Source of the DNA: an uncultured Helicobacteraceae bacterium | Lineage (GTDB): Bacteria; Campylobacterota; Campylobacteria; Campylobacterales; Helicobacteraceae | Reading direction: 5' to 3' | NCBI GenBank assembly: GCA_947176375.1 | Contig: CAMWQM010000006.1 | Location: 13,531-77,530 of the forward strand | Length of the DNA stretch: 64,000 nt | In this document: positions 1 through 64,000 of the stretch, one piece after another | Layout of the letters: each line of letters opens with the position of its first letter | How positions within the stretch are numbered: position 1 is the stretch's first letter | The notes under the pieces: generated by a model | Told to the model about the DNA's origin: nothing | The model's input: only the letters and a program-made list of their open reading frames with translations | The model's database searches: none | Position numbers and translations under genes: made by a program

Positions 1-1518
1 ATAGCTTTATTTATTTTTCTACTTTTGTTAAATATATTTTTGCCTCCGCAAAGCGATGATATTGATGTAATGAGTAATCCAAATGGACTTGCTGCTGCAC
101 TAAACTCCTATAAAGGCTGGAATGCTAGAATAGGTGAGCTTCTCTACACTGGCTTTGTTGGCTCTATGAATGAGACTTTATTTAATATCATAAATGCTTT
201 TATTGGCACGATTTTTATCGTGCTAAATTTTGTTTTAATCTTTGGTAGATTCCCAAAAAATGGTAATGATTTTGTGATAATTGCTCTTATTTTATTCAAT
301 CTATTATATTTTAGTGCGTTTGGAAGTAATTTTTTGTGGGTAGCTGGAAGTTTAAACTATCTTTGGGGATTGTTTTTAGTCGCTTTGTTTTGGATTCCTT
401 ATCGATTATTTTATCAATCTAACACAACTAATTTAATAAATGAAGTGATGAATTTATTTAAAGGTACTTTTATAGTTTTATTTTTAATCTTAAGTTTCTT
501 TGCTGGAATGGCAAGTGAGCAGGCAGGAGCTGTTAGTATTATTATCCACTTTGTTTTGATTGTTTATATTTTTATCTATAAAAAATTCTTTTATAAAAAG
601 AAAATGATTGATAATATCTCCTTATCATCACTGCTATTTCCTGCCCCCTCCCATAGGATTTTGGATAATGGCTTTCCGCTGTGGTATAAGCTAGGCATTA
701 TTTTATTTATTCTTGGATTTTGTGTTTTGTATTTTTCACCTGGACACGAAGCTAGAGTAACTATGTATAAGGGTTTGTATCATTATTTAAGTCTTAGAGA
801 TTTTTTGGCACTAGATTTTGGTGCTAAAATGGATAGGATAATTCTAACCCTTCAAAATTCACATTCTTTAATGCTGAATTTACTTTCACTCTCTATGTTT
901 AGCACACTTTATCTATCATTTAGATTTATAAAATCTAGAGTGATTTATATTACTTTTTTATTTGTAATTTTATATCTTTTATATTTGCAAAATAATGTCT
1001 TTTTATCACATTTAATAATCATTTGTGTATGTATTAGATTTTTATATAGTAGGACTTTTCAAGCAATATTTGGAATCTATTTAATCTACTTATTAATTGC
1101 ACTTTCAACTTTTCAAATCACGCTTTTACCAGGACGAGCAAGGCTTATTGATGTTTTGCTTTTAAGTAGCATTTTTTGCATTTTGTTTAAATATTTTTCG
1201 CTCAATTCTATATTTAAAAAATATGCGAGCCGAATAGTTTTAGTGCTTGTTGTCGTATATGGGACTTTTGTGGCTGTTGAATACGCTAGATTTAATCATA
1301 GATGGAATGTGATGATAGAAGATATTCAAAAAGAGAAGCAGAAAGGTAATCTTGACATCGTGTATAAAAATATTTTTATCTCGCATTATAAAAATTTTGG
1401 TGATTGGAATAATCCCACTGACCTTTTTTTCGAACAGCCAAATATGCACTATGCAGAATATTTTGGGGTAAATAGCTTTAGAGTGGATGAATTCTATGTG
1501 TTTATTAAACGTTTTTAG
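1..1518 (+). CDS. Polytopic integral membrane protein, 5' end outside the window (GT-C-like / DUF6056-like glycosyltransferase suspected)
   Basis: The reading frame is open from nt 1; the ORF track starts it at TTG 25. The protein has about a dozen hydrophobic helices and no soluble domain. The family guess rests on general resemblance only. Confidence 0.55.
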   Translation: MALFIFLLLLNIFLPPQSDDIDVMSNPNGLAAALNSYKGWNARIGELLYTGFVGSMNETLFNIINAFIGTIFIVLNFVLIFGRFPKNGNDFVIIALILFNLLYFSAFGSNFLWVAGSLNYLWGLFLVALFWIPYRLFYQSNTTNLINEVMNLFKGTFIVLFLILSFFAGMASEQAGAVSIIIHFVLIVYIFIYKKFFYKKKMIDNISLSSLLFPAPSHRILDNGFPLWYKLGIILFILGFCVLYFSPGHEARVTMYKGLYHYLSLRDFLALDFGAKMDRIILTLQNSHSLMLNLLSLSMFSTLYLSFRFIKSRVIYITFLFVILYLLYLQNNVFLSHLIIICVCIRFLYSRTFQAIFGIYLIYLLIALSTFQITLLPGRARLIDVLLLSSIFCILFKYFSLNSIFKKYASRIVLVLVVVYGTFVAVEYARFNHRWNVMIEDIQKEKQKGNLDIVYKNIFISHYKNFGDWNNPTDLFFEQPNMHYAEYFGVNSFRVDEFYVFIKRF

Positions 1519-1719
1519 GAATTTTAAGAAATCATTATTTTTGAGATTGTAGAATCTGGTAATCTTAGTTTTTATACTTTAATAATTTAGAGCTATCAAA
1601 TCTTACTAAAATGTAAATCCATCACCTTAAAAAATGATAGTTTATTTGGGAATTTTATACTAAAAGCTATTTACTAAATTGTGCTATAATTCTTTCTTAA
1701 AATTTTTAAAGGTAATAAA

Positions 1720-2184
1720 ATGAAAATTGTAGTTATCCAAGGACCAAATCTGAATATGTTAGGACATAGAGACCCGCGGTTTTATGGGAATGTGAAGTTA
1801 GAGCAAATTCATAAAAATTTAGAGGATTTGGCAAAGCAGAATAAGTTTGAAGTTGAATTTTTTCAAAGCAATTTTGAGGGTGAAATCGTAGATAAGATTC
1901 AAGAGTGTATCGGTGAGTGCGATGGAATCTTAATCAATCCTGCTGCATATTCTCACACTTCAATAGCTATTGCTGATGCTATTGCTATGGCTCAAATGCC
2001 TGTTGTTGAGGTGCATTTAAGTAATATTTTTTCACGAGATGAATTTAGGAAAAAATCCTACACAGGTGAGGTTAGCACAGGTGTGATTGCAGGGTTTGGA
2101 CCTTTTGGCTATCACATAGGATTATTATCGCTTATGCAAATAATTACTGAAGTAACATTAGCCAAGCAAAACGTAGCGAAATGA
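1720..2184 (+). CDS. aroQ: 3-dehydroquinate dehydratase, type II
   Basis: 154 aa. N-terminus MKIVVIQGPNLNMLGHRDP and the motifs INPAAYSHTS and HLSNI are typical of type II dehydroquinase. Confidence 0.92.
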   Translation: MKIVVIQGPNLNMLGHRDPRFYGNVKLEQIHKNLEDLAKQNKFEVEFFQSNFEGEIVDKIQECIGECDGILINPAAYSHTSIAIADAIAMAQMPVVEVHLSNIFSRDEFRKKSYTGEVSTGVIAGFGPFGYHIGLLSLMQIITEVTLAKQNVAK

Positions 2185-3221
2185 CGATAGATACATTTTT
2201 TACTAGCAATGAGAGTGCAATGCAATATGAGTGTAACTTCTCCTGTGACAATGCAATATTTTTTAAAAATAATGCGGAATCTTATTTCATAACTGATAGT
2301 AGGTATACACTAGAGGCAAAAAGTGCAACTTCACATATAAAAAATATTAATATTGTAGAATCTAGCGACTTAGTAAAAGATTTTATAAAAATTGCAAAAA
2401 AAGCAAAGGAAATTACCTTTGACCCACTGAATTTAAATGTTGAATCTTATAATAAAATCAAAGATGAATTATCTCTAAAGGCAGAGCCAAACTTTCATCA
2501 AAAAAAGCGTATTTTAAAAACAAAGCAAGAAATAGAGCTAATCGCTAAATCACAAGAGCTTAATAAAAAAGCTTTCAAAAAATTTGCAAAATATTTAAAT
2601 AAAATGGCTTTGGAAAAACAACCTTTAGATAAATTAGATGAGCTATTTTTACATTTTAAGGCTAGGAGATTTTTAGAATATAGTGGAAAATATAGTATTA
2701 GTTTTAATCCTATTTTGGCTTTGAATGCAAATGCAGCTAAACCTCACGCTTTGCCTACAAAAGAGATTCTAAAAAAAGATGATTTGGTGCTTTTTGATGC
2801 TGGGATAAAATATAAGGGCTATTGCTCTGATATGACAAGAATTGGTTTTTTTGGTGAGACTTTTAATTTTGATAAAAGTCAAAGATTCCCAAAAAAAATA
2901 CAAAAAATATATGATATTGTGCTAAAAGCACAAGAAAATGCAATTAAAAACATTAGGGTTGGGATGAGTGCCAAAGAAGTGGATAATCTTACAAGAAATG
3001 TGATACAGAAAGCTGGATATGGAAAGTTTTTTACACATTCCACAGGTCACGGGGTAGGGCTTGATATACACGAGCTTCCTAGAATCTCTCCAAATAGTGA
3101 GACAATCATAGAAGATAATATGGTTTTTTCCATAGAGCCTGGAATCTACTTGCCAAATGAATTTGGCATTAGAATAGAAGATTTAGTAGTTATACAAAAT
3201 GGCAGAGCTAAAGTCATTTGA
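2181..3221 (+). CDS. Xaa-Pro aminopeptidase / proline dipeptidase (peptidase M24B)
   Basis: 346 aa. Pita-bread metal-ligand regions are present: FDAGIKYKGYCSDMTR, HSTGHGVGLDIHE, FSIEPGIY, RIED. The start overlaps the aroQ stop by 4 nt. Confidence 0.88.
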   Translation: MTIDTFFTSNESAMQYECNFSCDNAIFFKNNAESYFITDSRYTLEAKSATSHIKNINIVESSDLVKDFIKIAKKAKEITFDPLNLNVESYNKIKDELSLKAEPNFHQKKRILKTKQEIELIAKSQELNKKAFKKFAKYLNKMALEKQPLDKLDELFLHFKARRFLEYSGKYSISFNPILALNANAAKPHALPTKEILKKDDLVLFDAGIKYKGYCSDMTRIGFFGETFNFDKSQRFPKKIQKIYDIVLKAQENAIKNIRVGMSAKEVDNLTRNVIQKAGYGKFFTHSTGHGVGLDIHELPRISPNSETIIEDNMVFSIEPGIYLPNEFGIRIEDLVVIQNGRAKVI

Positions 3222-3276
3222 TAAATGTGTGTTTTGCGGTAGATAATTTAAGATAATAAGGTGATAAAGTAAAAAT

Positions 3277-3765
3277 ATGAGAGAGATAATTTGCAATCCA
3301 TTTTTCCCAAAACATTTTCATACAAATATAGCAAAAAATATGTATAAAAATACAAGCATTCTCTCAATCGGCGGGAATCTTAAAAATCCTATCAAAACTT
3401 TCATTTCTCTGCTAAAAAAACTTTGCAAAAATAATAATATTAATATCATCTCCACTTCACCAATCTATAAAAATCCTCCATTTGGCTATACCAAACAAAA
3501 TGATTTTTATAATGCCACTTTGATTTTAACGACAAAACTCTGCCTATTGGAGTTTTATTCATTAGTATTTTATTTAGAGCGAATCTTTGGTAGAGAGCGA
3601 AAAAGAGCATTTAAAAATGCTCCAAGAGCACTTGATATTGATATTTTATTTTTTAATGATATTTTTGTAAGAAATAAAAAGATAAATATCCCACATTTAG
3701 AGTGGGAAAACAGGGGGAGTGTGTTGGTGCCACTTAATTTTCAAGTAAATTATAAAGGTTTTTAA
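3277..3765 (+). CDS. folK: 2-amino-4-hydroxy-6-hydroxymethyldihydropteridine pyrophosphokinase (HPPK)
   Basis: 162 aa with HPPK motifs SIGGNL, SPIYKNPPFGY, QNDFYNA, RALDIDILFF and IPHLEWENR. Confidence 0.85.
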   Translation: MREIICNPFFPKHFHTNIAKNMYKNTSILSIGGNLKNPIKTFISLLKKLCKNNNINIISTSPIYKNPPFGYTKQNDFYNATLILTTKLCLLEFYSLVFYLERIFGRERKRAFKNAPRALDIDILFFNDIFVRNKKINIPHLEWENRGSVLVPLNFQVNYKGF

Positions 3766-5178
3766 ATGCAAAAAGATTTAGAGCTATACACATACACTGC
3801 CCCGACTTTTAAAGAAGCAATGGAAATAGCGAAGCAAAAGCACGGCGAAAATGCACTTGTGTTTTCATCAAGAGAGTTGAAAAAAAAGACTATTTTAGAG
3901 AATGGTTTGTATGAGCTAGTAATAGCGGTAAGAAAAGAAGAAGAAAATGAAAATATTAAAGAGAGTGCCCCAATAGCAGACAATAATATAGCAAAAAGAT
4001 TAGAAAAAATAGCACAAAAAGAGATAGAAAAAAAGCGTCAGCAGAGAAATAAAATCTCAAATGAGATTGATTTAGAACTATCAAATGTTGTTAAAGAGAT
4101 TACAAAAATAGCACAGATTCCGCCACGAAAGACACTAGAACCAAGAGAATCTACTGCATTAAAAGAATCTAGCATATCGCAAGAGGATAAAAAAATAGAT
4201 GAAGCATTGCAAAGAAGGGATATTCTAGCCAAAAATAGTGCAGACGAACTAAAAGAGCTAAAAACAATCAAATCATCAATAGATAAGCTAAATGACAGAA
4301 TGAAACTACTTCAAAGTATGTTTTGGAGTGAGGTGAATTTAAAAGTGCAAAATACAAATAATATCCCTCATGAATTTGCAGAAATTTATAGAATCTGTAA
4401 AAGTAGTGGAATGAAAAATGAGCATTTAGATGAAATTATGCAGCTCTCGCAGAATCTTATGCCCCTTAGTATGCGTGAAAATAGTAATACAATTAAACGA
4501 TATTTTAGAGAGGTTTTGCGAAAAATGATAGTTTGTCGTCCTGAAAATATTGATATGAAACGAAAAAGAATAGTAATGCTCGTAGGTCCAACAGGTGTAG
4601 GAAAAACGACTACTATTGCCAAACTAGCCACACATCATAGCATTCATAATAAATATAAAGTTGGGCTAATCACGCTAGATGAGTATAGAATAGGTGCTTA
4701 TGAGCAGCTTGCATTCTATGCAAAAAAGTTAAAAATTTCTATTAATAAAGTTAGTGATACAGCGGAGTTTAGCAGGGCTTTGGAAGATTTAAAATATTGT
4801 GATTATATTTTGATTGATACGATTGGAAGTTCCCAGCACGATAAGCAAAAGCTTGATATTTTAAAGCGGTATGTGAGTGCTGATTATAATATTGATGTAA
4901 ATCTTATGCTTTGTGCCACAACAAAATATGAGGATTTAAGAGATATTTACAATTCCTTTGGAATCTTAAATATTGATACTTTAATTTTCTCAAAGTTAGA
5001 TGAGAGCAAAGGCTTTGGTAATATTTTTTCATTAATTTATGATACAAAAAAACCTGTTAGCTATTTTACAATTGGGCAAGAAGTGCCAGAGGATATTTTG
5101 GTAGCAAAAAATGACTATCTTGCAGACTGCATTATAAATGGCTTTTCGAAGCCACAAAGGAATGGAATTATACGATGA
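3766..5178 (+). CDS. flhF: Flagellar biosynthesis SRP-type GTPase FlhF
   Basis: 470 aa. G1 motif LVGPTGVGKTTTIAKLA, then IDTIGSS and FSKLDES. The charged N-terminal half and the position upstream of flhG fit FlhF. Confidence 0.92.
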   Translation: MQKDLELYTYTAPTFKEAMEIAKQKHGENALVFSSRELKKKTILENGLYELVIAVRKEEENENIKESAPIADNNIAKRLEKIAQKEIEKKRQQRNKISNEIDLELSNVVKEITKIAQIPPRKTLEPRESTALKESSISQEDKKIDEALQRRDILAKNSADELKELKTIKSSIDKLNDRMKLLQSMFWSEVNLKVQNTNNIPHEFAEIYRICKSSGMKNEHLDEIMQLSQNLMPLSMRENSNTIKRYFREVLRKMIVCRPENIDMKRKRIVMLVGPTGVGKTTTIAKLATHHSIHNKYKVGLITLDEYRIGAYEQLAFYAKKLKISINKVSDTAEFSRALEDLKYCDYILIDTIGSSQHDKQKLDILKRYVSADYNIDVNLMLCATTKYEDLRDIYNSFGILNIDTLIFSKLDESKGFGNIFSLIYDTKKPVSYFTIGQEVPEDILVAKNDYLADCIINGFSKPQRNGIIR

Positions 5179-6035
5179 AAAATCAAGCAGCTGGATTGGA
5201 TGAGCTTTTAAAAAAAGTTCCTAAAACTTCCAAATCAACTAAATTTATCGCAATCACCAGCGGAAAAGGTGGTGTTGGAAAATCTACAATTAGTGCGAAT
5301 CTCTCTTATATCCTCTGGAGTATGGGGTATAAAGTAGGCGTATTTGATGCAGATATTGGACTTGCTAATTTAGATTTGATTTTTGGAGTAAAGGCAAAAT
5401 ATAATTTGCTGGATGTGCTAAAAGGAAATGCCAGCTTTGAAGATATAATCATAACTATTGAGAGCGGATTGTATCTCATTCCTGGCTATACTGGCGAGGA
5501 GATTTTTCAATATAATGAAAATATTTTAGAAAAGCTAAATTATCAAAATAATGTTTTAGATTTCCTTGATTTTTTGATAATTGATACAGGAGCGGGAATC
5601 GGCGAGAATGTGCAGAATTTCTTAAATGCAAGTGATTATCTAGTAGTGGTAACTATGCCAGATCCATCAGCTTTAACTGATGCTTATGCTTCTATCAAGG
5701 TTGCCTCAAAGCATAAAAATAAAATTTTTATGATAATTAATCAAACAAAAGGAATGAGTGAATCTAAAAATGTATTTGAACGAATATCAAGCGTAGCAAA
5801 GGTAAATATACCGCATTTAGAGCTAGAGCTACTTGGCAAAATTTCAACTAGCGATTCTGTCATTCAATCAAATAGACAAAGAAAATTATTTACAAAAATT
5901 TTTCCGCAATCTCCGCCTTCTGCTTCACTTCAAACTATCGCTAGGAACCTACTTAACAAAATGGAACAAAATATGCTTTTAGATAATGAAAATAGATTCA
6001 ATAAATTTCTTAGGAATATTTTGTATCATATTTGA
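5175..6035 (+). CDS. flhG: MinD/ParA-type ATPase FlhG (FleN/YlxH), flagellar number regulator
   Basis: 286 aa with deviant Walker A ITSGKGGVGKST and Walker B LIIDTGAG. The start overlaps flhF by 4 nt. Confidence 0.9.
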   Translation: MKNQAAGLDELLKKVPKTSKSTKFIAITSGKGGVGKSTISANLSYILWSMGYKVGVFDADIGLANLDLIFGVKAKYNLLDVLKGNASFEDIIITIESGLYLIPGYTGEEIFQYNENILEKLNYQNNVLDFLDFLIIDTGAGIGENVQNFLNASDYLVVVTMPDPSALTDAYASIKVASKHKNKIFMIINQTKGMSESKNVFERISSVAKVNIPHLELELLGKISTSDSVIQSNRQRKLFTKIFPQSPPSASLQTIARNLLNKMEQNMLLDNENRFNKFLRNILYHI

Positions 6036-6387
6036 AATAGCTTTAGGAGAATATGTGAAGCAAGATAATTATATAAGCTTTAGCATTGTTGTAGGATTTT
6101 TTGTCGGGCTTGTATTTTCTATAATCAAATTTCAATCTCCAGAACTAATCATACTCTTTACAATTATTTTTAGTATTATATTGTATTTAATAGCCTTATT
6201 TTGTGCTTCAATGTATATGAAATTTATTGATTATGATGAGAAAAAAATGAATATTAAAAAGCTAGACTCCACACTAAATTATTATTTAGATGAATTTGAT
6301 AAAAAAGAGAAAGAAACAACTAGCATACGAAACTACTTAAAACACAATATAAATTCTATGAATAATAAAGCGGCATATAAGGAATAA
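5986..6387 (+). CDS. Small membrane protein between flhG and fliA (position of H. pylori HP1033)
   Basis: Two predicted TM helices followed by a charged tail. A more likely start is GTG 6055, which is preceded by AGGAG and lies after the flhG stop. Confidence 0.6.
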   Translation: MKIDSINFLGIFCIIFEIALGEYVKQDNYISFSIVVGFFVGLVFSIIKFQSPELIILFTIIFSIILYLIALFCASMYMKFIDYDEKKMNIKKLDSTLNYYLDEFDKKEKETTSIRNYLKHNINSMNNKAAYKE

Positions 6388-6397
6388 GGGAGGTATA

Positions 6398-7096
6398 ATG
6401 CAGCAAAAAACTACTTACGAATCTGAATTAAAACACTCTCAAGATGCTTTAATGTTGCAGTATATGCCGGCTCTTCGCGCTATGGCATTTCGTTTGAGAG
6501 AGAGGCTTCCTAGCTCTATTGATATAAATGATTTAATCTCCATTGGCACTGAAGAGATGATAAAATTAGCAAGAAGATATGATAGCTCTATAAATGATTC
6601 CTTTTGGGGATATGCAAAAATGCGAGTTTATGGCTCTATGCTTGATTATTTAAGAGAGTTAGATGTTGTCTCTAGGTCTAGCAGAAAGCTAATAAAATCT
6701 ATCGATAGAGAAGTTTCAAAATATTTCAATGAAAATGAAGAAGAGCCCAGTGATGGATATTTAGCAGAAGTTTTAAATGAAGATGTAAAAAAGATTAGGG
6801 AGGCAAGAATCGCAAGTGATATTTACTCTCTTATCCCGCTTGATGAGCAGTATAACGCGATTGAGGGTGATAATATCGTAGAAAAACTTGAAAAAGATGA
6901 ATTGGTAAATATTATAAAAGATGTCCTCTCAAGCCTTTCAAAAAGGGAGCAAACGATAATTCAACTTTATTATTTTGAGGAATTATCGCTAAATGAAATT
7001 AGTGAGATTTTGGATATTACAAGTTCGAGAATTTCTCAAATTCATAAAGAAGTGATTAAAAAGATTCGCTCTCGTGTAGGAAATATTAATGGCTGA
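6398..7096 (+). CDS. fliA: Flagellar sigma factor sigma-28
   Basis: 232 aa. Region 2 (YGSMLDYLRE) and the region 4.2 HTH (LSLNEISEILDITSSRISQIHKEVIKKIR) are present. A GGGAGG RBS precedes the ATG. Confidence 0.92.
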   Translation: MQQKTTYESELKHSQDALMLQYMPALRAMAFRLRERLPSSIDINDLISIGTEEMIKLARRYDSSINDSFWGYAKMRVYGSMLDYLRELDVVSRSSRKLIKSIDREVSKYFNENEEEPSDGYLAEVLNEDVKKIREARIASDIYSLIPLDEQYNAIEGDNIVEKLEKDELVNIIKDVLSSLSKREQTIIQLYYFEELSLNEISEILDITSSRISQIHKEVIKKIRSRVGNING

Positions 7097-8162
7097 TATT
7101 TTAAGTCAAGAAGAAATTGATGCACTTCTTGAAGTAGTAGAGGACGAAGATACAGACAAAGAAAACCTTGATAGTAGTGATATTTTTAATCGTAAGCAAG
7201 TTACACTATATGATTTCAAGCGTCCAAATAGAGTAAGCAAAGAACAACTTCGTGCTTTTCGTGGAATCCACGATAAAATGGCTAGAAATCTTAGCTCACA
7301 AATCTCTGCAATTATGAGGAGTATTGTTGAAATTCAGCTTCATAGTGTGGATCAAATGACTTATGGTGAATTTTTAATGAGCTTACCTAGCCCAACTAGT
7401 TTTAATGTATTTTCTATGAAACCACTTGATGGGAGTGGAGTTTTAGAGATAAATCCTAGTATTGCATTTCCTATGATTGATAGACTCCTTGGTGGGAATG
7501 GTGAGCCTTATGAAAATACTAGAGAATTTAGTGATATTGAACTAAGTTTGCTTGATACAATTCTTCGCTATATAATGCAGAATCTTAAAGATGCGTGGGC
7601 GCCGATTACTGAGATTTTCCCTAGCGTTGATGCAAAGGAATCTTCTCCTAGCGTTATTCAAATCGTTGCTCAAAATGAAATTATCATAATGGTTGTAATG
7701 GAAATAATAATAGGGCATAGTAATGGTATGATGAATATATGCTATCCTGTTATATCACTAGAATCTGTGCTTTCTCGCCTTGCAAGCAGAGATTTGATGC
7801 TAAGTGAAACAAGTTCTAAGAAAAGTAGAAATAAGGAGCTTCAAGTTTTAATTGGAGGAGCATTAGTAAATGTTTCTGCTATACTTGGTAGTGCAAAGCT
7901 AACGCTAGAGGAAATTTTAGAGCTAAAAAATGGAGATATTATTAGGCTAGATAAAAGTGCTGATGATACAATTATTGTAAATATCGATGATAGGGATAAG
8001 TATATTGGTGAGATTGGATTGCAGAGATTTAGAAAAACTATCAAAATAAAAGATATAATCACAACTGAAAAAGACAAAGTCAAAGAAGTATTAGAAATGT
8101 TAGAAGGCAATAGAAAGCATAGAGTGGAGAATGTAAAAGAGGAGGAAGAAGCAAATGAATGA
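7089..8162 (+). CDS. fliM: Flagellar motor switch protein FliM
   Basis: 357 aa. The N-terminal CheY-P binding motif LSQEEIDALL, a CheC-like middle domain and a C-terminal SpoA-like domain are present. Confidence 0.93.
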   Translation: MADILSQEEIDALLEVVEDEDTDKENLDSSDIFNRKQVTLYDFKRPNRVSKEQLRAFRGIHDKMARNLSSQISAIMRSIVEIQLHSVDQMTYGEFLMSLPSPTSFNVFSMKPLDGSGVLEINPSIAFPMIDRLLGGNGEPYENTREFSDIELSLLDTILRYIMQNLKDAWAPITEIFPSVDAKESSPSVIQIVAQNEIIIMVVMEIIIGHSNGMMNICYPVISLESVLSRLASRDLMLSETSSKKSRNKELQVLIGGALVNVSAILGSAKLTLEEILELKNGDIIRLDKSADDTIIVNIDDRDKYIGEIGLQRFRKTIKIKDIITTEKDKVKEVLEMLEGNRKHRVENVKEEEEANE

Positions 8163-9012
8163 TTTTCTAAATCTAATACAAAATGAAAGCATAGCAACAA
8201 TAGAGGGGCTAACAGGCAAAAAACCAGAGATTAGCCATTCGGGTATATTAAATCAAAGTCAAATTAATATCCAAGCGCCTTTTGTAAAAATTATTTTAGA
8301 AAATAAGGCGCAGTCAAAAGTAATATTCATTGCTCCTATTGTGCTTACCACTGCATTATCAGACTTAATGCTTGGAGGAGATGGGGCTAGTAGTGAAAAA
8401 ATTACAAATGATGATTTAGACGCACTAAAAGAGATTGCCTCAAATATATTTGGAGCAATTTCTACCACATTAAAAGGGCAAAAAAAGCTTCCAGCTATGG
8501 AGTTTAAAGTATCGAGTGCGGATATTTTAGCAAAAAGTGAGAATCTAAATAATTTTGATTCAGGTTGCTTATTTAAATTTAATTTAGATTCTATTCATTC
8601 AGAGTTCATAATACTTTTTTCTACAAATATTATTAATGAAATTAATGCTAAAGAAAATACGAAATCTCAAACCACACAAACTCAAGTCCCTCCTGCAAAC
8701 ACTTCAAACCCATCGCATTCAAGCCCAAATCACAGCATTAGCCCAGAGCTAAAAAATATCGCAATGCTACTTGATGTAAAAATGCAAGTTAGGGTGCGAA
8801 TCGGACAGAAAAAAATGCTTCTTAAAGATGTAATAGCAATGGATATAGGAAGTGTGATAGAGCTAAATCAGCTTGCAAATGACCCGCTTGAAATTTTGGT
8901 TGAAGATAAGGTTATAGCAAAGGGAGAGGTTGTTATAATTGATGGAAATTTTGGAGTGCAAATTACAGAAATTGGGACAAAGAGAGAGCGATTAGAACAG
9001 CTAAAATTTTAA
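8155..9012 (+). CDS. fliY: Flagellar motor switch protein FliY (FliN family with N-terminal CheC-like region)
   Basis: 285 aa. The C-terminal FliN/SpoA domain reads VRVRIGQKKMLLKDVIAMDIGSVIELNQ...GEVVIIDGNFGVQITEI. The gene follows fliM with an 8-nt overlap. Confidence 0.88.
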   Translation: MNDFLNLIQNESIATIEGLTGKKPEISHSGILNQSQINIQAPFVKIILENKAQSKVIFIAPIVLTTALSDLMLGGDGASSEKITNDDLDALKEIASNIFGAISTTLKGQKKLPAMEFKVSSADILAKSENLNNFDSGCLFKFNLDSIHSEFIILFSTNIINEINAKENTKSQTTQTQVPPANTSNPSHSSPNHSISPELKNIAMLLDVKMQVRVRIGQKKMLLKDVIAMDIGSVIELNQLANDPLEILVEDKVIAKGEVVIIDGNFGVQITEIGTKRERLEQLKF

Positions 9013-10636
9013 ACTAGAATCTAAAAAATAGGGGAGAGTAATGCTGTTAGAGACGCGAAATACAAATTGAATAAGGAAAATACAAAATACTTTAGATGAA
9101 TAAGTTTTAGCAATCTATGTATTCAAATAGCTTTAATAAGGCAATCTTTTAGGGGATTGTGATAATAAAATGATAGATAAAAGTAGATTCTTGTTCTTTT
9201 ATTATGACTTACATTTTTCTTTGAAATACAAGAATATAGGCAATTATATGTGAATTATTGTCACTAAAAATACATTAAATTAAATCTTTTGCAACATTAG
9301 CTTTGAATTTTTGATATAAAAGTTTAATGCACTAAATAGTGGATGGTAGGAGCTAAAATAGTGATAAAATAGTAGAATTTAAATTAAATAATAAAATCTA
9401 TATTAACTCCAACAGCAAAAATAAATTTCGCAATCACCACAGCTTTACTAATCTACTCAAATCCTGTATCCACAGCAGATTCTACAATGTAGAATCTAAA
9501 TCTGCAACAAAATCTCATCTTATGGGGTAATCTAAAATGATTACAGAATCTAAAATTATCACTGCGATTATGTGGGGCTGGTTTTCTTATACATTTATTT
9601 TTATTCCAAATAATTTAATTATCCCTTGTTTATGGAGACACATTTAAATACCCTTAGCAAAGATTTTTTGGTGAAATTTGTTAAATATTTATCCACATTT
9701 ATTAAAGAAATTGGAGCTAGAGATTTATAAGCAGTTAAGAATGGAATCTTGCATGTCACATTGCCTTATACTAACTTTGTCAAAAAGAGAAATACTCCAA
9801 ATCAAAATAAAGTATTTTTGTAAATGTGCTATTCTTGGCTAAAAATTATCCCAAAATCCTTGATAAGATGCACAAATCATCAATCAAAGAAGCATTTCTC
9901 GCAAAGATGATTACAAATGGCAAAAACTATTATGATATGACAAAGAATCTTCTTTAAGATTATAGAAATTAAACAAAATTAGCAGTTACAAGCACCATGC
10001 ATTGTGCCACTTCTTGTATTGTTATAGGGATTTCAGTGGTGCTTATTGCTGAGGGTGAGGAGAATTTAGAGCTATTTAGTGTATTAGATGGAATCTTAAA
10101 GCCATATACTTTTAATGAACTAAAATCTAGGAAAATTGACTTTAGCTCAAAAATACTTAATATTGAGGAGCTAAAAGCTGCTATGCTCAAAAATCTATTT
10201 TTTAGCGTTAAAAAGGATTGTGGAGAGATGATAGATGAAAAAATCTAAAAAATATTAGAGAAAAAATAGCCAATTTTAAAATAGATAAAAACTAAAATCA
10301 TTTAATTAAAAAGCAAAATAAAGATTTTGCCATTACAGATTCAAAATAAAAAATAAGATTCTAGCTAGAATTTTCATTGATTAAATCAAGCAAAACTTCA
10401 AAAATTATTTTTCTACACATTATTTTAAGTTTATAACCTATAATTTCAGTGATAATTTTTACTTCAATATTATTCAATTTTTTAAATTAGAGTGCTAGTA
10501 AGTGACCTCCTAAAAGAATTTAAAAGTTTCCAAATAAATGCACATATTTGCTTAAAAATTAGATTCTATTTAAAGCCTAAACAATATATTTTTAGATAAA
10601 ATCTTTACTCTAATTTTGCTTTTAAAAGGTTGTATT

Positions 10637-13411
10637 ATGGATTACAAAGACACTCTAAATTTATCTCAAAGTGATTTTCCTATGCGTGGGAATCTCCCAC
10701 AAAATGAACCTAAAATCTATCAAAAATGGGCAAAAGAAAACACTTACTTTAAACTCCTACAAAATCGCAAAAATGCTACTCAAAGCTTTAATCTCCACGA
10801 TGGTCCTCCTTATGCAAATGGACATATACACATAGGACACGCACTAAATAAAATCCTAAAAGATATAGTGGTAAAATATCATTACTTTCAGGGGCATAAT
10901 GTGTATTATACGCCTGGCTGGGACTGCCACGGGTTACCCATAGAGCAGCAAGTAGAAAAAAAACTAGGTAAAGAAAAAAAAGATAAATTAGAAAAAACAA
11001 AGATTAGAGAGCTTTGTAGGAAGCATGCAAGTGAGTTTATAGAAATTCAAAAAAAGGAATTTTTAGAATTAGGCGTGATTGGGGATTTTGAAAATCCTTA
11101 TAAAACGATGGATTTTGCCTTTGAAGCAGAGATTTATAAAACCCTTTGTAAAATTGCTAAAAAAGGACTATTAAAAGAGCGAAGTAAGCCTGTTTTTTGG
11201 AGCTGGGCAGCTAAAAGTGCTTTAGCAGAAGCAGAGGTGGAATATCAAGATAAAGAAGATTATTCTATTTTTGTGGGCTTTGATTTGGATAAAAACGCTT
11301 GTGATGCTTTAGGGTGTGAGAGGGCAAAGGCTGTGATTTGGACGACTACGCCTTGGACGTTGCCTTCAAATCAAGCCATTTGCCTTAATCCAAATGAAAT
11401 GTATGTGCTTACAAAAGAAAATCTAATCTTTGCGAAGCCTCTGCTTCAAAGTATTATCGAGCTTGGTTTAAGCAAAGGCGAGATATTAAAAGAGATAAAT
11501 GCAAAAGATTTTGAAAGCCTAGAGGCGATAAATCCGTTAAATGGGCGAAAATCAATCTTTATTCTAGGTGAGCATGTTTTGATGAATGGTGGAAGTGGGC
11601 TTGTGCATTCTGCCCCTGGACACGGCGAGGAGGATTATTTTGCGTGTTTAGCTTATGATAAAGATATGGAAGTAATTATGCCTGTTGATGATGATGGCTG
11701 TTTTGATGAAACTATTAAGACAAAAGGGCTTTTTTATCCAGATGTTGTCGATGAATTTTTAAATGTTAGGGTTTTTGATGCAAATGAGAAGATTATTAAA
11801 CTTTTGGGAGAAAATTTACTTTACTGCTCAAAATTTACTCACTCTTATCCATTTTGTTGGCGAACACACGAACCTGTGATTTATCGTGCTACAAGGCAGT
11901 GGTTTATTTTAATGGATACTCCTTTTAGCAAAAATGGTAAAACTCTGCGAGAAATTGCATTAGAAGAAATTAATAAAACGACCTTTTACCCAGAGCACGG
12001 AAGAAATAGAATTTATTCAATGATAGAAAATCGTCCTGATTGGTGTATCTCAAGGCAGCGGGATTGGGGTGTGCCTATCGCATTTTTTAGGGATAAAAAA
12101 AGTGGTGAGATTATACTAGATTCTAATGTGTTAGAACATATTGCAAGCATCTTTGAGAAAGAGGGTTGTGATGCGTGGTGGAGCAAGAGTATTGATGAGC
12201 TTTTACCACAGAATCTAAAAGATAGAGCACAAAATTTGGAAAAAATTCATCATATTTTAGATGTGTGGTTTGATAGTGGAAGCACTTGGAGTGCAGTATT
12301 ACAGAGTGAGCGATATGAAAGTGGAGGCTATCCTGCTAGTATGTATTTGGAGGGAAGTGACCAGCATAGAGGTTGGTTTCAAAGCTCTCTTTTAATCTCT
12401 TGTGCGATAAATGAAAAAGCTCCTTATAATGCGATTTTAACGCATGGATTTACTATGGACGGAAATGGCGAGAAAATGAGTAAATCCAAAGGCAATACAA
12501 TAGCCCCACAAGATATTCTTAAAAATTATGGAAGTGAGATTTTAAGGCTTTGGGTGGCGCTAAGTGATTATCAGAATGACCAGCGTATTTCAGATAACAT
12601 CTTAAAGCAAGTTAGTGAGCAGTATAGGAAGATTCGCAACTCTATTAGATTTATTCTTGCAAACACGAATGATTTTAGTGCTTTTGTGGCAAAAGGCGAG
12701 TTAAATGAAATTGATAGGTGGATTCTAAATAGAGCAAATGAAGTTTTTAGTGAAGCAAATGATTTATTTAGTAATTATGAATTTTCAAAAGCTCTAAATG
12801 TTGTCCTAGCATTCATTAGTAATGAGTTAAGTAGTATTTATTTTGATTTATGCAAGGATATTTTGTATTGTGATGGCAAAGATTCTGTCTCTAGAAAGGC
12901 TGTGCAGAGTGTATTAGTAGTGATTGCTAATAAACTATTTATATTTTTAGCTCCGATTTTAACTTATAGTGTAAATGAGGCTATAAGCTACGCTACACCT
13001 TTATTAAATGGTGATTGCAAAGATATGTTTGACCTAAATAATACAAATAATAGAGAATTTGATTTAGAAATGAATGAAGATTTTAGCAAATTGCTTGGAA
13101 TCCGTGCAGCATTTGGCACAGAAATAGATAAATTAAAAAAAGATAAAAACATCAAAAGCTCTTTAGAGCTTGAAATTGCACTAGATTCTAATATTGATAA
13201 AAATATTTTGGCAAATTTTCTTATCATAAGTCGTGTGATTAATGTTAGTGAAATGAATAAAGAAAATGTTTTAGCTAGTTTTAATATTGATGATAAAGAA
13301 ATTTTTATTCTAAAATCTTCACTTTATAAATGTCCTAGATGTTGGCGTCTTGCCTCTAACGAGAGTGAAAGTTTATGTCCTAGATGTGAGAATGTGCTAA
13401 AAAATATTTAG
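10637..13411 (+). CDS. ileS: Isoleucine--tRNA ligase
   Basis: HIGH motif [18 protein letters not shown] motif KMSKSKGN, and a C-terminal zinc motif CPRCW...CPRC. I prefer ATG 10637 (MDYKDTLNL) over the track's TTG at 10616. Confidence 0.95.
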
Positions 13412-13713
13412 CCAAAATGTATAAGAGACGAAAAGCTAGAATCTAGCATTAAAATAAAAAGGTAGGGTGGCAAGTGCATCCAAACATAAAAGGCAAATTT
13501 AGAAAAACTAGCAATAAAAAGTTAGATTTTGCATTGGCAAATGTGATTACACTAAATGATATAACGATTTAATCTTTAAAATCATTATATATTGATGATA
13601 TGGACGAATTTATGTTTAAAAAGATTGAATCTATTTGAAGCGAGAGAATTGAATTTATACATTAATAGCTATGATGATTTTTTTAAGAGATATTAATTAT
13701 GAGATTGAATTAA

Positions 13714-14248
13714 ATAGTAGAGTGCAAAGCTGTATTTGAGTATTTTTATGTTTTTAAACATTTAAAGTATTATGAATATGTTATTTGGATAGATATAGAC
13801 ATTTTAATCTTACAAAGATATTACCAAATACTAGCAAATGATTGTGATATAAAATGGAGAGATGGAATGAAGCCTATTTTAAAATATTTCACAATCAAAG
13901 GTTTTGAATTTGAAATAAGCAGAATCTCAGAGCCAAATGGAGGAAACTTTAGCCTATTGCATTTCTTGCTAGACAAGATTCTAAAGTCTTATAATTTAAC
14001 CAAAGAGTATTTAGCATAGAATTATTATAAATAATGTTACGAATGTGTTTCTAAGGCATTTAGATGGAATGCCCTTTGGAACCTTAGCCTTTAAATATAT
14101 AAGCTCGATTTTAAATTTTTTTGTAGATTTGGCAAATGTCTTTCCATTTGAATATATTAAAAATACTATCATCATTCACGCGTTATGTCCTAGCGAATTC
14201 TGGAATAAAATATTTACACACTTTTTGCCTATCAAGAATGGTGCGTAA
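13714..14248 (+). pseudogene. Decayed glycosyltransferase (GT8-like, DXD type) remnants
   Basis: A stop-bounded fragment at 13714-14019 has no start codon and reads ...YEYVIWIDIDILILQRYY... (DXD-like). ORF 14045-14248 contains TIIIHALCPSEFW, resembling the GT8 HxxGxxKPW region. The assignment is tentative. Confidence 0.35.
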
Positions 14249-15104
14249 ATCACAAAATTTATCAAACTAAATACAATAAAAAGATTTTAGCGATGGCTTG
14301 GAGCTATATTCCAGTATTATGGAATCTAATTTACAAATCTATAAATCTATAATTTACAATGAAATTACAATGAATATATTGAAAATATTACAAAAGAATT
14401 TAGTAAAAAAGTCTTTATATAAACTTTAAAGAATCTTACTTTGATATTATTACTAGAGGTTTTGGCGATAGTTTATTATTAACTTTCATATTAAATTTCA
14501 TTTTAGTCTTATGCTTCAAATTATGCGTCTAAATGATATTATTTAAATAGGTTTTGGCGATAGGTTGCTTAAATGCAATTCAGAATAATACTTTGATAAT
14601 TTTTGCAAAAATAATCTTAGTTGCTTTTAAAAACACTATATCAAAAAATATTGAGATAAATATGGTATTTAGTGAGTTTAAAGCTTTGTTAGCTTCTATT
14701 TTTAATGATTTTTAGCCGATTAAGCAAAAAGGAAAAATAAACTCTAAAATAACTCATATCTTTAAAAACTGCACCCAAAAAACATAAAAATAGAGTTTAA
14801 TTGTAATAGAATCTGCGGAGTTTAAAAGCAATAATATTGAAAGTTTTCAAGATTTAAAAATCACACAAATAAATATCAATAATATGAATCAATATTCTAT
14901 GATAAGAAATAGCACCAAAATTAGACCATTTATAAGCTTTTGCAAAAAATAAGAAAGCATTAGATTTATGTTTTAATTGCAAGTTTTTGCATTATAAATA
15001 TTTTTGTCAAGAATTTTCTATATTAATTTATTGTTTAAGGCTAAAAAATCAATGCTATTTTGAATCCAAATTGAGCAACTTTTATTTTTGGATAGAGTTA
15101 AAAA

Positions 15105-15863
15105 TTAAAATTTTTTGCCCTTACTAAAGTTAATTAAATCCTCTGCATTACAAACTCCAAAAGGTAGATTTAAAATACTCATTTCAAAAACTTTTAATGC
15201 GATTATGCAATCCGCATAAGCACGATGTCTTAAAGGATAATTTATTCCTAAAAATTCATTTAAGTATCCTAGTCCATATTTTTGCGCCAAAATAGTTTTT
15301 CTAGCAAGTTGCAGACTGCAAAGCACTCGATTTTTCATAACCGGAAGCCTGACTTGCTCTAATTTGCCATTTATAAAATTAAAGTCAAAAATTGCATTAT
15401 GTGCTATAAATATACAATCACTTAAAAAAATCTTAAATCTTTCTAGCACAATATTTAGCTTTGGTGCATTTATTGTATCTTTGCTTTCTATTCCTGTTAT
15501 TTCGGTGATTTTGGGCGGAATCTCACTGCAAAAAATATAACTTTCAAATTTATCAACAATATTTCCATTATGATATTTAATCGCACCAATTTCAATGATT
15601 TCATTATCCTTTGGAGAGAATCCAGTAGTTTCAATATCAACGATACAAAACTCACAATCAAAAATACTATTTTTGCTTTTTAGTCTAATGTTAGAATCTT
15701 CTATCAAAAGTGGGATTCCAAATGCTTTGCATAGCTCAAAATTTGTCTCAAAATCATTGTAATTATCAAGTATTTCTAAAAAGGTGTTAGTATCGATAGA
15801 ATGCTCTTTTACAAGCACTTCAATTAAATTGTCATAGTTTTGTAAAAATATAGTATCTTGCAT
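15105..15863 (-). CDS. DnaQ-family 3'-5' exonuclease (DNA polymerase III epsilon-like)
   Basis: 252 aa with Exo motifs VDIETTG, AHNAIFDFNF and HRAYADC. The gene lies downstream of rpe, as in H. pylori. Confidence 0.85.
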   Translation of the reverse strand: MQDTIFLQNYDNLIEVLVKEHSIDTNTFLEILDNYNDFETNFELCKAFGIPLLIEDSNIRLKSKNSIFDCEFCIVDIETTGFSPKDNEIIEIGAIKYHNGNIVDKFESYIFCSEIPPKITEITGIESKDTINAPKLNIVLERFKIFLSDCIFIAHNAIFDFNFINGKLEQVRLPVMKNRVLCSLQLARKTILAQKYGLGYLNEFLGINYPLRHRAYADCIIALKVFEMSILNLPFGVCNAEDLINFSKGKKF

Positions 15864-16501
15864 TATCTAAGCGAATTAATTGCAATTTGGTAATCTTTAG
15901 AGCTAAAAATATAATTTCCAGAAACTACCATATCAACGCCACAATCCTTAATCATAGAAATATTTTTATCATTTATTCCACCATCCATTTCAATTAGGCA
16001 TTGGAGATTCTGCTCTTTTATCATTTCTTTTAATTTGATTGCTTTTTCTAGTGTGCTTGTGATAAAATTCTGCCCACCAAAGCCCGGATTTACCGACATC
16101 AAAAGCACCAAATCTACATATTTTAAAATATATTCAAGGGTGCTTTGCGAAGTATGTGGATTTAGCACAATTCCGGGGTGAATGTGATTATCTCTAATCA
16201 AATGTAGCATTTTATTTATATGTTTTTCTTCTTCAATGTGAATGCTTAAAAACTCTGGATTTAAATCAATAAACATATTGATAAAAAACTCTGTATTTTG
16301 CACCATTAGGTGGATATCTAGCTTTTTTTTAGAATATTTTGCAATAGTTTTAATAATATCTTTACCAAAGGTGATATTTGGCACAAAATGCCCATCCATC
16401 ACATCAATATGCAGATAATCGCAATCTGTGCGGTTTAATTCTTCTATCTCTTCTTTCAATCTCCCAAAATCCGCCGAAAGCATACTTGGAGCAACTAACA
16501 T
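15863..16501 (-). CDS. rpe: Ribulose-phosphate 3-epimerase
   Basis: 212 aa with the motifs SMLSADF, HIDVMDGHFVPN, MSVNPGFGGQ and DGGIN. Confidence 0.93.
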   Translation of the reverse strand: MLVAPSMLSADFGRLKEEIEELNRTDCDYLHIDVMDGHFVPNITFGKDIIKTIAKYSKKKLDIHLMVQNTEFFINMFIDLNPEFLSIHIEEEKHINKMLHLIRDNHIHPGIVLNPHTSQSTLEYILKYVDLVLLMSVNPGFGGQNFITSTLEKAIKLKEMIKEQNLQCLIEMDGGINDKNISMIKDCGVDMVVSGNYIFSSKDYQIAINSLR

Positions 16502-16634
16502 ATTTTTTAACCTTGTAATTATTTTTTAAAGCTATAATCATAATAAAAAAAATCTAAAAACTATATTTTAAAGCTATAATTGCATACATTTTGTTTAATT
16601 TAAAAGTTTTAAAAACCAAATATAAGGAATCTAA

Positions 16635-17330
16635 ATGGATTATATTTTAGAAATCTCAAATCTCACAAAGAATTTTGGCAAAATAAATGCACTTAATGAT
16701 GTTTCTTTAGAGATTAAAAAAGGAGAGATAATAGGGCTTCTTGGACCAAATGGTTCTGGTAAAACGACTTTGATTAAAATTATTAGTGGTTTAATTAATA
16801 ATTATGAGGGTAGGGTTTTACTATTAGGAAATAAAATTGGAGTGGAGAGCAAGAGTAAGATTGCATATTTGCCAGATGTGAATTTCATTTCGCCATCTTG
16901 GAGTGTGCATAAATCTTTGCATTATTTTGCTGATTTCTTTGATGATTTTGATAAATCAAAAGCAATTTCTTTGCTAAAAGATTTAAATATTTCACTAGAT
17001 TCCACTTTTAAGACACTCTCAAAAGGGACAAAAGAAAAGCTACAATTAATTTTGATCTTAAGTAGGAGTGCAGAATTATACATTTTTGATGAGCCGATTG
17101 CAGGAGTTGATCCTGTGGCAAGGGATTTGATTTTTAAATTAATTTTAGAGAATTACAATAAAGATGCAAGCGTAATAATCTCTACACATTTAGTATTTAG
17201 TATTGAGAAGATTCTAACTTCTGCGATTTTTTTAAAATATGGCAATGTGATTGCGTTTGATAGTATCAACAATCTAAAAGAAAAATATGAAAATAAAAAT
17301 TTAGAAGAGATTTTTAAGGAGCTATTTTGA
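16635..17330 (+). CDS. ABC transporter ATP-binding protein
   Basis: 231 aa with Walker A GPNGSGKTT, signature LSKGTKEKL and Walker B LYIFDEP. Confidence 0.9.
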   Translation: MDYILEISNLTKNFGKINALNDVSLEIKKGEIIGLLGPNGSGKTTLIKIISGLINNYEGRVLLLGNKIGVESKSKIAYLPDVNFISPSWSVHKSLHYFADFFDDFDKSKAISLLKDLNISLDSTFKTLSKGTKEKLQLILILSRSAELYIFDEPIAGVDPVARDLIFKLILENYNKDASVIISTHLVFSIEKILTSAIFLKYGNVIAFDSINNLKEKYENKNLEEIFKELF

Positions 17331-18124
17331 AATTTTTTAAAGTATTGAAATATGAATTTTTGGAAAATATGACATCCATTTTACTAATTAATGGAATCTT
17401 AATTGTGCTAATTTTAACTATTAGATTATTTGCCGGTGCAGTGGATAGTTATCGTGATTTGAATTGGTTTACTTCAATGCTAATTATGTTAACACCTTTT
17501 GCGATTTTTTGCTCGATTATATTTTTGGTTATTGTGATTTTAAAATCACTTAATTCAAGGCTTTTTAGCACGGAGGGCTATCTTACATTAAGTTTGCCTG
17601 TGAAGTTAGATTCTATTCTTGTTTCTAAAATCATTGTTAGTGCATCTTATATATTATTAAGTTTATTGGTTGTATTTTTATGGGTGTTTTTAATGATTGG
17701 AAGTATAGAAGTTGATGTATTTAGAAATACTTATGAAACTTTAAGAAGTTTAGATTTTTTGCATACAATTTATATTTTGTGGCTTACTATTTTATACACT
17801 ATTAAGCCTCTAATTTGCATTTTATTTATTTTAACACTTTTAAATATAGGCAAGATTAATAGATTTAAGCCACTTGTTGGAATAGTTTTATTTTTTGTGC
17901 TATATATTATGGAGAGCCTGACTTTTGGAATTGCAAAAAATATGATATATCATTCATTTTTATTTATCGATGGTTATTACGCAGATTTTATTCGCTTATT
18001 TTTTCAATCTCACTATAAAACTATAAATATATTTGTGTTAACTGAAAGTATATCTACAATAGCGATAATTTTGATTTATTATTTCTTTTCAAAATATTTG
18101 ATAAAAAATAAATTAGAGATTTAG
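17327..18124 (+). CDS. ABC-2-type transporter permease-like membrane protein
   Basis: 265 aa with about 6 TM helices. The start overlaps the ATPase gene stop by 4 nt. Confidence 0.65.
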   Translation: MKFFKVLKYEFLENMTSILLINGILIVLILTIRLFAGAVDSYRDLNWFTSMLIMLTPFAIFCSIIFLVIVILKSLNSRLFSTEGYLTLSLPVKLDSILVSKIIVSASYILLSLLVVFLWVFLMIGSIEVDVFRNTYETLRSLDFLHTIYILWLTILYTIKPLICILFILTLLNIGKINRFKPLVGIVLFFVLYIMESLTFGIAKNMIYHSFLFIDGYYADFIRLFFQSHYKTINIFVLTESISTIAIILIYYFFSKYLIKNKLEI

Positions 18125-18128
18125 CAAG

Positions 18129-19975
18129 ATGCTAAAACTTGCTTTCAAAAATGTTAATATTTTTGTATTGCTATTTATTTCGTTTTTTGCGATTTTTTGC
18201 TCATTTTGGCTAATAATAAATTATGGAAACATAGATTTTAGTGCGATCATCTTTCATCTTAAAATGCCATATGGTGCGAATAGTTATTTTATAATTAGCT
18301 TTATCTTAGCTAGTATTGTGCCAAGCCTTATGCTTTCTTATTTGTGCTGTTTAAAGCGCATTATGCCTCTTATCATCATATTTGTGGTCTTTACTTTGCT
18401 TGTGGTATTAAAATATAACTATTTGGGCATTGTAGAGCGAATCTATAAAATAAAATTTGCGCTAAATTATAATTTATATCCATATATAGATTATTTGTAT
18501 GTTTTTTGTGGCATTGTAGTGGCGCTTTTGCTTGTATATTTTATGAATAGAAAATTTGGAAAATTTATTTATAAAAGAAGTATTTTGTTTGTTATGATTA
18601 TTTTTGTAGCTTCGCTTTATTCGCTTCATAGGCAATTCGATATAGTTAGATTCTTTACTAGAGATTACTCAAACTTCTATGAGCAAAACTATGTTTTTTA
18701 TGAATTGCCAAATAATTTAGAGGGCTTTAGAGTAGATACTAAAGATTCTATAGATTCCACATTAGAAATTCACATAATCCCACAAACAAAACGAAATCTA
18801 ATCATAATATTTTCTGAATCTATGGAATCTACTTATTCAAATACTGCTAATCTGCTGGAGCCAAATTTAGCAAATGGGGGAGTTGCATAATTTAGAATAT
18901 CCAGATTCCAACTTAAATGTGGAATTAAAAATAGATTCCACAAATGCAGAATCGAAATGGAAACTAAATATAGATTCTAAACTCAAAACTTCCACTTTAA
19001 ATTCCCCTCAAAATCTAGAATCTAATAATTTAGATTCCGCCATAGACTCCACTTTGCAAACAAAAAGGTAAAACAGCCTTTAAATCACTTCAAAATAAAA
19101 CTAATCTAATTCCGAATCTAACTTCTCTAGCAAATAGCCATATAAACTTTAGCACGACAGATTCTTTTGGTGGGATTATACAAGTTAAAAATACCTCTCC
19201 AACAATTGCTGGGACTTCATCTTATATGTGTGGTGTGCCTTTAAATGTTAGGATTGGCAATTATTTTAATATGCAAAATTTTCTATCCTCTGCTTCTTGT
19301 ATTAGTGATATACTGCATAATCTTGGCTATCACCAAATAGCACTTTTAGGATATGATTCTAGATTCGCTGGGTCCGCTGGATTTTTTAGGACGCATCATA
19401 TCAATGCAATCGATTTTCATAATTTCAAAGAAATGCTAAATATAAATAATGATAATCTAAATGATTTTAGTGGTTTTTGGGGGATAAAAGATAGCCTAGT
19501 TTTTGATTATGCAAAGAAATATCTTTCGCATATTGATAGCACAAAGCCTTTTGCACTCTATATTCCGACAGCTGATACATATTTTCCTGAAGGCTATGTG
19601 GATAAAGCTTATTGTAAAGGTCTGGATACCACTTATAATTCTGCAATTAAGTGCAATGATAAAATAATTAGCGATTTTGTCTCTTGGGTGCAGAGGTAGG
19701 ATTTTTATGAAAATACTACAATTGTAATCGTTGGTGACCATTTATCAATGAAACAAAATTATTTTAAAGAAAATGCCCCTAGATTCATTTTCAATATTTT
19801 TATTAATCCATCTTTTAGTAAGAATCCTAGCGCTGATTTGATAAAAAATAGAAAGTTATCTCATTTTGATATAACTGCTTTGATTTTAGATTCACTAAAT
19901 ATTAAGACTAAAGTCTTTGGTTTAGGACGTAATCCTCTTTATCAAAAAAACTTTACTAGAAATTTATGGAGTTGA
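18129..19975 (+). pseudogene. Disrupted sulfatase-family membrane enzyme (OpgB/MdoB- or LtaS-like phosphoglycerol transferase)
   Basis: - The N-terminal TM domain plus LIIIFSESMEST is in frame 0 (18129-18890).
- An LDS/LES-rich insert follows in frame 1 (18874-19071).
- The catalytic domain is in frame 2 (about 19046-19699; TIAGTSSYMCGVPL).
- An in-frame TAG at 19697 is followed by ...TIVIVGDHLS... up to 19975.
- The frame changes fall near a G5 run (18876-18880) and an A5 run (19062-19066). Confidence 0.75.
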
Positions 19976-20211
19976 AGAGTTTAATAAATTAATCTCACAA
20001 GATTCTAGACTTTATGAGAGCTTGTGGAAAACAAGCAATAAGAATTAAAATGAGCAATATTTATAAAATTTATAGAAGTTATTTTAAGTAATTAATAAAA
20101 TTATAGTTTTCCCTTCCATTTTTATTTTGGCTAGATTTTAGGCGGAAAATTTAATATAAAGTTTATTTTTAGTGTATAATTTTTCTTTTAAGAAAAAATA
20201 AGGAAGCTAAA

Positions 20212-21051
20212 ATGATAGATTCTGTAATTTCAGCCTTGCAGCGAGCAGCAATTAGCATTGACAATCTACTTAAAAATAGCAGTTTTGAATATTTGGATTC
20301 TAAAAATAGCACAGGTGATACGCAGCTAAAGCTAGATGTGGAATCTAATAAAATTTTTAAAGATGTGTTGCTTAGCCTTGATTTTATCAAAGGAGTTTGT
20401 AGTGAAGAAGAAAATGAAATAATTTACAAAGATAAAGAAAAAGGCTGTTATATGGTTGCATTTGACCCGCTTGATGGCTCTTCTATTGTAGATTCTAACT
20501 TTAGCATTGGAAGCATTTTTGGAATCTACAATGACGAATTATGTGCAAAAAATCTTATAGCAAGTGGTTATATTCTGTATGGAAATAGGCTTGAGATGGT
20601 TATCGCGCAAAATGATGTGAGCCATTATAGTTATAATGGCAGGGAGTGGAAATTTATAAATAATTTACTTTTAAATGATAAAGGCAAAATAAATGCACCC
20701 GGTGGCACACAAAAGCATTGGCATACCAATCATAAGCTTTTAGTTGAATCTCTTTTTTTAGAAGGTTATCGTTTGCGATATTCTGGCGGAATGGTGCCAG
20801 ATTTGCATAATATTTTGATAAAAGGTGGAGGATTGTTTAGCTATCCGCCTACAAGTGATGCACCAAATGGAAAATTAAGGGCATTATTTGAGGTATTTCC
20901 TTTTGCTTTCATTTATGAAAAAGCTGGTGGAGAGGCGATTGATGGTAAGGAGAGATTGCTTGATTTAGAGATTAATTCCACTCATCAAAGTATTCCTTGC
21001 TTTTTTGGTTCTAAATATGAGATTGAGCGCGTAAAATTAGCGTATAGATAA
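20212..21051 (+). CDS. fbp: Fructose-1,6-bisphosphatase class 1 (short epsilonproteobacterial form)
   Basis: 279 aa with the motifs FDPLDGSS, YSGGMVPDLHNIL and GKLRALFE. Confidence 0.88.
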   Translation: MIDSVISALQRAAISIDNLLKNSSFEYLDSKNSTGDTQLKLDVESNKIFKDVLLSLDFIKGVCSEEENEIIYKDKEKGCYMVAFDPLDGSSIVDSNFSIGSIFGIYNDELCAKNLIASGYILYGNRLEMVIAQNDVSHYSYNGREWKFINNLLLNDKGKINAPGGTQKHWHTNHKLLVESLFLEGYRLRYSGGMVPDLHNILIKGGGLFSYPPTSDAPNGKLRALFEVFPFAFIYEKAGGEAIDGKERLLDLEINSTHQSIPCFFGSKYEIERVKLAYR

Positions 21052-21061
21052 GGTTTTAGTA

Positions 21062-21259
21062 ATGCAAGAAAATATTTACGAAGAAGAATTAGACAAAAAA
21101 TTAGATGAGCTAAAATCTTGCCAAAGTCAAAATAATTTAGATTCCTGTCTAAAATGCATCAAACTCATAGGTTGTGAGATTCGCAAAAGTTATGTAGATT
21201 CTGTATATAAGAGTATGAATAATGGCAAGGGTGGATTCTTTAACTTTGAGACTGAATAA
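21062..21259 (+). CDS. Small Cys-containing hypothetical protein
   Basis: 65 aa with a CxxxxxxxxCxxCxxxxxC pattern. The ORF is tightly packed between fbp and metG. No family was recognised. Confidence 0.45.
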   Translation: MQENIYEEELDKKLDELKSCQSQNNLDSCLKCIKLIGCEIRKSYVDSVYKSMNNGKGGFFNFETE

Positions 21260-21279
21260 ATGCAATAAAAGGCACTAAA

Positions 21280-23193
21280 ATGACAAAATATATTACAACC
21301 CCAATTTATTATGTAAATGATATTCCACATATCGGACACGCTTACACTACGATTTTATGCGATATGTTTAAGAAATACCAGATTCTAAAGGGAAATGAAT
21401 GTATCTTACTCACAGGGACAGATGAGCATGGGCAAAAGATTGAGAATTCTGCAAAGCTGAAAAATATAGATATTAAAGCCTATGCAGATGAGATAAGCTC
21501 TACTTTTCGCTCACTTTGGGATAGCTTTGATATAGCTTATGATTACTATGTGCGCACAACGGATGATTATCATAGTGTAGGCGTTAAGAGAGCTTTTGAG
21601 ATTATGTTTGAAAAAGGAGATATTTATAAGGGCTATTATGAGGGGAATTACTGCATAAGTTGCGAGACTTTTTTTACCAAACGACAGCTAGTTGATGAGC
21701 TTCATTGCCCTGATTGTGGTAAGAGAACTTCGCCGCTTAAAGAAGAAAGCTATTTTTTTAGATTAAGCAAATATGAAGATAGATTGCTTGAATGGTATAA
21801 GGAGAATCCAAATGTGATTTTGCCGCTGCATAAGAAAAATGAGGTAATTAAATTTATCGAAAATGGCTTAAGTGATTTATCTATAACTCGTAGCACTTTT
21901 AAGTGGGGCATTGAGATTCCTAGTTGTGTAAATGATGAAAAGCATATCATTTATGTTTGGCTTGATGCGCTTCTTAGCTATATCACGCCTCTTGGTTTTG
22001 GAAATGATAAGCCAAATAGAATGGAAATTTTTAGCGATGCTACACATTTTGTTGGTAAGGATATTTTGAGATTCCACGCGATTTATTGGCCTGTATTTTT
22101 GATGAGTCTTGAACTTCCGCTTCCAAAGCATATTTTTGTGCATGGTTGGTGGATTAGGGATGGTATAAAAATGAGTAAGAGTATTGGTAATGTGATTAAT
22201 CCTAAAGATGTCGCAGAGGCTTATGGGACAGATATTATGCGATATTTTCTTATAAGGGAAGTGCCTTTTGGACAAGATGGGGACTTTAATCAAAAAGCAT
22301 TAATAGAGCGAAGTAATGCGGAATTAAGCGATAGTTTAGGGAATCTGCTAAATAGATTGCTTGGAATGAGTGAGAAATATTTTAATCTAAAGATAAAATC
22401 TAGTAATTTTTCTTATTTACAAAATGAGATTAATGAAGTGGAAAAAATTATTGATTCGCTAGATTTTTATATGGAGAATATGACGCCAAATAGGTATTTA
22501 GAGGAGCTTTGGAAAATTTTTAATATAGCAAATATAAGCATTACAAAATACGCACCTTGGGAAATGATGAAACATAATAAGAGTGATGAAGTGGCTTCCT
22601 TGCTTGTGTTTATCGCAAATATTTTGGCAAAAGGTGCTTTAATGCTTTATCCTATCATTCCGAATGCCTCATCAAAGCTAATGAATGCACTTGGTATCAC
22701 TAAAGATGATTTTACAAATTTAATTACAAAAAATAATTTGTTAACCTCATTTGCTTTAGAGAAGATTCCACCACTTTTTCCAAAAATAGAATCTCCTAAA
22801 ATGCAAGATAATGTCCTTAAAAATTTACCCACAAATACACAAAATATTACAAAAGATTTAAAAGAAGAGGTAAATATAAAGCAATTTGAAAAGCTTGATA
22901 TTAGGGTAGGTAGAGTGATAGAAGCAAAGAATGTAGAAAATTCTACTAAACTTTTGGTCTTAAAAATTGACTTTGGGAATCTTGGAGTAAGGCAGATTGT
23001 ATCAGGGATTGCAAAGTTTTATAAGATAGAATTGCTTGAGAATACTTTAGTTTGTGCAATTATTAATCTTAAGCCTAGTAAGATTTTAGGGGTGTTGAGT
23101 GAGGGTATGATTTTAAGTGCTAGTAGTGAGGATGGGAAACTTACTTTAATAAGCCCAAAAGATGAAGCAGAAGTCGGAAGCAAGGTTAGCTAA
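21280..23193 (+). CDS. metG: Methionine--tRNA ligase with C-terminal tRNA-binding (EMAP-like) domain
   Basis: 637 aa with HIGH (IPHIGHAYT), KMSKS (KMSKSIGN) and the zinc knuckle CISC...CPDC. The C-terminal region reads LDIRVGRVIEAKNVENSTKLLVLKIDFG. Confidence 0.95.
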   Translation: MTKYITTPIYYVNDIPHIGHAYTTILCDMFKKYQILKGNECILLTGTDEHGQKIENSAKLKNIDIKAYADEISSTFRSLWDSFDIAYDYYVRTTDDYHSVGVKRAFEIMFEKGDIYKGYYEGNYCISCETFFTKRQLVDELHCPDCGKRTSPLKEESYFFRLSKYEDRLLEWYKENPNVILPLHKKNEVIKFIENGLSDLSITRSTFKWGIEIPSCVNDEKHIIYVWLDALLSYITPLGFGNDKPNRMEIFSDATHFVGKDILRFHAIYWPVFLMSLELPLPKHIFVHGWWIRDGIKMSKSIGNVINPKDVAEAYGTDIMRYFLIREVPFGQDGDFNQKALIERSNAELSDSLGNLLNRLLGMSEKYFNLKIKSSNFSYLQNEINEVEKIIDSLDFYMENMTPNRYLEELWKIFNIANISITKYAPWEMMKHNKSDEVASLLVFIANILAKGALMLYPIIPNASSKLMNALGITKDDFTNLITKNNLLTSFALEKIPPLFPKIESPKMQDNVLKNLPTNTQNITKDLKEEVNIKQFEKLDIRVGRVIEAKNVENSTKLLVLKIDFGNLGVRQIVSGIAKFYKIELLENTLVCAIINLKPSKILGVLSEGMILSASSEDGKLTLISPKDEAEVGSKVS

Positions 23194-24160
23194 ATTGCAT
23201 TTAGAAAATTTCGTAGAGATAATTTTAGGCAGACTTTATAGCACACCATCAATTTCATTTCTAAATAATATTAGCCTAAAAGTAGAAAATATTAAAAATG
23301 GCGATATATTCATCGCTAGGAATAAAGATGATATACAACAGGCTATAATGCGTGGTGCTTATGCGATTGTTAGTGATGAGGTGGTTGAAATTAGCGATGA
23401 TGAAATAGCGTGGATTGTTGTCGATAATATTGATAATGCCATTATTAGATTCATAAAATATATAAAAATAATAAATAATATAGAGATTTATCACTTTGAT
23501 GAAGTGAGTTTTGCTCTTGCAAATAAGATTATCAAAGATAAGGAGATCAGATTTGCAAGCAGTCTTGATGAGCTACTAGATTCTATATTTCATAAGATTG
23601 TTATTATTAATTTTGAGGTTTTATTATTTGAGATTAATCATTTAGAGCGAGATAGTGAGCTTTTATTTAAGATTCTTAAGCAGACTTTATTTGAGTGCAA
23701 ATTGGAATACCAAAATCAAGTTTATAGTTTAACAATTCCCTCTATTTTCATTAGGAATCTAAATGATGTGATGTATTTTTGTGCCTCTTTGCATATCGAG
23801 TTTAATTTAAAGATTAGCGAGGGTTTATTTTTACCTATTTTTATAAATTCTTTTGCGCAAAGCGTGAAATATGGTCAATCTATGAGATTTATCTATGCTT
23901 CAAAAAATAAAAATTTAATTGATAAATTTATAGAGTTTGTATTAAGTGCTTCATGGGGCAAAACTTTGGTGCTATCAAATGTAAACATCACAAATGAAAA
24001 TATTAATAAAAAATTTGAGATTAAGAAATATAAAAATAAAAATGATTTGATGAAATATTTTTTGTTAGAGCAATTTCATTTTTTTATAGTGTATGGAATT
24101 CAAAGCAATGAAATTCTATCTATCTTAAAAGATGAAATTATTGAGCCAAATTTATTTTAA
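23162..24160 (+). CDS. Hypothetical protein with Mur-ligase-N-terminal-like region
   Basis: 332 aa. NGDIFIARNKDDIQQAIMRGAYAIVSD resembles the MurF N-terminal domain, but no P-loop is visible. The start is possibly TTG 23195, just after the metG stop. Confidence 0.5.
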   Translation: MKQKSEARLAKLHLENFVEIILGRLYSTPSISFLNNISLKVENIKNGDIFIARNKDDIQQAIMRGAYAIVSDEVVEISDDEIAWIVVDNIDNAIIRFIKYIKIINNIEIYHFDEVSFALANKIIKDKEIRFASSLDELLDSIFHKIVIINFEVLLFEINHLERDSELLFKILKQTLFECKLEYQNQVYSLTIPSIFIRNLNDVMYFCASLHIEFNLKISEGLFLPIFINSFAQSVKYGQSMRFIYASKNKNLIDKFIEFVLSASWGKTLVLSNVNITNENINKKFEIKKYKNKNDLMKYFLLEQFHFFIVYGIQSNEILSILKDEIIEPNLF

Positions 24161-24530
24161 GATTTAGATTCTTAAAGCATAAAATAAAGCAATTTGATTA
24201 TTTAGTGGATTTTAATTAAAAACTACTAAAATATTTAGTAATTAAATCTAGTTTATTTTGTATTTATCCTTATGATAATCAAAATATTTAGTATAAAAAT
24301 TATTAAAAATATGTAATTTATCACATTTGTTTCTTATTTGTTTTATTGTTGTTGCAAATTATAGTTTATAGCCTTAAGATGGGGATATGGAGTTTTTATT
24401 TTTACACTCTTGTGCTATATTAAGAAAAATAGCAAATCTTTATCATTTATTAATCTGTTTACATTAGCTCAAATATTAATTGACTTTTAATTGCTTATTT
24501 TAGTAGAATCATAACTTTGTTTTTCAAAAT

Positions 24531-24607
24531 GTCAAGGTAGCTCAGCTGGTTAGAGCGCTGGTCTCATAAGCCGGAGGTCGGGAGTTCAAGTCTCCCCCTT
24601 GACACCA
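24531..24607 (+). tRNA. tRNA with CAU anticodon (elongator Met, or lysidine-modified Ile2)
   Basis: 77 nt. The acceptor stem is GTCAAGG/CCTTGAC, with D-loop AGCTCAGCTGGTTAGAGC. The anticodon loop is CTCATAA (CAT at 24565-24567). The T-arm is GGGAGTTCAAGTCTCCC and the CCA is encoded. It is not an initiator: pair 1:72 is G:C and the anticodon stem lacks the GGG/CCC pairs. Confidence 0.9.
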
Positions 24608-24954
24608 CTTCATATTTTTCTTTAAAAAATTAATTTTAACCATCTTAGTTTTAGTTCTATTAATTTATTTTTTGGCAAATATTTTAAAAATTTTATAAGT
24701 AAAAGACTTGTTAAATAATTTTAGATAAATGGCTCGTTTGTGCTTTAAAATGGTAGTCAAGTAGATTTTAAAATTAGAATCTAATAAAACATCTTTAATA
24801 AGAATTTATTTGTTTTGCTTGTTGTGTAACACATTTGAATTAGAAATAATCCATTTAAAGAAATGTTGAATAAATAGATTATATGGTTTTCTTGGTTTTA
24901 TTGCATTTTAGAGATTCTATAATTTTAAAGCAAAAAATAGGTGAGAGTAGTAAA

Positions 24955-25452
24955 TCATTGTTCATAATTTTCTATTGATATGGTTACACCATTTGTAAGA
25001 TTTTTAAAATATATTCGCTTTGTCCCCCGCTCATAGTAGATATTTTCATTTCCATAGCTAAATTTTTGTATTATGGTCTCATCTTCTCCTAGCTCCTTAC
25101 CTCTGCCCTCGAATATATCTTTTTTTAGTAAAATCTCCTCAAGAAGTGTATCATAGCTCACATTACCAAAAAATGAGCGACTTGCGGGCCATTTTGGAGC
25201 GCAGTCATCATTGAAGCAAATTTGTTTTTCTTCTATTGTGAATCTTCCTATACTTTTACCTAGTTTAAAGACTTCTAGGCTTATATTTGGCGTGGTTCTT
25301 AAGATTCCAAAATCATAGAATTTAATATTTTGACTTTTGATTAAAATAAGTTTTAATTCGCCCTTATCAGTTTCTTCTAGATTTTCCACTTTTGGTGTAG
25401 CACAGGCACTAAAGATAATGCATATGGCTATGGCGAATTGTGCTACTTTCAT
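24955..25452 (-). CDS. Putative lipoprotein, co-transcribed downstream of the FlgP-like gene (FlgQ position)
   Basis: 165 aa with a signal peptide and lipobox IIFSAC. It starts 2 nt after the upstream gene. The functional guess rests on position only. Confidence 0.55.
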   Translation of the reverse strand: MKVAQFAIAICIIFSACATPKVENLEETDKGELKLILIKSQNIKFYDFGILRTTPNISLEVFKLGKSIGRFTIEEKQICFNDDCAPKWPASRSFFGNVSYDTLLEEILLKKDIFEGRGKELGEDETIIQKFSYGNENIYYERGTKRIYFKNLTNGVTISIENYEQ

Positions 25453-25454
25453 AT

Positions 25455-26234
25455 TTATTTATTTGATAGAATATTATGCCAGATTTTGCCATCTAGTTTT
25501 AATTCCATAGTGATTTGGCAAAGTCCATCTTTATAAACAGTCTCAATTACTTCAGCATTTTTAATCAACGCTTCAACCTTTGTTTTTACCACAGAATTAA
25601 TCAGCATCATATCACGCACTGTGTCTTGTGCATTCAATCTAATACCATACATCTTTTCACCTATTTGTCTGTAAGCATCAATTATTGCTGCCCTTTTTGC
25701 CAAAGCTAGTGCTTGAGATGGAGAAATTGTAGATTCTGGTGCCACTCCCATGCCAACAGCACTTAACTCTATGATATTATTAGGCGTTAGTATTGGTGAG
25801 TTTTGAATCATATTTGTTTCTTGTTTCTCTGTGCTTGGAGCTGGGGTGGTTGGCACAGCCTGCTCATAAGGCACTATCTCACTAGGTGCTACATAATTTG
25901 GCATATAATCGCCCCTCTGGTCTCTAATATAAATATCTACACTAGGATTATTGCTTACCTGCTCTTGTGGCATTTGCTGTGGAAACTGGCTATTTTGTAG
26001 ATTCCCTGTGATATTTGCTTCACCAACATTCAATCTGTCAATGTTCATAACCCTGTTGTTATTGTCATTTAGTAGATTCGGATTATATGGCTGATTTAGT
26101 GGCGGATACACTGGTGCTTGTATAGGAGAGTATTCCGCTGATGGTGGTATCATATTTTGGTCTTCATCTGCAAACATAGAGCAGCCTGAAAAAATCACTA
26201 TAAAACTTGAAATTATCCATATTTTGAATTTCAT
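25455..26234 (-). CDS. LPP20-domain lipoprotein, FlgP-like (flagellar basal-disk lipoprotein candidate)
   Basis: 259 aa with lipobox IFSGCS and a Pro/Gln/Asn-rich linker. The C-terminal LPP20-like domain reads ALALAKRAAIIDAYRQIGEKMYGIRLNAQDTV...VIETVYKDGLCQITMELK. A sigma54-type promoter lies upstream. Confidence 0.6.
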   Translation of the reverse strand: MKFKIWIISSFIVIFSGCSMFADEDQNMIPPSAEYSPIQAPVYPPLNQPYNPNLLNDNNNRVMNIDRLNVGEANITGNLQNSQFPQQMPQEQVSNNPSVDIYIRDQRGDYMPNYVAPSEIVPYEQAVPTTPAPSTEKQETNMIQNSPILTPNNIIELSAVGMGVAPESTISPSQALALAKRAAIIDAYRQIGEKMYGIRLNAQDTVRDMMLINSVVKTKVEALIKNAEVIETVYKDGLCQITMELKLDGKIWHNILSNK

Positions 26235-26269
26235 ATCCTTAACCTTTTTATCTAAAATTTTGGAATCCT

Positions 26270-26287
26270 AAGCAAATAGTATTCCAT
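26270..26287 (-). promoter_or_regulatory. Candidate RpoN (sigma54) -24/-12 promoter for the FlgP-like operon
   Basis: The minus strand reads ATGGAATACTATTTGCTT. GG and GC have the exact sigma54 spacing, matching the Campylobacter/Helicobacter consensus TTGGAAC-N4/5-TTGCTT. The site lies about 35 nt upstream of ATG 26234, which has an AAGGA RBS. Confidence 0.55.
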
Positions 26288-26574
26288 AAATTTGTAAATT
26301 AATAAATAGATTTGATTTAATGTATTTTAGTAAAAATAATGGTGCAATTTAGATGGAAATGTTTGTTAATTTTTGAGATAAATTTAGTTTTTACAGCTTT
26401 GTTTTATTAAAATTAAAAGATATTTTAAAGTAAATTGCAAATAGCCGTAATTATACATAAAAACATACAGATTTGGAATAAGTAGATTTGTTAAACTTGA
26501 CTAAAAATTAAGGTAAAATTTTAAGATTATTTTCTTAAGAATTATATTAGGTAAAATATATAAGGGAGAGTGTA

Positions 26575-29500
26575 ATGAAAACTTTAGGTTTTGATATAGG
26601 GATTACTAGCATTGGTTGGGCTTTTATAGAAGATGATGAACTTAAAGATTGTGGAGTTAGAATATTTACTAAAGCTGAAAATCCAAAAACAGGAGAATCT
26701 CTATCTTTGCCTAGGAAAGAAGCTAGAGGAGTAAGAAGAAGGTTAGCAAGGAGAAAACAAAGGCTAAATGAACTTAAAAAATTAATTTGTAAAGAATTTG
26801 GATTCAATCTCAAAGATTATTATAGCAATGATGGTGAATTACCCAAAGCCTACCAAACTACTAAAGACACTAAAAGCCCTTATGAGTTGCGTTATTTGGC
26901 ATTGCACCAAAGACTAGAATCTAGTGATTTAGCAAGAGTGATTTTACATATCGCAAAACATCGTGGTTATGGAAATAAACACGCTAAAAATTTAAATTAT
27001 TCTCAAAATGATGAAAATACAGAAATTAATCAAACAGAGGGTAAAAAATCAAAAAGTAAAAAAGATAAGTCTAATGAAGTTAAAAATGCTCTTAAGGTTA
27101 ATAGAAGGCTAGTAAAGAAGTATCAAAGTGTAGGAGAATATCTGTATAAAGAATTTTTTCAAATCCAAAGAAGTGATAATGAAATAATAGAGTCCTTAAA
27201 AGCAAGAGGAGATACAAGTAAAACAAAACAATTTAAAAATGTTCGCAATAAAGCAGGGAAATATGAACATTGTATGGCACAAGAATGGCTAAAAGAAGAA
27301 CTTGAACTAATTTTTACAAAACAACAAGAATTTGGAGTAAATTTAAGTGATACATTTTGTAAAGAGGTTTTAAAAACCGCCTTTTATCAACGTGATTTAA
27401 AAGATTTTAGCTCTAAAGTTGGAGAATGTATATTTTGTAAAGACGAGAAATGTTCCCCTAAAAATTCTCTTAGTGCGATGGAATTTGTAGCCCTTACTAA
27501 AATTATCAATACACTAAAAAATCTAGAAGAAAAGAATAAGAATCTTGGTATTGGTGAAGTATATGGGGAAAATAAAATAGAAGAGATTCTAAAAATCGTG
27601 CTTGATAAGGGTGTGATGAGTTATAAGAAATTGCGTGAGATTCTAGATTTGAATGAGAAAATAAGGTTTAAAGATCATAAACTTGATTATAGCAAGGATA
27701 TAAAAGAAGCTGAAAAGCGAAACTTCATTGAATTTAAAAACCTTAAAGATTTCAAAAATGCAATGGGTGAATATGATTTTAATAATCTATCCTACCGCAA
27801 AGAGCTAGATTCTATAGCAACAGATATTACCCTAATTAAGAGTAAGTATAATCTAGCAGAAAAACTAAAAGATTATCCAACTCTTACACAAAGACAAATA
27901 GAAGCTTTAAGTGAGTTAGATTTTACACAACATATTAATTTAAGCTTAAAAGCTCTAGAAAAGATTCTACCTTTTATGCGAAAAGGAGTTCGATATGATG
28001 AGGCAGTAAAAATGGCAGGGTTGCAAGAGCATAGAAAGCATAATCAAAAGAGTGAATTTTTGCCTCCACTTAAAGATTATGAGCCATATCTAGCAAATCC
28101 AGTAGTTGCAAGAGCACTAAGTGAATATCGCAAGGTGCTAAATGCTCTACTTAAAAAGTATGGGAAAATGCATAAGATTCACTTAGAATTTACACGTGAA
28201 GTGGGTAGAAACTATAAAGAGCGAAAAGAGATTGAAAAAGAGCAGACAAAGAATTTTGAATTAAATCAAAGGGCACAAAAACAATGTGAAATTCTTGGAT
28301 TGCCTCTTAGTAGTTCAAATATACTTAAAGCAAAGCTTTGGATAGAGCAAGGGGAATATTGTGCTTATAGTGGAGAAAAAATTACTAGAGAGCATTTACT
28401 AGATTCTAATGTCTTGCAAATTGACCATATTTACCCCTACTCTCGCAGTTATGATGATAGCTACAATAATAAGGTGCTTTGTTTTACAAAAGAAAATCAA
28501 AATAAGATTAATAAGACACCTTTTGAAGCATTTGGGGATGATAAAGAAAAATGGGATAAAATTCTAGCACTAGCTAGTAAGCTTCCCAAAGCAAAGAAAC
28601 GCAGAATTACAAATACTCAATTTAGCAATAAAGAAGTAGGCTTTATTGCAAGAAACCTAAATGATACAGGATATATTGCAAGATTAGCAAGTGATTGGAC
28701 AGATAATTCATTAAAATTTTTGCCCTTAAGTGAGAATGAGGTAACGATTGCAGGAGAAAAGGGTAGTAAAAAACATATAGAAGTAGTAAGTGGGAGTTTA
28801 ACTTCAATGCTTAGACATTATTGGGGACTTGGAAGTAAAGATAGGGATAATCACCTTCATCACGCAGTAGATGCAATAATTATTGCTTATACTAATGCAA
28901 AAACTATCAAGGCATTTTCAGATTTTAAAAAGACACAAGAGCAAAATAAAGCAAAGTTTTATGCTAAACAAATAGCAGAATCTGAATATAAAAAGCAAAA
29001 AGTGTTTTTTGGGCCCTGCCTTGATTTTAGAAATAAAATTTTAGCAAAAGTAGATTCTCTTTTTGTCTCAAAACCACCACGTAAAAGAGCAAGGGGTGCA
29101 TTGCACAAGGAAACTTTTCATTCCTTTAATGATGAAAAACTACTTAAAGAATATGGTGGCACACAAGGCATACAAAAAGCACTTGAACTAGGTAAAATCC
29201 GGCAAATTGGAACAAAGATTGTGAGTAATGGAGCAATGGTGCGAGTGGATATTTTTAGAGATAAAAAAGGCAAATTCTATGGTGTGCCTATTTATACTAT
29301 GGATTTTGCATTAGGAGTTTTGCCAAATAAGGCAGTAAGAGGTGGTAAAAAAGATGGCGTGATTAAAGATTGGCTTGAGATGGATTCTCAATATGAATTT
29401 TGTTTTAGCCTATTTAAAGATGATTTAATATTAGTTCAAAAAAAGGAAATGGAGAAACCTGAGTTATGTTATTTTGTAAGTTTTGACACTTCAACTGCAA

Positions 29501-29865
29501 GTATTCAGGTTGAAAAACATAATAATAAATTTGAGGGCTTGAGTGAAAATGAAAAATTACTCTACACCAATGCTACATTAAAAGAAGTGATAGGTAAAAG
29601 CATAGGCATACAAAATCTAAAAATCTTTGAAAAATATCAAGTTTCTTCACTAGGTGAGATAAAGAAAAGTATTGTATTTGATAAAGAGTATAATTGCTAT
29701 GTTTTATTTGATAAAAATGAAAATATATTAAAAGATTCTAATGATATTCTCAAAAAGCCTGCAAGAGAGCCTATCTCATTAAAATCAAGCAAAAAGAAAA
29801 CTCTACAAATTTCCACTCAAATACACTCAAACGCACAGCTAAAAGAACTTGATAGAAAAGACTAG
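26575..29865 (+). CDS. cas9: Type II-C CRISPR-associated endonuclease Cas9
   Basis: - 1096 aa.
- RuvC-I is FDIGITSIGWA.
- The arginine-rich bridge helix is RRRLARRKQRL.
- HNH is LQIDHIYPYSRSYDDSYNNKVLCFTKENQNKINKTPFEAFG.
- RuvC-III is HLHHAVDAIIIAY.
- Long stretches are near-identical to C. jejuni Cas9 as I remember it (YQSVGEYLYKE, GKIRQIG..VRVDIF, VPIYTMDFALGVLPNKAV, SIGIQNLKIFEKY). Confidence 0.95.
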   Translation: MKTLGFDIGITSIGWAFIEDDELKDCGVRIFTKAENPKTGESLSLPRKEARGVRRRLARRKQRLNELKKLICKEFGFNLKDYYSNDGELPKAYQTTKDTKSPYELRYLALHQRLESSDLARVILHIAKHRGYGNKHAKNLNYSQNDENTEINQTEGKKSKSKKDKSNEVKNALKVNRRLVKKYQSVGEYLYKEFFQIQRSDNEIIESLKARGDTSKTKQFKNVRNKAGKYEHCMAQEWLKEELELIFTKQQEFGVNLSDTFCKEVLKTAFYQRDLKDFSSKVGECIFCKDEKCSPKNSLSAMEFVALTKIINTLKNLEEKNKNLGIGEVYGENKIEEILKIVLDKGVMSYKKLREILDLNEKIRFKDHKLDYSKDIKEAEKRNFIEFKNLKDFKNAMGEYDFNNLSYRKELDSIATDITLIKSKYNLAEKLKDYPTLTQRQIEALSELDFTQHINLSLKALEKILPFMRKGVRYDEAVKMAGLQEHRKHNQKSEFLPPLKDYEPYLANPVVARALSEYRKVLNALLKKYGKMHKIHLEFTREVGRNYKERKEIEKEQTKNFELNQRAQKQCEILGLPLSSSNILKAKLWIEQGEYCAYSGEKITREHLLDSNVLQIDHIYPYSRSYDDSYNNKVLCFTKENQNKINKTPFEAFGDDKEKWDKILALASKLPKAKKRRITNTQFSNKEVGFIARNLNDTGYIARLASDWTDNSLKFLPLSENEVTIAGEKGSKKHIEVVSGSLTSMLRHYWGLGSKDRDNHLHHAVDAIIIAYTNAKTIKAFSDFKKTQEQNKAKFYAKQIAESEYKKQKVFFGPCLDFRNKILAKVDSLFVSKPPRKRARGALHKETFHSFNDEKLLKEYGGTQGIQKALELGKIRQIGTKIVSNGAMVRVDIFRDKKGKFYGVPIYTMDFALGVLPNKAVRGGKKDGVIKDWLEMDSQYEFCFSLFKDDLILVQKKEMEKPELCYFVSFDTSTASIQVEKHNNKFEGLSENEKLLYTNATLKEVIGKSIGIQNLKIFEKYQVSSLGEIKKSIVFDKEYNCYVLFDKNENILKDSNDILKKPAREPISLKSSKKKTLQISTQIHSNAQLKELDRKD

Positions 29866-29874
29866 GAAAGTAAA

Positions 29875-31230
29875 ATGTTTGATTCTCACTTTAGAACACT
29901 CTTTCTTAGCACACCAGCAAAGCTTAACTTTAAAGATAAAAGATTAATTATTTCTCTAAAAAATGAGCTAGATAATGGAGGAGAAACCACTAGTTATCCT
30001 TTAAATGGAAGCCTAAATAAAGATATAAAATATAAAGCCAAGAGCCCTCATCAAATATTGGAATCTAAAGCTACAATCTCGCATAAAATTAAATTTAATC
30101 CCTCTCTCAAAGCCCTAAATAATGTTCCACATAAATACACTAAAAATACAAATCAAGAAGCAAAAAATACTTATTGTGATACTTATAAAGATGAGATAGC
30201 AATCCCCTTAAGTGATATTTTATGTCTTATTATCGAATCTAGGCAAGTTAGCTTAAGCTCTTATTTGCTAAATGAATTAGCAAAGGAGAAAGTTTTGGTT
30301 TTTGTTTGTGATGAATTTCATTTGCCAAGTGGAATTTTCACTCCATTTTTAGGGCATTATCGCTCTTTAAGTATTTTGCAAAATCAAATCAATTTAAGCA
30401 AGCAAAAGAAAGCTATTCTTTGGCAAAAAATTATCAAGCAAAAAATCTTAAATCAAGCTAATTTGCTAGAATTTATTAAAATCAAAAAAGCTAGTGAATT
30501 GCACAGCCTTGCAAAAAGTGTGCATTTAGGGGATTCTAGTAATAATGAAGCAAAGGCAGCAGCGATTTATTTCCCTGCTTTGTTTCAATCTATTGCAAAT
30601 ATAAAAGGTTTTTCTCGCAAGATTAGTGGCTCTAAAATTTGGCAGGGTGATAGAACTAGCCCTAAAAAGCAGACTGATTTTGAGAGCCAGACTCCTAATA
30701 TCCACACTGATAGTCCTGATAACATAAATCACCCTAAGAATTTCAATTTTGATGATATTAAAAGCCTCCAAAATATAAACCTACAAGATGAGCAAATAGT
30801 GGTTATCAATGCCGCACTAAATTATGGCTATGCGATTGTGCGTGGAATGGTGGTTAGGGCGATTTGCGCAAGTGGACTAAATCCAGCGTTAGGTATCTTT
30901 CATAGTAATCAATTCAATCCCTTTAATCTTGCTGATGATTTGATGGAGCCTTATAGAATCTTTGTAGATTCCCTTGTGGCACAAATGCTAGAAAATAAAG
31001 AATTGCAAGAGAGTTTTAGCATATCAAATCGTGCTAAATTAGCAGAAATTTTAAGTGCAAGTGTGTTATTAAGTGAGGAACAAAAAATCTATCCTTTGCA
31101 TAGAGCGATAATCAAAGGTGTGCAGAGCCTATCTCGCTCTATGAGTGCAGATGTAGAGCTTATTTTGCCTGTATTTGAAGGAGAAAAATCAAATGGAAGA
31201 GAAATTTATGAGAGTGCTAGTGATGTTTGA
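29875..31230 (+). CDS. cas1: CRISPR-associated integrase Cas1, unusually long (two in-frame insertions)
   Basis: 451 aa. The conserved core is present: SNNEAKAAAIYF, INAALNYGYAIVRG, GIFHSNQFNPFNLADDLMEPYR. Extra segments are at about aa 31-106 and aa 250-305. Confidence 0.88.
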   Translation: MFDSHFRTLFLSTPAKLNFKDKRLIISLKNELDNGGETTSYPLNGSLNKDIKYKAKSPHQILESKATISHKIKFNPSLKALNNVPHKYTKNTNQEAKNTYCDTYKDEIAIPLSDILCLIIESRQVSLSSYLLNELAKEKVLVFVCDEFHLPSGIFTPFLGHYRSLSILQNQINLSKQKKAILWQKIIKQKILNQANLLEFIKIKKASELHSLAKSVHLGDSSNNEAKAAAIYFPALFQSIANIKGFSRKISGSKIWQGDRTSPKKQTDFESQTPNIHTDSPDNINHPKNFNFDDIKSLQNINLQDEQIVVINAALNYGYAIVRGMVVRAICASGLNPALGIFHSNQFNPFNLADDLMEPYRIFVDSLVAQMLENKELQESFSISNRAKLAEILSASVLLSEEQKIYPLHRAIIKGVQSLSRSMSADVELILPVFEGEKSNGREIYESASDV

Positions 31231-31516
31231 TATGCCAACAAACACGAAAGAAGATAGGAAAAACTGTATGAAATTCCGCCAAAGTCTCATCAAAGAGGGT
31301 TTTATGATGCTTCAATATAGCGTATATATGAGAATCTGTAAGGGTGTGGCAAATGCAAACTCACATTTAGATAGGCTAGATTTGATTTTACCACCAAAGG
31401 GGCATATAAGGGCATTGCTTTTAACTGAAAGACAATTTGATAATATGCGATTATTGCTAGGAAAAAGAAGTGAATGTGAAAAGTCAAACAAACCCAGACA
31501 GCTTACTTTGTTTTAG
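31193..31516 (+). CDS. cas2: CRISPR-associated endoribonuclease Cas2
   Basis: 107 aa counted from ATG 31193. MEEKFMRVLVMFDMPT is a typical type II Cas2 N-terminus, and a GGAG lies about 9 nt upstream. The gene overlaps the cas1 3' end. The track starts it at TTG 31175. Confidence 0.88.
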   Translation: MEEKFMRVLVMFDMPTNTKEDRKNCMKFRQSLIKEGFMMLQYSVYMRICKGVANANSHLDRLDLILPPKGHIRALLLTERQFDNMRLLLGKRSECEKSNKPRQLTLF

Positions 31517-31546
31517 GTTTTTGTTTTTTAGATTCTATTGTTAAAT
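31510..31546 (+). repeat. Solitary CRISPR-repeat-like 37-mer overlapping the cas2 stop (not a confirmed array)
   Basis: The sequence is GTTTTAGGTTTTTGTTTTTTAGATTCTATTGTTAAAT. It shares the GTTTTAG 5' end, the length and a TGnTAAAT-type 3' end with the C. jejuni type II-C repeat as I recall it. There is only one copy and no second repeat at spacer distance. Confidence 0.25.
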
Positions 31547-32759
31547 TTTAGGCTTTAACAGGGCTAATAAATCTCTAGCTTTGTAAAATATAGCTTTAAA
31601 ATTCTGGGCTTTTAGGTTTAATTTTATGTAGTAATATTCCATAGAAGTGTTTTGAGAACTTTAGAATCTAGATTAATTATTTTTTGTTTTTCATTTTGTT
31701 CTACAAAATGATGTGGATATATGGGAGGAGTTATAGCAAATAAAATGGATGTGTGTAAAACAAAAGTGTAGTTTATTCTTTATTTGTGGGAAAGGCTATA
31801 CTTGTTGATACTTTTAAAAAAGCTAGGAGTGCATTTTAAAGGATTTTAGTATTTAATTCATAAAAATGATGGCAAATTTTTAAGCAACTTTGGAATCAAA
31901 AAAAAAGAATCTAAATAATACTATAATGGTGAAATTAAAATAGATTTTATCAAGATTTTAAGAAGCTACATAGAATTTAAAATATTTAAAATTTCTTTAA
32001 CTTAAACTCTTAGATATGATTTGTGGAATCTAAATATTAATAATCTAACATACTTAAAGCTTTTCAAAAACTGCATAATACTCAAAATAGAAACTAGTAT
32101 GGCAGATTTTGGATAATTAGAGTTTTTAAAATTAGAATCTAAAGGTATCATTTTTAACCCCAATTCTTCTATAGGGGTTCAAAGAAATTATTTTATAGAG
32201 AATTGAGCAAATATTATATTAAATTTAGATAGTTTTCAATATCTATCGCAGATAAAATTAAAATTTGTGTTGAAAATATTCTAAGAATATGCTTTTATGG
32301 TAGTAGAAAATTAAAATTTTATTAATTTGTTAAATAACTAATCTTATTTATTTTAACGAATTTTTATACTAATCAGTTTAAAAATCTTCTTCATAAAGAT
32401 AGTCATTATATGAATTATTTACAATAAAATCTATATATTATTATATTCTTTAAATATAATTATATACACTCTTTATAAAATAACCTAAGAGATGTATATA
32501 TTTATCTACATAATAGACAGCAAAGACTATAAAAGACTATATTTGTTTGAGCTAGTAATTAAAAATCCAAAAAATATTTAATTATGGATGTTTTGTATAT
32601 AAATTTATGATTAGCAAAATACTAATTTCACCAATATTTAAATATTTTTCTTATTAAAAAAGTTGTGTAACTTTGCCATTTTAGCATTTGGATTAATTTA
32701 TTTTTTTGATTAAACTTTCTTTGTTTTTTAAATTTTAACAATAAAACAAAGGATAAAAA

Positions 32760-33256
32760 ATGAAACAAGATATTATGGCTAATGAAAATAGTGATGATGT
32801 AGTAGCCTATCAAAATTCAGGAATTCCTGCTACCTCTAATGAAAATTTAATGTATATTGAGAATGGAGAAGTTAAAAATAAAAAATTTGTAGATAGAACA
32901 CCAGAAGAACAAAGAGAAACTATTAAGAATAAGTTAGCTTATTATTTAAAAAGAACTATTGAAAATGGAACTTCACCACTATTTCAAAAACACTCTAAAG
33001 AATCTTTCCAAGATGAAAAGAATATAGCATTGTTAAAAGCAACTTAAAAGCTTCTAATCTCCTAGCTAAACATAAAAATGGAGGACATACTCTTAGGCAT
33101 TCATTTGCCTCATTAATATATAAGGAATCTAATAATCTTTTATTACTCCAACAGCTACTTGGACATTCCAGTATTGAGATAACTAGAATCTATACTCATT
33201 TAGATGAAAATGCCATAACTAATGCAACTAAATATTTAGATGTGATATGTGAGTAG
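32760..33256 (+). pseudogene. Decayed tyrosine recombinase (phage-type integrase), C-terminal part only
   Basis: A frame-2 fragment at 33017-33256 has no start codon. It reads ...[45 protein letters not shown]..., giving the HxLRH box, LLGH and the catalytic Y. The overlapping 95-aa ORF 32760-33047 (..NGEVKNKKFVDRT..SPLF..) looks like the preceding integrase segment in another frame. Confidence 0.65.
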
Positions 33257-33658
33257 AGTAATGATTAAAAAATAAAATGAATTAGAGTAATGATTTATTT
33301 TAGGTTAAAATTTTTAGTTCTAGATTCTAAATCATTATTAGACTTTACTTTAATATTTAAAGAAGAATCTAATTTATTATTAGATTCTATATTCTCTAAC
33401 TCATTTTCATAAAGTGAGTGTCAAGTCATTATTCATCGCCCTAATATCAATTAGCACTACTTTTTTGGTTGAATGCAGATAGCGTATAAACCCAGAAACT
33501 GATGAGCCTGCATCATAGTGAATTTTGGCTTATTTTTAGCATTTTTCTTGCTCCCAAAATATCTTGAATAAAATATAAGCTATCTATTTGTTCATTCTGT
33601 GCGATTTTTATTGGTTTATTTTGAGATATAAATTAAATTGTTGCTATAAAATGTATTT

Positions 33659-34315
33659 CTAAAGCGATTGTATGAATTTTACAGCTTTAAGTGAATCTAA
33701 AAAAATATTATTACTAAATTGTTCTAGATCTGCTCTTTTGCCATATCCACAGAGGATTCCAATGCCTTGAATATCAGCATTTTTAGCAGCTTGCAAATCT
33801 AGTATCGTATCGCCGATCATAAAAGATTTGTTTTTATCTATCTTTATATTTTTAGATTCCATTATCATCAAAGCATTTATTATCGGTTCTTTGTGAGGCT
33901 TTGTATGCACCACATCTTCCCTGCCAATCATAACGCTAAAATATTTTTCCACTTCAAAGTGTTGTAATAGTTCTCTTGAGGAGTGACTTGTTTTTGTTGT
34001 TACGATTCCTAGATTTGCAAATTTACTTGCTAGTTTTATGGATTCTGCTGCATTTGGAAGCATAGTCGTTTTAGCCCTATGTATCGTTGTGTAATGTCTT
34101 TTATAGTCATTGCAACACACCTCAATCAAATCACTACTCACGCCAAAAAATCTAAACATATCTTGCAGAGTGTAACCTATAAATTTTGTAATTTTATTTT
34201 TTGGAAGAAGTGGTATTTTGTGTTTCTTAAATACATTTAAAAAGCTCTCATAGATTGCATCTGTGGAATCTATTAAAGTGCCATCCATATCAAACAAAAT
34301 GATTTTATCTTTCAA
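33659..34315 (-). CDS. HAD-superfamily phosphatase (phosphoglycolate phosphatase-like)
   Basis: 218 aa with motif I FDMDGTLIDS, motif II VTTK and motif IV GDTILD. Confidence 0.85.
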   Translation of the reverse strand: MKDKIILFDMDGTLIDSTDAIYESFLNVFKKHKIPLLPKNKITKFIGYTLQDMFRFFGVSSDLIEVCCNDYKRHYTTIHRAKTTMLPNAAESIKLASKFANLGIVTTKTSHSSRELLQHFEVEKYFSVMIGREDVVHTKPHKEPIINALMIMESKNIKIDKNKSFMIGDTILDLQAAKNADIQGIGILCGYGKRADLEQFSNNIFLDSLKAVKFIQSL

Positions 34316-35636
34316 TTTTTAATCCTTTTAGCTCAAATCTTATAACAATTACACTAACAATGAAGGCGCAAAATAGTGATAGTGGGTAAGCTAGCCAGAT
34401 TCCATTCACTCCAAATAATTTTGCTCCAAGCGGTAGAAAAATTAGCATAAAAAATAAATTATGCGATAAGGAGGTTATTATAGAGCCTCTAACCTTACTA
34501 ATTGCTTGTAAAAATGCAGATATGATGATATTTGCTCCTAAAAATAAATAGCCTAGATAGTATATTTTAACAGCAGTGATTAAATCTGGCAGTATCTTTG
34601 TATCCTCTTTTAAAAAGATTCTAGCTATGTGGCTAATCCCTAAATAAAGCACAATATAAATGATTATCCCAATTATCGTGGCAAATATTAGACTAATTTT
34701 GAGAGTTTTTAGCACTCTATTTAAGTTTTTAGAGCCAAAATTATAGCTAACAATAGGCTGAAGCCCGTGTGATATAGCCAAGATGCTAGTAAAACAAATC
34801 ACTCCTATATACATCATTATACTTAAAATTGCCACCCCGCTTTGCGAACCTAGCTTGATTAGAAAAATATTCATTAGCATAATGATGAACCCAAAGGCAA
34901 ATTCCGACATAGATGGTGCGATTCCATTAATTGCAGACTTTTTAATCGCCTCAAGGCTAAAGGCTTTTATGAAATACAGTTCACCATTTTTGCACAAAAA
35001 ATGCTTTAGTATGATAATTAAGCCTATAAAATGCCCAATTATTGTAGAGAGTGCCGCTCCAAACATACCCCACTTGAAAATAAAAATAAAAATATAATTT
35101 AAAATGATATTAATAACAGAGCCAGAAATGAATGAAATCATTGTAAGATTCGGTGCTTTATCGTTGCGTGCGAAAGTGCAGAGAATTGATTGTGTGATAA
35201 TTATTGCATTTCCTAGCAAAATTACATTTAGATACTCTAGTGTATATGGCTTTAAAACTTCGTTGGTTCCAAGCACTATGACTACTTTTTCTCTTAAAAT
35301 AAAAAGTAAGATTCCAAGTAATATGCTAAATGTAGTAGTGAAATAAATTACTGAATTAAAAATCACTTTTGCTTTAAATGTTTTATAATTTCCTAAGGCA
35401 ATACTAACAAGTGCTGCTCCTCCAATCCCAAATAAAAGCTCAAATCCTGTAAAAAATGTAAATACAGGCACCACAAGTCCTACAGCAGAAAGTCCAGTCT
35501 CACCAATACCTTTACCAATAAAGATTCCATCGATTATTACATCAGTTGATAGCACAAACATACTGATAAATGAGGGAATAAAATATGATAAAAATAGTTT
35601 TATTATTGATGTATTTTTTAAGTCTAATTGTTTCAT
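34305..35636 (-). CDS. MATE family efflux transporter
   Basis: 443 aa with about 12 TM helices and the typical MATE N-terminus (LFLSYFIPSFISMF). The start overlaps the HAD gene by 11 nt. Confidence 0.82.
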   Translation of the reverse strand: MKQLDLKNTSIIKLFLSYFIPSFISMFVLSTDVIIDGIFIGKGIGETGLSAVGLVVPVFTFFTGFELLFGIGGAALVSIALGNYKTFKAKVIFNSVIYFTTTFSILLGILLFILREKVVIVLGTNEVLKPYTLEYLNVILLGNAIIITQSILCTFARNDKAPNLTMISFISGSVINIILNYIFIFIFKWGMFGAALSTIIGHFIGLIIILKHFLCKNGELYFIKAFSLEAIKKSAINGIAPSMSEFAFGFIIMLMNIFLIKLGSQSGVAILSIMMYIGVICFTSILAISHGLQPIVSYNFGSKNLNRVLKTLKISLIFATIIGIIIYIVLYLGISHIARIFLKEDTKILPDLITAVKIYYLGYLFLGANIIISAFLQAISKVRGSIITSLSHNLFFMLIFLPLGAKLFGVNGIWLAYPLSLFCAFIVSVIVIRFELKGLKIER

Positions 35637-35710
35637 TATTCTCTCACTGAAAGTTTAGAATCTATAAGTTAAAGCAATTTTTGCTATTTATATTGTTAAA
35701 ATTTTTTAAG

Positions 35711-37303
35711 CTATCGCTTTAGTGTAATATCTTCTCCCGGATTGCCTTCTGAAAAATTCACATTTTGTAATCTCAATTTCAGGTCTGAAGGTGAAGTGGC
35801 CTTTTCCATAGCCACATCTTCTGTAACTATATTATTTGTGATTAATTCAAATAGATGCTGGTCGAATGTCTGTGTCTGGTAGATTCCTTTTCCTTCTGCT
35901 AATGCTTCTAAAATTTCTCCATCTCTACCTTCGTCTATGATTAGTTCGATTCTAGGGGTTCTAAATAGTATTTCTATTGCTGCTGTTCGTTTTCCATCAA
36001 CCGTTTTTAATAGTCTTTGAGAAATAATGGAGTTTAGTATGCTTGAGAGAGTTTTTCTAATTCTATATTGGTCTGTTGGTGGAAATACTGAAATAATCCT
36101 ATTTATAGTCTCTTTGGCATCGAGTGTATGTAATGTTGATAGCACTAAATGCCCTGTTTCTGCAGCGTGAAGTGCCATTTCTATTGTTTCAATATCTCTC
36201 ATCTCACCTACTAGAATAATATCTGGGTCTTCACGCAGTGCTGCTTTTAGTGCATTTGCAAAGCTATTCGTATCCATTCCAACACTTCTCTGATTTATCA
36301 TACTCTTTGCATCTTTATGCACGAATTCTATCGGGTCTTCAATGGTTATGATATGCTTTGCGTGTTTATGGTTTATTTCATTTATGATTGCTGCTAGTGT
36401 GGTTGATTTACCAGAACCTGTGATACCTGTAACAAGCACTAACCCACGCTCCATATCTACTATTTTATTGATTGCTTCAGGTAATCCTAGCCCTTGTATA
36501 GTATTTTGTGTTGTAGGAATGGTTCTAAATGCGAATGACACTCCTTCCATTTGAAAAAATATATTTACCCTAAATCTTGTTGTAGCATCATAGATATAAG
36601 TCATATCCATCTCTTTATTTATTGCTAATTCTTGGAATCTAGTCCTTGTTAGCTCTTTTGCAAATGTTATTGCTTCATCTTTTGTAAAAATGTCATTACT
36701 AAATATTACAATATCACCCCTAACTCTAGCACGAATATGGGAGTTTGCCTTTAAATGTAAGTCGCTCCCACCCACACTAATTAGCTTTTTTAAATAACCT
36801 CTAACTTTTTTTGTTATGGCAAAATCAAGCTTATCTACATCAACTACTAACGAGTTGGTGTTTTGATTTGTGTTTGACTTTTTATTAATCGTTTGTTCAG
36901 CTAAAAAAGCAGATTTTATGTCGTTGTGTATAGATTTGTTGTAATTATGTATGTTTTGGTCTGGTATATTTATTTTAGATTTTGGTGAGTTTGGCTGTGA
37001 TTTTGTTTGTATTGTGTTTATAGGTTTTATTAGTTTCCCTTGATGTGCATTTAAGTTTGCTTGATCTGATTTTTGGCCAATATTTGGAGTAACTGGTGTG
37101 AATCTGTTAGATGAAGTCACTGATTGCGACGTAGCCATCTTCTTTGTAGAGATGTGCGTTGAAATATTATTTGTTATATTTGTGTTTGCTGTGTCCTGTG
37201 CATTTCTATTTGTCATAACTGGTTTAGCATTAGCTAATACATCAATAGTATTTATTTTAGGGGTAGTTTTCATTTGTGTGTTTAACCCAATATTTGTTTC
37301 CAT
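35711..37303 (-). CDS. PilT/PilU-like type IV pilus retraction-family ATPase with long low-complexity N-terminal extension
   Basis: 530 aa. Walker A GITGSGKSTT, Asp box EDPIEF, Walker B ILVGEMRD and His box TGHLVLSTLHT are present, with a PilT-like tail RTPRIELIIDEG. The first ~170 aa are Asn/Thr/Gln-rich. Confidence 0.82.
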   Translation of the reverse strand: METNIGLNTQMKTTPKINTIDVLANAKPVMTNRNAQDTANTNITNNISTHISTKKMATSQSVTSSNRFTPVTPNIGQKSDQANLNAHQGKLIKPINTIQTKSQPNSPKSKINIPDQNIHNYNKSIHNDIKSAFLAEQTINKKSNTNQNTNSLVVDVDKLDFAITKKVRGYLKKLISVGGSDLHLKANSHIRARVRGDIVIFSNDIFTKDEAITFAKELTRTRFQELAINKEMDMTYIYDATTRFRVNIFFQMEGVSFAFRTIPTTQNTIQGLGLPEAINKIVDMERGLVLVTGITGSGKSTTLAAIINEINHKHAKHIITIEDPIEFVHKDAKSMINQRSVGMDTNSFANALKAALREDPDIILVGEMRDIETIEMALHAAETGHLVLSTLHTLDAKETINRIISVFPPTDQYRIRKTLSSILNSIISQRLLKTVDGKRTAAIEILFRTPRIELIIDEGRDGEILEALAEGKGIYQTQTFDQHLFELITNNIVTEDVAMEKATSPSDLKLRLQNVNFSEGNPGEDITLKR

Positions 37304-37442
37304 TTTTTAATGACACCTTGCATTGTTGAAATTTACTTAAAATTAATCTAAAATAATAACATAATTTTTAAGTTTAATTCTAGTTTGTAAGTTTTATTTG
37401 ATATAATTAACAAAATAACAAACAAAAAAGAAGGTGTGATTT

Positions 37443-37865
37443 ATGAAAAAAGCTGGATTTACTATGATAGAGCTTGTTTTTGTTGTTGTAATATTGGGAG
37501 TCTTGAGTGCAGTTGCAGTTCCTAGATTTTTATTAAGTCGAGAAGATGCTTGCTACGCTAAGTTAAGAGCTGATTTATCCGAAACACAAACAGTGCTAAC
37601 GAGAGAATATACAAAACGTTTTATGCAGGGTAAAAGTCTGACTAATGATGAATTAAGGGATATTTTGAAATCTACATTAATTTCAAATAGTAGCGATAGA
37701 TGTGAATTTCAGTATGTAGATACCACTAAAGTGAATGCACTAGTTAATAAAAACTTATTATCATTTCATATTCAGACTGATTCTATTACAAAATCACCTA
37801 CAATAACTTGTGATTTACAAAATGATATGTGTAAAAGATTAACAGGCAAAAAAACTACAAACTAA
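37443..37865 (+). CDS. Prepilin-type N-terminal cleavage/methylation domain protein (type IV pilin/pseudopilin-like)
   Basis: 140 aa. MKKAGFTMIELVFVVVILGVLSAVAVPRF is a class III signal (G/FTMIE). The gene is divergent from the PilT-like gene. Confidence 0.8.
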   Translation: MKKAGFTMIELVFVVVILGVLSAVAVPRFLLSREDACYAKLRADLSETQTVLTREYTKRFMQGKSLTNDELRDILKSTLISNSSDRCEFQYVDTTKVNALVNKNLLSFHIQTDSITKSPTITCDLQNDMCKRLTGKKTTN

Positions 37866-37879
37866 CATAAACTAAGCAT

Positions 37880-37904
37880 TATAGAATCTAATATTTAGAT
37901 TCTA
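37880..37904. repeat. Perfect 11-bp inverted repeat built from two TAGAWTCTA motif copies (possible hairpin or terminator after the pilin gene)
   Basis: The sequence is ATAGAATCTAA-TAT-TTAGATTCTAT, 15 nt after the pilin-like stop. No T-run follows, so terminator function is uncertain. Confidence 0.5.
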
Positions 37905-38058
37905 TTGTATTAAACAAAGTCTTAGAATATTACCCGAATAAACACTTAAAGAATTTTTGTAAATATCATACTTTCTTGTCCAAATCTTAAAATAAGCAAC
38001 ATTTATGTTTTAAAAAGCTAATATTACATCTTGAATTTAATATATACAAGGATTGCAA

Positions 38059-38547
38059 ATGCCATTACTAGATAGTTTTAAAGTAGATCACACAAGAATG
38101 CCATCTCCAGCTGTTAGATTAGCAAAAGTTATGCAGACGCCAAAAGGTGATGAGATTTGCGTATTTGATTTAAGATTCACAAAGCCAAATGAGAATCTAT
38201 TGAGTGAAAAAGGGATACACACGCTAGAGCACTTATTTGCAGGATTTATGCGTGAGAATCTAAAAAATTGTGAAATTATAGATATTTCCCCGATGGGTTG
38301 CAGAACAGGCTTTTATATGAGTGTGATAGGCAAACCTAGCGAATATAGTGTAAAAGAGGCGTGGGAAGATTCTATGCGAGATGTTTTGAGGGTGAAAAAT
38401 CAAGAGGATATTCCAGAATTAAACATTTATCAATGTGGGACTGCAGCAATGCACTCGCTAAAAGAGGCACAAGAAATCGCATATGATGTGCTTGAGAAGG
38501 GAGTTGGTATTATGAATACGCAAGATTTATTGCTTAAAGGGTATTAA
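38059..38547 (+). CDS. luxS: S-ribosylhomocysteine lyase (autoinducer-2 synthase)
   Basis: [14 protein letters not shown], the metal site [12 protein letters not shown] and SPMGCRTG are present. I prefer ATG 38059 with an AAGGA RBS over the track's TTG at 38053. Confidence 0.93.
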
Positions 38548-38548
38548 A

Positions 38549-38749
38549 ATGACAGAAACTATTGAAATTTTAGGAATGAGTTGCAATCACTGCATTGAAA
38601 AAATCAAAAGATTTGTTGGCAAAGTTGAGGGTGTAGAAGATATGCAAATTAGTTTAGAAAGTAAAACTCTAAAGGTTAGCTTTAATTCTCCTGCTACTTT
38701 AGAGCAAATCAAAGAGGCAGTATTAGATTCTGGTTTTGAAATAAAATAG
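38549..38749 (+). CDS. Heavy-metal-associated (HMA) domain copper chaperone, CopZ/CopP-like
   Basis: 66 aa with the GMSCNHC metal-binding motif and a ferredoxin-like length. Confidence 0.85.
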   Translation: MTETIEILGMSCNHCIEKIKRFVGKVEGVEDMQISLESKTLKVSFNSPATLEQIKEAVLDSGFEIK

Positions 38750-38770
38750 TAAATTTAACAGAGGGGTAAA

Positions 38771-41700
38771 ATGAATTTTTTTAGAATCTTAATATTAGCA
38801 GTATTTGCTTTATTTTTTGGTGCTTGTGGTGATGATAAAAGCTCTCTTGCTTCATTTACAAGTGGTGTGGTTGATACAAATATCACTCCACAAGTGGTTT
38901 TTAAAGATGAGGTAACAAAAAATATAAATAATATTTTTGAATCTAGTGGCGAAATTAAAATCAATGGAAAAAATTATTTTGGAAAGTATATGTTTAATCA
39001 AAATAATTCCTTAATTCTCTTACCAGATTCTACATTCAATGCAAATGAAAACTACAAAATAGAATTTGATTTTAAGGCAATCAATGAAATCACGCAATCT
39101 AATATACAAACAAAAAAGTTTAATATGGAGTTTAAGACCTCTGAGTTGATTATAGAAACTCCGCGTGCAAATTTCATTAAAGATAAAAATGATTTATCTA
39201 AAATAAATCTTGATGTGACTTTTGAGATTTCTCAAGAGATTCCATTTGAGAGTATAAAAGAAAATGTAAAATTACTAGATTCTAGTAATAAGGCAGTGGA
39301 TATTGATATAATTGCATTTGGAACAAAAAAGTTTAATATTATTTCCACCCCACTACCTTCTCCACAAAATGGTGATGAAACCTATACTTTAATCTTTGAA
39401 AAGAAGATAGGGGTAGCAAAAGACATTAAAATCCCAATTACTGCAATAAAAATTGTAAATCTTGATATTATTGATATAAAAACAAATAATAAAAATATTG
39501 AGGTTAGATTCTCTAGCCCTTTGGCTATGAACCTAAATTTAAATAATTTTATTAAAATCACACCAAGCATTGATTTTAGCGCCTCTTTGGCTGGAGATAC
39601 AATCAATATCAAAGCGCCTTTTAAAGAATCTCAAACATATAAAATTGAGATTTTAAAAGGCATAGTGTCACGACCGCCATCTAATTTAAAGCTAGAGGAA
39701 AGTTATAGCAAGGAAGTGCAGTTTTATAATCAAGAGCCAAAAATTGTATTTTCAAATAATGGTGTATTTTTGCCCGATAGCAATAATAAAAAGATAGCTT
39801 TTAAGTCTATAAATGTTAAAAAAGCTAGAGTTGTAGTTAAAAAAATTTATACAAATAATATTACTCAGTTTGTTCATAATTCAGATTTTTTTAAAAATAG
39901 TATGCGAGATTATTATTTATATGATTTTAATATTATGGGTGATATTATAGAAGAAAGTGAGATCAAGATTGATTCACAAAAAAATGTGTGGGTGCAAAAT
40001 GAAATAGATTTAAGTGGGATTAAAGATTTAAGTGGAATCTTTATTGTTAGTTTGCATTTTAGCGAAGATGATGTGGATTACACTTTCCCAAGTGGCACAG
40101 CAGGGTGGAAGAAAAGAAATTATTTTTATGATAATGGCAATATTTATAAACAATTAATATTCTCAAATATGGCACTCATCGCACAAAAATATGGTGATAA
40201 TATAATTGTCTCAAGCCTTGATATTAGAACCAATAAGCCCTTAAGTGATATAATTGTTGAATCTATTAGTGCCAATAATCAAGTCATATCTTCTGGTATT
40301 AGCAATAAAAATGGCGATACTGTATTAAAATATAAAGGCAGTGGCGATTTAGAGCATTTAGAGACTTTTTATATCACAGCAAGGAGTGAGGATTTTAAAA
40401 ATTTTGCAATTCTAAAGCAGAATCAAAGGGTAAATGAAGACGGGTTTGATATTGATGGAATCTCTCCTAAAAATGGAATCAAAGCTTTTATCTACACAGA
40501 TAGAGGTGTTTATCGTCCAGGCGATAGCGTAAATCTAAACATCATAGCAAGGAATGGTGAAGCAGCCCTAACCCATCCAATAAAGCTAACAATCATAAAT
40601 CCTAGAAATAAAAAGCAAATTGATAGTTTAAATATAGAATCTTCTAGTGATGGAATGTATTATTATGAGTTCAAAACCCCAAAAAATGCAGATACTGGGA
40701 TCTATAATGCAATAATTGATATAGGTGATAATGTTTTTACGCATAAGATTGCGATTGAAAGCGTAGTGCCAAATAGGATTAAAACGCAAATTAATGTAGA
40801 GGATATGATAAATATTACAAAAGAGCAAAATATTAATTTTTCACTTCAAAGTGATTATTTATTTGGTGCTCCTGCAAGTGAACTTGAATACAAAGTTGAG
40901 GCAAATATTACTCCAAAAATCTTTAACTCAAAAAAATATAAAGATTATACATTTGATAATCCTACAAACTTAAGATACACTAGCAATAAGTTGCTTAGCG
41001 GGACTTTAAATGAAAATGGCTTTTCTCAAAGAAGTATAAAATTAGATTCGATAAATGATATTAATAAGAATCTTGAGGCAAATATAATTGCGTGGGTTTA
41101 TGAAAATAGCGGTAGAGCAGTTAGTGCAAGAAAAAAGATTTATTTGAAAAAATTTGATAGTTTTGTTGGGATAAAAAAGCCTATCACAAACTACATCAAA
41201 CAAAATGCAAATATCACAATCCCTGTGATTTTACTAGATGAAAATGAGAACCCAATTCCAAATAGAAAGCTAAAATACAGAATCTACAATAATAGCTACT
41301 CGTGGTGGTGGGATTATGACAATTATAATCAATTCTTAAGGTCGATAAAAGCGGATAAAAATACAAGGCTAATCAAAGAGGGAGAAATAATTTCAAAAAA
41401 TGAAATTAGCCATATTATGTTTCAAGTTAAAGAGAGAGGCGAGATTTTGCTTGAAGTAGAAGATTCTACAAATAAGCAAAGCGCTTCAATATTGCTATAT
41501 TCATCTTCGTGGGGAGAGCCGCTTGATGTGGATAAAATCACTCAATTAAAAATCAAGGCTAATAAAGATTCCTACATCCACAATGAAAATGCAAAAGTTA
41601 GCTTTGAAAGCGTGAAAGGCGGCAGAGCATTAATCACAATTAGCAATAATAGTGAGATTGTAGATAGATATTGGATTGATACAGATGAGATTCAAAGTCA

Positions 41701-44125
41701 AGTTGAGGTAAAAATAGATGAAAAATATGCACCGAATCTCTATGTAAGTGTATTTATGCTACAAAATTATGAGAGTTTGGATAATGATAGGGCGCTTAGA
41801 TTATATGGTGTTGTGCCACTTAAAATAACAAATCAGAATTCTAAAATTAATCTTGAAATAAATGCTAAAGATAAAATAGAGCCAAATAGCGACTTAAGTA
41901 TAGAAATTTCCAATAAAGAAAATAAGCAAGTTACTTACACTTTAGCGATAGTAGATGAAGGGCTAATTAATTTAACAGATTTTAAAACGCCAAATCCGTG
42001 GAATTATTTCTACGCAAAAACAAGACTAGGAATAGAGAGTTTTGATACATATGATTATATAATCAACAAGACAAGTGGAAGTGTAAATAAAGTCTATGCA
42101 ATTGGTGGTGATGAGGAATTTGAGCAATCAAATAAGCAAAAAGATGATAGCGCAGATAGATTTAAGCCAGTGGTATTTTTCACTCCACCTACAAAGAGTG
42201 ATGAGAAAGGTTATGCTAAATTAAACTTTAAGATGCCATCATATTTTGGTAGTATTAGAGTAATGCTAATTGCAGTGGATAAAAACAGCTATGGAAGCAT
42301 ATTTAAAGATATAAAAGTCTCTGCACCTGTTGTAATGTTACCCACAATCCCACGAAGCCTAAAAATTAATGATAATTTTAGCTTTCCAATCGAAGTAATA
42401 CCAATAGAAGATGTTAAAAATGCAAAAATCACAATTAAAAGTGATGGAATAATAGATTTTAATCAAAATATTAGTGATTTAGTTTTTAGCTCTAAAACTC
42501 CCAAAACTATATTTTTTGAGGGCAAAGTGAGAGAGGAGTTAGGCATTGAAAATATAGATATTACTTTGGAGAGTGGCGGTTTTAAAATGCAAGATATAAC
42601 ACAAATTGACATAAAATCGCCAAATCCATATATTAGTATTTCAACTAATTATATGTTAAATGCCAATAATGAGCTTGAAATATCTGCACCTAGCGACTTT
42701 GTCAAAAACTCAAATAAGGGCAAAATCACTATAAGCACAAATCCGCTTCTTAGCTTAGAGCATAGAATAATGTGGCTTATGCGATACCCTTATGGCTGCA
42801 TTGAGCAGACAACTTCAAGTGTATTCCCACAATTATTTATTGATAAATTAAGCAATGCTGATTTTATCGACAAGCAAACGATAATTGACAATATCAATGC
42901 TGGAATCGCACGAATCTCATCATTCCAAACAGCAGATGGAGGATTCTCATATTGGCAAGGAAGTGGGAATAGTGATAAATGGGGGAGTGCCTATGCAGGA
43001 CATTTCTTAATTATGGCAAAGAAAAATGGCTACTATGTGAGTGAGGAATTGTTAAAGCGATGGGAAAAATATATGATAAATGATGCAATAAATGGCAGAA
43101 ATGATGTCTACCCACTTTATTTACTTGCGCTAAATGGCAATCCACAATTAGGTAGTATGAATACAATCTATGAAAATGATTTAAAAAGTTTAAGCACTAC
43201 AAATAGGTGGCTTTTGGCAGCAAGCTATAAACTAGCTGGATTTGATGATATTGCTTCTAAAATCACTAATGGTTTAAGCATTGAGCCAGATGAAACTTCC
43301 AGCTATTATGATTACTCTTATGGCTCACGATTGCGAAATGAAGCCATAATTTTACAGGCTTATAAGATTGTAAAAAATCAAATTAATGAAAGTTTATACA
43401 ATAATATCAAAGATAAGTTAGAGACAAATAATTGGCTCTCAACGCAAACTACAAGCTATGCCTTGCTAGTTTTAGCGGATATTAAAGAAGATTCTAAAAA
43501 TGTAAAGATGGATGGCAAAATTACTATTAATGGCAAAACTCAAAACTTTAATAGCAATAAAGATAAATTAAATTTTGACTTAAATAGCGGAATGGCAACT
43601 ATTAGCTCAAAAAATAATTTATTTATAAATTATATTTGGGATGGTATTAGCACTGATAATAAAGGTGATAATATCGCAAGCAATATGCGTTTGTATAGGA
43701 ATTTCGTCCAAATAGATGAATATGGTAACGAAAGATCGATTGATGTGCGGGAACTAAAAAGCTCGGAAAGCTTTTATATCAAGCTTGTATTAGAAGGGAT
43801 AGATTCTTCTTACATAGATATGAAAAATATTGCATTAACGCAGAATCTCCCTAGTGGATGGGAAATAGAAAATACTAGATTGAATAATGACTATGTTCCA
43901 GAAGTTGTAAATATCGCAAATAGCAAGATAACTTATATAGATATAAGAGATGATAAGATTATGTGGTTTTTTGATTTATATGATAAAAGAAGAGTAGTCT
44001 ATGTGAAAGTAAATGCAGTAACTCCGGGGACTTATACCCTCCCACCTGCCTATGCTGAGGCAATGTATAATGGCTCTTATAGGGCTAGCACAGATAGCTT
44101 TAGAGTTAGAGTTAATGCTAAATAA
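38771..44125 (+). CDS. Bacterial alpha-2-macroglobulin family lipoprotein (YfhM-like) with intact thioester
   Basis: 1784 aa with lipobox LFFGAC. The thioester motif YPYGCIEQTTSS has CIEQ at 42797-42808. Size and the adjacent pbpC are typical of the family. Confidence 0.92.
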   Translation: MNFFRILILAVFALFFGACGDDKSSLASFTSGVVDTNITPQVVFKDEVTKNINNIFESSGEIKINGKNYFGKYMFNQNNSLILLPDSTFNANENYKIEFDFKAINEITQSNIQTKKFNMEFKTSELIIETPRANFIKDKNDLSKINLDVTFEISQEIPFESIKENVKLLDSSNKAVDIDIIAFGTKKFNIISTPLPSPQNGDETYTLIFEKKIGVAKDIKIPITAIKIVNLDIIDIKTNNKNIEVRFSSPLAMNLNLNNFIKITPSIDFSASLAGDTINIKAPFKESQTYKIEILKGIVSRPPSNLKLEESYSKEVQFYNQEPKIVFSNNGVFLPDSNNKKIAFKSINVKKARVVVKKIYTNNITQFVHNSDFFKNSMRDYYLYDFNIMGDIIEESEIKIDSQKNVWVQNEIDLSGIKDLSGIFIVSLHFSEDDVDYTFPSGTAGWKKRNYFYDNGNIYKQLIFSNMALIAQKYGDNIIVSSLDIRTNKPLSDIIVESISANNQVISSGISNKNGDTVLKYKGSGDLEHLETFYITARSEDFKNFAILKQNQRVNEDGFDIDGISPKNGIKAFIYTDRGVYRPGDSVNLNIIARNGEAALTHPIKLTIINPRNKKQIDSLNIESSSDGMYYYEFKTPKNADTGIYNAIIDIGDNVFTHKIAIESVVPNRIKTQINVEDMINITKEQNINFSLQSDYLFGAPASELEYKVEANITPKIFNSKKYKDYTFDNPTNLRYTSNKLLSGTLNENGFSQRSIKLDSINDINKNLEANIIAWVYENSGRAVSARKKIYLKKFDSFVGIKKPITNYIKQNANITIPVILLDENENPIPNRKLKYRIYNNSYSWWWDYDNYNQFLRSIKADKNTRLIKEGEIISKNEISHIMFQVKERGEILLEVEDSTNKQSASILLYSSSWGEPLDVDKITQLKIKANKDSYIHNENAKVSFESVKGGRALITISNNSEIVDRYWIDTDEIQSQVEVKIDEKYAPNLYVSVFMLQNYESLDNDRALRLYGVVPLKITNQNSKINLEINAKDKIEPNSDLSIEISNKENKQVTYTLAIVDEGLINLTDFKTPNPWNYFYAKTRLGIESFDTYDYIINKTSGSVNKVYAIGGDEEFEQSNKQKDDSADRFKPVVFFTPPTKSDEKGYAKLNFKMPSYFGSIRVMLIAVDKNSYGSIFKDIKVSAPVVMLPTIPRSLKINDNFSFPIEVIPIEDVKNAKITIKSDGIIDFNQNISDLVFSSKTPKTIFFEGKVREELGIENIDITLESGGFKMQDITQIDIKSPNPYISISTNYMLNANNELEISAPSDFVKNSNKGKITISTNPLLSLEHRIMWLMRYPYGCIEQTTSSVFPQLFIDKLSNADFIDKQTIIDNINAGIARISSFQTADGGFSYWQGSGNSDKWGSAYAGHFLIMAKKNGYYVSEELLKRWEKYMINDAINGRNDVYPLYLLALNGNPQLGSMNTIYENDLKSLSTTNRWLLAASYKLAGFDDIASKITNGLSIEPDETSSYYDYSYGSRLRNEAIILQAYKIVKNQINESLYNNIKDKLETNNWLSTQTTSYALLVLADIKEDSKNVKMDGKITINGKTQNFNSNKDKLNFDLNSGMATISSKNNLFINYIWDGISTDNKGDNIASNMRLYRNFVQIDEYGNERSIDVRELKSSESFYIKLVLEGIDSSYIDMKNIALTQNLPSGWEIENTRLNNDYVPEVVNIANSKITYIDIRDDKIMWFFDLYDKRRVVYVKVNAVTPGTYTLPPAYAEAMYNGSYRASTDSFRVRVNAK

Positions 44126-44191
44126 ATAAAAATGCACTTATTTTAAAGGGTGTATTTAAGATTCTAAAGTAATATTAAAATAGAGATAAAT

Positions 44192-46474
44192 TTGAAAAAT
44201 ATTCTTTATAAAATTAAAAGCAGAATCTTTGAAATAATGCGGACAAGATTCGTTAAAGTGCTATTATTTTTAAGTATTATTTTATTTTTTTGCTTTGCTT
44301 TTATATTTTTTAGTTTTAATCCAAAGGGAGACCCATTTGAAAGCAGGTATTCTAAAACCTTACTTGATAGAGATGGAAAGATTTTAAGCACTTTTTTAAA
44401 TAAAGATGAGCAATGGCATATCAAAAACTATACACCACTTAGTGATAAGCTAAAAATCGCAACCCTAACTTTTGAGGATAAAAACTTTTATACCCATATT
44501 GGCTTTGATTTAAAGGCGTTACTTAGGAGTTTTTATCTAAATGTTGTGAGTGAAAAACGCATTGGAGGAAGCACAATCACAATGCAAACCATAAAATTGC
44601 TGCAAAAGAATAAGCGAACTTATGCAAATAAGATAAAAGAAATCATCCTATCAATGAGGTTGGAGTCTCTATACTTTAAAGATGAGATTTTAGAAATGTA
44701 TTTTAATAATGTCCCTTATGGCGGGAATATAGTTGGTATTGCCGCAGCGTCTTTGATGTATTTTAATAAAAGTCAAGAGAATCTAACTTGGGCAGAAAGC
44801 GCACTTTTAGCAGTGCTACCAAATGTGCCAGGCTTAATACATTTAGATAAAAATAAAGATATTTTGTTACAAAAGCGAAATGCACTGCTTTATAAATTAA
44901 GGGATAAAAATTATATTGATGATGATAATTTAAAACTAGCTTTGAGCGAAAAACTGCCAAATATAAAAAGACATACGAATCTAGCTCCACATTTAGCCTT
45001 TAGATTTAATGGTGTAAATATAAAAAGCACGATTGATAGGAAAATTCAAATTATTTTAGAAAATAAGCTAAAAAGTTATCACAAGACTCTTCTAAACTTA
45101 GGAATCCAAAATGTAGCTGGAATGATAATTGATACAAAAAGTAGAGAAGTGTTAGCTTATGGTGGCTCACAGGATTTTTTAGATATTGTTGGTTTTGGGC
45201 AGATTGATGGAAATATAGCTAAAAGAAGTGTTGGTTCTGTGCTAAAGCCACTGCTTTATGCACTTGCTATTGATGATGGATTAATTACTCCTAATTCAAA
45301 ACTAATAGACGCTCCAACATTTTTTTCAAATTTTAAACCACAGAATGCTTCAAAAAAATATTTTGGGTTAGTGAGTGCAAAAGCAGCTTTAATAAAGTCG
45401 CTTAATGTGCCATTTGTAGGTCTATTACAAGATTATGGATATGATAGATTCTTTTTTAATTTAAAAAATATTTTGGGTTTTAGTGAGAGTAATTTTGAGC
45501 AATATGGGCTATCTTTGATACTTGGCACAAAGGAAATGAGTATAGAAGATATTGCTAAAATCTATGTTGGACTTGGGAACTATGGGGAATTTGGCGATAT
45601 TTTGTATCTAAAAGATTCCCCACCACCTTATAAAAAAAGACTATTATCTAAAGGCTCTAGCTACCTTACGCTAGATGCGATGAGCCACCTTGATAGATTT
45701 GGGATAGAAAATTATTACAAAAGACAAAATGTATTTTCGTGGAAAACAGGCACAAGCTATGGGAGAAAAGACGCTTGGGCTGCAGGAACTTCGCCAAAAT
45801 ATACTATTGTGCTTTGGGCTGGGAATTTTAGCGGGGAATCTAATCCAAATCTCTTTGGACTAAATATTTCAGGTGTGTTATTATTTGACATTTTGAATGC
45901 GTTAGGCAATCTTGGCGGAGAATTTGAAAAGCCACAGGATTCCCTAAAAGAAATAAGGCTAGATTCCCTGACAGGTTATCGATATAGTGATGATTTTAAA
46001 GATATAGATTTTTTTTACGCACTCTATCCAAATGATGCTAAAACTCTTCGCTATTCGCCATTTTTAAAAAATGTTTTTGTGGATAAAAATCAAAATGAGG
46101 TAAATTCGCTTGATAGTGAGTTTATTAATGCAAAGAAAATCACAAAGCTAGTTTTGCCATTGTCCTTGTTGGAGTATTATAAGGAACAGAATGTCGAGTT
46201 TAAATCTAGTAAAAAAATGCGTGGAGTAAAAATTATATATCCAAAAAACCACTTAAAAATCATTAGGACAAGGGATTTTAATGGGAATAATGAGCTTATT
46301 GCAAGAATTGCAAATATCAACCAAAATGATATTTTTTGGTATTTGAACAAGGAGCATATAGCAATAAGCACTAAAAATACATTGCCACTTAAGCTAGGCA
46401 TAGGTGAGCATACATTAACTATCATTGATAGTGAGGGAAATAGCGATAGCGTAACTTTTAGTGTCGTGAAATAA
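44192..46474 (+). CDS. pbpC: Penicillin-binding protein 1C (bifunctional transglycosylase/transpeptidase family)
   Basis: 760 aa with GT51 motifs EDKNFYTHIGFD and GGSTITMQ, the SxxK motif SVGSVLKP, and a C-terminal PBP1C domain. The start is TTG 44192, or alternatively ATG 44237. Confidence 0.9.
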   Translation: MKNILYKIKSRIFEIMRTRFVKVLLFLSIILFFCFAFIFFSFNPKGDPFESRYSKTLLDRDGKILSTFLNKDEQWHIKNYTPLSDKLKIATLTFEDKNFYTHIGFDLKALLRSFYLNVVSEKRIGGSTITMQTIKLLQKNKRTYANKIKEIILSMRLESLYFKDEILEMYFNNVPYGGNIVGIAAASLMYFNKSQENLTWAESALLAVLPNVPGLIHLDKNKDILLQKRNALLYKLRDKNYIDDDNLKLALSEKLPNIKRHTNLAPHLAFRFNGVNIKSTIDRKIQIILENKLKSYHKTLLNLGIQNVAGMIIDTKSREVLAYGGSQDFLDIVGFGQIDGNIAKRSVGSVLKPLLYALAIDDGLITPNSKLIDAPTFFSNFKPQNASKKYFGLVSAKAALIKSLNVPFVGLLQDYGYDRFFFNLKNILGFSESNFEQYGLSLILGTKEMSIEDIAKIYVGLGNYGEFGDILYLKDSPPPYKKRLLSKGSSYLTLDAMSHLDRFGIENYYKRQNVFSWKTGTSYGRKDAWAAGTSPKYTIVLWAGNFSGESNPNLFGLNISGVLLFDILNALGNLGGEFEKPQDSLKEIRLDSLTGYRYSDDFKDIDFFYALYPNDAKTLRYSPFLKNVFVDKNQNEVNSLDSEFINAKKITKLVLPLSLLEYYKEQNVEFKSSKKMRGVKIIYPKNHLKIIRTRDFNGNNELIARIANINQNDIFWYLNKEHIAISTKNTLPLKLGIGEHTLTIIDSEGNSDSVTFSVVK

Positions 46475-46639
46475 TTTTTAGATTTGGGTAAGAAAATTCA
46501 TAGCCTTTGGAATAGATACCATTTTATGAAAGCCCAGATTTTTGGGGTTTGGCTAGGACTAATCCTATTTAAAATCTAGATTCTAGCCATATTTTAGAAT
46601 CTATAAAATCACTAAAATTAGATTCTAAAATTTTTAATG

Positions 46640-47368
46640 TTATTTTTTCTCGTAGATAAATGGCACTCCACGAATCACACCAGTTTTGAATAAAAATTCA
46701 GTAGTTTCTTTTACTTTTGTAGTATCAATGCTTTTTGGCGTTTTGAAGCTATTAGAAAAAATTTCTTTAAATTTCTTTAGTTTGTCTTTTTCGCTCATAT
46801 TGCTTTTTATGTTTTCTACCGCATAGGCAGCTTTTTTGAGTGAATCTTCGCCTAAAATCCCAACGATTACAATATTTACATTATGAGTTTTTAACTTCTC
46901 ATCAACTCTCTTAAATTCTTCCCTACAATAGCCACAATTTGGGTCTGCAACTATAAAGTAAGTTCCCGGATTTTTAGCACTAGATTTTAGTGTAACATAT
47001 TGCTCTGGCTTTAGTTGGTCTATTAGCTTACCTGCTGCATTTTGCTGTGAGCTTTCATTATGCTTTGTGCTTTCTTCTGCAATTTTTGCAATAATCTCAT
47101 TATCCGCACTAGAAGAACTAAACATTATATTTGAAAGCCCTATGATTAAATTACCATTTTTTGTCGCGAACATAGGGATTCTTTGTGAATTATTCTCGAT
47201 TTCAATTACAACCAGCTTTATGTCTTTATTGCTTTTTAAATCGCTTGTGCTAACGACCTTTACCTTTGTTTGTGTTTCTTTTTCTATCAATTTTGCTACA
47301 TTATCTTCAAATGAACCGAATACACAAGCCAAACACGCCACAGAAACTAATAATATTTTTTTAATCAT
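46640..47368 (-). CDS. Periplasmic thiol:disulfide interchange protein, DsbC/DsbG family
   Basis: 242 aa with a signal peptide, an N-terminal dimerisation-like domain and a thioredoxin fold carrying the CGYC active site. Confidence 0.8.
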   Translation of the reverse strand: MIKKILLVSVACLACVFGSFEDNVAKLIEKETQTKVKVVSTSDLKSNKDIKLVVIEIENNSQRIPMFATKNGNLIIGLSNIMFSSSSADNEIIAKIAEESTKHNESSQQNAAGKLIDQLKPEQYVTLKSSAKNPGTYFIVADPNCGYCREEFKRVDEKLKTHNVNIVIVGILGEDSLKKAAYAVENIKSNMSEKDKLKKFKEIFSNSFKTPKSIDTTKVKETTEFLFKTGVIRGVPFIYEKK

Positions 47369-47839
47369 TTTCTAAACTCCTATCAAAAAATTTACTAATT
47401 TTAAAACAGCAATTCTATATTTGTTTTTATAAAATAAAGATAAATATTTAAGAATATATTTTTAATAAATCCTTATTAAAGCCCATAAAATAGCTATAAT
47501 CCAAGTGGTAAATCTAATAAATAAACTTAAATTTTTTAAAGATTACTACTAAATATTAAAGCAATATGTGAAGTAGTAATAGATTTGCTAATAATTTTAA
47601 AATTTTTAATTTGAAAGTTTTTATATGAATATTTTGTTAGAATCATTTTTTATGAGGTTTTATGATTTTTAAGCAAGACATAAGCTAAAGAATCTAGCAA
47701 GTTAGACTCTAAAATTTTAATTTTATTTTAAATCCAGCTTCAAACACTTTAATGCAGAATCTTGCATATTTGAGATTCTAAATTTACTAGATTCTGCTTT
47801 TTGGATTCAAAAGTTGCAAATATTTTTAAAATTTTAAAA

Positions 47840-49675
47840 CTAAATATTAGATTCAATTAGTTTATTTAGCCTTGCACTAAAGCTACTTGCATTGTTAATA
47901 CTGCCTTTTTCAAGCAGTTTTGCACTATCAAATAAAAGATAGATCAAATCCTCTGCCTTTTGCTTGTCATCCAAGTCTTTTAGCTTTTTTATTATGCTAT
48001 GGTTTGGATTTATCTCAAAAACCGGGCTTTCTTCTTTGAAATCCTGTCCCATTTGTCGCATTAATTGCTCCATCATAGGATTGTTTTCTCCTGAGATCAC
48101 GCAAACAGGCGATTTATCCAATCTATTGGAGAGTTTCACATCTTTAATATTAGAATCTAAAATCTTTTTAATGGAATCTATTAAAGGCTCATACTCCTTT
48201 TTTACTTCTTCACTAATTTCTTCGCCTGTTAAATCCTCATTTATATTTTTAAATTTTAACCCCTCAAACTCACCAACTTGTGGTATTACAAAGCTATCAA
48301 TTTCATCATTTAAAAGTAAAACTTCTTTATCATCTTTATTGTATTTTTCAAGTAATGGTGAGTTTTTAAGCAATTCAAGCTCACTTCCAATAATATAATA
48401 AATGCTCTCATCTTTAGCCCTGGATTTATAAGTCTCTAATGAGATAAATTCGCCTTTTGTAGTATTAAATCTACAGAGTTTAAGTAATTTATCTTTATTC
48501 TCAAAATCGCTGTAAAGTCCCTCTTTGATTAGCTTTCCAAACTCATTATAAAAATCTTTATATTTAGTTTCGTCTTTTGAAAGTCGCTCAATTTCACTTA
48601 GAATCTTTTTGGTAGAGGCAGATTTGATATTTGCTAGAATCTTATTTTGTTGTAAAATCTCTCTACTCACATTAAGTGGCAAATCCTCACTATCAATCAC
48701 ACCTTTTATAAATCTCAAATATTGAGGCAAAAGTTCTTTATCGTTGTCTGTGATAAAAACCCGCTTAACATAAAGTTTGATATTGGATTGATAATCCACT
48801 CTGAATAGGTCGAAAGGTGCTTTATTTGGGATATAAAATAAAGTTGTATATTCCAAAGTTCCTTCTACTTTATTGTGAATCCAAGAAAGCGGCTTTGAAT
48901 TATCGTGGCTTAAATTTGAGTAAAATTCTATGTAATCCTCATCTTTTAGCTCACTTTTGGAGATTTTCCACAATGCTTTTGCTTTATTTATCTGCTCACT
49001 TTTAGAGACAATTTCTTCTTTTTTATTCTCATCTTCACCCTTGCTCTCAGTCTCCTCATAGTTTAGAATGATAGGGAATGCAATGTGGTCGGAATATTTT
49101 TTAATAAGGCTCTCAATTCGCCATTTATTCGCAAACTCCTTGCAATCATCTTTCAAATACAAGTCAATTTTTGTGCCAAAGCTATCTTTTAGGCATTCAT
49201 TAATCTCATATTCACCCTTGCCATCGCTAATCCACGCAAAAGCCTTTTTATTACCTGCTTTTTTGGAGGTTACGATAACCTTTGATGCAACCATAAAGCT
49301 GGAGTAGAATCCCACTCCAAATTGTCCAATAAGTGCGGAATCTTTCTTTTTATCACCGCTTAAAGCATTTAGAAAGCTTTTTGTGCCACTTTTTGCGATT
49401 GTCCCTAGATTTTCAATCAAATCTTTTTCACTCATTCCAAGCCCATTATCCTCAATACTTAAGATCCCTTTTTTTTCATCAAAGCTAATTGTGATTTGCG
49501 GTTTAAACTCAATATCTTTAAACTTTGCATCACTAATTGTTAGATAATTTAGTTTATCAAGCGCATCTGAAGCGTTTGAGACAAGCTCACGCAAGAAAAT
49601 CTCTTTATTTGAATACAAAGAATTTATCATCAAATCTAGTAGCTGGTTAATTTCTGTTTGAAATATATGTTTCAT
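47840..49675 (-). CDS. htpG: Molecular chaperone HtpG (Hsp90)
   Basis: 611 aa with NKEIFLRELVSNASDALDK and IGQFGVGFYS. Confidence 0.95.
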   Translation of the reverse strand: MKHIFQTEINQLLDLMINSLYSNKEIFLRELVSNASDALDKLNYLTISDAKFKDIEFKPQITISFDEKKGILSIEDNGLGMSEKDLIENLGTIAKSGTKSFLNALSGDKKKDSALIGQFGVGFYSSFMVASKVIVTSKKAGNKKAFAWISDGKGEYEINECLKDSFGTKIDLYLKDDCKEFANKWRIESLIKKYSDHIAFPIILNYEETESKGEDENKKEEIVSKSEQINKAKALWKISKSELKDEDYIEFYSNLSHDNSKPLSWIHNKVEGTLEYTTLFYIPNKAPFDLFRVDYQSNIKLYVKRVFITDNDKELLPQYLRFIKGVIDSEDLPLNVSREILQQNKILANIKSASTKKILSEIERLSKDETKYKDFYNEFGKLIKEGLYSDFENKDKLLKLCRFNTTKGEFISLETYKSRAKDESIYYIIGSELELLKNSPLLEKYNKDDKEVLLLNDEIDSFVIPQVGEFEGLKFKNINEDLTGEEISEEVKKEYEPLIDSIKKILDSNIKDVKLSNRLDKSPVCVISGENNPMMEQLMRQMGQDFKEESPVFEINPNHSIIKKLKDLDDKQKAEDLIYLLFDSAKLLEKGSINNASSFSARLNKLIESNI

Positions 49676-49784
49676 AATATTTGCTCCTTAAAAATTTTTA
49701 GCAAATATAACATAATATTGATAAAAAATCTATAAGTTTATATAGTAACTATAAACTTACTTATATGTGATTGTATTAAGTTTT

Positions 49785-49997
49785 CTAAATTTTATTTATC
49801 GCTTCTTGTTTATTTAAGTCTTTTAGTAGTTTTAATTGCATATTTTTTAGCTCTAAAGCTAGGCTTTTGAGTTTATTGATTTCTTTTGGGTATTCTTTAT
49901 TTATTTTAATTTTGGTAAGTGAATTATTAATGTTATTTGTATCTGAATTCTGCATAATTAGCCTTTGTTTTTGGAAATTGGAAAAATGAAATTGCAA
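49785..49997 (-). CDS. Small hypothetical coiled-coil-like protein
   Basis: 70 aa from a TTG start; an internal ATG (MQNSD...) is the more likely start. It is divergent from the HTH gene. No family was recognised. Confidence 0.3.
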   Translation of the reverse strand: MQFHFSNFQKQRLIMQNSDTNNINNSLTKIKINKEYPKEINKLKSLALELKNMQLKLLKDLNKQEAINKI

Positions 49998-50110
49998 AAT
50001 TATAATATTTATATTTTTAATATTTTATTAATTTATACTCCATTTAGTATATTTTAAAATAAATATATAATCTTTAGATTATTTTTTAAATATAAATTAA
50101 GGAATGTTTT

Positions 50111-50356
50111 TTGCTAAATATAATTGCTATGGAGCAAAGAGAATTAAAAATTTTATTATCACAAGCAAAATTAAGCAAAAAAGAATTTGCACAAATGGTT
50201 GGTATAAGTCAGCAGAGTGTGAATAATTGGGGCTCAAATAAGAATATTCCTTATTGGGTGAAAAGCTATTTGCAAAACTATATCAAGCTAAGGCAGTATG
50301 AGGAAATCAAGGATAAAATACAAGAGTTTGGAATTTTAAATAATTTTTTAGAGTGA
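50111..50356 (+). CDS. XRE-family helix-turn-helix transcriptional regulator
   Basis: The HTH reads LSKKEFAQMVGISQQSVNNWGSNKNIP. The start is probably ATG 50129 (MEQRELK). Confidence 0.65.
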   Translation: MLNIIAMEQRELKILLSQAKLSKKEFAQMVGISQQSVNNWGSNKNIPYWVKSYLQNYIKLRQYEEIKDKIQEFGILNNFLE

Positions 50357-50617
50357 TTTCTGACTTATTTTACTAAAAGCATTAACATAAATTTTATAAG
50401 ATTTTGCCAGATAATAGAAAAAATTTTAAAAATATTTAATCTAAATTTTGTGTTTTTTAGGGTGGAATATTATATAATTCCACTTTGAAATTACAAACAT
50501 TGCCAAGCAAATATTTATTAAATAGTTTGTAAAAAGCTAATAAATATTCCTAATTAATATAGCTCCATCTTTAGGCATATTTAGTATTTAAATAAATATA
50601 ATTTTATAAAGGTATTT

Positions 50618-52911
50618 ATGCTCTTTAGTTCTTTTATTTTTATCTTTGCATTTTTACCTTTGATGTTTGTTGTATTTCATATTCTAAAATACTTTTCATT
50701 TTATAAAAGTGCTAAAATCTCTCTTGTTTTAGGAAGTCTATTTTTCTATTCTTTTTGGAAACTTTCTTATCTTCCAATTCTGCTTAGCTCAATTATCATA
50801 AATTATTTTCTAGCTTTAATGATTACTAGATATGGGGGGGGGAATCGCATATTTTAGAATCTAATTTAGATTCTAAATCAAATACACTTTCTAAAAGTTT
50901 AGTTTCCACTTCTATACATTTTATTTCAAACTCTAAATTAATGCCATTTAAACTTACATCATCTCTAACTCCAAAGGCTTTTCTAATTCTAGGCATTATA
51001 TTTAATCTTGCTTTATTAGGTTTCTTTAAATATACAGATTTCTTTTTATCAAATGTTAATACTATCTTTAATATTATAAATCTAGATTTTAATATTACAT
51101 TGCCTCATATTATGCTTCCTCTTGCTATTTCATTTTTTACATTTCAACAGATTGCTTTTCTAGTAGATTGCTATAAACAAAGAAAAGATAGCACTAAAAG
51201 TTTAGAAACTAAAACAGAATCCACTTTGAATATAAAAAATACTAATTTAAATGAAGTTTTAGAATGTGAAGATTCTATTATTAAACACAAGAAAGAATCT
51301 AATTTAATTTTAGATTCTAAAGATTCCCAATCTCTAAATATAAATACTACAATAGAATCTAAAACTTTTAATTATAATGCAAGCATAAATCCTAATATTC
51401 CTAATAATCAAGCTAAAGTCATAAAATATTCCGCTCCTCTAGACTTTCTTGATTATTGTTTATTTGTTTGTTTCTTTCCACAACTTATTGCTGGTCCAAT
51501 AGTGCATCATAAAGAGATGATGCCACAATTTAATAATTTGCAAAATAAAAGAAAAGATAAAAAATTGAATTTAGATTCCAAAGTAAATGCGGAAATTAAA
51601 AAGGAAAATGAAAGTTTAGAAGCTAAATTAAATAAATCAAATGTGGATTCTAAATTAGATTCCACTCTAAACATAGAATCTAACAGCATCAATTTAATAA
51701 ATCACAACAAACAATATTTAGATTCTAAAGTTGAATCTAATTCTATCCCAAATCAAATAAATCAAAATAAAACATCCTTTTTAGATTACAAACTTATTGC
51801 TAAAGGATTGTTTATCTTTAGTATAGGATTATTTAAAAAGGTATTCATAGCAGATTCATTTGCTAAATGGGCTAATAAAGGATTTGAGGCAGTAGAGAAC
51901 GGAATTGTGCTAAATGTTGTAGAATCGTGGGCTACATCATTATCTTATACTTATCAACTCTATTTTGATTTTAGCGGATATTGTGATATGGCAATAGGAT
52001 TAGGACTTCTATTTGGAATCGTGCTGCCTATTAATTTTTATTCTCCTTATAAAGCATTAAATATTACTATATTCTGGAGGAAATGGCATATAACTTTAGG
52101 AAGATTCCTAAAAGACTATATCTATATCCCACTAGGAGGCAATAAAAATAGCATTAATAAAATAAAAAATAATATTCTAACTTTAAGAAGCCTCTTTCTT
52201 GTAGCATTCATTAGTGGAATCTGGCACGGAGCAGGATGGGGCTTTATTATCTGGGGGACAATGCATGGAATTGCTATGGTAATTCATAGAGCTTATAGGT
52301 TTATTATAGATTATTTTTTACAAAAAGAGGAGAATAGAAAGAAAGAAGATAATAAATATTTAAAAACTATAATGGAATGTAAATCAAATTTAGATTCCAA
52401 AGTAGAATTAGAATCTACGAATAATATAAATATTCAAAGTTTAGATTCTAAATCTAATTTAGCTTTAGATTCCAATCACAATAAATTTAATAGCTTCCAT
52501 AGATTTACTAGATTCTCATTAAAAAGCTTTTTAGATTCTACATTCTATAAAGTGATTTGCTTTATTATTACTTTTAATTTTATAAATATTGCGTGGATAT
52601 TCTTTAGAAGTGAGAATGTAAGTGGAGCAATCAATCTTTTAAGAGGAATGTTTGGGGTAGAGTGGGTCGATTTGCCGCTAAAGTGGTGGAGAATGCCAGA
52701 AACTTTAAAGACAATTGAAGGTAGAAATGAAACTATAATTTATATCATCCTAGCTTTTGTAGTATGTTTATGGATTAGGAATAGTTGGGAGATGGCTAGA
52801 GCTTTTAGTGGTAGAGTATGGGAGGTTGTGCTATTTGCTGTTTTTATTCAAATTTCATTTAGTTGTATGCAAGATGCAACAATACAAGAATTTATATATT
52901 TTAACTTTTAG
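50618..52911 (+). CDS. MBOAT-family O-acyltransferase (AlgI/DltB/PatA-like), frameshifted at a poly-G tract in this sequence and carrying LDS-rich inserts
   Basis: - ORF 50618-50857 encodes the MBOAT N-terminus (MLFSSFIFIFAFLPL...).
- ORF 50941-52911, whose frame is open from 50843, encodes the rest: ISFFTFQQIAFLVDCY, FFPQLIAGPI, WRKWHITLGRFLKDYIYIPLGG and the conserved His in SGIWHGAGW.
- The two frames differ by one nucleotide at G9 (50834-50842). Confidence 0.85.
50834..50842 (+). repeat. Homopolymeric G9 tract (candidate phase-variation switch)
   Basis: The sequence is tatGGGGGGGGGaatc. With G9 the frame stops at TAG 50855. Adding one G (G10), or removing two (G7), would fuse the N-terminal ORF to the downstream MBOAT frame. 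Confidence 0.8.
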
Positions 52912-52919
52912 GATAAGTT

Positions 52920-54023
52920 ATGTTTAAAATCACAATGTTGATTCATAATATTTTATCTAAACGAATAGATTTTAAAGTGTGGATTATACTTGGCTTTTTG
53001 TCGAATATGTTTATGATTGGTGTATTGTGTTTTAATATTTTTATTGACCCATATTTGCTTTTTTCACATAATACTCGTTTTAATATTCTAAGCTATGGGA
53101 GTAATGAGCGACAAGAAAAAACAAATAGAATCTACTTTAATAATAATAAAGATTATAATGCTATTTTGCTTGGTAGTTCTCGTGCTACTTTTGTAAATCA
53201 ATATGAATTTAAAGGAATGAGGCTATACAACTATGCTGTTTCATCAATGATGCCATTTGAATATAAATTTTATATTGATTTTATGAAGCAATCACTAAAT
53301 AAAGATCTTGATTATATAATTTTACAAATTGATTTTTTTGGTTCAAATGTTCCTAGTGAAAAGATATTAAAAGAACAAGACCCTGTTCAATTTATAAATA
53401 CCACTACGCAGCCTTTTTATCGCTTAAGAGCATACTTTTCACTACAAACATTTAAAAAATATAGTTTAGTAGTATTAAAAGAATCATTAGGTTTTACACA
53501 GCCATTTTATCATTCTTACTATTTTAGAAATAATGTTAAAATTCGTAAAAAAGCTACAGAAGAGCAGAGAGCTAAAGATTTTAACTTTCATCTAAAAAGG
53601 CATACCAAAGAGTTAAGCGATTCATATTATAAATTTAATGAAAATTTAATAATGATTTTACAAACAATCAAACAAGAAAATAAAAATTCGCAATTTATTG
53701 TCTATACTTCGCCAATAACAGCTAATTTACTGGCTTCCATTATTCGTAATGCTAATAGATGGGAGGAATATAAACAATGGCTAAAGATGCATATTGAAGT
53801 TTTTGGTAGTGTATGGCAATTTATGGGGATAAATTCTATCACAACAAATTTAAATAACTACCCTGATGATGACCATTTATACCCTGAAATATGCACTTTA
53901 ATGGCACACAAAATTACAAACTATCAAATTGATAAGATTCCACAAGACTTTGGAATCTTGCTTACAAAAGACAATATCGATGAATATTTAGAGAATCTAG
54001 CAGATGAAATTGCAAAATATTAG
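52920..54023 (+). CDS. MBOAT-partner protein, DltD/DUF1574-like (single N-terminal TM, extracytoplasmic acyl-transfer/esterase-like)
   Basis: 367 aa with one TM helix and then LLGSSRA, a Ser-containing motif typical of DltD-like partners. It starts 9 nt after the MBOAT stop. Confidence 0.55.
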   Translation: MFKITMLIHNILSKRIDFKVWIILGFLSNMFMIGVLCFNIFIDPYLLFSHNTRFNILSYGSNERQEKTNRIYFNNNKDYNAILLGSSRATFVNQYEFKGMRLYNYAVSSMMPFEYKFYIDFMKQSLNKDLDYIILQIDFFGSNVPSEKILKEQDPVQFINTTTQPFYRLRAYFSLQTFKKYSLVVLKESLGFTQPFYHSYYFRNNVKIRKKATEEQRAKDFNFHLKRHTKELSDSYYKFNENLIMILQTIKQENKNSQFIVYTSPITANLLASIIRNANRWEEYKQWLKMHIEVFGSVWQFMGINSITTNLNNYPDDDHLYPEICTLMAHKITNYQIDKIPQDFGILLTKDNIDEYLENLADEIAKY

Positions 54024-54116
54024 TTAATTTGATTTATTTAGAATCTTATTATTTGAATTTAGATAATATTTGCAATTTAAAACTATTTACGCAACAAAAA
54101 GGGATAAGATAAGTCA

Positions 54117-55103
54117 ATGAGATATTTAGTGATTTTTTTATTGTTAATTACCGCTTATGCAGATGAAGTTAATAAAAATAAAATGTATGAAATCGTAGAT
54201 GAATACAGAAAAGATGGGTTAAAAAATATAAAATCTATATTAGAAAAATACCTGATAGACAGGGATTATTGGCTAAATGTGCTCAATACAAAGGATACGA
54301 AATTTGGATATTATGAGAATCTAAAATACATTTTTATAGCCTCAAAAAGTGATACAAAACTGCAATTATACAAACTAGAAAATAACAAATTTAATTTGAT
54401 AAATCAAACAAATGCTATTTTTGGCTCAAACCAAAATGATAAAAAAGTAGAGGGAGATTTAGCCACTCCCATCGGTGTTTATACACTAACGGCAAAACTT
54501 TCAAAATTAGACCAATATTATGGACCGCTTGCTTTTGCGACTTCTTATCCAAATTTATATGATAAATTGCATAAAAAAACAGGTTATGGAATCTGGATTC
54601 ACGGATTGCCGCTAAATGGCGATAGAACGGAGAAAAATACGAAAGGCTGCATTGCGATTGAAAATAATACTTTAAGCCAATACGAAAAAATTATTGATTA
54701 TAAGGATACGATTTTAATCACCTCTACAAATCCGCTAAAAGAGGTTTCAAAAGATACACTTGCTAATATTTTGCAGGGACTTTTTATATGGCGGAATGCG
54801 TGGATAGAAAATGATTTGGAGATGTATTTGTCATTTTATGATAATGATTTTATCCGCTTTGATGGGATGAAAATCAAGGAATTTGTAGATTATAAAAAAA
54901 GAGTTTTTAGTAAAAATGAGACAAAAAGCATTGATTTTGTTTGGATAAATATAGCGCCATATCCAAATGACAAAAATCAAAATATGTATAAAGTTATATT
55001 TTTAGAGGATTACAAAGCGGAAGGTGGATACAAATTCAAAGGAGTAAAAGAGCTATACATCACTTTAAATAACAATAAAATGAAAATTTTAGTAGAAAAG
55101 TAA
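54117..55103 (+). CDS. YkuD-fold L,D-carboxypeptidase/transpeptidase with C-terminal NTF2-like domain (Csd6-like cell-shape determinant)
   Basis: 328 aa with a signal peptide and the catalytic region IWIHGLPLNGDRTEKNTKGCIAIEN. The C-terminal region LFIWRNAWIENDLEMYLSFYDNDF is NTF2/SnoaL-like. The architecture and size match H. pylori Csd6. Confidence 0.75.
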   Translation: MRYLVIFLLLITAYADEVNKNKMYEIVDEYRKDGLKNIKSILEKYLIDRDYWLNVLNTKDTKFGYYENLKYIFIASKSDTKLQLYKLENNKFNLINQTNAIFGSNQNDKKVEGDLATPIGVYTLTAKLSKLDQYYGPLAFATSYPNLYDKLHKKTGYGIWIHGLPLNGDRTEKNTKGCIAIENNTLSQYEKIIDYKDTILITSTNPLKEVSKDTLANILQGLFIWRNAWIENDLEMYLSFYDNDFIRFDGMKIKEFVDYKKRVFSKNETKSIDFVWINIAPYPNDKNQNMYKVIFLEDYKAEGGYKFKGVKELYITLNNNKMKILVEK

Positions 55104-56689
55104 AATTTTATTTTGAATTCTTATTCTCTACTTTTTGTAAGAATTTTTTCTAGTTATTTAAGTTATGTATAGCTCTTTTGGAATGATTGTCTCTATGGTT
55201 AGATTCTACTCTTTTAATATCTAGCTTTAGAAAGTAGATTCTGCTATGTTTGTTTAAAATTTTTTATAAATTTGCATAAATTAATCACTTCTACTTCGCA
55301 AGTTTCCTCTGTGTGCTGGATACTAGGAATAATTCCATTTCCTTGAGATAATAAATTGCCATCATTTAGGAATTTTGTCTTGCAGTTCCTGTTTGAGACT
55401 ACCTACGATATAAAAATACATTTTCATTATATTCATATTTTTTTATAAAATTGCATTTAGGTATATATTTGGCTCGAAGCTATAAACTCTAGCTCCGCAG
55501 TAAGCATAATATCAGTGATTAATCCTGTGGGAGCACTGCAATCAATGCAAATGGGCTTGTCATCATTTAAATCAATTTTTGCTAAATTTTTGATTTTTTG
55601 TTTGGTAGTGTTTATTTTGAATTGCTGTGTTTTTGAATATCTTTGTTTTGCTATTTTTACTTTGAAATTTTGCCATTAATATATTGATTTTCCTTTTTTA
55701 TAGAGCTTTTTTAGAATATTTTGTAAAAAATGTCATAATATTGCTTTGGGATATAAGCGTTGTGAATTAAGTTTAGTTTCCATAGTCCTTTATCATCTAG
55801 CAGCGTATTAACTATTTCTAATATAATCAAAGATATTTTCTTCAGTTTCATCGTCCTATATTGCATCACTAAATTTTGTATTCTTTTCAGTTGGCTTGTA
55901 AAATATTTTTGCACAAATTTGATAGAATTCCCCATATTCATTTGGAAATTGCCTATTCAATAAAATACAGAAATACTTTTCTTTTTGGACAACTAAAAGT
56001 CCTATCTCAAAAAATTGCTACCCTCTAGTGGAATCTAGCATATCTGCTCAAATGCAGTGATGATTATTTCAAATGGTGCTTTGTGAAAACTTACGCATTT
56101 TGAGTATTCCCCAATAGTGATTGTATGCTCTTAAACTTTGCTAGTGGTGCTTTAGCGGCAATAACAGAGTTTAAACTTGTAATTATATCTGCCATCCCTC
56201 TCTTTTATTTAATTATTTAGAGTATTTAACAAGCTAAATTATGCAATAGATTCTACATAATTTATTAAATTTTCTAGTTAAATTACTTACTACTCTCAAA
56301 ACTATTTGTGTGATAAGCCATTCTTAAAAATTTGTAGTATAGTTTCCGAATCCTCACTTCTCATAGGAATTTTTCCTTATATTTTGATAAAGTTTTACTC
56401 TCTCATTCTCATTTAAGGGGACACAAATTTCCTAAAAATCCTTTGTATTGTTAATATATTCGTTTCTTGCCGAATTAAAATGCAACAACTCTTTTGTCTA
56501 TCTTTTATTCACCTTATCCTTCTTTTTTAGATTCTAAATTACTATTAAAAGACAATAATTAGCAAAAACCAAAAATAGCACTAGATTTAACTTTAGTTTC
56601 TTTCTAACTTCTTTATTATTTTAAATTTCGCAATTTTTTGTGTAAAGATTTAACTTTTTTTAAGTCTTAAATTTACAAAATTTATTTTT

Positions 56690-57874
56690 TTAAGATTCTA
56701 CTTCATAACCCATTTTTTTAAGCTCTTTTTTGCTCCTGCTCCAGCCTTTTTTAACAACCACATTTAGTTTTAAAAATAGCTTTTTAGCACAAAATTCCTC
56801 AATACTCTTTCGTGCGCTAATGCCGATATTTTTGATACTTCTGCCACCACTGCCAACTAAAATAATTTGCTGACTTTTTTTCTCCACTATAATGTCTGCG
56901 TAAATTTCATTGATGGTTTCTTTTTCCCTAAAACTCTTAATAACTACATCACTTTGATATGGCACTTCCTTGTTAGAGTATTTAAAAACTGCCTCTCTAA
57001 TCTTTTCTCTGCAAATTTCTTTAAGATTCTGTGTGCTAATAAGCTCTGTATCATAGAGATATGGGGAATTTGGTAAATATTTACTAATTTCTTTTAATAA
57101 AACTTCCAAATTTAGCCCCTTAAAACAAGATAGCGGAATAAGCTCCTTATAGTTGTCCTTAAAAGCTTCATATTGCTTGATTTTTGTAAATACTTCATTT
57201 TTGCTTACTAAATCAATCTTGCTTAAAATTAAAATATGGGGCTTATTGCTTAAATTTAAAAAGTCTTTATAGTGCTTAATATCATCTGTAATTGGCGCTA
57301 GAAACGCTACTAAATCGCAGTTTTCAATCGCCCTCAACGTCTCTTTTAGCATAAATTGATTTAGTAGCTTTTCCCTCTCGTGAATCCCGGGCGTATCAAT
57401 GAAAATAATTTGAGTTTTATCGTGCATTACTATGATATTCATTTGCTTTCTAGTAGCATTAATTTTGTGCGAAGTCATTGCAATATTTTCATTTATAATA
57501 GCATTTAATAATGTGCTTTTGCCCGCATTTGGACGCCCAACTATCGCTATAAATCCAGCTTTTGTGAAATCTTTAGAATCTGTAGAATATTTCTCAGGAT
57601 TCTGCGTTACATTTTTAGAATCCAAAGTATTTGCTCTTAAATCTCTTTGTTTGGAAGCTTTTTGAGCAAGATTCTGCATTTTAGTTTTCTGCTTTAGATT
57701 CTCCTTTTCTTGTAATTTAGAGGCTCTTTTAGAATCTATATTTTGCTTTTTAGATTCTCCTTTTAAAGTAGCATTATTTGAGGCTTTATTAAACTTATAA
57801 TCTTTTTTAGATTCCAAATTCTTATTATTAGATTTTGCATTTTTGTTTGAGCTAGATTCCATTTTGGATTCCAC
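56690..57874 (-). CDS. era: GTPase Era with ~100-aa repeat-derived N-terminal extension
   Basis: G1 GRPNAGKSTLLN, G3 DTPGIH, G4 SKIDL and a C-terminal KH domain are present. The ORF is open up to GTG 57874, 2 nt after the hslU stop. No start codon lies within 22 codons upstream of the G domain. Confidence 0.88.
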   Translation of the reverse strand: MESKMESSSNKNAKSNNKNLESKKDYKFNKASNNATLKGESKKQNIDSKRASKLQEKENLKQKTKMQNLAQKASKQRDLRANTLDSKNVTQNPEKYSTDSKDFTKAGFIAIVGRPNAGKSTLLNAIINENIAMTSHKINATRKQMNIIVMHDKTQIIFIDTPGIHEREKLLNQFMLKETLRAIENCDLVAFLAPITDDIKHYKDFLNLSNKPHILILSKIDLVSKNEVFTKIKQYEAFKDNYKELIPLSCFKGLNLEVLLKEISKYLPNSPYLYDTELISTQNLKEICREKIREAVFKYSNKEVPYQSDVVIKSFREKETINEIYADIIVEKKSQQIILVGSGGRSIKNIGISARKSIEEFCAKKLFLKLNVVVKKGWSRSKKELKKMGYEVES

Positions 57875-57876
57875 TT

Positions 57877-59181
57877 TTAGAGAATATATCTCGTGGTATC
57901 TGCATCTTTTATGATCGAATCTAATCTCTCTTCTATCAATTCCTTTGTGATAACTACTTCTTGGTCTTTGTAATCCGTAGCATTGAAGCTAATGTCTTCT
58001 AGCACTTTTTCTATTATCGTGTGAAGCCTCCTAGCACCTATGTCTTCAGTCTTTTCATTCGCAAGACAGGCAAAAGATGCAACCTTTCTAATCGCCTCAT
58101 CTTCAAATACAAGCTTCACACCCTCAGTTTGTAAAAGTAGGGTGTATTGCGTGATTATTGAATTTTTAGTCTGTGTTAGAATCCTATACAAAGTGTCCTC
58201 ATCTAGACTATCAAGCTCCACACGAATTGGGAATCTCCCTTGAAGCTCGGGGATTAAATCACTAGGCTTGCTTAGATGAAAAGCTCCTGCTGCGATAAAT
58301 AAAATATAATCTGTTTTAATCGAGCCATATTTCGTATCAACAATGCTTCCCTCAACGATTGGTAACAAATCTCTCTGCACACCTTCTTTGTTTGGATTTT
58401 GCCTATTATTGCTATTATCTGATGCAGTTTTATCAATCTCATCAATGAATATTATCCCGCTTTCTTCCGCCTTTTTTAGTGCTTCTGTCTTTAGTTCATC
58501 AATGTTTATGATATTTTCTATCGCCTCATTTTTGAGTAACTCTTTTGCTTCTTTGACATTTGTTTTTATCTTTTTTAGTTTTGTTTGCTTTGGGAATAGC
58601 TCTACAATCCCTATATTTGGGATTGGTAGAGGGTTTATTGGGGCTTCTGTGATTTCTATTTCAATCTCTGCATTATCCATTAGCCCATCTTCTATCTTTC
58701 GCTTCATTTTATCACACGAGATTTTATACTCCTCTTTTTTAGCGTCATTGACGCCACTAGGAAGTGGGGGGATTAGACTCTGGACTATTTTATTAATCAC
58801 ATATTCATTGATTTTATCTGCATTTTTATCCCTATATTCTTTTTTTACTAGATTCATAGATGCATTTACTAAATCCCTAACCATTGATTCCACATCCCGC
58901 CCTACAAAGCCAACTTCAGTGTATTTTGATGCTTCTACTTTTATGAATGGCAATCCTAAAATCTTTGCCATTCGCCTTGAGATTTCAGTTTTTCCAACCC
59001 CTGTGCTACCTATCATCAGGATATTTTTTGGCATAATTTCATCTTGCATTTCTTTTGGAAGTTGCATTCGCCTATATCTATTTCTTAGTGCTATTGCGAT
59101 AGCCCTTTTTGCCTTATCTTGCCCGATTATATATTCGTCTAAATATTCAACTATTTCTTTTGGTGTTTTATTATCAGTCAT
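57877..59181 (-). CDS. hslU: ATP-dependent protease ATPase subunit HslU
   Basis: 434 aa with the N-terminus [30 protein letters not shown], Walker [16 protein letters not shown] and Walker [10 protein letters not shown]. Confidence 0.95.
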
Positions 59182-59711
59182 TCAATCTCCAATAATTTTA
59201 TATTTGTATTTGTATAAACGCAAAGCTCACCTGCGATTTTTAGAGATTCTAAAACTAAAGTGCTTTCATCTAGTGAGGCATTTTTATCTAGTGCTCTAGC
59301 AGCCGCAAGAGCATAGTTCCCTCCGCTTCCTATCGCAGCTATCTTTCCATCTTCTGGCTCAACTACATCGCCAAGCCCGCTTAAAATGTAAATTTTTTCT
59401 TTATTTAACACTATCATCATAGCTTCTAATTTACGCAAATATTTGTCTTTTCGCCACTCCTTGCTAAACTCTATTACTGAGCGTTCCAAATCACCCTTTT
59501 TATTTTCTAAAATTTTTTCAAACATATCAAAGAGGCTAAAAGCATCGGCAGTACTTCCTGCAAATCCGCTTAAAATCTTGCCATCATAGAGACTTCGAAT
59601 CTTAGTTGCATTGCCCTTTAAAACGCAGTTTCCAAATGTGACCTGCCCATCGCCACCTATGACTGCTTTATTTTTGCCTTTATAAGCTAATATTGTCGTT
59701 GCTTCAAACAT
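59178..59711 (-). CDS. hslV: ATP-dependent protease peptidase subunit HslV
   Basis: 177 aa with an N-terminal catalytic Thr context (TTILAYKG) and GDGQVTFG. The stop overlaps the hslU start by 4 nt. Confidence 0.93.
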
Positions 59712-59775
59712 ATTTCCCCTTTATTCTACAAAATTTATTTGTGTAGATTCTATACTTAAATTTTAGAATCTAGTC

Positions 59776-60222
59776 TTATTCTGCTACTATATCAACCTTG
59801 CAAGTAGCGTGGATTCCATATCCTAGCTTTAAATCTATCTCATAAATTCCTGTGCTTTTGATTGGATTTTTAAGTTCTAGGGCTTTTTTATCAATCTTAA
59901 TATTGTGAGATTCTAAAAATTTCTGTGCTATTTCTTCTTTTGTGATCGCCCCATATAGCGAACCATTTGCTCCAACTTTTTTGTTAATAACTAAAGTTAA
60001 ATCTTTAATTTTGCTAGCCAAGGCGTTTAGCTCTGTGATTAGCTTCTCTTCCTCCTCTTTTCTCTTTTTTTCATTAGCTCTAAACTTTGCGATAGCCTCA
60101 TTTGTAGCTAATATTGCAAAACCCTTGCCTATAAGAAAATTTCTCCCATAGCCATCTTTTACTTCGCAAATTTCTCCTGCTTTTCCTAGTGATTTCACAT
60201 CTTTTGTTAATAAAACTTTCAT
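59776..60222 (-). CDS. rplI: 50S ribosomal protein L9
   Basis: 148 aa. [36 protein letters not shown] is the canonical L9 N-terminus. Confidence 0.93.
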
Positions 60223-60297
60223 TATTGCCTCTTTGTATAATTAGATTTTTTTAATATAATTTGCAATTCTAGCAAAAATTATTTTAAGAGGTTTTAA

Positions 60298-61821
60298 GTG
60301 CAAAATATCTTTCTTGCCATAATATTTGCCTTTTTATTTAATGCATGTGCGTCTATGGGGGATATTGAAAAATTAGACAATCTCTATTTTCAAAATAATG
60401 ATATTTCTACATCTTATAATTATTCATTAAAATATAGCGATGATGATTTTTTATGGGCATTTCAAAGTGGAATCTTGGGCTTACAAAATAATGATTTATC
60501 TCAAAGCATAGAATTGTTAGATAAATCTGAAGCTTTCTTTGAGAGTGTGAATGCACAAAATGGCTTTAACATAGCACTAAAAACACTAGCTAGTATTTTG
60601 GTTAGTAATGGTATGTTTGAATATAGTGGGAATCTCTATGAAGCTGTTTTTATAAATCACTACAAAGCTTTGGCTTACATTATGCTTGAAGATTATGCTA
60701 AAGCAAGAGTTGAGTTTAATCGTGCAAATGATAGGCAGAGACGTTCGCGTGATTTTTTTGCAAACAAGATTGATGAAATAAATACGACAATACAACAGAA
60801 TAAAACTGAATATAGCAATAAAGTAAGTGATCTAAATATGTCTGCACTCTCAAGCACAGCAGATTCTATTATTATGCAACATTATAGTAATTTAGATAGA
60901 TTTAGAGCCTATGATGGATATGTAAATCCTTTCATTGCCTATGTTTCTGGTATATTTTTTCTAACACAAAATGATTTTGATAAAGCTAATGATTTGTTAA
61001 AGCAAGCCTATGCAATTAGCCAAAAAAGTGAGATTATAGAGGATTTAGAAATTTTAGAATCTAGAAAAAATAGAAGCAGTGGAGATAAAAATAACACACA
61101 GAGTTATACTTGGATTCTATTAGAAGATGGCAGGATTCCAAAAAAAGATGAAATTAGCATTGATTTGCCATTATTTTTCTTAAATAAAAATACTTTATTT
61201 TTTAATATCGCCCTGCCAAAGCTAGATGGTGGAAAAGTTTTTCATAATAATTATTTTATAGAATCTAAAAAATATGCAAATTTAATGCAAAATGTGGAAT
61301 CTAGAGTAGAATCTAGCACTTATTCGCATTCAACGCAAAATATACAATCCAGTGCAGAATCTAATATAGAAACCAGCACCTATTTTTATACACATTCTAA
61401 AGCGCAATTTAACGGATTTGAGATAAACAACCTAGAATCTATTATATCAAATGAATTTAGTATTGAACTGCCCTATATCGTGCTAACTTCTATCATTTCA
61501 TCATCTTATAAAGCATATTTACAGAATCTATTGGGAGAAAAATTAGGAATCTTAGGCTCAATTGGCGGAGCGATATTCAGCAAAGCTACGAGTAATGCTG
61601 ATACTAGAAGTTCACGCATTCTACCTCTTAGATTTATAATCTTTAGGATAAAAAATCAAAAAAATGATTTTTCAATATATGGAGATAATAAATTAATATA
61701 TAATTTTAGTCTCAATGAGGCTTGCAACCATTTGTGTCTAAATACTGATAATATAATTTATTTAAGGATATTACAAAACAATACAATAAGTCTAACACAT
61801 AGCATAAGGAGGAAAAAGTGA
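60298..61821 (+). CDS. Large lipoprotein of the Cj0089/COG3014-like family (TPR-like N-terminal region) with an internal motif-derived insert
   Basis: 507 aa with a GTG start after AGAGG and lipobox LFNACAS. It heads a four-gene lipoprotein cluster. The insert NVESRVESSTYSHSTQNIQSSAESNIETST is at about 61259-61441. Confidence 0.6.
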   Translation: MQNIFLAIIFAFLFNACASMGDIEKLDNLYFQNNDISTSYNYSLKYSDDDFLWAFQSGILGLQNNDLSQSIELLDKSEAFFESVNAQNGFNIALKTLASILVSNGMFEYSGNLYEAVFINHYKALAYIMLEDYAKARVEFNRANDRQRRSRDFFANKIDEINTTIQQNKTEYSNKVSDLNMSALSSTADSIIMQHYSNLDRFRAYDGYVNPFIAYVSGIFFLTQNDFDKANDLLKQAYAISQKSEIIEDLEILESRKNRSSGDKNNTQSYTWILLEDGRIPKKDEISIDLPLFFLNKNTLFFNIALPKLDGGKVFHNNYFIESKKYANLMQNVESRVESSTYSHSTQNIQSSAESNIETSTYFYTHSKAQFNGFEINNLESIISNEFSIELPYIVLTSIISSSYKAYLQNLLGEKLGILGSIGGAIFSKATSNADTRSSRILPLRFIIFRIKNQKNDFSIYGDNKLIYNFSLNEACNHLCLNTDNIIYLRILQNNTISLTHSIRRKK

Positions 61822-62420
61822 AAAATGTATTTTATATAATTGCGTGTATATTGTTATTTATAGGTTGTTCTAGCAAAGTAGAGTATTTATCTTTAGAGGA
61901 TTCTAAAGAGCTAACTTCAAGTGGGCTAGACTACCACGATATAGTAAATGCAGCGGAGCAAAGTGTGCAGTCTTTGCTAAATAGCAGATATGTAAAAAAT
62001 ATCAAGGATACACCAAAAGTTTTGGCAATCTCTGATGTGATTAATGACACTATGCAAATGCTAGATACAGAGCAATTAACCAGAAAAATCACAAGAGATA
62101 TGAGAGAGAGTGGGAAATTTGTCTTAACTTTAGCGATTAGTGGAAGTGGTGCTATGGTAGATTCTATGATTGATAAAGCAAGGGGTGTTAGAGATAATGA
62201 AGAGTTCAATCAATATACCACGATTGAAAAAGGCGAGTTGATTGCCCCAGAATTATCGCTATCTGGCAAAATTATTCAAAAGAATACAAAAGTAGGAAAC
62301 AAACAGAGGATTGATTATTATTTTCTACTAACCTTGACTGATATAAAAAGTGGGCTTGTAATTTGGGATGATGAAGTAAATATCATTAAAGTTGGCAGTA
62401 ACAAGAATGTAGCTTGGTAA
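61818..62420 (+). CDS. LpoB-like / COG3417 lipoprotein (Cj0091-like)
   Basis: 200 aa with lipobox LFIGCSS. KVLAISDVINDT...ELSLSGKI...YYFLLTLTDIKSGLVIWDDEV matches the LpoB-type C-terminal domain pattern. Confidence 0.65.
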   Translation: MKNVFYIIACILLFIGCSSKVEYLSLEDSKELTSSGLDYHDIVNAAEQSVQSLLNSRYVKNIKDTPKVLAISDVINDTMQMLDTEQLTRKITRDMRESGKFVLTLAISGSGAMVDSMIDKARGVRDNEEFNQYTTIEKGELIAPELSLSGKIIQKNTKVGNKQRIDYYFLLTLTDIKSGLVIWDDEVNIIKVGSNKNVAW

Positions 62421-62686
62421 TTAAGATTCCGCTTTAAAAAGCGTAATCTTTTTTTGCAAAGCTAATTAAAATCTTTAAATTTATAGTCTAAATCCTAGTC
62501 TAGCAAACTTTAAAAACATAACTAAATAAGATTATTTAAGTTATATATTTTTGAATTGATACAGAGAATAACAGCAATATATCTCTAGCTTAAAAAGCAA
62601 AAGCTTTCTTAACCTAATTGATAAAATATTTTAATATTTTTTAAGATATAATTTGCCTTATTTAAAGTTTATTTTAGGAGATTTGA

Positions 62687-63280
62687 ATGAGGATATTTAG
62701 GAATTTAATTTTAGGGCTTGGAATTTTATTATTTATAGCTGGCTGCTCTTCAAAAAATAATTTAGGTGAGGGAGCAAGCAGCATAGAAGATTCTGCTTTG
62801 GAAGTAAATAATCTAATGAATGCGCCTTCTTGGGTATTAAATGGAGGAGGAAGTGGATTTAGTGCGATTGGTTCGGCAGAAATTACAAAAGCTGGACTCC
62901 AATTTGCTAGAAATGAAGCTATTGCTATGGCTAGAGATGAGCTTGCAAGAATGATATCTGTAAAAATCGAAGGTGTTGTTAATAATGCGATTTCGCAAAG
63001 CATTGGGAATAATGCTTATGACTCTAGCTTCTCTAATGTAGAAAAATTTGGCGAGCAAATAACAAGACAAGTTGTCTCTCAAACTCTTACAGGCTCAAAG
63101 CAAAAAGACACTTGGATTACAGGTGATGGAAAGCAGATTTATGTATTAATTGAACTAGATTCGAATTTAGCAGAATCTGCAAGACAAAATATAATGAAAA
63201 ATATGTCTAGTAAAGATATGCCAGTAGAAAAAGATAAATTTTTAAACGCATTAGACAAAGCTTTGGGTAATGAGTTTTGA
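62687..63280 (+). CDS. LPP20 family lipoprotein (Lpp20-like)
   Basis: 197 aa with lipobox FIAGCSS and the LPP20 domain region GSAEITKAGLQFARNEAIAMARDELARMISVKIEG. A TATAAT box is at 62647-62652. Confidence 0.75.
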   Translation: MRIFRNLILGLGILLFIAGCSSKNNLGEGASSIEDSALEVNNLMNAPSWVLNGGGSGFSAIGSAEITKAGLQFARNEAIAMARDELARMISVKIEGVVNNAISQSIGNNAYDSSFSNVEKFGEQITRQVVSQTLTGSKQKDTWITGDGKQIYVLIELDSNLAESARQNIMKNMSSKDMPVEKDKFLNALDKALGNEF

Positions 63281-64000
63281 AAATCATAAAATATTTTTTA
63301 GCACTAATTTGTTCTCTAGGCTTTATTGCTTGCTCTAATGTGAGCTATCCTAGTTGGTATTTTTCAAGTAATCAAGATGAATATTATTTATATGGATTTG
63401 GTGAAGCAAAAAATTTGCAGGAGGCAAAAGCAGTGGCATTGCAAGATTTGGCTTATGGCATCTCGCTAAATTTGGAATCCAACCTAGAGGTTAAAAAACA
63501 ACAATTAGATTCCATATTTTCTAGTGGGGTTAGCAATGATATTGCAATTAGTGTGAATGATATTGAGTTAGATAGTATAGATTTTCCACTAATTGAGTAT
63601 AGTAATGATTTAATATACATTCAAGCAAGGCTAAGTAAAGAGAGATTTACAAATAAAATAAAAAGTGATATTAATGATTATGCCACTTCGATTAGAGGGA
63701 TTTTAAATGCTGTTAAAAGTTCAAATTGCAATACACTTTTACCAAAAGATAGAAAATCTTTGCAAGATTTACTAACAAAAGCGAATCTAAAAAATAATCT
63801 TTTGCTCTCATTTAATGAGGCTTTAGTGCAACAAAATTTATTTAGCAATGTAAAAACGATATTAGAAATGGAATCTAGTGCAGATTATACTACATATTTG
63901 GAAACTGGCAGTAACAGGGAATATGAATTAATTAATAGTGCTTTAATGAGCGAATATGGGAAGTTTTTTAATATCATTGCTAAGAATCCTGATCTTTTAC
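63277..64000 (+). CDS. LPP20-family lipoprotein (HP1457-like), 3' end outside the window
   Basis: TTG 63277 overlaps the preceding stop. The lipobox is LGFIACS and the LPP20-like region is YLYGFGEAKNLQEAKAVALQDLAYGIS. The frame stays open to the window end, and the ORF is not in the track because it is truncated. Confidence 0.6.
   Translation, partial: MKIIKYFLALICSLGFIACSNVSYPSWYFSSNQDEYYLYGFGEAKNLQEAKAVALQDLAYGISLNLESNLEVKKQQLDSIFSSGVSNDIAISVNDIELDSIDFPLIEYSNDLIYIQARLSKERFTNKIKSDINDYATSIRGILNAVKSSNCNTLLPKDRKSLQDLLTKANLKNNLLLSFNEALVQQNLFSNVKTILEMESSADYTTYLETGSNREYELINSALMSEYGKFFNIIAKNPDLL

Follow-up and report, generated by a model that had tools for sequence, protein, structure and literature searches.

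An over-abundant near-palindrome with a GAWTC core in a gut Helicobacter chromosome and its relatives, possibly a self tag for natural transformation

The uptake sequences of Neisseria (DUS) and Haemophilus (USS) occur at densities in about the same range as the exact 9-mer reported here. Both are marked by their depletion in acquired DNA, and for USS a footprint in the proteome similar to the one below has been described. Within the genus Helicobacter, uptake in H. pylori is carried out by ComB. The DNA that H. pylori imports includes foreign lambda DNA (PMC10046745), and H. hepaticus is without comB (PMC3895553). The passage of PMC10046745 that cites Beauchamp et al. 2017 describes Campylobacter jejuni as importing only DNA methylated at RAATTY, and a recent study gives the cyanobacterial word HIP1 a methylation-dependent link to transformation efficiency (bioRxiv 10.1101/2024.09.10.611283).

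The window that we analyzed is a stretch of 64,000 nt from an uncultured Helicobacteraceae bacterium (GCA_947176375.1, contig CAMWQM010000006.1, 13,531-77,530 of the forward strand). The word TAGAWTCTA, whose core is GAWTC, is found at about 30 times the frequency expected by chance in the chromosome of this gut Helicobacter and in its relatives. We found no prior description of this excess in the literature searched. The window contains 52 exact copies (0.81/kb), whereas 100 dinucleotide-preserving shuffles have 1.74 on average and never more than 6; an initial annotation of this DNA had given a rough expectation of 1-2 per 64 kb. The copies start at 2356, 8585, 9015, 9490, 10560, 12117, 13182, 13437, 17607, 18971, 19016, 20489, 23577, 24775, 26915, 27806, 28400, 31529, 31662, 32133, 33184, 33321, 33381, 35656, 37882, 37896, 39276, 46577, 46595, 46619, 48151, 50855, 50867, 51311, 51353, 51674, 51719, 52409, 52442, 52532, 53126, 55200, 56247, 56528, 57730, 59744, 59764, 61055, 61259, 61307, 61433, and 62158. 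The initial annotation had listed 51 starts, of which 49 are exact; 37881 and 37895 become 37882 and 37896, and the copy at 33184 had been overlooked. Its near-equal split of the center base holds for T (27), with A at 25 instead of 24. Copies of TAGAATCTA number 25 and 27 on the two strands, and those of GAATCT 136 and 131, so there is no strand bias and the earlier rejection of a Chi-like oriented signal is upheld.

All of the top over-represented 6- to 9-mers of the window come from this one motif family, which is graded, has the oriented consensus 5'-T-R-GAATC-T-A, and peaks at the exact 9-mer. GAWTC occurs 337 times, AGAWTCT 147 times, and the hexamer GAATCT/AGATTC 267 times. The excess is 2.5-4-fold for the core, with GAWTC at 2.7-fold, and 7-30-fold for longer words; GASTC is depleted, and the restriction-type palindromes GATC and ACATGT are strongly avoided. 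Preferences reach positions -2, -1, +5, and +6, and a longer consensus proposed earlier, TTTAGAWTCTAAA, is weak, as positions beyond the 9-mer are near the A+T background. The word had also been called a perfect palindrome, but the symmetry is imperfect: there are 75 copies of GGAATCT and 20 of its mirror GGATTCT (11 and 2 in intergenic DNA only). The hexamer is evenly distributed, being present in all 2-kb bins and in all genes longer than about 250 bp, cas9 included.

The over-representation persists under both kinds of comparison that the initial annotation had named as able to undo it, a Markov and codon-usage model and intergenic controls. For the whole window, a Markov model of order 3 predicts 4.6 copies and one of order 4 predicts 10.1; the excess does not fade until orders 5-6, where the enrichment of the sub-words themselves enters the model. 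The 26 coding copies compare with 5.3 (maximum 11) under synonymous-codon shuffling and with 1.3 when codon order is shuffled, so the coding excess goes beyond codon usage. The 25 intergenic copies compare with 0.3, 0.7, and 2.1 under Markov models of orders 1, 2, and 3 trained on intergenic DNA.

Nearly all coding copies (25/26) are in the frame xTA-GAW-TCT-Axx, which confirms the L-D-S or L-E-S reading made at the outset. Peptides of the form [LIV][DE]S[IMTNKSR] number 60, compared with 17.6 expected and a shuffle maximum of 29; the suggestion that some of the coding excess is due to AT-rich codons is therefore right only in part, since these peptides are themselves inflated 3.4-fold. The densest gene is an MBOAT/DltB-like gene (51112-52911, plus strand), with 7 exact 9-mers and 19 hexamers (9.6 per kb) counted in its ORF, 50941-52911, and every copy there is translated L-[DE]-S. 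The cas9 operon has a normal density of 3.6 hexamers per kb and thus gives no sign of the depletion in acquired DNA that marks DUS and USS, a point against an uptake role.

The exact 9-mer is about 4-fold denser outside genes (2.08/kb) than inside them (0.50/kb). By spacer type, AGAWTCT is densest between tandem genes (5.9 per kb), followed by convergent genes (3.8), and has only 1.0 copy per kb in the promoter-only spacers of divergent genes. Its positions in spacers are skewed toward the upstream stop codon, as had been remarked; the accompanying statement that nearly every spacer has a copy was too strong, since, among 28 spacers with a length of 30 bp or more, 13 have the exact 9-mer and 20 have AGAWTCT. 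The nine closest pairs, no more than 45 bp apart, are all inverted (9/9), with stems of 9-13 bp. The pair TAGAATCTA-N5-TAGATTCTA (37882-37904, plus strand) begins 17 bp 3' of the stop codon of a pilin-like gene and forms an 11-bp stem with a minimum free energy of -11.1 kcal/mol (z = -3.35). The spacer that separates the PBP1C gene from a convergent DsbG-like gene has three copies with centers T, A, and T (46577-46627, unstranded), the last two making a hairpin with a 13-bp stem followed by AAAATTTTT (-12.3 kcal/mol, z = -3.1). Upstream of the MBOAT gene, TAGAATCTA-N3-TAGATTCTA (50855-50875, plus strand), adjoining a G9 tract at 50834-50842, also has an 11-bp stem (-10.4 kcal/mol, z = -3.2). 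The gene rplI (59776-60222, minus strand) has another inverted pair 4-24 bp past its stop codon (59744-59772, minus strand). The pair at 18971-19024 (plus strand) is 45 bp apart and 3' of a gene ending at 18890, and its pairing is extended by a third, imperfect copy, TTAGATTCC (-11.7 kcal/mol, z = -5.2). Single intergenic copies (windows 9005-9060 and 13425-13480) fold no better than shuffled sequence. Nothing is common to the copies beyond about 9 bp, and they are without terminal repeats or conserved flanks, which argues against the footprint of a miniature mobile repeat proposed in the initial annotation.

The GAWTC excess is clade-wide in enterohepatic Helicobacter and Wolinella, with flank "dialects" in each lineage. 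Among the relatives, each sampled by 13-23 kb, the observed/expected ratio of GAWTC is 2.2-4.3 in the Helicobacter and Wolinella loci (2.34 in an H. hepaticus-type locus), and RAATTY there is about 0.8-1.0. The reverse is found in Campylobacter loci, where the ratio of RAATTY, the proven uptake tag there, is 1.5-1.8 and rises to 4.8 in one metagenome-assembled genome, with GAWTC at 0.1-0.55; in C. jejuni the RAATTY enrichment is only about 1.7-fold, below the GAWTC effect here. There is no GAWTC excess in the gastric species H. pylori (0.74-0.97), H. suis (0.56), and H. mustelae (0.90), or in reptile lineages. The core is constant between lineages and the flanks drift: the top-ranking word is AGAATCT in one Helicobacter group with 30-50% G+C, TGGAATC(T) in the H. 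pullorum/H. ganmani group, and GGGAATCG in Wolinella. Any lineage-specific factor lost from the gastric species would predict this pattern equally well.

Between strains of 97.7-98.6% identity (42 kb compared), the retention of motif copies is close to that of other words of equal length from the same compartment, and gains are about as frequent as losses; only the hexamer in genes is slightly more conserved than other words. This near-neutral turnover fits many weakly favored sites at equilibrium. One-mismatch neighbors of the core are reduced to 0.3-0.7 in the enriched lineages only (words there include GASTC at 0.36-0.47, GCATC at about 0.5, GAACC at 0.3-0.5, and GAATD at 0.5-0.9), as if they were funneled into the motif. 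One strain difference, at window position 47704, is exactly GACTC versus GATTC.

Based on these observations, we tentatively read the motif, with a probability of roughly 0.42, as a genome-wide tag by which self DNA would be recognized in natural transformation; it may depend on methylation and would have been built up by molecular drive. Among the four roles first suggested, a DNA-uptake-type sequence appears to fit best: it would account for how dense the copies are and for their equal orientations, for their placement at 3' ends with inverted pairs, and for the frame bias, the clade-specific dialects, and the distribution among species. A methylation link, another of the four, is possible. 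That no known uptake sequence is palindromic, to our knowledge, counts against the uptake reading. The tag would be a DNA-uptake or recombination-enhancing sequence whose core, extended here to T-R-GAATC-T-A, is preferentially bound by the uptake machinery of enterohepatic Helicobacter and Wolinella, and the core may require N6-adenine methylation, like RAATTY in C. jejuni. Tagged fragments would be imported and recombined more often, so that better matches would displace worse ones and the word would build up wherever it is tolerated, which would be 3' intergenic DNA, where pairs could double as hairpins, and one reading frame in genes. The machinery would probably be type IV pilus or type II secretion-like and not the H. 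pylori-type ComB. A PilT/PilU-family (T2SSE) ATPase in the window (35711-37303, minus strand; TIGR01420 at 404 bits, cut-off 319; PF00437) is a candidate part of such a machine. Divergent from it, a prepilin-type protein of 140 aa (37443-37865, plus strand), with the motif G|FTMIELV and four conserved cysteines, is a candidate pilin or DNA receptor; its structure model is weak (pLDDT 66), its fold-search matches are not significant, and no similarity to the DUS receptor ComP is detectable. The literature searched gave no uptake or transformation data for any enterohepatic Helicobacter, and no GAWTC methyltransferase was found with a CcrM query (tblastn) in the loci searched, which include 113 kb of this genome.

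A rather unlikely alternative is that the motif is a HIP1-like iterated palindrome, the extended target of a conserved solitary methyltransferase of the GAWTC/GANTC class, selected for a chromosome-wide methyl mark serving replication, strand discrimination in repair, or nucleoid structure, with no part in uptake. The near-palindromic core does match a known class of m6A targets (PMC6787082, PMC8919816), its constancy beside drifting flanks and its evenness across all genes would be expected, GATC and ACATGT are avoided where the motif is enriched, and HIP1 (GCGATCGC, with a GATC core) is the nearest precedent for so abundant a palindrome. However, H. pylori has a documented GANTC methylation system and no GAWTC enrichment, methylated GANTC/GAWTC is depleted in Alphaproteobacteria (PMC8919816), the GGAATCT/GGATTCT imbalance is unexpected for a symmetric methyltransferase site, single copies are, apart from the slight genic hexamer effect, no better conserved than other words, and the methyltransferase search gave no match in the loci examined. 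Given the recent tie of HIP1 to transformation efficiency, this explanation partly merges with the self tag. We consider it quite unlikely that very-short-patch-like repair, or another biased mutation or mismatch correction, turns near-matches into a functionless GAWTC. The neighbor depletion confined to enriched lineages, the GACTC/GATTC difference, the neutral turnover, and the involvement of all DNA, cas9 included, are as such a bias would produce, but repair acts everywhere and leaves unexplained the 4-fold intergenic excess, the 3'-end preference, the scarcity in divergent spacers, and the inversion of close pairs. By our estimate, central S-to-W funneling yields at most about 2-fold, short of the enrichment of core and longer words; the outer preferences are wide for a patch-repair enzyme, and the peptide distortion implies a force able to override protein-level selection.

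The sites of known site-specific organizers of the chromosome (parS, matS, and those of SlmA and Noc) number in the tens per genome. We are very doubtful that 5'-TRGAATCTA is bound by an abundant nucleoid-associated or chromosome-organizing protein that shapes the chromosome or silences transcription: at about 1 site per kb, the window far exceeds those numbers, even if its extrapolation to thousands of near-palindromic sites per genome, the highest enrichment in non-coding DNA, and a lineage-specific motif could suit an abundant, lineage-specific protein. The motif is also scarce in promoter-only spacers and concentrated 3' of stop codons, individual sites are not conserved between strains, and, with flanks that change so fast from one species to the next, the protein and thousands of sites would have had to co-evolve repeatedly. 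The asymmetric flanks speak against a symmetric dimer, so the dimeric-protein site suggested initially is weakened. It is highly improbable that most copies belong to intrinsic transcription terminators or to RNA hairpins. Inverted pairs directly 3' of stop codons do fold significantly better than shuffled sequence, but close pairs hold only about 10 of the 52 copies, a single copy cannot form a hairpin and single intergenic copies show no better folding, half of the copies are intragenic, and the A+T-rich stems have, in most cases, no clear U-tract.

Among known systems, the DUS of Neisseriaceae (GCCGTCTGAA and its dialects, PMC3630211) and the USS of Pasteurellaceae (AAGTGCGGT) resemble the motif in being 9-10-mers at about 1 copy per kb with both orientations equally frequent, over-represented outside genes, forming hairpins from inverted pairs 3' of genes, with a preferred coding frame and peptide footprint, a core that is conserved while dialects differ by clade, and weakly constrained single copies. 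Unlike them, the motif is an A+T-rich near-palindrome with a degenerate center W and a core in a methyltransferase target class, and, as a putative tag, it belongs to a different phylum, the Campylobacterota. RAATTY/CtsM of C. jejuni shares the phylum and is likewise a short, A+T-rich palindromic word with an adenine-methylation target, enriched (1.5-4.8 in Campylobacter loci) exactly where GAWTC is not; it is a 6-bp palindrome, whereas our motif is a 5-bp core with flanks and, on this sequence-level comparison, a much stronger enrichment reaching 7-9 bp. HIP1 is also a hyper-abundant short palindrome on a methyltransferase core, found clade-wide in genes and spacers, but it is perfect, of even length, and G+C-rich, while the motif here has odd length and asymmetric flanks, and the hosts are unrelated. 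The adenine methyltransferases CcrM, M.HinfI, and M.HpyAIV have targets (GANTC/GAWTC) identical to the motif core (PMC6787082, PMC8919816); these methylated words are under-represented in Alphaproteobacteria (PMC8919816) and not enriched in H. pylori, in contrast to the 2.7-fold excess of GAWTC in this chromosome.

The exact 9-mer TAGAWTCTA occurs 52 times in the window (0.81 per kb; 25 copies are centred on A and 27 on T), against 1.74 on average, and never more than 6, in dinucleotide-preserving shuffles. The initial annotation had listed 51 copies, accurately except that one copy (33184) was overlooked and two coordinates were off by one. Third- and fourth-order Markov models of the whole window predict 4.6 and 10.1 copies, and the excess disappears only at orders 5-6, because sub-words of the motif are enriched too: the core GAWTC was observed 337 times (124-196 expected), the hexamer GAATCT/AGATTC 267 times (about 81 expected) and the 7-mer AGAWTCT 147 times (19-34 expected). 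The top over-represented 6- to 9-mers in the window are all derivatives of this single motif, and, as with the uptake sequences of Neisseriaceae (DUS) and Pasteurellaceae (USS), one word at about 1 per kb and in order-of-magnitude excess heads the list of over-represented oligomers. On a simple gene map (48 ORFs, 81% of the window covered), 26 copies of the 9-mer are coding (0.50 per kb) and 25 are intergenic (2.08 per kb). Shuffling synonymous codons with the proteins unchanged left 5.3 coding copies (maximum 11), shuffling codon order left 1.3, and intergenic-trained Markov models (orders 1-3) predicted 0.3-2.1 intergenic copies. A codon-usage artefact is thereby ruled out, and because the excess remains under the codon shuffles and the intergenic models, the over-representation claimed in the initial annotation holds against both Markov and codon-usage models and intergenic controls. 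A literature search, whose coverage excluded most subscription journals so that an earlier mention is possible, found no paper describing the motif.

We built a logo from all 337 GAWTC sites, oriented by centre base. It reads T (55%), R (82%; A 53, G 29), GAATC, T (79%), A (53%), and farther positions are at background. The motif had been described as a perfect palindrome; the AGAWTCT core is palindromic apart from its centre, but the flanks are used asymmetrically (A 53% or G 29% at -1, T 79% at +5), and GGAATCT outnumbers its mirror GGATTCT 75 to 20 in the window and 11 to 2 outside genes. In this the motif departs from the perfect palindrome of the HIP1 type (the cyanobacterial highly iterated palindrome). 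Both orientations are used equally, with no replication-strand skew, as in DUS and USS (GAATCT 136 and 131, GGAATCT 40 and 35 on the two strands), which excludes a Chi- or KOPS-type signal and agrees with the earlier rejection of a Chi-like oriented signal. The footprint of a mobile repeat, which had been put forward as a candidate, was abandoned because the copies have no extended flanks in common: sequence beyond the 9 bp is at background, a repeat search recovers the motif alone, and a MITE or REP element is thus ruled out. Within genes, 25 of the 26 9-mers lie in the frame xTA-GAW-TCT-Axx, and the proteins contain 60 [LIV][DE]S[IMTNKSR] peptides, where residue shuffles yield 17.6 (maximum 29), and 32 LDS peptides against 7.1 expected.

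No 2-kb bin and no sizeable gene of the window lacks the hexamer, and this holds for cas9 as well. Thirteen of the 28 spacers contain the exact 9-mer and 20 contain AGAWTCT, whose density per kb is 5.9 between tandem genes, 3.8 between convergent genes and 1.0 in divergent, promoter-only spacers; between tandem genes its distribution leans toward the upstream stop codon. The nine closest pairs of 9-mers (<=45 bp apart) all have opposite centre bases (9/9) and are therefore true inverted repeats. Paired copies fold into hairpins with stems of 9-13 bp and z-scores of -3 to -5, and single copies fold no better than shuffled sequence. The pairs show a bias toward 3' ends, and inverted pairs or hairpins 3' of genes are also a feature of DUS and USS.

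The densest gene in the window is an MBOAT/DltB-like gene (51112-52911) with 7 exact 9-mers and 19 hexamers, and the N-terminal half of its protein is rich in L-[DE]-S. Upstream of it, a G9 homopolymer (50834-50842), a possible phase-variation tract, adjoins the motif hairpin at 50855/50867; poly-C/G 7-mers are among the top words in the related loci L011, L025, L029 and L077. The gene for a bacterial alpha-2-macroglobulin of 1784 aa (38771-44125) is followed by that for PBP1C, a known conserved gene pair, and has an average hexamer density and a single exact 9-mer. Three stretches of 1.6-2.4 kb (13412-15104, 31231-33658 and 55104-56689) contain no ORF above about 95 aa and no Rfam match and could represent either decayed genes or non-coding regions that escaped annotation. 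Only one exact 9-mer lies in the 1.7 kb of the first stretch.

The products encoded in the window include IleRS, MetRS, Cas9, HtpG, PBP1C and alpha-2-macroglobulin, and its IleRS shares no more than 66% identity with the IleRS of enterohepatic-type Helicobacter genomes. A type II cas9-cas1-cas2 operon lies in the region 26575-31516 (flanks 24161-33658). The whole window is devoid of a CRISPR repeat array, and there are no regular repeats in the 2.4 kb after cas2. DUS and USS are scarcer in recently acquired DNA such as islands, prophages and plasmids; here, motif density in cas9 is normal, and there is no clearly foreign segment within the window. Some uptake sequences have a dedicated receptor, such as the ComP minor pilin of Neisseria. 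The window codes for a PilT-family ATPase and, divergently from it, a 140-aa prepilin-type protein; its AlphaFold model is weak (pLDDT 66), the best Foldseek match is a type IV pilin at a non-significant E = 0.47, and no ComP match was found in this search with the weak model, which gives no support to a role as a ComP-like receptor. A tblastn search with an approximate CcrM query, covering 113 kb of the source genome and 13-23 kb per relative, gave no match to a GANTC methyltransferase, which says little given how small a part of each genome was covered. Scanning viral contigs for paired motifs gave 120 loci, mostly chance pairs or tandem repeats (L185, L165, L087), and an unrelated T4-like phage fragment (L147), which tell nothing about phages of these hosts.

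Observed/expected ratios of GAWTC (at order 2) and RAATTY were computed in 80 loci around ileS from species-representative genomes (13-23 kb per relative). GAWTC is enriched 2.2-4.3-fold, with RAATTY at about 0.8-1.0, in three groups that differ in their top 7-mers: AGAATCT in a Helicobacter group of 30-50% G+C (50 against 1.7 in one locus of 50% G+C), TGGAATC or GGAATCT in an H. pullorum / H. ganmani-type group, and GGGAATC or GGAATCG in Wolinella; GGGAATCG is likewise a dialect word. A common core with differing flanks among related species is what defines dialects of DUS and USS, and the clade-wide hyper-abundance in both genes and spacers is as in HIP1. Two reptile-associated Helicobacter have no top over-represented 7-mer, GAWTC at about 1.1-1.2 and no RAATTY enrichment; Sulfurovum-type lineages also lack a top 7-mer (GAWTC 0.5-1.0, RAATTY 0.7-1.5), and in Arcobacter-like lineages both words are at about 1. 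ACATGTA is the top 7-mer in two of the four Arcobacter-like / Campylobacterales loci (33 against 3.7 expected in L063, 23 against 3.1 in L070) and could be a further lineage-specific abundant palindrome. In Campylobacter, the top words derive from AAATTT and GAWTC is at 0.1-0.55, with RAATTY at 1.5-1.8 in the C. jejuni loci L007, L009 and L018 and at 4.8 in one metagenome-assembled genome (L022); in these RAATTY-rich loci GAWTC is depleted to 0.1-0.5. According to PMC10046745, citing Beauchamp et al. 2017, C. jejuni imports only DNA methylated at RAATTY by CtsM. The likeness of the present motif to this type lies in enrichment alone: the target word is over-represented, and enrichment is silent on use as a tag. 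Some motif sites are shared among IleRS orthologues, one column in 7 species, for example, which is confounded by the close kinship of several loci.

Urease loci retrieved via named UreA proteins served as controls. GAWTC stands at 0.74-0.97 of expectation in H. pylori, 0.90 in H. mustelae, 0.56 in H. suis and 2.34 in an H. hepaticus-type locus, where AGAWTCT is enriched 5.1-fold and GASTC is at 0.20. DNA uptake in H. pylori goes through the ComB type IV secretion system. This species takes up foreign DNA such as that of phage lambda (PMC10046745), comB is also present in H. felis (PMC4197744), and H. hepaticus lacks it (PMC3895553). Taken with the control values, GAWTC enrichment therefore tracks lineages in which ComB is not the uptake route.

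In about 600 kb of pooled sequence from GAWTC-enriched lineages, several one-mismatch neighbours of the core are depleted (GASTC 0.36-0.47, GCATC about 0.5, GAACC 0.3-0.5, GAATD 0.5-0.9); gastric species have these words near 0.8-1.1, with the exception of GAACC (0.55). The pattern resembles a funnelling of near-matches into matches, and since several neighbours are depleted in the same lineages, the depletion of GASTC does not need a separate explanation as a GAGTC-type restriction signal. GATC is strongly avoided in the window (22 observed, 215 expected at order 2, ratio 0.10), with a count of zero over 20 kb in the relatives L019, L039 and L005, and ACATGT, with 7 copies expected, does not occur at all. 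Such avoidance is of the restriction type and runs opposite to the excess of GAWTC; GAWTC itself is not avoided as a GANTC restriction-modification site, being 2.7-fold enriched rather than depleted.

Over 42 kb of aligned sequence, sister strains (Logan assemblies SRR25448169 and SRR25571612) are 97.7-98.6% identical to the source, and retention of the motif was compared with that of all words of equal length in the same compartment. For the 9-mer, 0.82 of coding copies were kept against 0.90 for all words (p 0.28) and 0.77 of intergenic copies against 0.79 (p 0.68); the corresponding values are 0.95 against 0.92 (p 0.28) and 0.88 against 0.82 (p 0.33) for the 7-mer, and 0.979 against 0.929 (p 0.001) and 0.86 against 0.84 (p 0.76) for the hexamer. 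Only the coding hexamer is kept slightly above baseline, and strain-private 7-mer copies are balanced at 6 and 8. Baseline-like retention and balanced private copies indicate a population at equilibrium in which single copies are at most weakly constrained, and purifying selection on single copies was rejected on this comparison. At 47704 the source has TTAGACTCTAA and the sister strains (L202/L203) have TTAGATTCTAA, a GASTC/GAWTC polymorphism at the motif centre.

Our preferred explanation, to which we give a probability of roughly 0.4, is that the motif may be a transformation 'self' tag, possibly methylation-dependent as in C. jejuni. That an uptake machine reads the word and that the word is methylated are both steps that we infer from its enrichment. 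The reciprocal pattern of RAATTY and GAWTC and the negative controls from gastric species connect the phenomenon with the type of uptake system found in each lineage. A methylation-linked palindrome of the HIP1 type, serving some other chromosomal role, agrees with the core sequence and the clade pattern, but where GANTC or GAWTC methylation is documented it accompanies depletion (PMC8919816) or, in H. pylori, no enrichment, and the flanks here are asymmetric; we think this role unlikely, if worth keeping in view. A link between HIP1 itself and transformation has been reported (bioRxiv 10.1101/2024.09.10.611283), and the two explanations therefore overlap.

Repair or mutation bias would account for the depleted neighbours and the neutral turnover, yet it fits neither the placement rules nor the size of the effect and seems improbable to us. 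More doubtful again is a nucleoid-protein site, given a density unlike known cases and a scarcity in promoter spacers that it would leave unexplained, and a pure terminator role, which could apply at most to roughly ten paired copies, is very improbable.

More tentatively, and with some doubt, the transformation-tag reading can be extended to the phylum: Campylobacterota lineages with pilus-type uptake might each possess a 'self' word of their own, short, near-palindromic and probably carrying a methyl mark. Campylobacter would use RAATTY, enterohepatic Helicobacter and Wolinella would use GAWTC with flanks particular to each lineage, and some Arcobacter-like lineages would perhaps use ACATGT. 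Molecular drive would have amplified each word until spacers and protein sequences were reshaped, and gastric Helicobacter would have lost the system on switching to the non-specific ComB type IV secretion route. If GAWTC is the core of such a tag in enterohepatic Helicobacter and Wolinella, it could account for sequence barriers that limit gene flow between species of gut Helicobacter, and the genetically difficult H. hepaticus, H. cinaedi and H. pullorum would gain practical transformation tags as well as a marker for recognising foreign DNA in their genomes. If uptake is not what reads the motif, a word that triples certain peptides points to a genome-wide force that is still unexplained.

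DUS dialects have been described (PMC3630211), and the motif shares with DUS and USS a single dominant word, its density, the lack of orientation bias, a 3'-end intergenic excess with inverted pairs, a frame bias with a peptide footprint, and dialects on a constant core in which each site is weakly constrained. These features, with the reciprocal pattern and the gastric controls, are why we rank a transformation 'self' tag first. On the phylum-wide reading, the motif would be the first uptake-sequence family outside Neisseriaceae and Pasteurellaceae, and it would link classical uptake sequences with methylation-dependent discrimination. Within the same phylum, the C. jejuni lineage is proven already and H. 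pylori is a natural negative control; with a new case there, the evolution and loss of uptake specificity could be tested directly. To our knowledge, genome-saturating uptake sequences are known from two bacterial families only and methylation-gated uptake from one species; a GAWTC-core tag with dialects in enterohepatic Helicobacter and Wolinella would be a third, independent case.

Follow-up and report, generated by a model that had tools for sequence, protein, structure and literature searches.

A type II-C cas9-cas1-cas2 operon with no array or tracrRNA nearby, probably orphaned and in early decay, in an uncultured Helicobacteraceae bacterium

Known type II loci and gene content of the operon

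In type II systems the array lies at a median distance of 103 bp from the nearest cas gene, and among complete genomes 109 of 477 type II cas loci (22%) are isolated, i.e., they comprise at least three cas genes including cas1/cas2 or the effector and have no CRISPR within 10 kb; 'distant CRISPR' cases and 'no CRISPR' cases alike fall into this group, S. pyogenes MGAS10750 being an example that has just a type II cas locus (Zhang & Ye 2017, PMC5294841). Isolated loci being this common, the present case is known in kind: an array-less type II cas locus is an already described phenomenon, and the locus reported here differs from it in nothing essential, with a full cas9-cas1-cas2 set and no CRISPR within 10 kb, the operon lying 26 kb from the upstream edge and 32 kb from the downstream edge of the window (the whole stretch of 64 kb that was analysed). 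What it adds is population evidence of ongoing pseudogenisation.

The operon (window 26575-31516, Table 1) resembles the type II-C system of C. jejuni (CjCas9; 5x2g/5x2h) in the order cas9-cas1-cas2, in the absence of csn2 (II-A) and cas4 (II-B), and in the CjCas9-specific WED and PI-CTD Pfam domains of its Cas9, and its Helicobacter relatives have a CjCas9-type tracrRNA scaffold together with a 36-nt repeat (GTTTTAG...GGTAAAAT). Unlike C. jejuni, the locus lacks a tracrRNA and an array, its Cas9 is about 110 aa longer, with the REC insert and the C-terminal additions, and its Cas1 exceeds the C. jejuni protein by about 130-150 aa.

Outside the species, the closest orthologues are those of Helicobacter ganmani, H. 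typhlonius and H. rodentium (L005, P0004-P0067), with identities of 72-73% for Cas9, 76% for Cas2 (73-84% across relatives) and ~47-54% for the aligned parts of Cas1; JGI metagenomes held no closer relative and nothing above 67% identity. In these species, unlike in the window, a tracrRNA begins about 65 nt past cas2, with at least 13 array repeats beyond it, e.g., in H. ganmani (L005), where cas2 ends at 14373, the minus-strand tracrRNA occupies 14438-14519 and the array runs from 14620 onwards; the flanking genes are not those of the window either. Nine further related loci (L008 and L010 among them) likewise have an array and/or a tracrRNA scoring 34.6-107 bits, and wherever such RNAs were found they adjoin the cas genes. 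Two further lineages (L001 and L009/L016) have unbroken operons without local RNAs.

Table 1 Features of the cas locus in window coordinates
Feature	Position	Strand	Description
Intergenic region 5' of cas9	26235-26574	+	Without repeat, anti-repeat or tracrRNA
cas9	26575-29865	+	1096 aa, CjCas9-like, type II-C; unbroken ORF with complete RuvC and HNH motifs
REC-lobe low-complexity insert	26989-27078	+	aa 139-168; strain-variable, within the hypervariable segment
Cas9 C-terminal addition	29671-29862	+	Species-specific; 27-aa insertion and 18-aa extension flanking the conserved LKSS motif
cas1	29875-31230	+	451 aa, type II (NMENI-type); two insertions, catalytic E, H and D motifs kept
cas2	31193-31516	+	107 aa from ATG; start overlaps the cas1 end
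AT-rich non-coding spacer	31517-32759		21% GC; occupies the position of the relatives' tracrRNA and CRISPR array
ORF95	32760-33047	+	Without family match; found in sister strains too
Tyrosine recombinase/integrase remnant	33029-33256	+	C-terminal ~55 residues of a ~300-aa family

The first-pass annotation had described an intact-looking type II-C operon without array or tracrRNA, and this description held: the ORF list and translations give three unbroken ORFs, Cas9 matches TIGR01865 (670 bits) and the Pfam families HNH_4, RuvC_III, CjCas9_WED and PI_CTD, Cas1 matches the type II family TIGR03639 (255 bits), Cas2 matches TIGR01573 (Pfam/NCBIfam), and the searches of the 64 kb for an array and a tracrRNA were empty. 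Neither the ORF list nor the family searches revealed an extra ORF between or adjoining the cas genes, whose GC content is 0.31-0.35 against 0.30 for the genome. The motifs read from the sequence at the outset, RuvC-I (FDIGITSIGWA, aa 6-16), HNH (QIDHIYP...NNKVLC, aa 615-636) and RuvC-III (HLHHAVDAI, aa 760-768), could all be located, with RuvC-II (IHLEFTRE) at aa 535-542, and the likeness to CjCas9 is borne out by 5x2g, the nearest solved structure (E=2e-246).

The REC insert exists as proposed, its size being about 20 aa relative to Helicobacter orthologues rather than the suggested ~25 aa; it is missing from three sister assemblies and falls within a hypervariable segment (aa 130-240) that differs from same-species strains at 31% of its nucleotides and by a 54-nt indel. 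A C-terminal tail of ~60-70 aa had also been claimed, and indeed 64 aa follow the CjCas9-aligned end, which compared with Helicobacter orthologues resolve into the insertion and extension of Table 1; this addition is kept in two sister assemblies (L013 and L028) and missing from other Helicobacter and Campylobacter orthologues. Overlooked earlier were the Cas1 insertions of ~74 and ~50 aa (aa ~31-104 and ~249-303; 451 against 320 aa). We considered them as a sign of decay and rejected this, since Cas1 of an array-bearing locus (L010, at least 15 repeat copies in 14 repeat pairs at 65-66 nt spacing) carries shorter inserts in the same two loops, and their coexistence with an array indicates that the insertion sites are permissive.

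Search for an array and a tracrRNA

Repeats and an anti-repeat had been claimed to be absent from 26235-26574 and from the region downstream of cas2, and software searches of the former and of 31517-32760 agree, having detected no repeats or anti-repeat, no array and no tracrRNA. Across the 64 kb, TRF gave no repeat period of 50-80, and a scan of lags 36-119 that required 20 or more matches in 24 returned three chance pairs only, none of them close to the cas locus. The relatives' 36-nt repeat matched the window at 25 of 36 positions at best, and a repeat profile reached E=0.08 or worse; the lone repeat-like match behind this E value (18096-18138) straddles the point where two coding ORFs meet and was taken as chance. 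A decayed array in the 1.24-kb spacer was likewise rejected, as 31517-32759 shows no 60-72 nt periodicity (autocorrelation, absolute z at most 1 throughout), matches the repeat profile at E=3.5 or worse, and yielded AT-rich noise only in permissive blastn and nhmmer comparisons with the relatives' tracrRNA/array regions. An inverted repeat 5' of cas9 (26343-26439) was dismissed as an anti-repeat/repeat pair, being 77% complementary, AT-rich and unlike any relative's repeat.

A tracrRNA covariance model, built from six relatives and the CjCas9 tracrRNA, scored 35-107 bits in 10 related loci (lowest 34.6) and at most 18 bits (E>1) in the window, including a run with filters off over 24000-36000. 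No tracrRNA-like signal emerged from ~76 kb, made up of the window and its flanks (L019, ~8 kb on the upstream side; L022, ~4 kb on the downstream side). An Rfam scan of the window identified only a tRNA-Met at 24531-24607, and promoter and terminator scans stayed at chance level. Of the components of a complete type II-C system, cas9 and cas1/cas2 are present, and neither array nor tracrRNA was found within the 64 kb.

Variation and selection among same-species assemblies

Sister sequences were obtained as metagenome-derived Logan contigs, reached via cluster members; exact-protein look-ups with cas2, HAD, metG and an LPP20-like gene reached no other samples, and no paper was found in which the assembly or the SRA runs are named. 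The array-less junction is common to three assemblies of the species: in SRR25448169 two contigs (L013 and L030) overlap across it by exactly 30 nt (k-1), in SRR25571612 two contigs (L028, L031) adjoin end to end at that point, and both pairs are collinear with the window through cas2, spacer, ORF95 and HAD. Both cas-side contigs stop near window 32687-32716, at an 11-nt tandem-duplication polymorphism. The spacer is shared with the sister strains at 2.2% divergence, with 11 indels, among them deletions of 32 and 52 nt, and looks unconstrained; the region 5' of cas9 differs by 6.2% and seven small indels.

Three sister assemblies differing by at most 0.2% carry three independent knock-outs. 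In L013, cas9 has a 1-nt deletion at window 26859, leading to a stop at codon 114, and cas1 has a CAA>TAA change at 31006, while in L029 a cas9 CAG>TAG change at 28243 is the sole difference from L028 in 3240 nt. Two of the four sampled genomes hence bear disabling cas9 and/or cas1 mutations, with cas9 hit in both; the lesion sites, as called in the metagenome-derived Logan contigs, lie outside homopolymers. Nonsense changes make up 2 of 9 recent substitutions (P=0.057 under neutrality). Three recent knock-outs in two of four genomes indicate that the cas genes are dispensable. Lineages that retain arrays lose CRISPR-Cas genes by mutation as well, and the knock-outs alone are therefore no proof that an array is absent genome-wide.

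A comparison of cas9 dN/dS with orthologues, proposed in the first-pass annotation, gave a two-sided answer: at 0.42 between the window and L028 (CI 0.31-0.55), and at 0.30 once the hypervariable segment is left out, it exceeds the pooled 0.11 of 18 flanking genes in the same genome pair (Fisher p=3.5e-12 and 1.9e-5), which speaks for relaxation, yet stays below 1, which speaks against full neutrality. Thus cas9 is under relaxed constraint, and its allele history still shows purifying selection (dN/dS <1, with in-frame indels only between the window and L028 alleles). Array-bearing cas9 orthologue pairs have values of 0.16-0.29, and cas1, with 4 synonymous and 11 non-synonymous substitutions, has 0.69. 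Derived changes at Cas9 positions conserved in the outgroup number 23 for the window lineage and 31 for L013. A fully neutral cas9 would be expected to acquire ~3.4 nonsense changes over the spacer divergence (P of none = 0.03) and several frameshifts, and that none is seen between the alleles suggests either that selection persisted after the loss or that histories were mixed by recombination; dS amounts to 0.08-0.11 for cas9, compared with 0.015 for cas1 and a background pS of 0.048.

Origin and possible roles of the operon

We consider the locus to be, more likely than not, a type II-C cas operon that has been orphaned and is at an early stage of decay. The ancestor would have had a standard CjCas9-type cas9-cas1-cas2 set followed on the opposite strand by tracrRNA and array, beginning less than ~100 nt from cas2; both would have been removed in the present gut Helicobacter species, with a 1.24-kb AT-rich spacer now standing between cas2 and ORF95 plus the integrase remnant, and point mutations would now be inactivating the cas genes within the population, such that guide RNA genes went first and protein genes later. 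Of the three options initially offered, array loss with decay is favoured by the RNAs gone from the relatives' position, the shared junction and the knock-outs, and an array-independent role is less favoured. The guide RNA genes are presumably absent from the rest of the genome too, and a mobile element may have had a part in their loss. A genomic island bounded by the tRNA-Met and the integrase remnant was rejected, as there is no tRNA 3'-end direct repeat and cas GC is near that of the genome. Cas9 guidance needs tracrRNA and crRNA, and spacer integration by Cas1-Cas2 needs a leader and a repeat, so that the window's three genes, though open, are most likely inert for immunity.

A functional system whose tracrRNA and array lie elsewhere in the genome, leaving the operon isolated and not orphaned, is unlikely. 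It would accord with three unbroken ORFs carrying catalytic motifs, with cas9 alleles at dN/dS 0.30-0.42 separated by in-frame indels only, with the 'distant CRISPR' cases among isolated loci (PMC5294841), and with the unbroken L001 and L009/L016 operons that lack local RNAs (L009 vs L008 dN/dS 0.12), but it sits poorly with the adjoining RNAs of every related locus where they were found, the short array-cas distance typical of type II, the ~76 kb searched without a tracrRNA-like signal and the three recent knock-outs in two of four genomes. The recurrence of the junction in two other same-species assemblies argues that it is not an assembly artefact, and we give hardly any credence to an array collapsed or dropped during assembly. 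Short-read assemblies are often broken by CRISPR arrays, and both sister cas-side contigs do end close together; their break, however, coincides with the tandem-duplication polymorphism, the overlapping and abutting contigs leave no room for an array, and the window is continuous from cas2 to HAD.

Purifying selection in the history of cas9, although both clades have the array-less junction, could mean that a guide-independent or non-canonical role, such as apoCas9 activity, host-derived non-canonical guides or regulation, maintains Cas9 and possibly Cas1-Cas2 as well, which we hold to be quite unlikely. Type II-C apoCas9 stimulates spacer acquisition without crRNA or tracrRNA (PMC12477760), and non-canonical crRNAs derived from host transcripts are reported for CjCas9 (PMC8224270); yet the former effect needs at least one repeat and the latter guides need a tracrRNA, neither of which was found in the window, and a gene broken in two of four genomes, with 2 of 9 recent substitutions being nonsense, appears dispensable or even costly rather than maintained. 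That selection without tracrRNA or array has kept cas9 open, pointing to a guide-independent or non-canonically guided function of a CjCas9-like protein, is very doubtful in our view. Were it so, guide-independent Cas9 biology would gain a natural test case, the function might be connected with the hypervariable REC segment and with the C-terminal addition peculiar to the species, and the recurrent knock-outs would reflect a cost of the activity in some hosts.

Loss of CRISPR-Cas is known to be frequent, and as a probably orphaned operon in early decay the locus is one more such case, carrying little weight as it stands; its modest value lies in the snapshot of loss, with protein genes whole in some strains and freshly broken in others. 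As a divergent CjCas9 relative without a native guide, the 1096-aa Cas9 would be of use for editing only with a borrowed tracrRNA and repeat, e.g., those of H. ganmani.

The cas operon and its surroundings

The nearest named relatives of the window are the enterohepatic species Helicobacter ganmani, H. typhlonius and H. rodentium. Three neighbouring plus-strand ORFs (26575-31516) were assigned by family searches to Cas9 (TIGR01865, 670 bits, with HNH_4, RuvC_III and the CjCas9-specific WED and PI-CTD domains), type II Cas1 (TIGR03639, 255 bits) and Cas2 (TIGR01573), and since neither csn2 nor cas4 was found in the gene set, it is that of type II-C. The catalytic motifs that the first-pass annotation had seen in Cas9 (RuvC-I, HNH, RuvC-III) were all found together with RuvC-II, as were the E/H/D motifs of Cas1, and the top solved-structure match of Cas9 is that of C. 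jejuni (5x2g, E=2e-246).

Coordinates of features in the window and in related loci
Feature	Location	Strand	Remarks
Split sulfatase-family (PF00884) gene	window 18129-19699		three ORFs: 253, 65 and 157-196 aa
cas9	window 26575-29865	+	1096 aa
cas1	window 29875-31230	+	451 aa
cas2	window 31193-31516	+	107 aa, counted from the ATG common to relatives
Non-coding stretch after cas2	window 31517-32759		1.24 kb, 21% GC
Unknown ORF (ORF95)	window 32760-33047		95 aa
Tyrosine recombinase remnant	window 33029-33256		last ~55 residues
HAD and MatE genes	beyond recombinase remnant		convergent
Region at array-less locus, L001	5140-7532		uncultured Helicobacter; convergent gene begins 30 nt after cas2
Region at array-less locus, L009 (= L016)	14090-15288		Campylobacteraceae MAG
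tracrRNA-like sequence, L007	56-141	+	79 bits
tracrRNA-like sequence, L007	5006-5110	-	42 bits

The REC insert and extra C-terminal tail of Cas9 noticed earlier are both present. The insert (aa 139-168) lies within a loop that varies among strains and among species, and unrelated inserts occupy the same loop in other orthologues, e.g., P0077. The segment of the REC lobe spanning aa 130-240 (window 26965-27300) is hypervariable among strains of one species, with 31% nucleotide divergence, a dS of 0.74 and a 54-nt indel between same-species strains, while its flanks in cas9 are only 0-8% different; the cause may be allelic replacement through recombination, or diversifying pressure. The extra C-terminal residues are peculiar to the species and kept in its sister strains, and the Cas1 insertions fall at loops where the array-bearing relative L010 has inserts too. 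These additions speak neither for nor against function.

The nearby tRNA was not found duplicated in att-like fashion, so the involvement of a mobile element in the deletion of tracrRNA and array is only a suggestion. Within the stretch after cas2, an 11-nt tandem duplication, AAAAGTTGTGT (window 32647-32668; position 7984 in the same-species contig L013), is polymorphic among strains, and its site is the contig break point in both sister assemblies.

Search for an array and a tracrRNA

Related loci were fetched to define search targets for repeat and tracrRNA. In the H. ganmani locus (L005), the end of cas2 at 14373 is followed by a tracrRNA on the opposite strand (14438-14519) and by an array, starting at 14620, in which GTTTTAGCCGCTTTCTAAATTCTTTTATGGTAAAAT occurs at least 13 times. 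A covariance model built from the tracrRNAs of six relatives and the CjCas9 tracrRNA gave 79-107 bits for L003-L007 and L011. Scores were 35-42 bits in L007b, L008, L010, L014 and L017, which are more distant, and at most 18 bits in the window (E>1), with filters on or off. The relatives' repeats matched the window at best in 25/36 positions (repeat profile E=0.08 or worse), Tandem Repeats Finder detected no spacer-like tandem period in the whole 64 kb, and a lag scan of the same 64 kb (at least 20/24 matches at lags 36-119) returned only three chance pairs, all far from the locus. The stretch 31517-32759 showed no 60-72 nt periodicity and, against the relatives' tracrRNA/array regions, AT-rich noise only; an Rfam search of the window returned tRNA-Met alone. 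The lack of both RNAs described in the first-pass annotation is confirmed for the 64 kb.

Same-species strains and selection

The most informative evidence comes from three same-species Logan assemblies, reached via exact-protein look-ups and the 90% cluster to which the nearest Cas9 match belongs, with flanks 98.5% identical to the window. In SRR25448169 the cas-side contig (L013) has an overlap of exactly 30 nt with the ORF95-side contig (L030), and in SRR25571612 their counterparts (L028, L031) abut; both pairs are collinear with the window and leave no room for an array. The array-less arrangement therefore belongs to the species, as far as sampled, and is not an assembly artefact. L028 retains intact cas9 (1079 aa), cas1 and cas2. 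In L013, cas9 carries a 1-nt deletion at window 26859, outside any homopolymer, with a stop at codon 114, and cas1 carries CAA>TAA at window 31006; in L029 (SRR25448274), cas9 carries CAG>TAG at window 28243, the sole difference from L028 in 3240 nt. The three differ by at most 0.2%. In this recent clade, nonsense changes make up two of nine substitutions (P=0.057 under neutrality), alongside one frameshift, a hint at most that inactivation may even be favoured.

Between the window and L028, dN/dS of cas9 is 0.42 (CI 0.31-0.55), or 0.30 (CI 0.21-0.45) without aa 130-240, compared with 0.11 for 18 pooled flanking genes of the same genome pair, 0.16-0.29 for related pairs with a tracrRNA match in both members, and 0.12 for L008 vs L009, the latter lacking local RNAs; cas1 reaches 0.69 (4 synonymous, 11 non-synonymous). 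The indels separating the two cas9 alleles are all in-frame; at the 2.2% divergence of the shared stretch 31517-32759, neutrality would predict ~3.4 nonsense mutations in cas9 (P of none = 0.03) and several frameshifts. Compared with the neighbouring genes, cas9 and cas1 have evolved under relaxed constraint, yet not free of it. Divergence along the locus is mosaic (0-8% per 300 nt; dS 0.08-0.11 in cas9 and 0.015 in cas1, background pS 0.048), which suggests recombination, so that the RNA loss would not be datable relative to allele divergence.

We consider the locus to be probably a type II-C cas operon that has been orphaned and is at an early stage of decay, a reading that favours array loss among the three options of the first-pass annotation and ranks the other two lower. 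A tracrRNA and array encoded remotely in the genome appear unlikely, and retention of Cas9 for a guide-independent role marginally more so: such a role of apoCas9, on spacer acquisition, is reported in type II-C systems but requires at least one repeat (PMC12477760), and no repeat was found here.

Other lineages and further observations

Type II cas loci are often isolated, and the present locus is of an already known kind: of 477 type II cas loci surveyed in complete genomes, 109 (22%) lacked any CRISPR within 10 kb, with 'cas locus only' examples in S. pyogenes (PMC5294841). Among the fetched loci, two further lineages (L001, L009/L016) have intact cas9-cas1-cas2 and no local tracrRNA or array; L008, 94% identical to L009, has a tracrRNA and the beginning of an array. 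Cas2 of both L008 and L009 bears a ~100-aa acidic/basic C-terminal extension. The 5.2-kb contig L007 carries two different tracrRNA-like sequences, one per end, and a fragment resembling the Cas2 C-terminus upstream of cas9. In two distant relatives, L011 (986-4435) and L015 (116-3432), the cas9 frame closes early (803 and 241 aa from the matched start); these may be further pseudogenes, or their start or frame may have been misassigned in our analysis.

The palindromic 9-mer TAGAWTCTA occurs 52 times in the 64 kb (1.9 expected from base composition), e.g., at window 31529, 31664, 31907, 32026, 32135, 33321 and 33381, at a density of ~1 per kb that spans both coding and intergenic sequence, and its core AGAWTCT 147 times (15 expected). 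GAWTC is 2.7-fold enriched in the window and GASTC 4-fold depleted. A ~9-fold AGAWTCT excess is also seen in other enterohepatic Helicobacter loci (L001, L002, L005, L006), whereas the Campylobacter MAG loci L009, L016 and L017 show strong avoidance of GAWTC (4 vs 33-48 expected). The density of the 9-mer is reminiscent of DNA uptake sequences, or of a motif that might be tied to a GANTC-type methylase/restriction system.

The sulfatase-family gene, in three ORFs in the window, is a single 639-aa ORF in L028 of the same species; in the window genome it is probably a pseudogene, or else phase-variable.

What the first reader, a model, noticed from the sequence alone, without database searches (positions are those of the whole stretch)
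29965..30790. Cas1 carries two large in-frame insertions (451 aa versus about 300 aa typical for type II Cas1)
The conserved Cas1 elements are all present:
- the N-terminal beta-strand region MFDSHFRTLFLSTPAKLNFKDKRLIISLKNE ... IAIPLSDILCLIIES
- EAKAAAIYF
- INAALNYGYAIVRG
- GIFHSNQFNPFNLADDLMEPYR

About 75 aa (roughly nt 29965-30192) are inserted inside the N-terminal domain. About 55 aa (roughly nt 30622-30790; SGSKIWQGDRTSPKKQTDFESQTPNIHTDSPDNINHPKNFNFDDIKSLQNINLQDEQ) are inserted just before the NYGY helix.

Both inserts are low-complexity and Asn/Lys/Ser-rich, like the inserts seen in other genes of this window. They may inactivate spacer acquisition, which would be consistent with the missing array. 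Alternatively they may be tolerated surface loops.
Basis: partly seen in the sequence, partly recalled or inferred. Interest (0 to 1): 0.6.

Follow-up and report, generated by a model that had tools for sequence, protein, structure and literature searches.

The report
Cas1 integrase with two expanded loops
A gut Helicobacter's CRISPR spacer-integrating enzyme Cas1 carries two long floppy loop insertions at spots that also expand in related species, and it most likely still works.

Summary
Window 29875-31230 (+) is one open 451-aa type II Cas1, with about 74 extra residues at aa 31-105 and about 50-57 at aa 250-306. Both protein ends align with the ~320-aa Helicobacter Cas1s, so no other start or frame gives a normal length.

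The inactivation reading is not supported.
- All residues shown to be essential in S. pyogenes Cas1 are conserved.
- The AlphaFold core matches solved type II Cas1 (Z 34, rmsd 1.7 Å over 287 of 289 residues). Both inserts are predicted disordered (pLDDT below 50).
- The "missing array" premise is wrong for the genome. A CRISPR array (14 perfect 36-nt repeats) and a tracrRNA anti-repeat lie on other contigs. One spacer nearly matches a phage-like contig of the same assembly.
- Other Helicobacter Cas1s are expanded at the same two sites with unrelated sequence (363-562 aa). Several of those genomes carry arrays of 15-32 repeats.
- A second allele (98% identical) keeps both inserts. It has 7 of its 10 changes in insert 2 and 2 in the 319-aa core.

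The inserts are hydrophilic but not low-complexity, and they are not copies of a repeated element.

Verdict: tolerated, fast-evolving surface loops in a probably functional integrase. This is a modest new variant of a known kind. Activity was not tested.

The parts
26575..29865 (+). cas9 (1096 aa), type II-C, related to Campylobacter jejuni Cas9
   Evidence: TIGR01865 scores 670 bits. Pfam finds the CjCas9 PI-CTD, WED, HNH and RuvC domains. It is the only cas9 in the genome.
29875..31230 (+). cas1 (451 aa), type II Cas1 with two loop expansions
   Evidence: ORF. TIGR03639 254.8 bits and PF01867 100.3 bits. AF2 core pLDDT is about 90. Best structural match is 8q2n_B: Z 34.1, rmsd 1.7 Å, 287 of 289 residues aligned.
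29965..30189 (+). Insert 1 (site A), aa ~31-105, in the hairpin between strands 23-28 and 107-111 of the N-terminal beta domain
   Evidence: Alignments (83 residues against the modal 9). pLDDT is below 50 for aa 33-103, with no secondary structure. Only the P0001 cluster shares the sequence.
30622..30792 (+). Insert 2 (site B), aa ~250-306, in the loop between helix 224-241 (carries catalytic E225) and helix 303-332 (carries N312 and Y317)
   Evidence: Alignments (63 residues against the modal 13). pLDDT is below 50 for aa 251-300. Only P0001 shares it, at 88% identity. It holds 7 of the 10 differences from allele P0001.
31208..31516 (+). cas2 (102 aa from the ATG at 31208), overlapping the end of cas1 by 23 nt
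   Evidence: TIGR01573 89 bits and PF09827 59.4 bits; the match starts at residue 12 of the 113-aa TTG-started ORF. It is 74-81% identical to Cas2 of relatives.
31517..32759 (.). 1.24-kb AT-rich stretch downstream of cas2 with one 61-aa ORF, no array and no detectable repeat or anti-repeat relic
   Evidence: No CRISPR-like repeats. The best local match to the genome's repeat is reached by 35 of 200 shuffles. Rfam finds nothing relevant.

Best explanation
The two inserts are lineage-specific, intrinsically disordered, hydrophilic expansions of two surface loops of a type II-C Cas1. The rest of the protein is intact and probably still works as an integrase.

- **Site A** is the beta3-beta4 hairpin of the N-terminal domain.
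- **Site B** is the loop between the helix that carries the catalytic Glu and the next helix of the catalytic domain.

Both loops are permissive spots that have grown independently, with unrelated sequence, in several enterohepatic Helicobacter lineages. They evolve fast in sequence and length while the core stays conserved. Cas1, with the translationally coupled Cas2, presumably still feeds the genome's type II-C array, which lies at a separate locus next to the tracrRNA.

**Shown:** the anatomy, conservation of the catalytic residues, the predicted fold and disorder, recurrence at the same sites, the presence of an array and anti-repeat, and the allele contrast.

**Inferred:** integrase activity, surface exposure away from the Cas2 and dimer contacts, and the origin of the inserts.
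For: 1. **Active site intact.** S. pyogenes Cas1 residues found essential by deep mutational scanning are E149, H205, D217, E220 and R223, plus D144, N147, G202, N210, N213 and D227, and the Cas2-contacting R5 (PMC12216489, passages read). By the alignment they map to window E225, H343, D355, E358, R361, D220, N223, G340, N348, N351 and D365. R5 maps to R7 by the N-terminal offset of the structural alignment. All are invariant in the 60-row alignment A4, except N223 and R7, which are at least 90% conserved.
2. **Fold kept.** AF2 gives a core pLDDT of about 90 and pLDDT below 50 for aa 33-103 and 251-300, with no secondary structure. VIA-align gives Z 34.1, rmsd 1.7 Å and 287 of 289 residues to S. 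thermophilus Cas1 in its integrase complex. Values for E. faecalis 5xvn are similar.
3. **Recurrence.** 27 of the 120 best Cas1 clusters are at least 400 aa long. 5 of 58 Helicobacteraceae genomes with a Cas1 match have open frames above 380 aa. Site A ranges from 7 to 218 residues and site B from 6 to 63. On a core-only tree the window's lineage and the H. macacae-like clade are separate, and each has nearest kin with an unexpanded site B.
4. **Expanded Cas1 coexists with large arrays.**
   - G077: 413 aa, 28 cognate repeats plus 23 of a second type.
   - G079: 410 aa, 15 plus 7 repeats.
   - G131: 431 aa, 32 repeats adjacent.
   - G154: 363 aa, 16 repeats adjacent.
5. **Own genome.** There is one cas operon. 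There are 14 perfect repeats, 11 distinct spacers and a perfect 24-nt anti-repeat. Spacer 2 matches the phage-like contig C33 at 28 of 30 positions.
6. **Allele contrast.** Allele P0001 keeps both inserts. Its 10 differences fall as 7 in insert 2 (57 aa), 1 in insert 1 (75 aa) and 2 in the 319-aa core. Fisher p = 3.7e-5 for insert 2 against the core. The core has therefore stayed constrained since the inserts arose.
7. **Frame kept open.** Shuffled insert DNA lacks an in-frame stop in only 9 of 5000 and 65 of 5000 trials.
Against: - No activity, expression or binding data exist. No RNA run was listed, and the complex predictor was not available.
- AF2 cannot show that long disordered loops do not get in the way.
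- Site A sits in the N-terminal domain, which binds Cas2 (and Csn2 in type II-A systems) (PMC6182153, passages read).
- Site B lies between two helices of the catalytic domain, 25 residues after the catalytic Glu.
- The array is not next to the operon, and I could not show that any spacer was acquired after the inserts arose.
- The allele contrast rests on 10 differences at the protein level only. The DNA of the other allele could not be obtained, so no dN/dS was computed. Insert 1 is as conserved as the core (1 of 75 against 2 of 319; p = 0.47).
- The closest Cas1s in the family scan (G166-G168, 320 aa) showed no array with the pattern used. Array presence therefore does not track Cas1 length either way.
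Confidence: 0.7

Rival explanations
1. The inserts cripple Cas1 by blocking dimer or Cas2 assembly, or DNA access. Adaptation is dead and the array is a frozen relic used only for interference.
For: The inserts are large, adding 40% to the protein, and sit in the partner-binding N-terminal domain and in the catalytic domain. The array is detached from the operon. No evidence of recent acquisition could be obtained.
Against: The catalytic and second-shell residues and R7 are conserved. The core has 2 changes in 319 aa against 7 in 57 aa for insert 2 between two alleles that both carry the inserts. The frame is open through AT-rich inserts. The cas1-cas2 overlap is kept. Relatives with inserts at the same sites hold 15-32-repeat arrays.
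Confidence: 0.1
2. The loops have gained a function. In systems that lack Csn2, the hairpin face of the Cas1 N-terminal domain and site B act as a fast-evolving interaction or decoy surface. They might recruit Cas9 or host factors, or evade phage inhibitors of adaptation.
For: Site A abuts the position of S. pyogenes K25. K25 is one of three surface residues (H12, K14, K25) that recruit Cas1 to Csn2 (PMC12216489; alignment). Type II-C systems have no Csn2. Site A is hypervariable in length across lineages, from 7 to 218 residues. Two proteins in one 90% cluster differ by an 82-aa block there. Insert 2 changes about 20 times faster than the core, which would fit diversifying selection.
Against: The inserts share no sequence or motif across lineages and have no predicted structure. 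Most Helicobacter Cas1s with arrays lack them. Cas9 and Cas2 of these lineages also carry their own hydrophilic inserts, which points to a general tolerance of indels. A fast rate fits relaxed constraint equally well.
Confidence: 0.15
3. The inserts are in-frame copies of a small repeated or mobile DNA element, like the Rickettsia palindromic elements, or of the motif-packed filler seen in another gene of this window.
For: I confirmed that GAATCT/AGATTC is over-represented in the genome (6516 counts, 1.55 times the Markov expectation). In another Cas1 lineage (P0074, P0090) site A is built from repeated modules.
Against: Neither insert has another copy in the 1.8-Mb genome; the best other hits are 39-49 nt at 76-82% identity. 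There are no flanking duplications, inverted repeats or tandem repeats. GAATCT/AGATTC occurs once in insert 1 and not at all in insert 2. The window background is 4.2 per kb and the acyltransferase region has 12.3 per kb.
Confidence: 0.03

Closest known systems
Type II-C Cas1 of enterohepatic Helicobacter and Campylobacter (NCBIfam TIGR03639 cas1_NMENI; for example the H. cinaedi cas9-cas1-cas2 locus, PMC5640232)
   Same: Same family (254.8 bits), same cas9-cas1-cas2 operon order, and 61-65% identity over aligned columns to the ~320-aa Helicobacter Cas1s. The 36-nt repeat is of the GTTTTAG...TAAAAT type.
   Different: It is 451 aa rather than 308-324. It has about 74 extra residues in the N-terminal hairpin and about 50 before the NYGY helix. 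The array and tracrRNA lie at a distant locus instead of beside cas2.
Solved type II-A Cas1 structures (S. thermophilus 8q2n, E. faecalis 5xvn/5xvo/5xvp, S. pyogenes 4zkj)
   Same: The whole fold superposes: Z 30-34, rmsd 1.7-3.4 Å, 284-287 residues aligned, 31-33% identity. Catalytic residues are identical.
   Different: Those proteins are 288-291 aa with short loops at both sites, and they work with Csn2. This locus has no csn2. Site A lies next to the residue equivalent to the Csn2-recruiting K25 (an inference).
Expanded Cas1 of the H. macacae-like clade (P0094, 413 aa; genomes G077 and G079) and of P0074, P0067 and P0090 (451-562 aa)
   Same: These expand at the same site A. The macacae subclade also expands at site B. 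The core is conserved, and G077 and G079 have large arrays.
   Different: The insert sequences are unrelated (best blastp E 0.032, uncorrected, against a tiny database). These proteins form a separate clade on the core tree. They have further expansions at two C-terminal sites. In P0074 and P0090 site A is modular and repetitive, which the window's inserts are not.
Rickettsia palindromic elements and other in-frame repeat insertions (recalled from the literature; not read here)
   Same: Extra in-frame hydrophilic segments sit in surface loops of an otherwise conserved protein.
   Different: The window's inserts are single-copy, not palindromic, and have no repeat family in the genome.

Membership tests
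Type II Cas1 (TIGR03639 cas1_NMENI / Pfam PF01867) | Profile score above the curated cutoff | tested here: met
   254.8 bits against a cutoff of 120; PF01867 100.3 bits against 22.3. The match is split in two by insert 2.
Type II Cas1 (TIGR03639 cas1_NMENI / Pfam PF01867) | Catalytic Glu/His/Asp/Glu/Arg set and second-shell active-site residues | tested here: met
   E225, H343, D355, E358 and R361, plus D220, N223, G340, N348, N351 and D365, align to the S. pyogenes residues named in PMC12216489. All are invariant or at least 90% conserved in A4.
Type II Cas1 (TIGR03639 cas1_NMENI / Pfam PF01867) | Two-domain Cas1 fold (N-terminal beta domain plus helical catalytic domain) | tested here: met
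   AF2 model with pTM 0.73. Z 34.1, rmsd 1.7 Å, 287 of 289 residues to 8q2n_B.
Type II Cas1 (TIGR03639 cas1_NMENI / Pfam PF01867) | Operon context with cas9 and cas2 | tested here: met
   cas9 ends 9 nt before cas1, and cas2 overlaps the end of cas1.
Type II Cas1 (TIGR03639 cas1_NMENI / Pfam PF01867) | A cognate CRISPR array and tracrRNA to serve | tested here: met
   Not adjacent, but present in the genome: 14 perfect repeats and a perfect 24-nt anti-repeat on C2 and C11, with a single cas operon. That the array is cognate to this operon is inferred from its being the only one.
Type II Cas1 (TIGR03639 cas1_NMENI / Pfam PF01867) | Spacer integration activity together with Cas2 | not testable with these tools
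In-frame repeated or mobile element (RPE-like) | Multiple related copies in the genome | tested here: not met
   blastn of both inserts against the whole 1.8-Mb assembly found only themselves, plus 39-49-nt matches at 76-82% identity.
In-frame repeated or mobile element (RPE-like) | Palindromic or terminal-repeat structure, or target duplication | tested here: not met
   No flanking direct or inverted repeats at the insert borders. Only a weak 21-nt tandem repeat.
Intein or added folded domain | A recognisable domain inside the insert | tested here: not met
   Pfam and NCBIfam report only Cas1 families at E <= 0.01. AF2 gives no secondary structure in either insert. Searches with each insert alone find only P0001.

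The most novel reading that the evidence does not exclude
In the Csn2-less type II-C systems of enterohepatic Helicobacter, one face of the Cas1 N-terminal domain has become an expandable, hypervariable module. This is the beta3-beta4 hairpin, which in type II-A systems lies beside the residues that dock Csn2. It ranges from 7 to 218 residues. Together with site B it may be under diversifying selection as an interaction or decoy surface, for example to recruit Cas9 or host factors for prespacer capture, or to escape phage proteins that block adaptation. On this reading the window's Cas1 is one instance of a so far undescribed arms-race feature of the adaptation machinery.
Probability: 0.12. 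Interest if true: 0.65.

Novelty: new variant of a known kind. Interest (0 to 1): 0.3.

Why it matters
Cas1 is among the most conserved and compact CRISPR proteins. Natural variants that carry 50-220-residue disordered loops at two defined sites, while apparently keeping arrays, mark positions where the integrase tolerates large insertions. That is useful for engineering tagged or fused Cas1 for molecular recording. It also raises the question of whether the free Csn2-docking face in type II-C systems has been put to another use.

For annotation, the lesson is practical. An over-long Cas1 and an operon without an adjacent array should not be called defective until the whole genome has been searched.

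If the loops are only tolerated filler, which is the most likely case, the finding is ordinary.

Tried and rejected
- **Mobile or repeat origin.** blastn of the inserts against the genome, repeat and tandem scans and the count of the over-common word GAATCT were all negative.
- **Extra domain or intein.** Family scans found only Cas1. Searches with each insert alone over 5.8 billion proteins found only the P0001 cluster. These searches are word-indexed and cover proteins of 248-790 aa only.
- **Homology of the window's inserts to those of other lineages.** Best blastp E was 0.032, without composition correction and against 7 short segments. Rejected.
- **Relic of an array or anti-repeat beside the operon.** The best local matches are reached by 35 of 200 and 37 of 200 shuffles. 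Rfam found nothing relevant in 25000-34000.
- **Expression.** No RNA holder was listed.
- **Nucleotide divergence of the second allele.** The one listed run (X1, an animal gut metagenome) gave only short contigs identical to the window and no variant rows. No dN/dS was possible.
- **The exact 36-nt repeat elsewhere.** 0 matches in metagenome contigs and 0 in genome contigs. Array turnover between strains could not be examined.
- **Cas1-Cas2 complex prediction.** Nothing was folded.
- **The E. faecalis Cas1-Cas2 structure paper (10.1038/nature24020).** Not held. The contacts of the two loops in that complex were not read.
- **tracrRNA body.** The fold is no better than shuffles (z -0.43) and no terminator pattern was found. 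The assignment rests on the perfect anti-repeat.
- **Gaps inside the G077 arrays.** Not interpreted.
- **Earlier-findings look-ups by sequence and by words.** Nothing was returned.
- **Literature.** Two full-text searches listed no paper on Cas1 loop insertions in Helicobacter.
Full report
**What is there**

The window carries a compact type II-C operon.
- cas9 at 26575-29865: 1096 aa, with the C. jejuni-type PI, WED, HNH and RuvC domains.
- cas1 at 29875-31230: 451 aa.
- cas2 at 31208-31516: 102 aa, overlapping the end of cas1.

Cas1 scores 254.8 bits on TIGR03639 (cutoff 120). The match is split: the best stretch is aa 101-249 against profile positions 21-166 of 278, and the rest of the match resumes near aa 310. 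Both protein ends align residue for residue with the ~320-aa Cas1s of other Helicobacter. The extra length is therefore internal and in frame, not a mis-called start.

I measured the inserts between conserved anchors.
- Site A (I26 to I110) has 83 residues; most rows have 7-9.
- Site B (R248 to N312) has 63 residues; most rows have 6-13.

Shuffled insert DNA stays free of in-frame stops in only 9 of 5000 trials (insert 1) and 65 of 5000 (insert 2). The observation and its coordinates are confirmed.

The description "low-complexity" is not confirmed. The inserts are strongly hydrophilic (GRAVY -1.14 and -1.34, against +0.11 for the core). Their entropy, 3.80 and 3.69 bits, lies in the middle of same-length core windows. 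No meaningful tandem repeat is present.

**Is the enzyme intact?**

Deep mutational scanning of S. pyogenes Cas1 names these residues (PMC12216489; I read passages found by term search).
- Catalytic: E149, H205, D217, E220 and R223.
- Strongly preferred active-site residues: D144, N147, G202, N210, N213 and D227.
- Essential for the Cas2 loop contact: R5.

The HMMER alignment to chain 4zkj places them on window E225, H343, D355, E358, R361, D220, N223, G340, N348, N351 and D365. The chain index runs 2 ahead of native numbering. I inferred this offset by comparison with the S. thermophilus alignment. It puts every catalytic residue on an identical letter. R5 falls on R7 by the N-terminal offset of the structural alignment.

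All of these are invariant in my 60-row alignment, except N223 and R7, which are at least 90% conserved.

AlphaFold2 with that alignment gives a confident core (blocks of pLDDT 86-98) and two stretches below 50 with no secondary structure, aa 33-103 and 251-300.
- Insert 1 lies between strand 23-28 and strand 107-111.
- Insert 2 lies between helix 224-241 and helix 303-332.

With the low-confidence stretches trimmed, the model superposes on Cas1 of the S. thermophilus integrase complex at Z 34.1, rmsd 1.7 Å and 287 of 289 residues. It matches E. faecalis and S. pyogenes Cas1 about as well.

**The "missing array"**

No array lies within 26000-33700. The 1.24 kb after cas2 holds no significant relic of a repeat or anti-repeat.

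The genome is 37 contigs and 1.8 Mb. It has 14 perfect copies of a 36-nt repeat of the type II-C kind.
- Twelve are on contig C2. Eleven of these form an array that runs to the contig end.
- Two are at the start of C11. C11 overlaps the end of C2 through a shared spacer.
- There are 11 distinct 30-nt spacers.

About 95 nt after the last repeat, C11 215-238 is a perfect 24-nt complement of repeat positions 2-25. This is the expected tracrRNA anti-repeat. The rest of that RNA is inferred, because its fold is no better than shuffles.

tblastn finds cas9, cas1 and cas2 only in this window. The system is therefore complete but split between two loci.

Some spacers point to real acquisition from mobile DNA in this lineage.
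- Spacer 2 matches a phage-like 9.2-kb contig (C33) at 28 of 30 positions. One of the two mismatches is at the last base.
- Two spacers are variants of one protospacer, and two others overlap by 13 nt.

None of this dates the acquisitions relative to the inserts.

**Relatives**

The best 120 Cas1 clusters are nearly all Helicobacter, as far as they carry names.
- Most are 308-324 aa.
- 27 of 120 are at least 400 aa. These include an H. macacae-like group of 407-416 aa, and P0074, P0067 and P0090 at 451, 534 and 562 aa.

In a scan of 173 Helicobacteraceae genomes, 58 have a Cas1 match. Five of those (the window's own genome, G077, G079, G131 and G154) have open frames above 380 aa.

Alignments show four recurrent expansion sites.
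- **Site A:** the window, its nearest kin P0002 and P0005 (about +20), the macacae group (about +30), P0074/P0067/P0090 (+95 to +210) and G154.
- **Site B:** the window and the macacae subclade only.
- **Two C-terminal sites:** the macacae/P0074 clade, G131 (about +125) and G154.

I built a tree on the 321 well-filled core columns (quick IQ-TREE, SH-aLRT only, 17 of 57 forks open).
- The window and P0001 group with P0002, P0013 and P0032, which have site B of 10-15 residues (support 90).
- The macacae/P0074 clade (support 100) lies elsewhere, and its P0074 branch has site B of 15.

Site B therefore expanded at least twice, and site A several times. I chose the rows of that alignment and included every long form, so its proportions are not frequencies.

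The insert sequences are not detectably related between lineages.

Length also changes quickly. P0074 (451 aa) and P0129 (533 aa) are 96% identical but differ by one 82-residue block in site A.

Genomes with expanded Cas1 keep arrays.

| Genome | Cas1 length | Repeats found |
|---|---|---|
| G077 | 413 aa | 28 cognate plus 23 of a second type |
| G079 | 410 aa | 15 cognate plus 7 of a second type |
| G131 | 431 aa | 32, adjacent to the operon |
| G154 | 363 aa | 16, adjacent to the operon |

Against a simple link in either direction, G166-G168 have 320-aa Cas1s, the closest in that scan. They showed only 1, 1 and 2 pattern hits, no more than the controls.

**Within the species**

The 90% cluster of this Cas1 has three members.
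- One is identical to the window.
- P0001 differs at 10 of 451 positions.
- A 377-aa fragment is cut at its C-terminus.

All three carry both inserts. The 10 differences of P0001 fall as follows.
- 7 in insert 2, four of them within five residues.
- 1 in insert 1.
- V309A at the border of insert 2.
- I430V in the core.

Insert 2 against the 319-aa remainder gives Fisher p = 3.7e-5. Insert 1 against the remainder gives p = 0.47.

Both alleles have the inserts, so this divergence came after them. The core has thus stayed far more constrained than insert 2, which argues against a decaying gene. It is protein-level evidence from few changes. I could not obtain the other allele's DNA.

**Origin of the inserts**

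Neither insert has another copy in the genome. Neither has flanking duplications or inverted repeats.

- I confirmed that GAATCT/AGATTC is over-represented: 6516 counts, 1.55 times the Markov expectation.
- The word occurs once in insert 1 and never in insert 2.
- Its density is 12.3 per kb in the acyltransferase region and 4.2 per kb in the window overall.

The Cas1 inserts are therefore a different kind of filler.

The cas9 genes of these lineages each carry their own 15-35-residue hydrophilic inserts. G131's Cas2 has a 45-residue tail. This suggests a general tolerance of hydrophilic indels in these genomes. How the inserts arose remains unknown.

**Where the loops sit**

Both Cas2 and Csn2 bind the Cas1 N-terminal domain (PMC6182153, passages read).

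In S. pyogenes, the elements that contact Cas2 are the beta1 strand (R5), helix alpha8 and strands beta9-10. Csn2 is recruited by the surface residues H12, K14 and K25 (PMC12216489).

By alignment, site A opens directly beside the position of K25. The alignment is uncertain within a few residues there. Type II-C systems lack Csn2, so that face would be free. This would explain why it tolerates up to 218 extra residues, and it leaves room for the bolder reading that it has been reused. This step is inference. I could not read the E. faecalis complex paper or run a complex prediction.

**Verdict**

This is a genuine type II-C Cas1 with two unusually large, disordered, fast-evolving loop expansions at sites that expand recurrently in the genus. 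It is most likely still active (confidence 0.7).
- Inactivation is possible but disfavoured (0.1).
- A gained function of the loops is not excluded (0.15).
- A mobile-element origin is largely refuted (0.03).

Two full-text searches listed no paper describing such Cas1 variants. The H. cinaedi study I checked describes a standard locus with the array beside the operon (PMC5640232, passages read).

Noticed in passing
L001 6262-7964 (G000 contig C2 169261-170963): A solitary perfect CRISPR repeat is followed by 1649 bp that hold two ORFs. One is 253 aa with no family hit. The other is a 271-aa Fic/DOC protein (PF02661 1.1e-11; PADLOC PDC-S04 5.7e-21 and SoFic 7e-15). Its stop overlaps the first repeat of the main array. 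A candidate defence cassette therefore sits exactly where a spacer would be.
   Followed up: partly
L002 1-8000 (G000 contig C11): The array end and the tracrRNA anti-repeat lie beside a defence island: a type I restriction specificity subunit, a 729-aa PDC-S06/PrrC-like ATPase (3.1e-231), small toxin-antitoxin-like ORFs and a restriction subunit. This is far from the cas operon.
   Followed up: partly
G000 contig C33 3853-3881 (outside the window): Array spacer 2 matches this 9.2-kb phage-like contig at 28 of 30 positions, with a mismatch at the last base. It may be an escape variant of a targeted element that is present in the same assembly.
   Followed up: partly
G000 contig C2 171114-171473: Spacers 3 and 8 are variants of one protospacer (24 of 27 aligned positions identical). 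Spacers 4 and 5 overlap by 13 nt, so there were repeated acquisitions from the same targets.
   Followed up: no
Proteins P0074, P0129, P0090 and P0067 (not in the window): In this Cas1 clade site A is built from repeated modules (for example QYDK...NIDCHAKSSDFARND). Two 96%-identical proteins differ by one 82-residue block bordered by ICHT and ISHT, which looks like unequal recombination between modules.
   Followed up: partly
window 26989-27051, and the C-terminal part of cas9 (aa 1033-1059 and 1079-1095): Cas9 of the window has its own hydrophilic lineage-specific segments, for example NLNYSQNDENTEINQTEGKKS. Cas9 of G077, G079, G166, G167 and G108 have different ones of 15-35 residues. G131's Cas2 has a 45-residue C-terminal tail.
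   Followed up: partly
whole genome G000; window 50843-52545: The hexamer GAATCT/AGATTC is the most over-represented word in the genome (6516 counts, 1.55 times the Markov expectation). It reaches 12.3 per kb in the acyltransferase region noted earlier, against 4.2 per kb for the window.
   Followed up: partly
window 31517-32759: This 1.24-kb AT-rich stretch after cas2 has only one 61-aa ORF and no recognisable RNA family or repeat relic. It occupies the place where an array and tracrRNA sit in relatives.
   Followed up: partly
L037 and L039 (G166, G167): The genomes with the closest Cas1 in the family scan (320 aa) have cas9-cas1-cas2 with no array within about 8 kb. They gave no more pattern hits than the controls genome-wide. 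Array-less or array-distant operons may be common in this group.
   Followed up: no

Follow-up and report, generated by a model that had tools for sequence, protein, structure and literature searches.

Loop inserts saturated with a dispersed DNA word in a predicted phase-variable MBOAT acyltransferase gene of an uncultured Helicobacteraceae bacterium

In AT-rich genomes, the loops and termini of conserved proteins carry Asn/Lys/Ser-rich, lineage-specific segments of variable length, which are probably disordered. To our knowledge, DNA uptake sequences have not been reported to saturate low-complexity protein inserts. Rickettsia palindromic elements (RPEs) belong with other in-frame coding repeats of the MITE type, such as the Coxiella MITEs (PMC5896051); the RPEs are discrete units of ~100-150 bp that share a consensus and can form hairpins. 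The USS of Haemophilus and DUS of Neisseria are over-represented words scattered in coding DNA (PMC3458573, PMC3630211). In the PatA/AlgI/DltB pairs, an enzyme of the MBOAT fold with a catalytic His and a C-terminal Tyr motif is encoded beside a partner gene (PMC12148441, PMC3517862). Here we compare with these systems an MBOAT O-acyltransferase gene from a stretch of 64,000 nucleotides (the window), in which an earlier note, made from the sequence alone, had described four motif-rich blocks as RPE-like.

The product of this gene matched the Pfam profile PF03062 (MBOAT; E=3e-35) and the PDB profile of DltB (1e-24), and a Foldseek comparison of its AF2 model with DltB 6bug_C led to a TMt of 0.60. 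In orthologue alignments the catalytic WHG His537 and the C-terminal FIYFNF Tyr motif (motifs as in PMC12148441) are intact, H537 and Y761 being invariant across 80 aligned sequences; thus profile, catalytic His, Tyr motif and DltB-like fold all place the protein in the MBOAT family. Its nearest relative is 55% identical over half its length, and scans of the genome and metagenome collections for insert polymorphism detected no second strain of the source species. Pfam and NCBIfam profile searches of the conserved 367-aa partner that adjoins on the 3' side gave no match, and in three related loci (L002, L163 and L165) the MBOAT gene is likewise followed by a gene of 346-385 aa without Pfam match. 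The MBOAT frame is split by a G9 tract in the assembly. Setting the tract to G10 or G7 led to a single 764-aa ORF, and the G8, G9 and G11 variants terminated after 5-8 codons. Tracts of G8-G15 were found at or near the equivalent site in eleven orthologous loci examined, C. concisus included, and GGG is kept in the protein alignment. As a frame-setting tract that is conserved and length-variable among relatives, it is predicted from its length and frame to be the phase-variation switch of a contingency gene. The out-of-frame G9 could also be taken as the sign of a decaying pseudogene, the blocks being junk in a dead gene, but this is scarcely credible: 691 open codons follow downstream in a genome of 30% GC, the inserts have no stop in 295 codons of frame 0 compared with 42 and 46 in the other forward frames, all invariant MBOAT residues are present, and the G8-G15 range of the conserved orthologue tract is typical of a reversible switch.

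Campylobacter orthologues comprise 497-501 aa (~499 aa), and MBOAT matches in other phyla span ~1440-1500 nt. Orthologue alignments assigned the excess of ~265-270 aa to four large loop inserts and one small one (Table 1), with boundaries resolved only to within a few codons. The segments are absent from Campylobacter and several Helicobacter orthologues, as expected for in-frame insertions. The AF2 model places them between conserved helices, as coil or helix extensions of low confidence, with pLDDT <50 at residues 77-105 (the region of insert 1, modelled as coil), 223-270 (insert 2) and 344-385 (insert 3). Biased composition (S+N+K+L account for 54% of the 295 insert residues) and the lack of confident structure in the model mark them as low-complexity segments that are probably disordered. 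Insert 1 would be cytoplasmic only if the N-out topology of PatA (PMC12148441) and three spanning helices hold. GAWTC sites reach 23.7/kb in the inserts; outside them the gene has 3.5/kb, the window has 5.3/kb, and ~1.9/kb is expected by chance. All 21 insert sites lie in the GAW-TCN phase, which reads Asp/Glu-Ser. TAGAWTCTA was counted 52 times in the window (1.7-2.6 expected), with nine copies in the four blocks, and TTAGATTCYAAA ten times (0.17 expected), with seven copies in the MBOAT gene. In the insert peptides, 21 [DE]S dipeptides were found compared with 5.3±2.0 in amino-acid shuffles, and 14 [LIV][DE]S[KNT] compared with 0.39, indicating that the order of residues is enriched and not composition alone. 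The earlier note had put the excess at ~180-200 aa, which proved too low. It was right that the protein is longer than usual and that the excess lies in four blocks between conserved MBOAT segments, packed with TAGAWTCTA-type repeats and translated to LDSK/LESN low-complexity sequence without breaking the ORF, and the structure prediction it had proposed for loop placement agrees, at low confidence.

Table 1. Coordinates of the features described, numbered from the first letter of the window.
Feature	Position	Strand	Size, basis and motif content
MBOAT (AlgI/PatA/DltB-type) O-acyltransferase gene	50618..52911	+	764 aa with the G tract as G10; Pfam PF03062
Poly-G tract G9, predicted phase-variation switch, OFF in the assembly	50834..50842	+	Frame analysis and orthologue tracts
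Insert 1, loop after helix 3	50842..50973	+	44 aa; 1-5 aa loop in Campylobacter orthologues; 3 GAWTC = 22.7/kb
Insert 2, between DCYKQ and LDFLDYCLF	51181..51435	+	~74 aa excess; 89 vs 14-16 aa in Campylobacter; 6 GAWTC = 23.5/kb
Insert 3, between MMPQF and IAKGLFIFS	51532..51789	+	~76 aa excess; 89 vs 11-16 aa in Campylobacter; 6 GAWTC = 23.3/kb
Small GGN-loop addition	52144..52173	+	~6 aa; 14 vs 8 aa in Campylobacter, up to 100 aa in other Helicobacter; no motif copy
Insert 4, between HRAY and FYKVICF	52297..52536	+	~69 aa excess; 83 vs 14 aa in Campylobacter; 6 GAWTC = 25/kb
Conserved partner gene, adjoins MBOAT on its 3' side	52920..54023	+	367 aa; position and synteny
Era GTPase N-terminal extension, motif-saturated	57566..57874	-	103 aa; Era profile covers residues 104-390
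Linker in fragmented phosphoglycerol-transferase/sulfatase-type gene, motif-saturated	18874..19071	+	6 GAWTC = 30.3/kb, all in D/E-S phase

When 11 nt round each GAWTC were masked, pairs of blocks were no more alike than codon-shuffled ones (z -0.9 to 2.0), and BLASTN of the blocks gave matches of 24-27 nt only. Internal repeats within the blocks did not exceed codon-shuffle expectation, masked or unmasked. At the insert boundaries no target-site duplications were detected, the longest common words having 5-8 nt and being equalled in 0.13-0.92 of the shuffles. Insert 1 contains a dyad, TTTAGAATCTAATTTAGATTCTAAA at 50853-50877, which forms an 11-bp hairpin (DNA fold z -3.8), but no fold excess was observed for inserts 2, 3 and 4 (z -0.17, -0.71 and -1.69). 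Inserts 3 and 4 have 18 nt in common (AATTTAGATTCCAAAGTA), and 27 nt are common to insert 2 and 33363-33389. A search for a CRISPR array beside cas9-cas1-cas2 revealed no direct repeats in 31400-33700. Neither a discrete consensus unit of ~50-150 bp nor a palindromic or hairpin unit common to the blocks nor a target-site duplication, as known for RPEs and MITEs, was thus found, and the blocks are probably unconstrained filler saturated with the word rather than copies of a single transposed element. Of the RPE-like claim there remain the real, lineage-specific, in-frame blocks and the motif elsewhere in the window. A discrete element family does not: the blocks had been taken as one dispersed repeat family, yet once masked they have only composition in common, and the dispersed part is a word of 7-13 nt. 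The target-site duplications it had proposed to look for are likewise missing. Its observation of similar DNA in a sulfatase pseudogene was borne out by the density of the linker (Table 1), and the two similar 26-mers near 51640 and 18927 both exist with 22/26 identical positions, but the pair is not among the BLASTN matches at E<=1e-3.

The block lengths (132, 255, 258 and 240 nt for inserts 1-4) are near one or two times ~125 nt, which would fit one or two decayed palindromic copies of an RPE/MITE-like element inserted in frame in each block, and genuine elements do occupy the same loops in other genomes. Across the 80 orthologues the five loops range over 0-90, 7-133, 11-158, 8-100 and 14-149 aa, with content unrelated between lineages. 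In L002, and most distinctly in L163, the GAWTC sites of the orthologue are concentrated in the loop inserts, with many in the L164 loops too, and the orthologue of L165, a genome without the word, has no GAWTC site in the gene. L163, an uncultured Helicobacter, carries a 119-nt (~120 nt) module in loops 2 and 3 with 85% identity, termini GATTC...GAATC and a hairpin fold of z -8.2 and -6.8. An exhaustive HMMER search with the 43-aa module as query detected its peptide across unrelated protein families, in 57 clusters that include H. canis glycosyltransferases. This module is a true RPE-like hairpin coding repeat; PARCEL repeats (PMC2996958), although palindromic and coding too, proved to be unrelated. 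Within ±10 kb of the L163 and L165 orthologues no further copies of the module were detected. A 49-nt repeat is also present in loops 3 and 4 of L164. For the blocks studied here, however, decayed element copies are an unlikely origin: profile and nhmmer searches for the H. canis-type module gave no match in the 64,000 nt, the masked blocks are unrelated and lack target-site duplications, three of them fold no better than expected, and the near-random spread of the word through all genes goes beyond what a few element copies yield.

The blocks may also have grown by slippage or duplication of tandem motif-bearing units of 9-30 nt that diverged afterwards, the motif density being inherited from the seed. 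Such growth would agree with a 12-nt unit repeated twice at 50853-50876 (TRF) and short arrays of 9-10 nt, with insert 4 of L002, where three motif copies stand exactly 30 nt apart, and with the word-like ends of the native loops, as FLDST aligns with C. jejuni FLNSK and LDY with IDW. As no block has internal repeats above codon shuffles, and as duplicates decayed that far would have lost the word too unless it was separately maintained, we regard this origin as rather unlikely.

The dispersed unit is the word tAGAWTCTa (7-13 nt, core AGATTC), which was found in 44/44 ORFs and in the spacers of the window, with two extended forms absent from some ORFs. AGATTC was counted 267 times compared with 52 expected, and AGAWTCT 147 times compared with 21. 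With 131 forward and 136 reverse copies, AGATTC is balanced between the strands although the GC skew is +0.094, by which an oriented signal of the Chi/KOPS type was ruled out. Spacing of the sites is near random, adjacent sites being just slightly tighter and the four orientations about equally frequent, and motif dyads as a small discrete element were ruled out on this basis. Outside the MBOAT gene, the choice among synonymous codons favours formation of the word, a genome-wide bias: Ser is TCN in 67-68% of cases after GAT/GAA compared with 49% overall, and Phe is TTC in 42% after AGA compared with 12% overall. Enrichment was also detected in the genomes L002, L004, L006, L007, L084 and L163, as well as in L003 and L164 on short contigs; it is absent in H. 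pylori, H. brantae and Campylobacter. Taken together, the word-enriched genomes span 30-46% GC, with 35-46% GC in the other Helicobacter genomes, and the enrichment does not depend on the gene. With strong over-representation, strand symmetry and presence in related species, the word has the statistical characteristics of an uptake sequence, and the 9-mer TAGAWTCTA has a similar density of ~0.8 per kb. We know of no uptake sequence in Helicobacter. Also within the window are genes for a T2SSE-type ATPase and for a pilin-like protein that carries an N-methylation motif, which is suggestive only with regard to uptake.

Saturation by the word is found in two further coding segments of the window, the linker of the sulfatase-type gene and the extension of Era, with 32.4 GAWTC/kb in the latter compared with 3.4/kb in the Era core. 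Their peptides resemble those of the inserts, in which [LIV][DE]S[KNT] is so strongly in excess, and the word is denser in coding low-complexity segments than in spacers. L-D/E-S-K/N could accordingly be a short linear motif or flexible polar linker selected at the peptide level, with the DNA word as by-product. We consider this highly improbable, as the word is enriched in the spacers (6.4 GAWTC/kb) and in all codon phases (119/67/65 GAWTC sites in the window), synonymous codons are biased toward it, and the enrichment in genomes of 30-46% GC does not depend on the gene.

From the loop positions, the saturation and the lack of relation beyond the word, we consider it probable that the blocks are lineage-specific, low-complexity loop expansions saturated by a word favoured at the DNA level, and not transposed element copies. 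The five loops of the phase-variable MBOAT protein would accept almost any insertion, and their extra length may stem from many small indels instead of a single event. A DNA-level process, for instance biased DNA uptake or the action of a sequence-specific protein, would favour tAGAWTCTa genome-wide. On either strand the extended word has a TAG stop in one frame and a TAA stop in another, and coding DNA can therefore retain it in one frame only; this permitted frame reads Leu/Ile/Val, Asp/Glu, Ser and Lys/Asn, which explains the LDSK and LESN peptides. In free protein sequence the word reaches about one copy per 10-13 codons, compared with ~3-4 per kb in conserved cores. As the spacers contain just 6.4 GAWTC/kb, weak constraint alone fails to explain the 24-32/kb of coding low-complexity segments, and an added factor is needed, e.g. 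peptide-level preference, old duplications or word-mediated recombination. The 18-nt (AATTTAGATTCCAAAGTA) and 27-nt common pieces count against loop expansion as well, as does the 30-nt spacing in L002, which hints at local duplication. A tentative and less probable reading takes tAGAWTCTa as an actively driven signal of a clade of enterohepatic Helicobacter, uptake-like or a recombination/insertion target, with one machinery that enriches the word and inserts DNA in frame genus-wide. Unconstrained coding loops, such as those of the MBOAT protein, the extension of Era and the linker of the sulfatase-type gene, would then act as sinks, and the word would also form the termini of the L163 module.

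With loop expansion as the favoured reading, a short genome-wide DNA word would shape protein sequence where constraint is low in the source lineage. Filler of the LDSK/LESN type is then to be expected within conserved proteins of these genomes, and annotators should take it neither for domains nor for pseudogene decay. The five MBOAT loops, which in many Helicobacter lineages accommodate up to ~150 additional residues, offer a natural map of insertion tolerance for a medically interesting family of membrane enzymes. What drives a strand-symmetric word in genomes of such different GC content becomes a testable question, and the ~120-nt hairpin repeat of L163, with its peptide in H. canis proteins, extends RPE-like elements beyond Rickettsia and Coxiella.

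Compared with the PatA/AlgI/DltB pairs (PMC12148441, PMC3517862), the present locus has in common the fold, the catalytic His, the Tyr motif and the adjacent partner gene, but its MBOAT protein is ~270 aa longer and predicted to be poly-G switched, and its partner has no SGNH signature recognisable with the tools used. The blocks resemble RPEs and in-frame MITEs as in-frame loop or surface segments that are absent from orthologues, with related DNA outside genes (PMC5896051); only the 7-13 nt word is common to them, however, and three of the four lack a fold excess. The likeness to the USS of Haemophilus and the DUS of Neisseria (PMC3458573, PMC3630211) is one of sequence statistics: ~20-fold or more over-representation, equal strands, scatter in coding DNA, few characteristic peptides, presence in related species and the density of the 9-mer. 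The present word differs in being AT-rich and palindromic. From the low-complexity inserts of AT-rich genomes, finally, the blocks are set apart by one ordered word at 16 times its compositional expectation, in place of homopolymer or simple codon runs.

In the MBOAT gene, tracts of G10 or G7 join the two ORFs into a 764-aa protein. G8, G9 and G11 are OFF variants: past the poly-G, each of the two non-functional frames meets a stop, TAG or TAA, supplied by the first motif copies, which form a dyad (tract and dyad at 50834-50877), so that translation ends after 5-8 codons. Decay of the gene as the cause of the frame break was rejected, as G8 to G15 tracts are found at or near the equivalent site in eleven orthologous loci, including those of H. 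turcicus, H. brantae, H. zhangjianzhongii and Campylobacter concisus, and GGG is kept in the protein alignment. Judged from the sequence, the G tract is a putative conserved phase-variation switch. In the orthologue alignment all invariant MBOAT residues are present, among them the His of WHG and, at the C terminus, the tyrosine motif used by PatA (PMC12148441), and an AlphaFold model (pLDDT 71) matched DltB, which was also matched by sequence. A gene for a Csd6-type peptidoglycan carboxypeptidase follows the partner gene.

Features of the MBOAT gene and its surroundings (window positions)
Feature	Position	Strand	Remarks
Phosphoglycerol-transferase/sulfatase-type gene	18129-19699		at least three ORFs; break region is a motif-saturated linker
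cas9 (CjCas9-type), cas1, cas2	26575-31516		
Type II/IV secretion ATPase	35711-37303	-	
Small pilin-like protein	37443-37865	+	N-methylation motif; adjoins secretion ATPase
MBOAT gene	50618-52911	+	Pfam PF03062, E=3e-35; sole MBOAT gene of region
G9 tract	50834-50842	+	interrupts MBOAT gene
Inserts 1-4 (blocks)	50842-50973, 51181-51435, 51532-51789, 52297-52536		
Loop after GGG			44 aa vs 1-5 in Campylobacter
Loop after DCYK			89 aa vs 14-16 in Campylobacter
Loop after MMPQF			89 aa vs 11-16 in Campylobacter
GGN loop			14 aa vs 8 in Campylobacter
Loop after HRxY			83 aa vs 14 in Campylobacter
Partner gene	52920-54023		after MBOAT gene; conserved, without recognisable family
Era GTPase	56690-57874	-	103-aa N-terminal low-complexity extension, word-saturated

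Orthologues from Campylobacter have 497-501 aa and matches in distant phyla about 480-500 codons. Alignment with 13, then 79 orthologues assigned about 270 additional aa to five loops; the protein is thus longer than usual, as the earlier note had held, its figure of 180-200 aa being too low, and the four blocks lie at the positions claimed. In the AlphaFold model they lie between conserved helices, either as coil or as helix extensions of low confidence. As the equivalent five loops of other Helicobacter orthologues range from 0 to 158 aa, with sequences unrelated between lineages, they represent general insertion-tolerant sites of the protein.

The blocks are indeed packed with the TAGAWTCTA-type word, its short form GAWTC reaching 23.7 per kb compared to 3.5 in the rest of the gene, 5.3 in the window and about 1.9 predicted from base composition. 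Nine of the 52 TAGAWTCTA copies in the window (1.7 expected) lie within the 885 nt of the blocks, and 7 of 10 window copies of TTAGATTCYAAA inside the MBOAT gene. The phase GAW-TCN was observed for 21/21 block copies of GAWTC, and an LDSK/LESN-type translation was borne out by 21 Asp/Glu-Ser dipeptides (5.3±2.0 in amino-acid shuffles) and 14 occurrences of the pattern [LIV][DE]S[KNT] (0.39 in the shuffles). On either strand, two frames of the extended word are closed, one by TAG and the other by TAA; its sole open frame reads L-D/E-S-K/N. No stop was found over the 295 block codons in the reading frame compared to 42 and 46 in the other two forward frames, indicating that the segments are kept translatable. 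Since the word is a palindrome, one reverse frame has few stops (9, compared to 34 and 40 for the remaining two); a 61-aa antisense ORF within insert 3 (51507-51692, minus strand) is probably not a gene.

The blocks had also been taken for members of one dispersed repeat family. When 11 nt around each GAWTC were masked, pairwise block similarity fell to the level of codon shuffles (z -0.9 to 2.0) from z 1.6 to 5.9 unmasked, the latter reflecting the word only. Repeat finding and BLASTN led to shared units of only 12-27 nt, no internal repeats rose above shuffles, and direct repeats at the insert boundaries, looked for as target-site duplications, were not detected. Insert 1 carries the only significant hairpin (11-bp dyad, z -3.8), folding of inserts 2, 3 and 4 being ordinary. 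The four blocks are therefore not copies of one element. The longest match between the MBOAT gene and the rest of the window is a 27-nt dyad, AAGAATCTAATTTAnTnTTAGATTCTA, at 51293-51319 (insert 2) and 33363-33389 (93% identity). The second copy lies in a stretch (31400-33700, the 2 kb downstream of the cas genes) without ORFs of 100 codons or more, in which no CRISPR-like direct repeats were found.

What is dispersed is a short word. In the window (30% GC), k-mer analysis gave 267 AGATTC (52 expected) and 147 AGAWTCT (21 expected), with TAGAWTCTA, AGATTCCAC and AGATTCTGC as favoured extensions; overall the word is over-represented 5 to 20 times, the 9-mer occurring about 0.8 times per kb. GAWTC is present in 44/44 ORFs (4.9 per kb) and in spacers (6.4 per kb), and its spacing is near random. 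AGATTC has no strand bias (131 vs 136), even though the GC skew of the window is +0.094 and its genes are oriented 31:13. Strong depletion was seen for GASTC, at 0.25 of the expected count, and for GATCC. Outside the MBOAT gene, Ser after GAT or GAA is encoded by TCN in 67-68% of cases compared to 49% overall, and Phe after AGA by TTC in 42% compared to 12%; synonymous codons that create the word are thus preferred, so the bias acts on DNA. The spacer downstream of htpG (47755-47805) holds an inverted pair, GCAGAATCT...AGATTCTGC, followed by TTTTT, and further word-bearing dyads were seen at 37882-37904 (after the pilin-like gene), 46577-46627 and 59744-59772. GAWTC reaches 32.4 per kb in the Era extension compared to 3.4 in the conserved core, and 30.3 per kb in the linker of the sulfatase-type gene, where similar DNA had been noted; thus non-conserved coding segments of this genome are generally word-saturated. 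The fragmented sulfatase-type gene may be a pseudogene or carry sequencing errors. A literature search gave no bacterial paper mentioning the word.

Among the other loci compared, the word is enriched in L002, H. turcicus, two Helicobacter MAGs, L084 and, most strikingly, L163 from an uncultured Helicobacter (46% GC; 54 AGAWTCT vs 5.4 and 15 TAGAWTCTA vs 0.4 expected); it is common to the window and L163, L002, L004, L006, L007 and L084, and genomes of Helicobacter carrying it span 30-46% GC. A GAWTC excess was also detected in L164 and L003 (H. zhangjianzhongii), both short contigs. No enrichment was seen in L165, L083, H. brantae, H. pylori and Campylobacter, the last two being depleted. Within the MBOAT gene, copies of the word gather in the loop inserts in L002 and most clearly in L163; L164 has many there as well, and L165 none in the gene. 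In L163, loops 2 and 3 share a 119-nt unit (10766-10884 and 11306-11424; 85% identity) with termini GATTC...GAATC, both copies folding into a long hairpin (z -6.8 and -8.2). Its 45-aa translation recurs in 57 protein clusters whose families are unrelated (GT2, GT1, GT8, ankyrin, ATP-sulfurylase, AMP-binding, DNA methylases), and every cluster with a name comes from Helicobacter canis or an uncultured Helicobacter. Equivalent MBOAT loops here show genuine RPE-like behaviour, by an element that appears undescribed in the literature searched. The RPE-like behaviour proposed for the window is thus seen in a relative, but a profile of the module and nhmmer found nothing in the window itself. Loops 3 and 4 of L164 share a 49-nt unit (1481-1529 and 2261-2309; 94% identity), and this orthologue also has a perfect 41-nt palindrome (1614-1654), ATTGCCACGATTCCAC...GTGGAATCGTGGCAAT, with the variant GATTCCAC of the word.

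Therefore, from alignment, motif counts and reading frame, the motif-rich in-frame blocks of the MBOAT gene are confirmed, and of their earlier interpretation the in-frame, loop-located nature and the sharing of the word with other genes are supported, but not a single element family. The explanation favoured here is that unconstrained, translatable filler would have enlarged the permissive loops of a contingency gene, and that a genome-wide drive at the DNA level would then load this filler with the word to the point of dominating the peptide. Lack of constraint alone does not give 24-32 copies per kb, because spacers hold only 6.4; the density in coding segments may be raised further by a preference at the peptide level, by old duplications or by recombination that the word mediates. 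No second strain of this species was found in the genome and metagenome collections scanned. The secretion ATPase and the pilin-like protein may belong to a Cts-like competence apparatus. Two known kinds of feature come together here, the insertion of low-complexity sequence into loops and a loading with words as for uptake sequences: in density, strand symmetry and cross-species sharing the word resembles the latter and is a candidate uptake-like signal.
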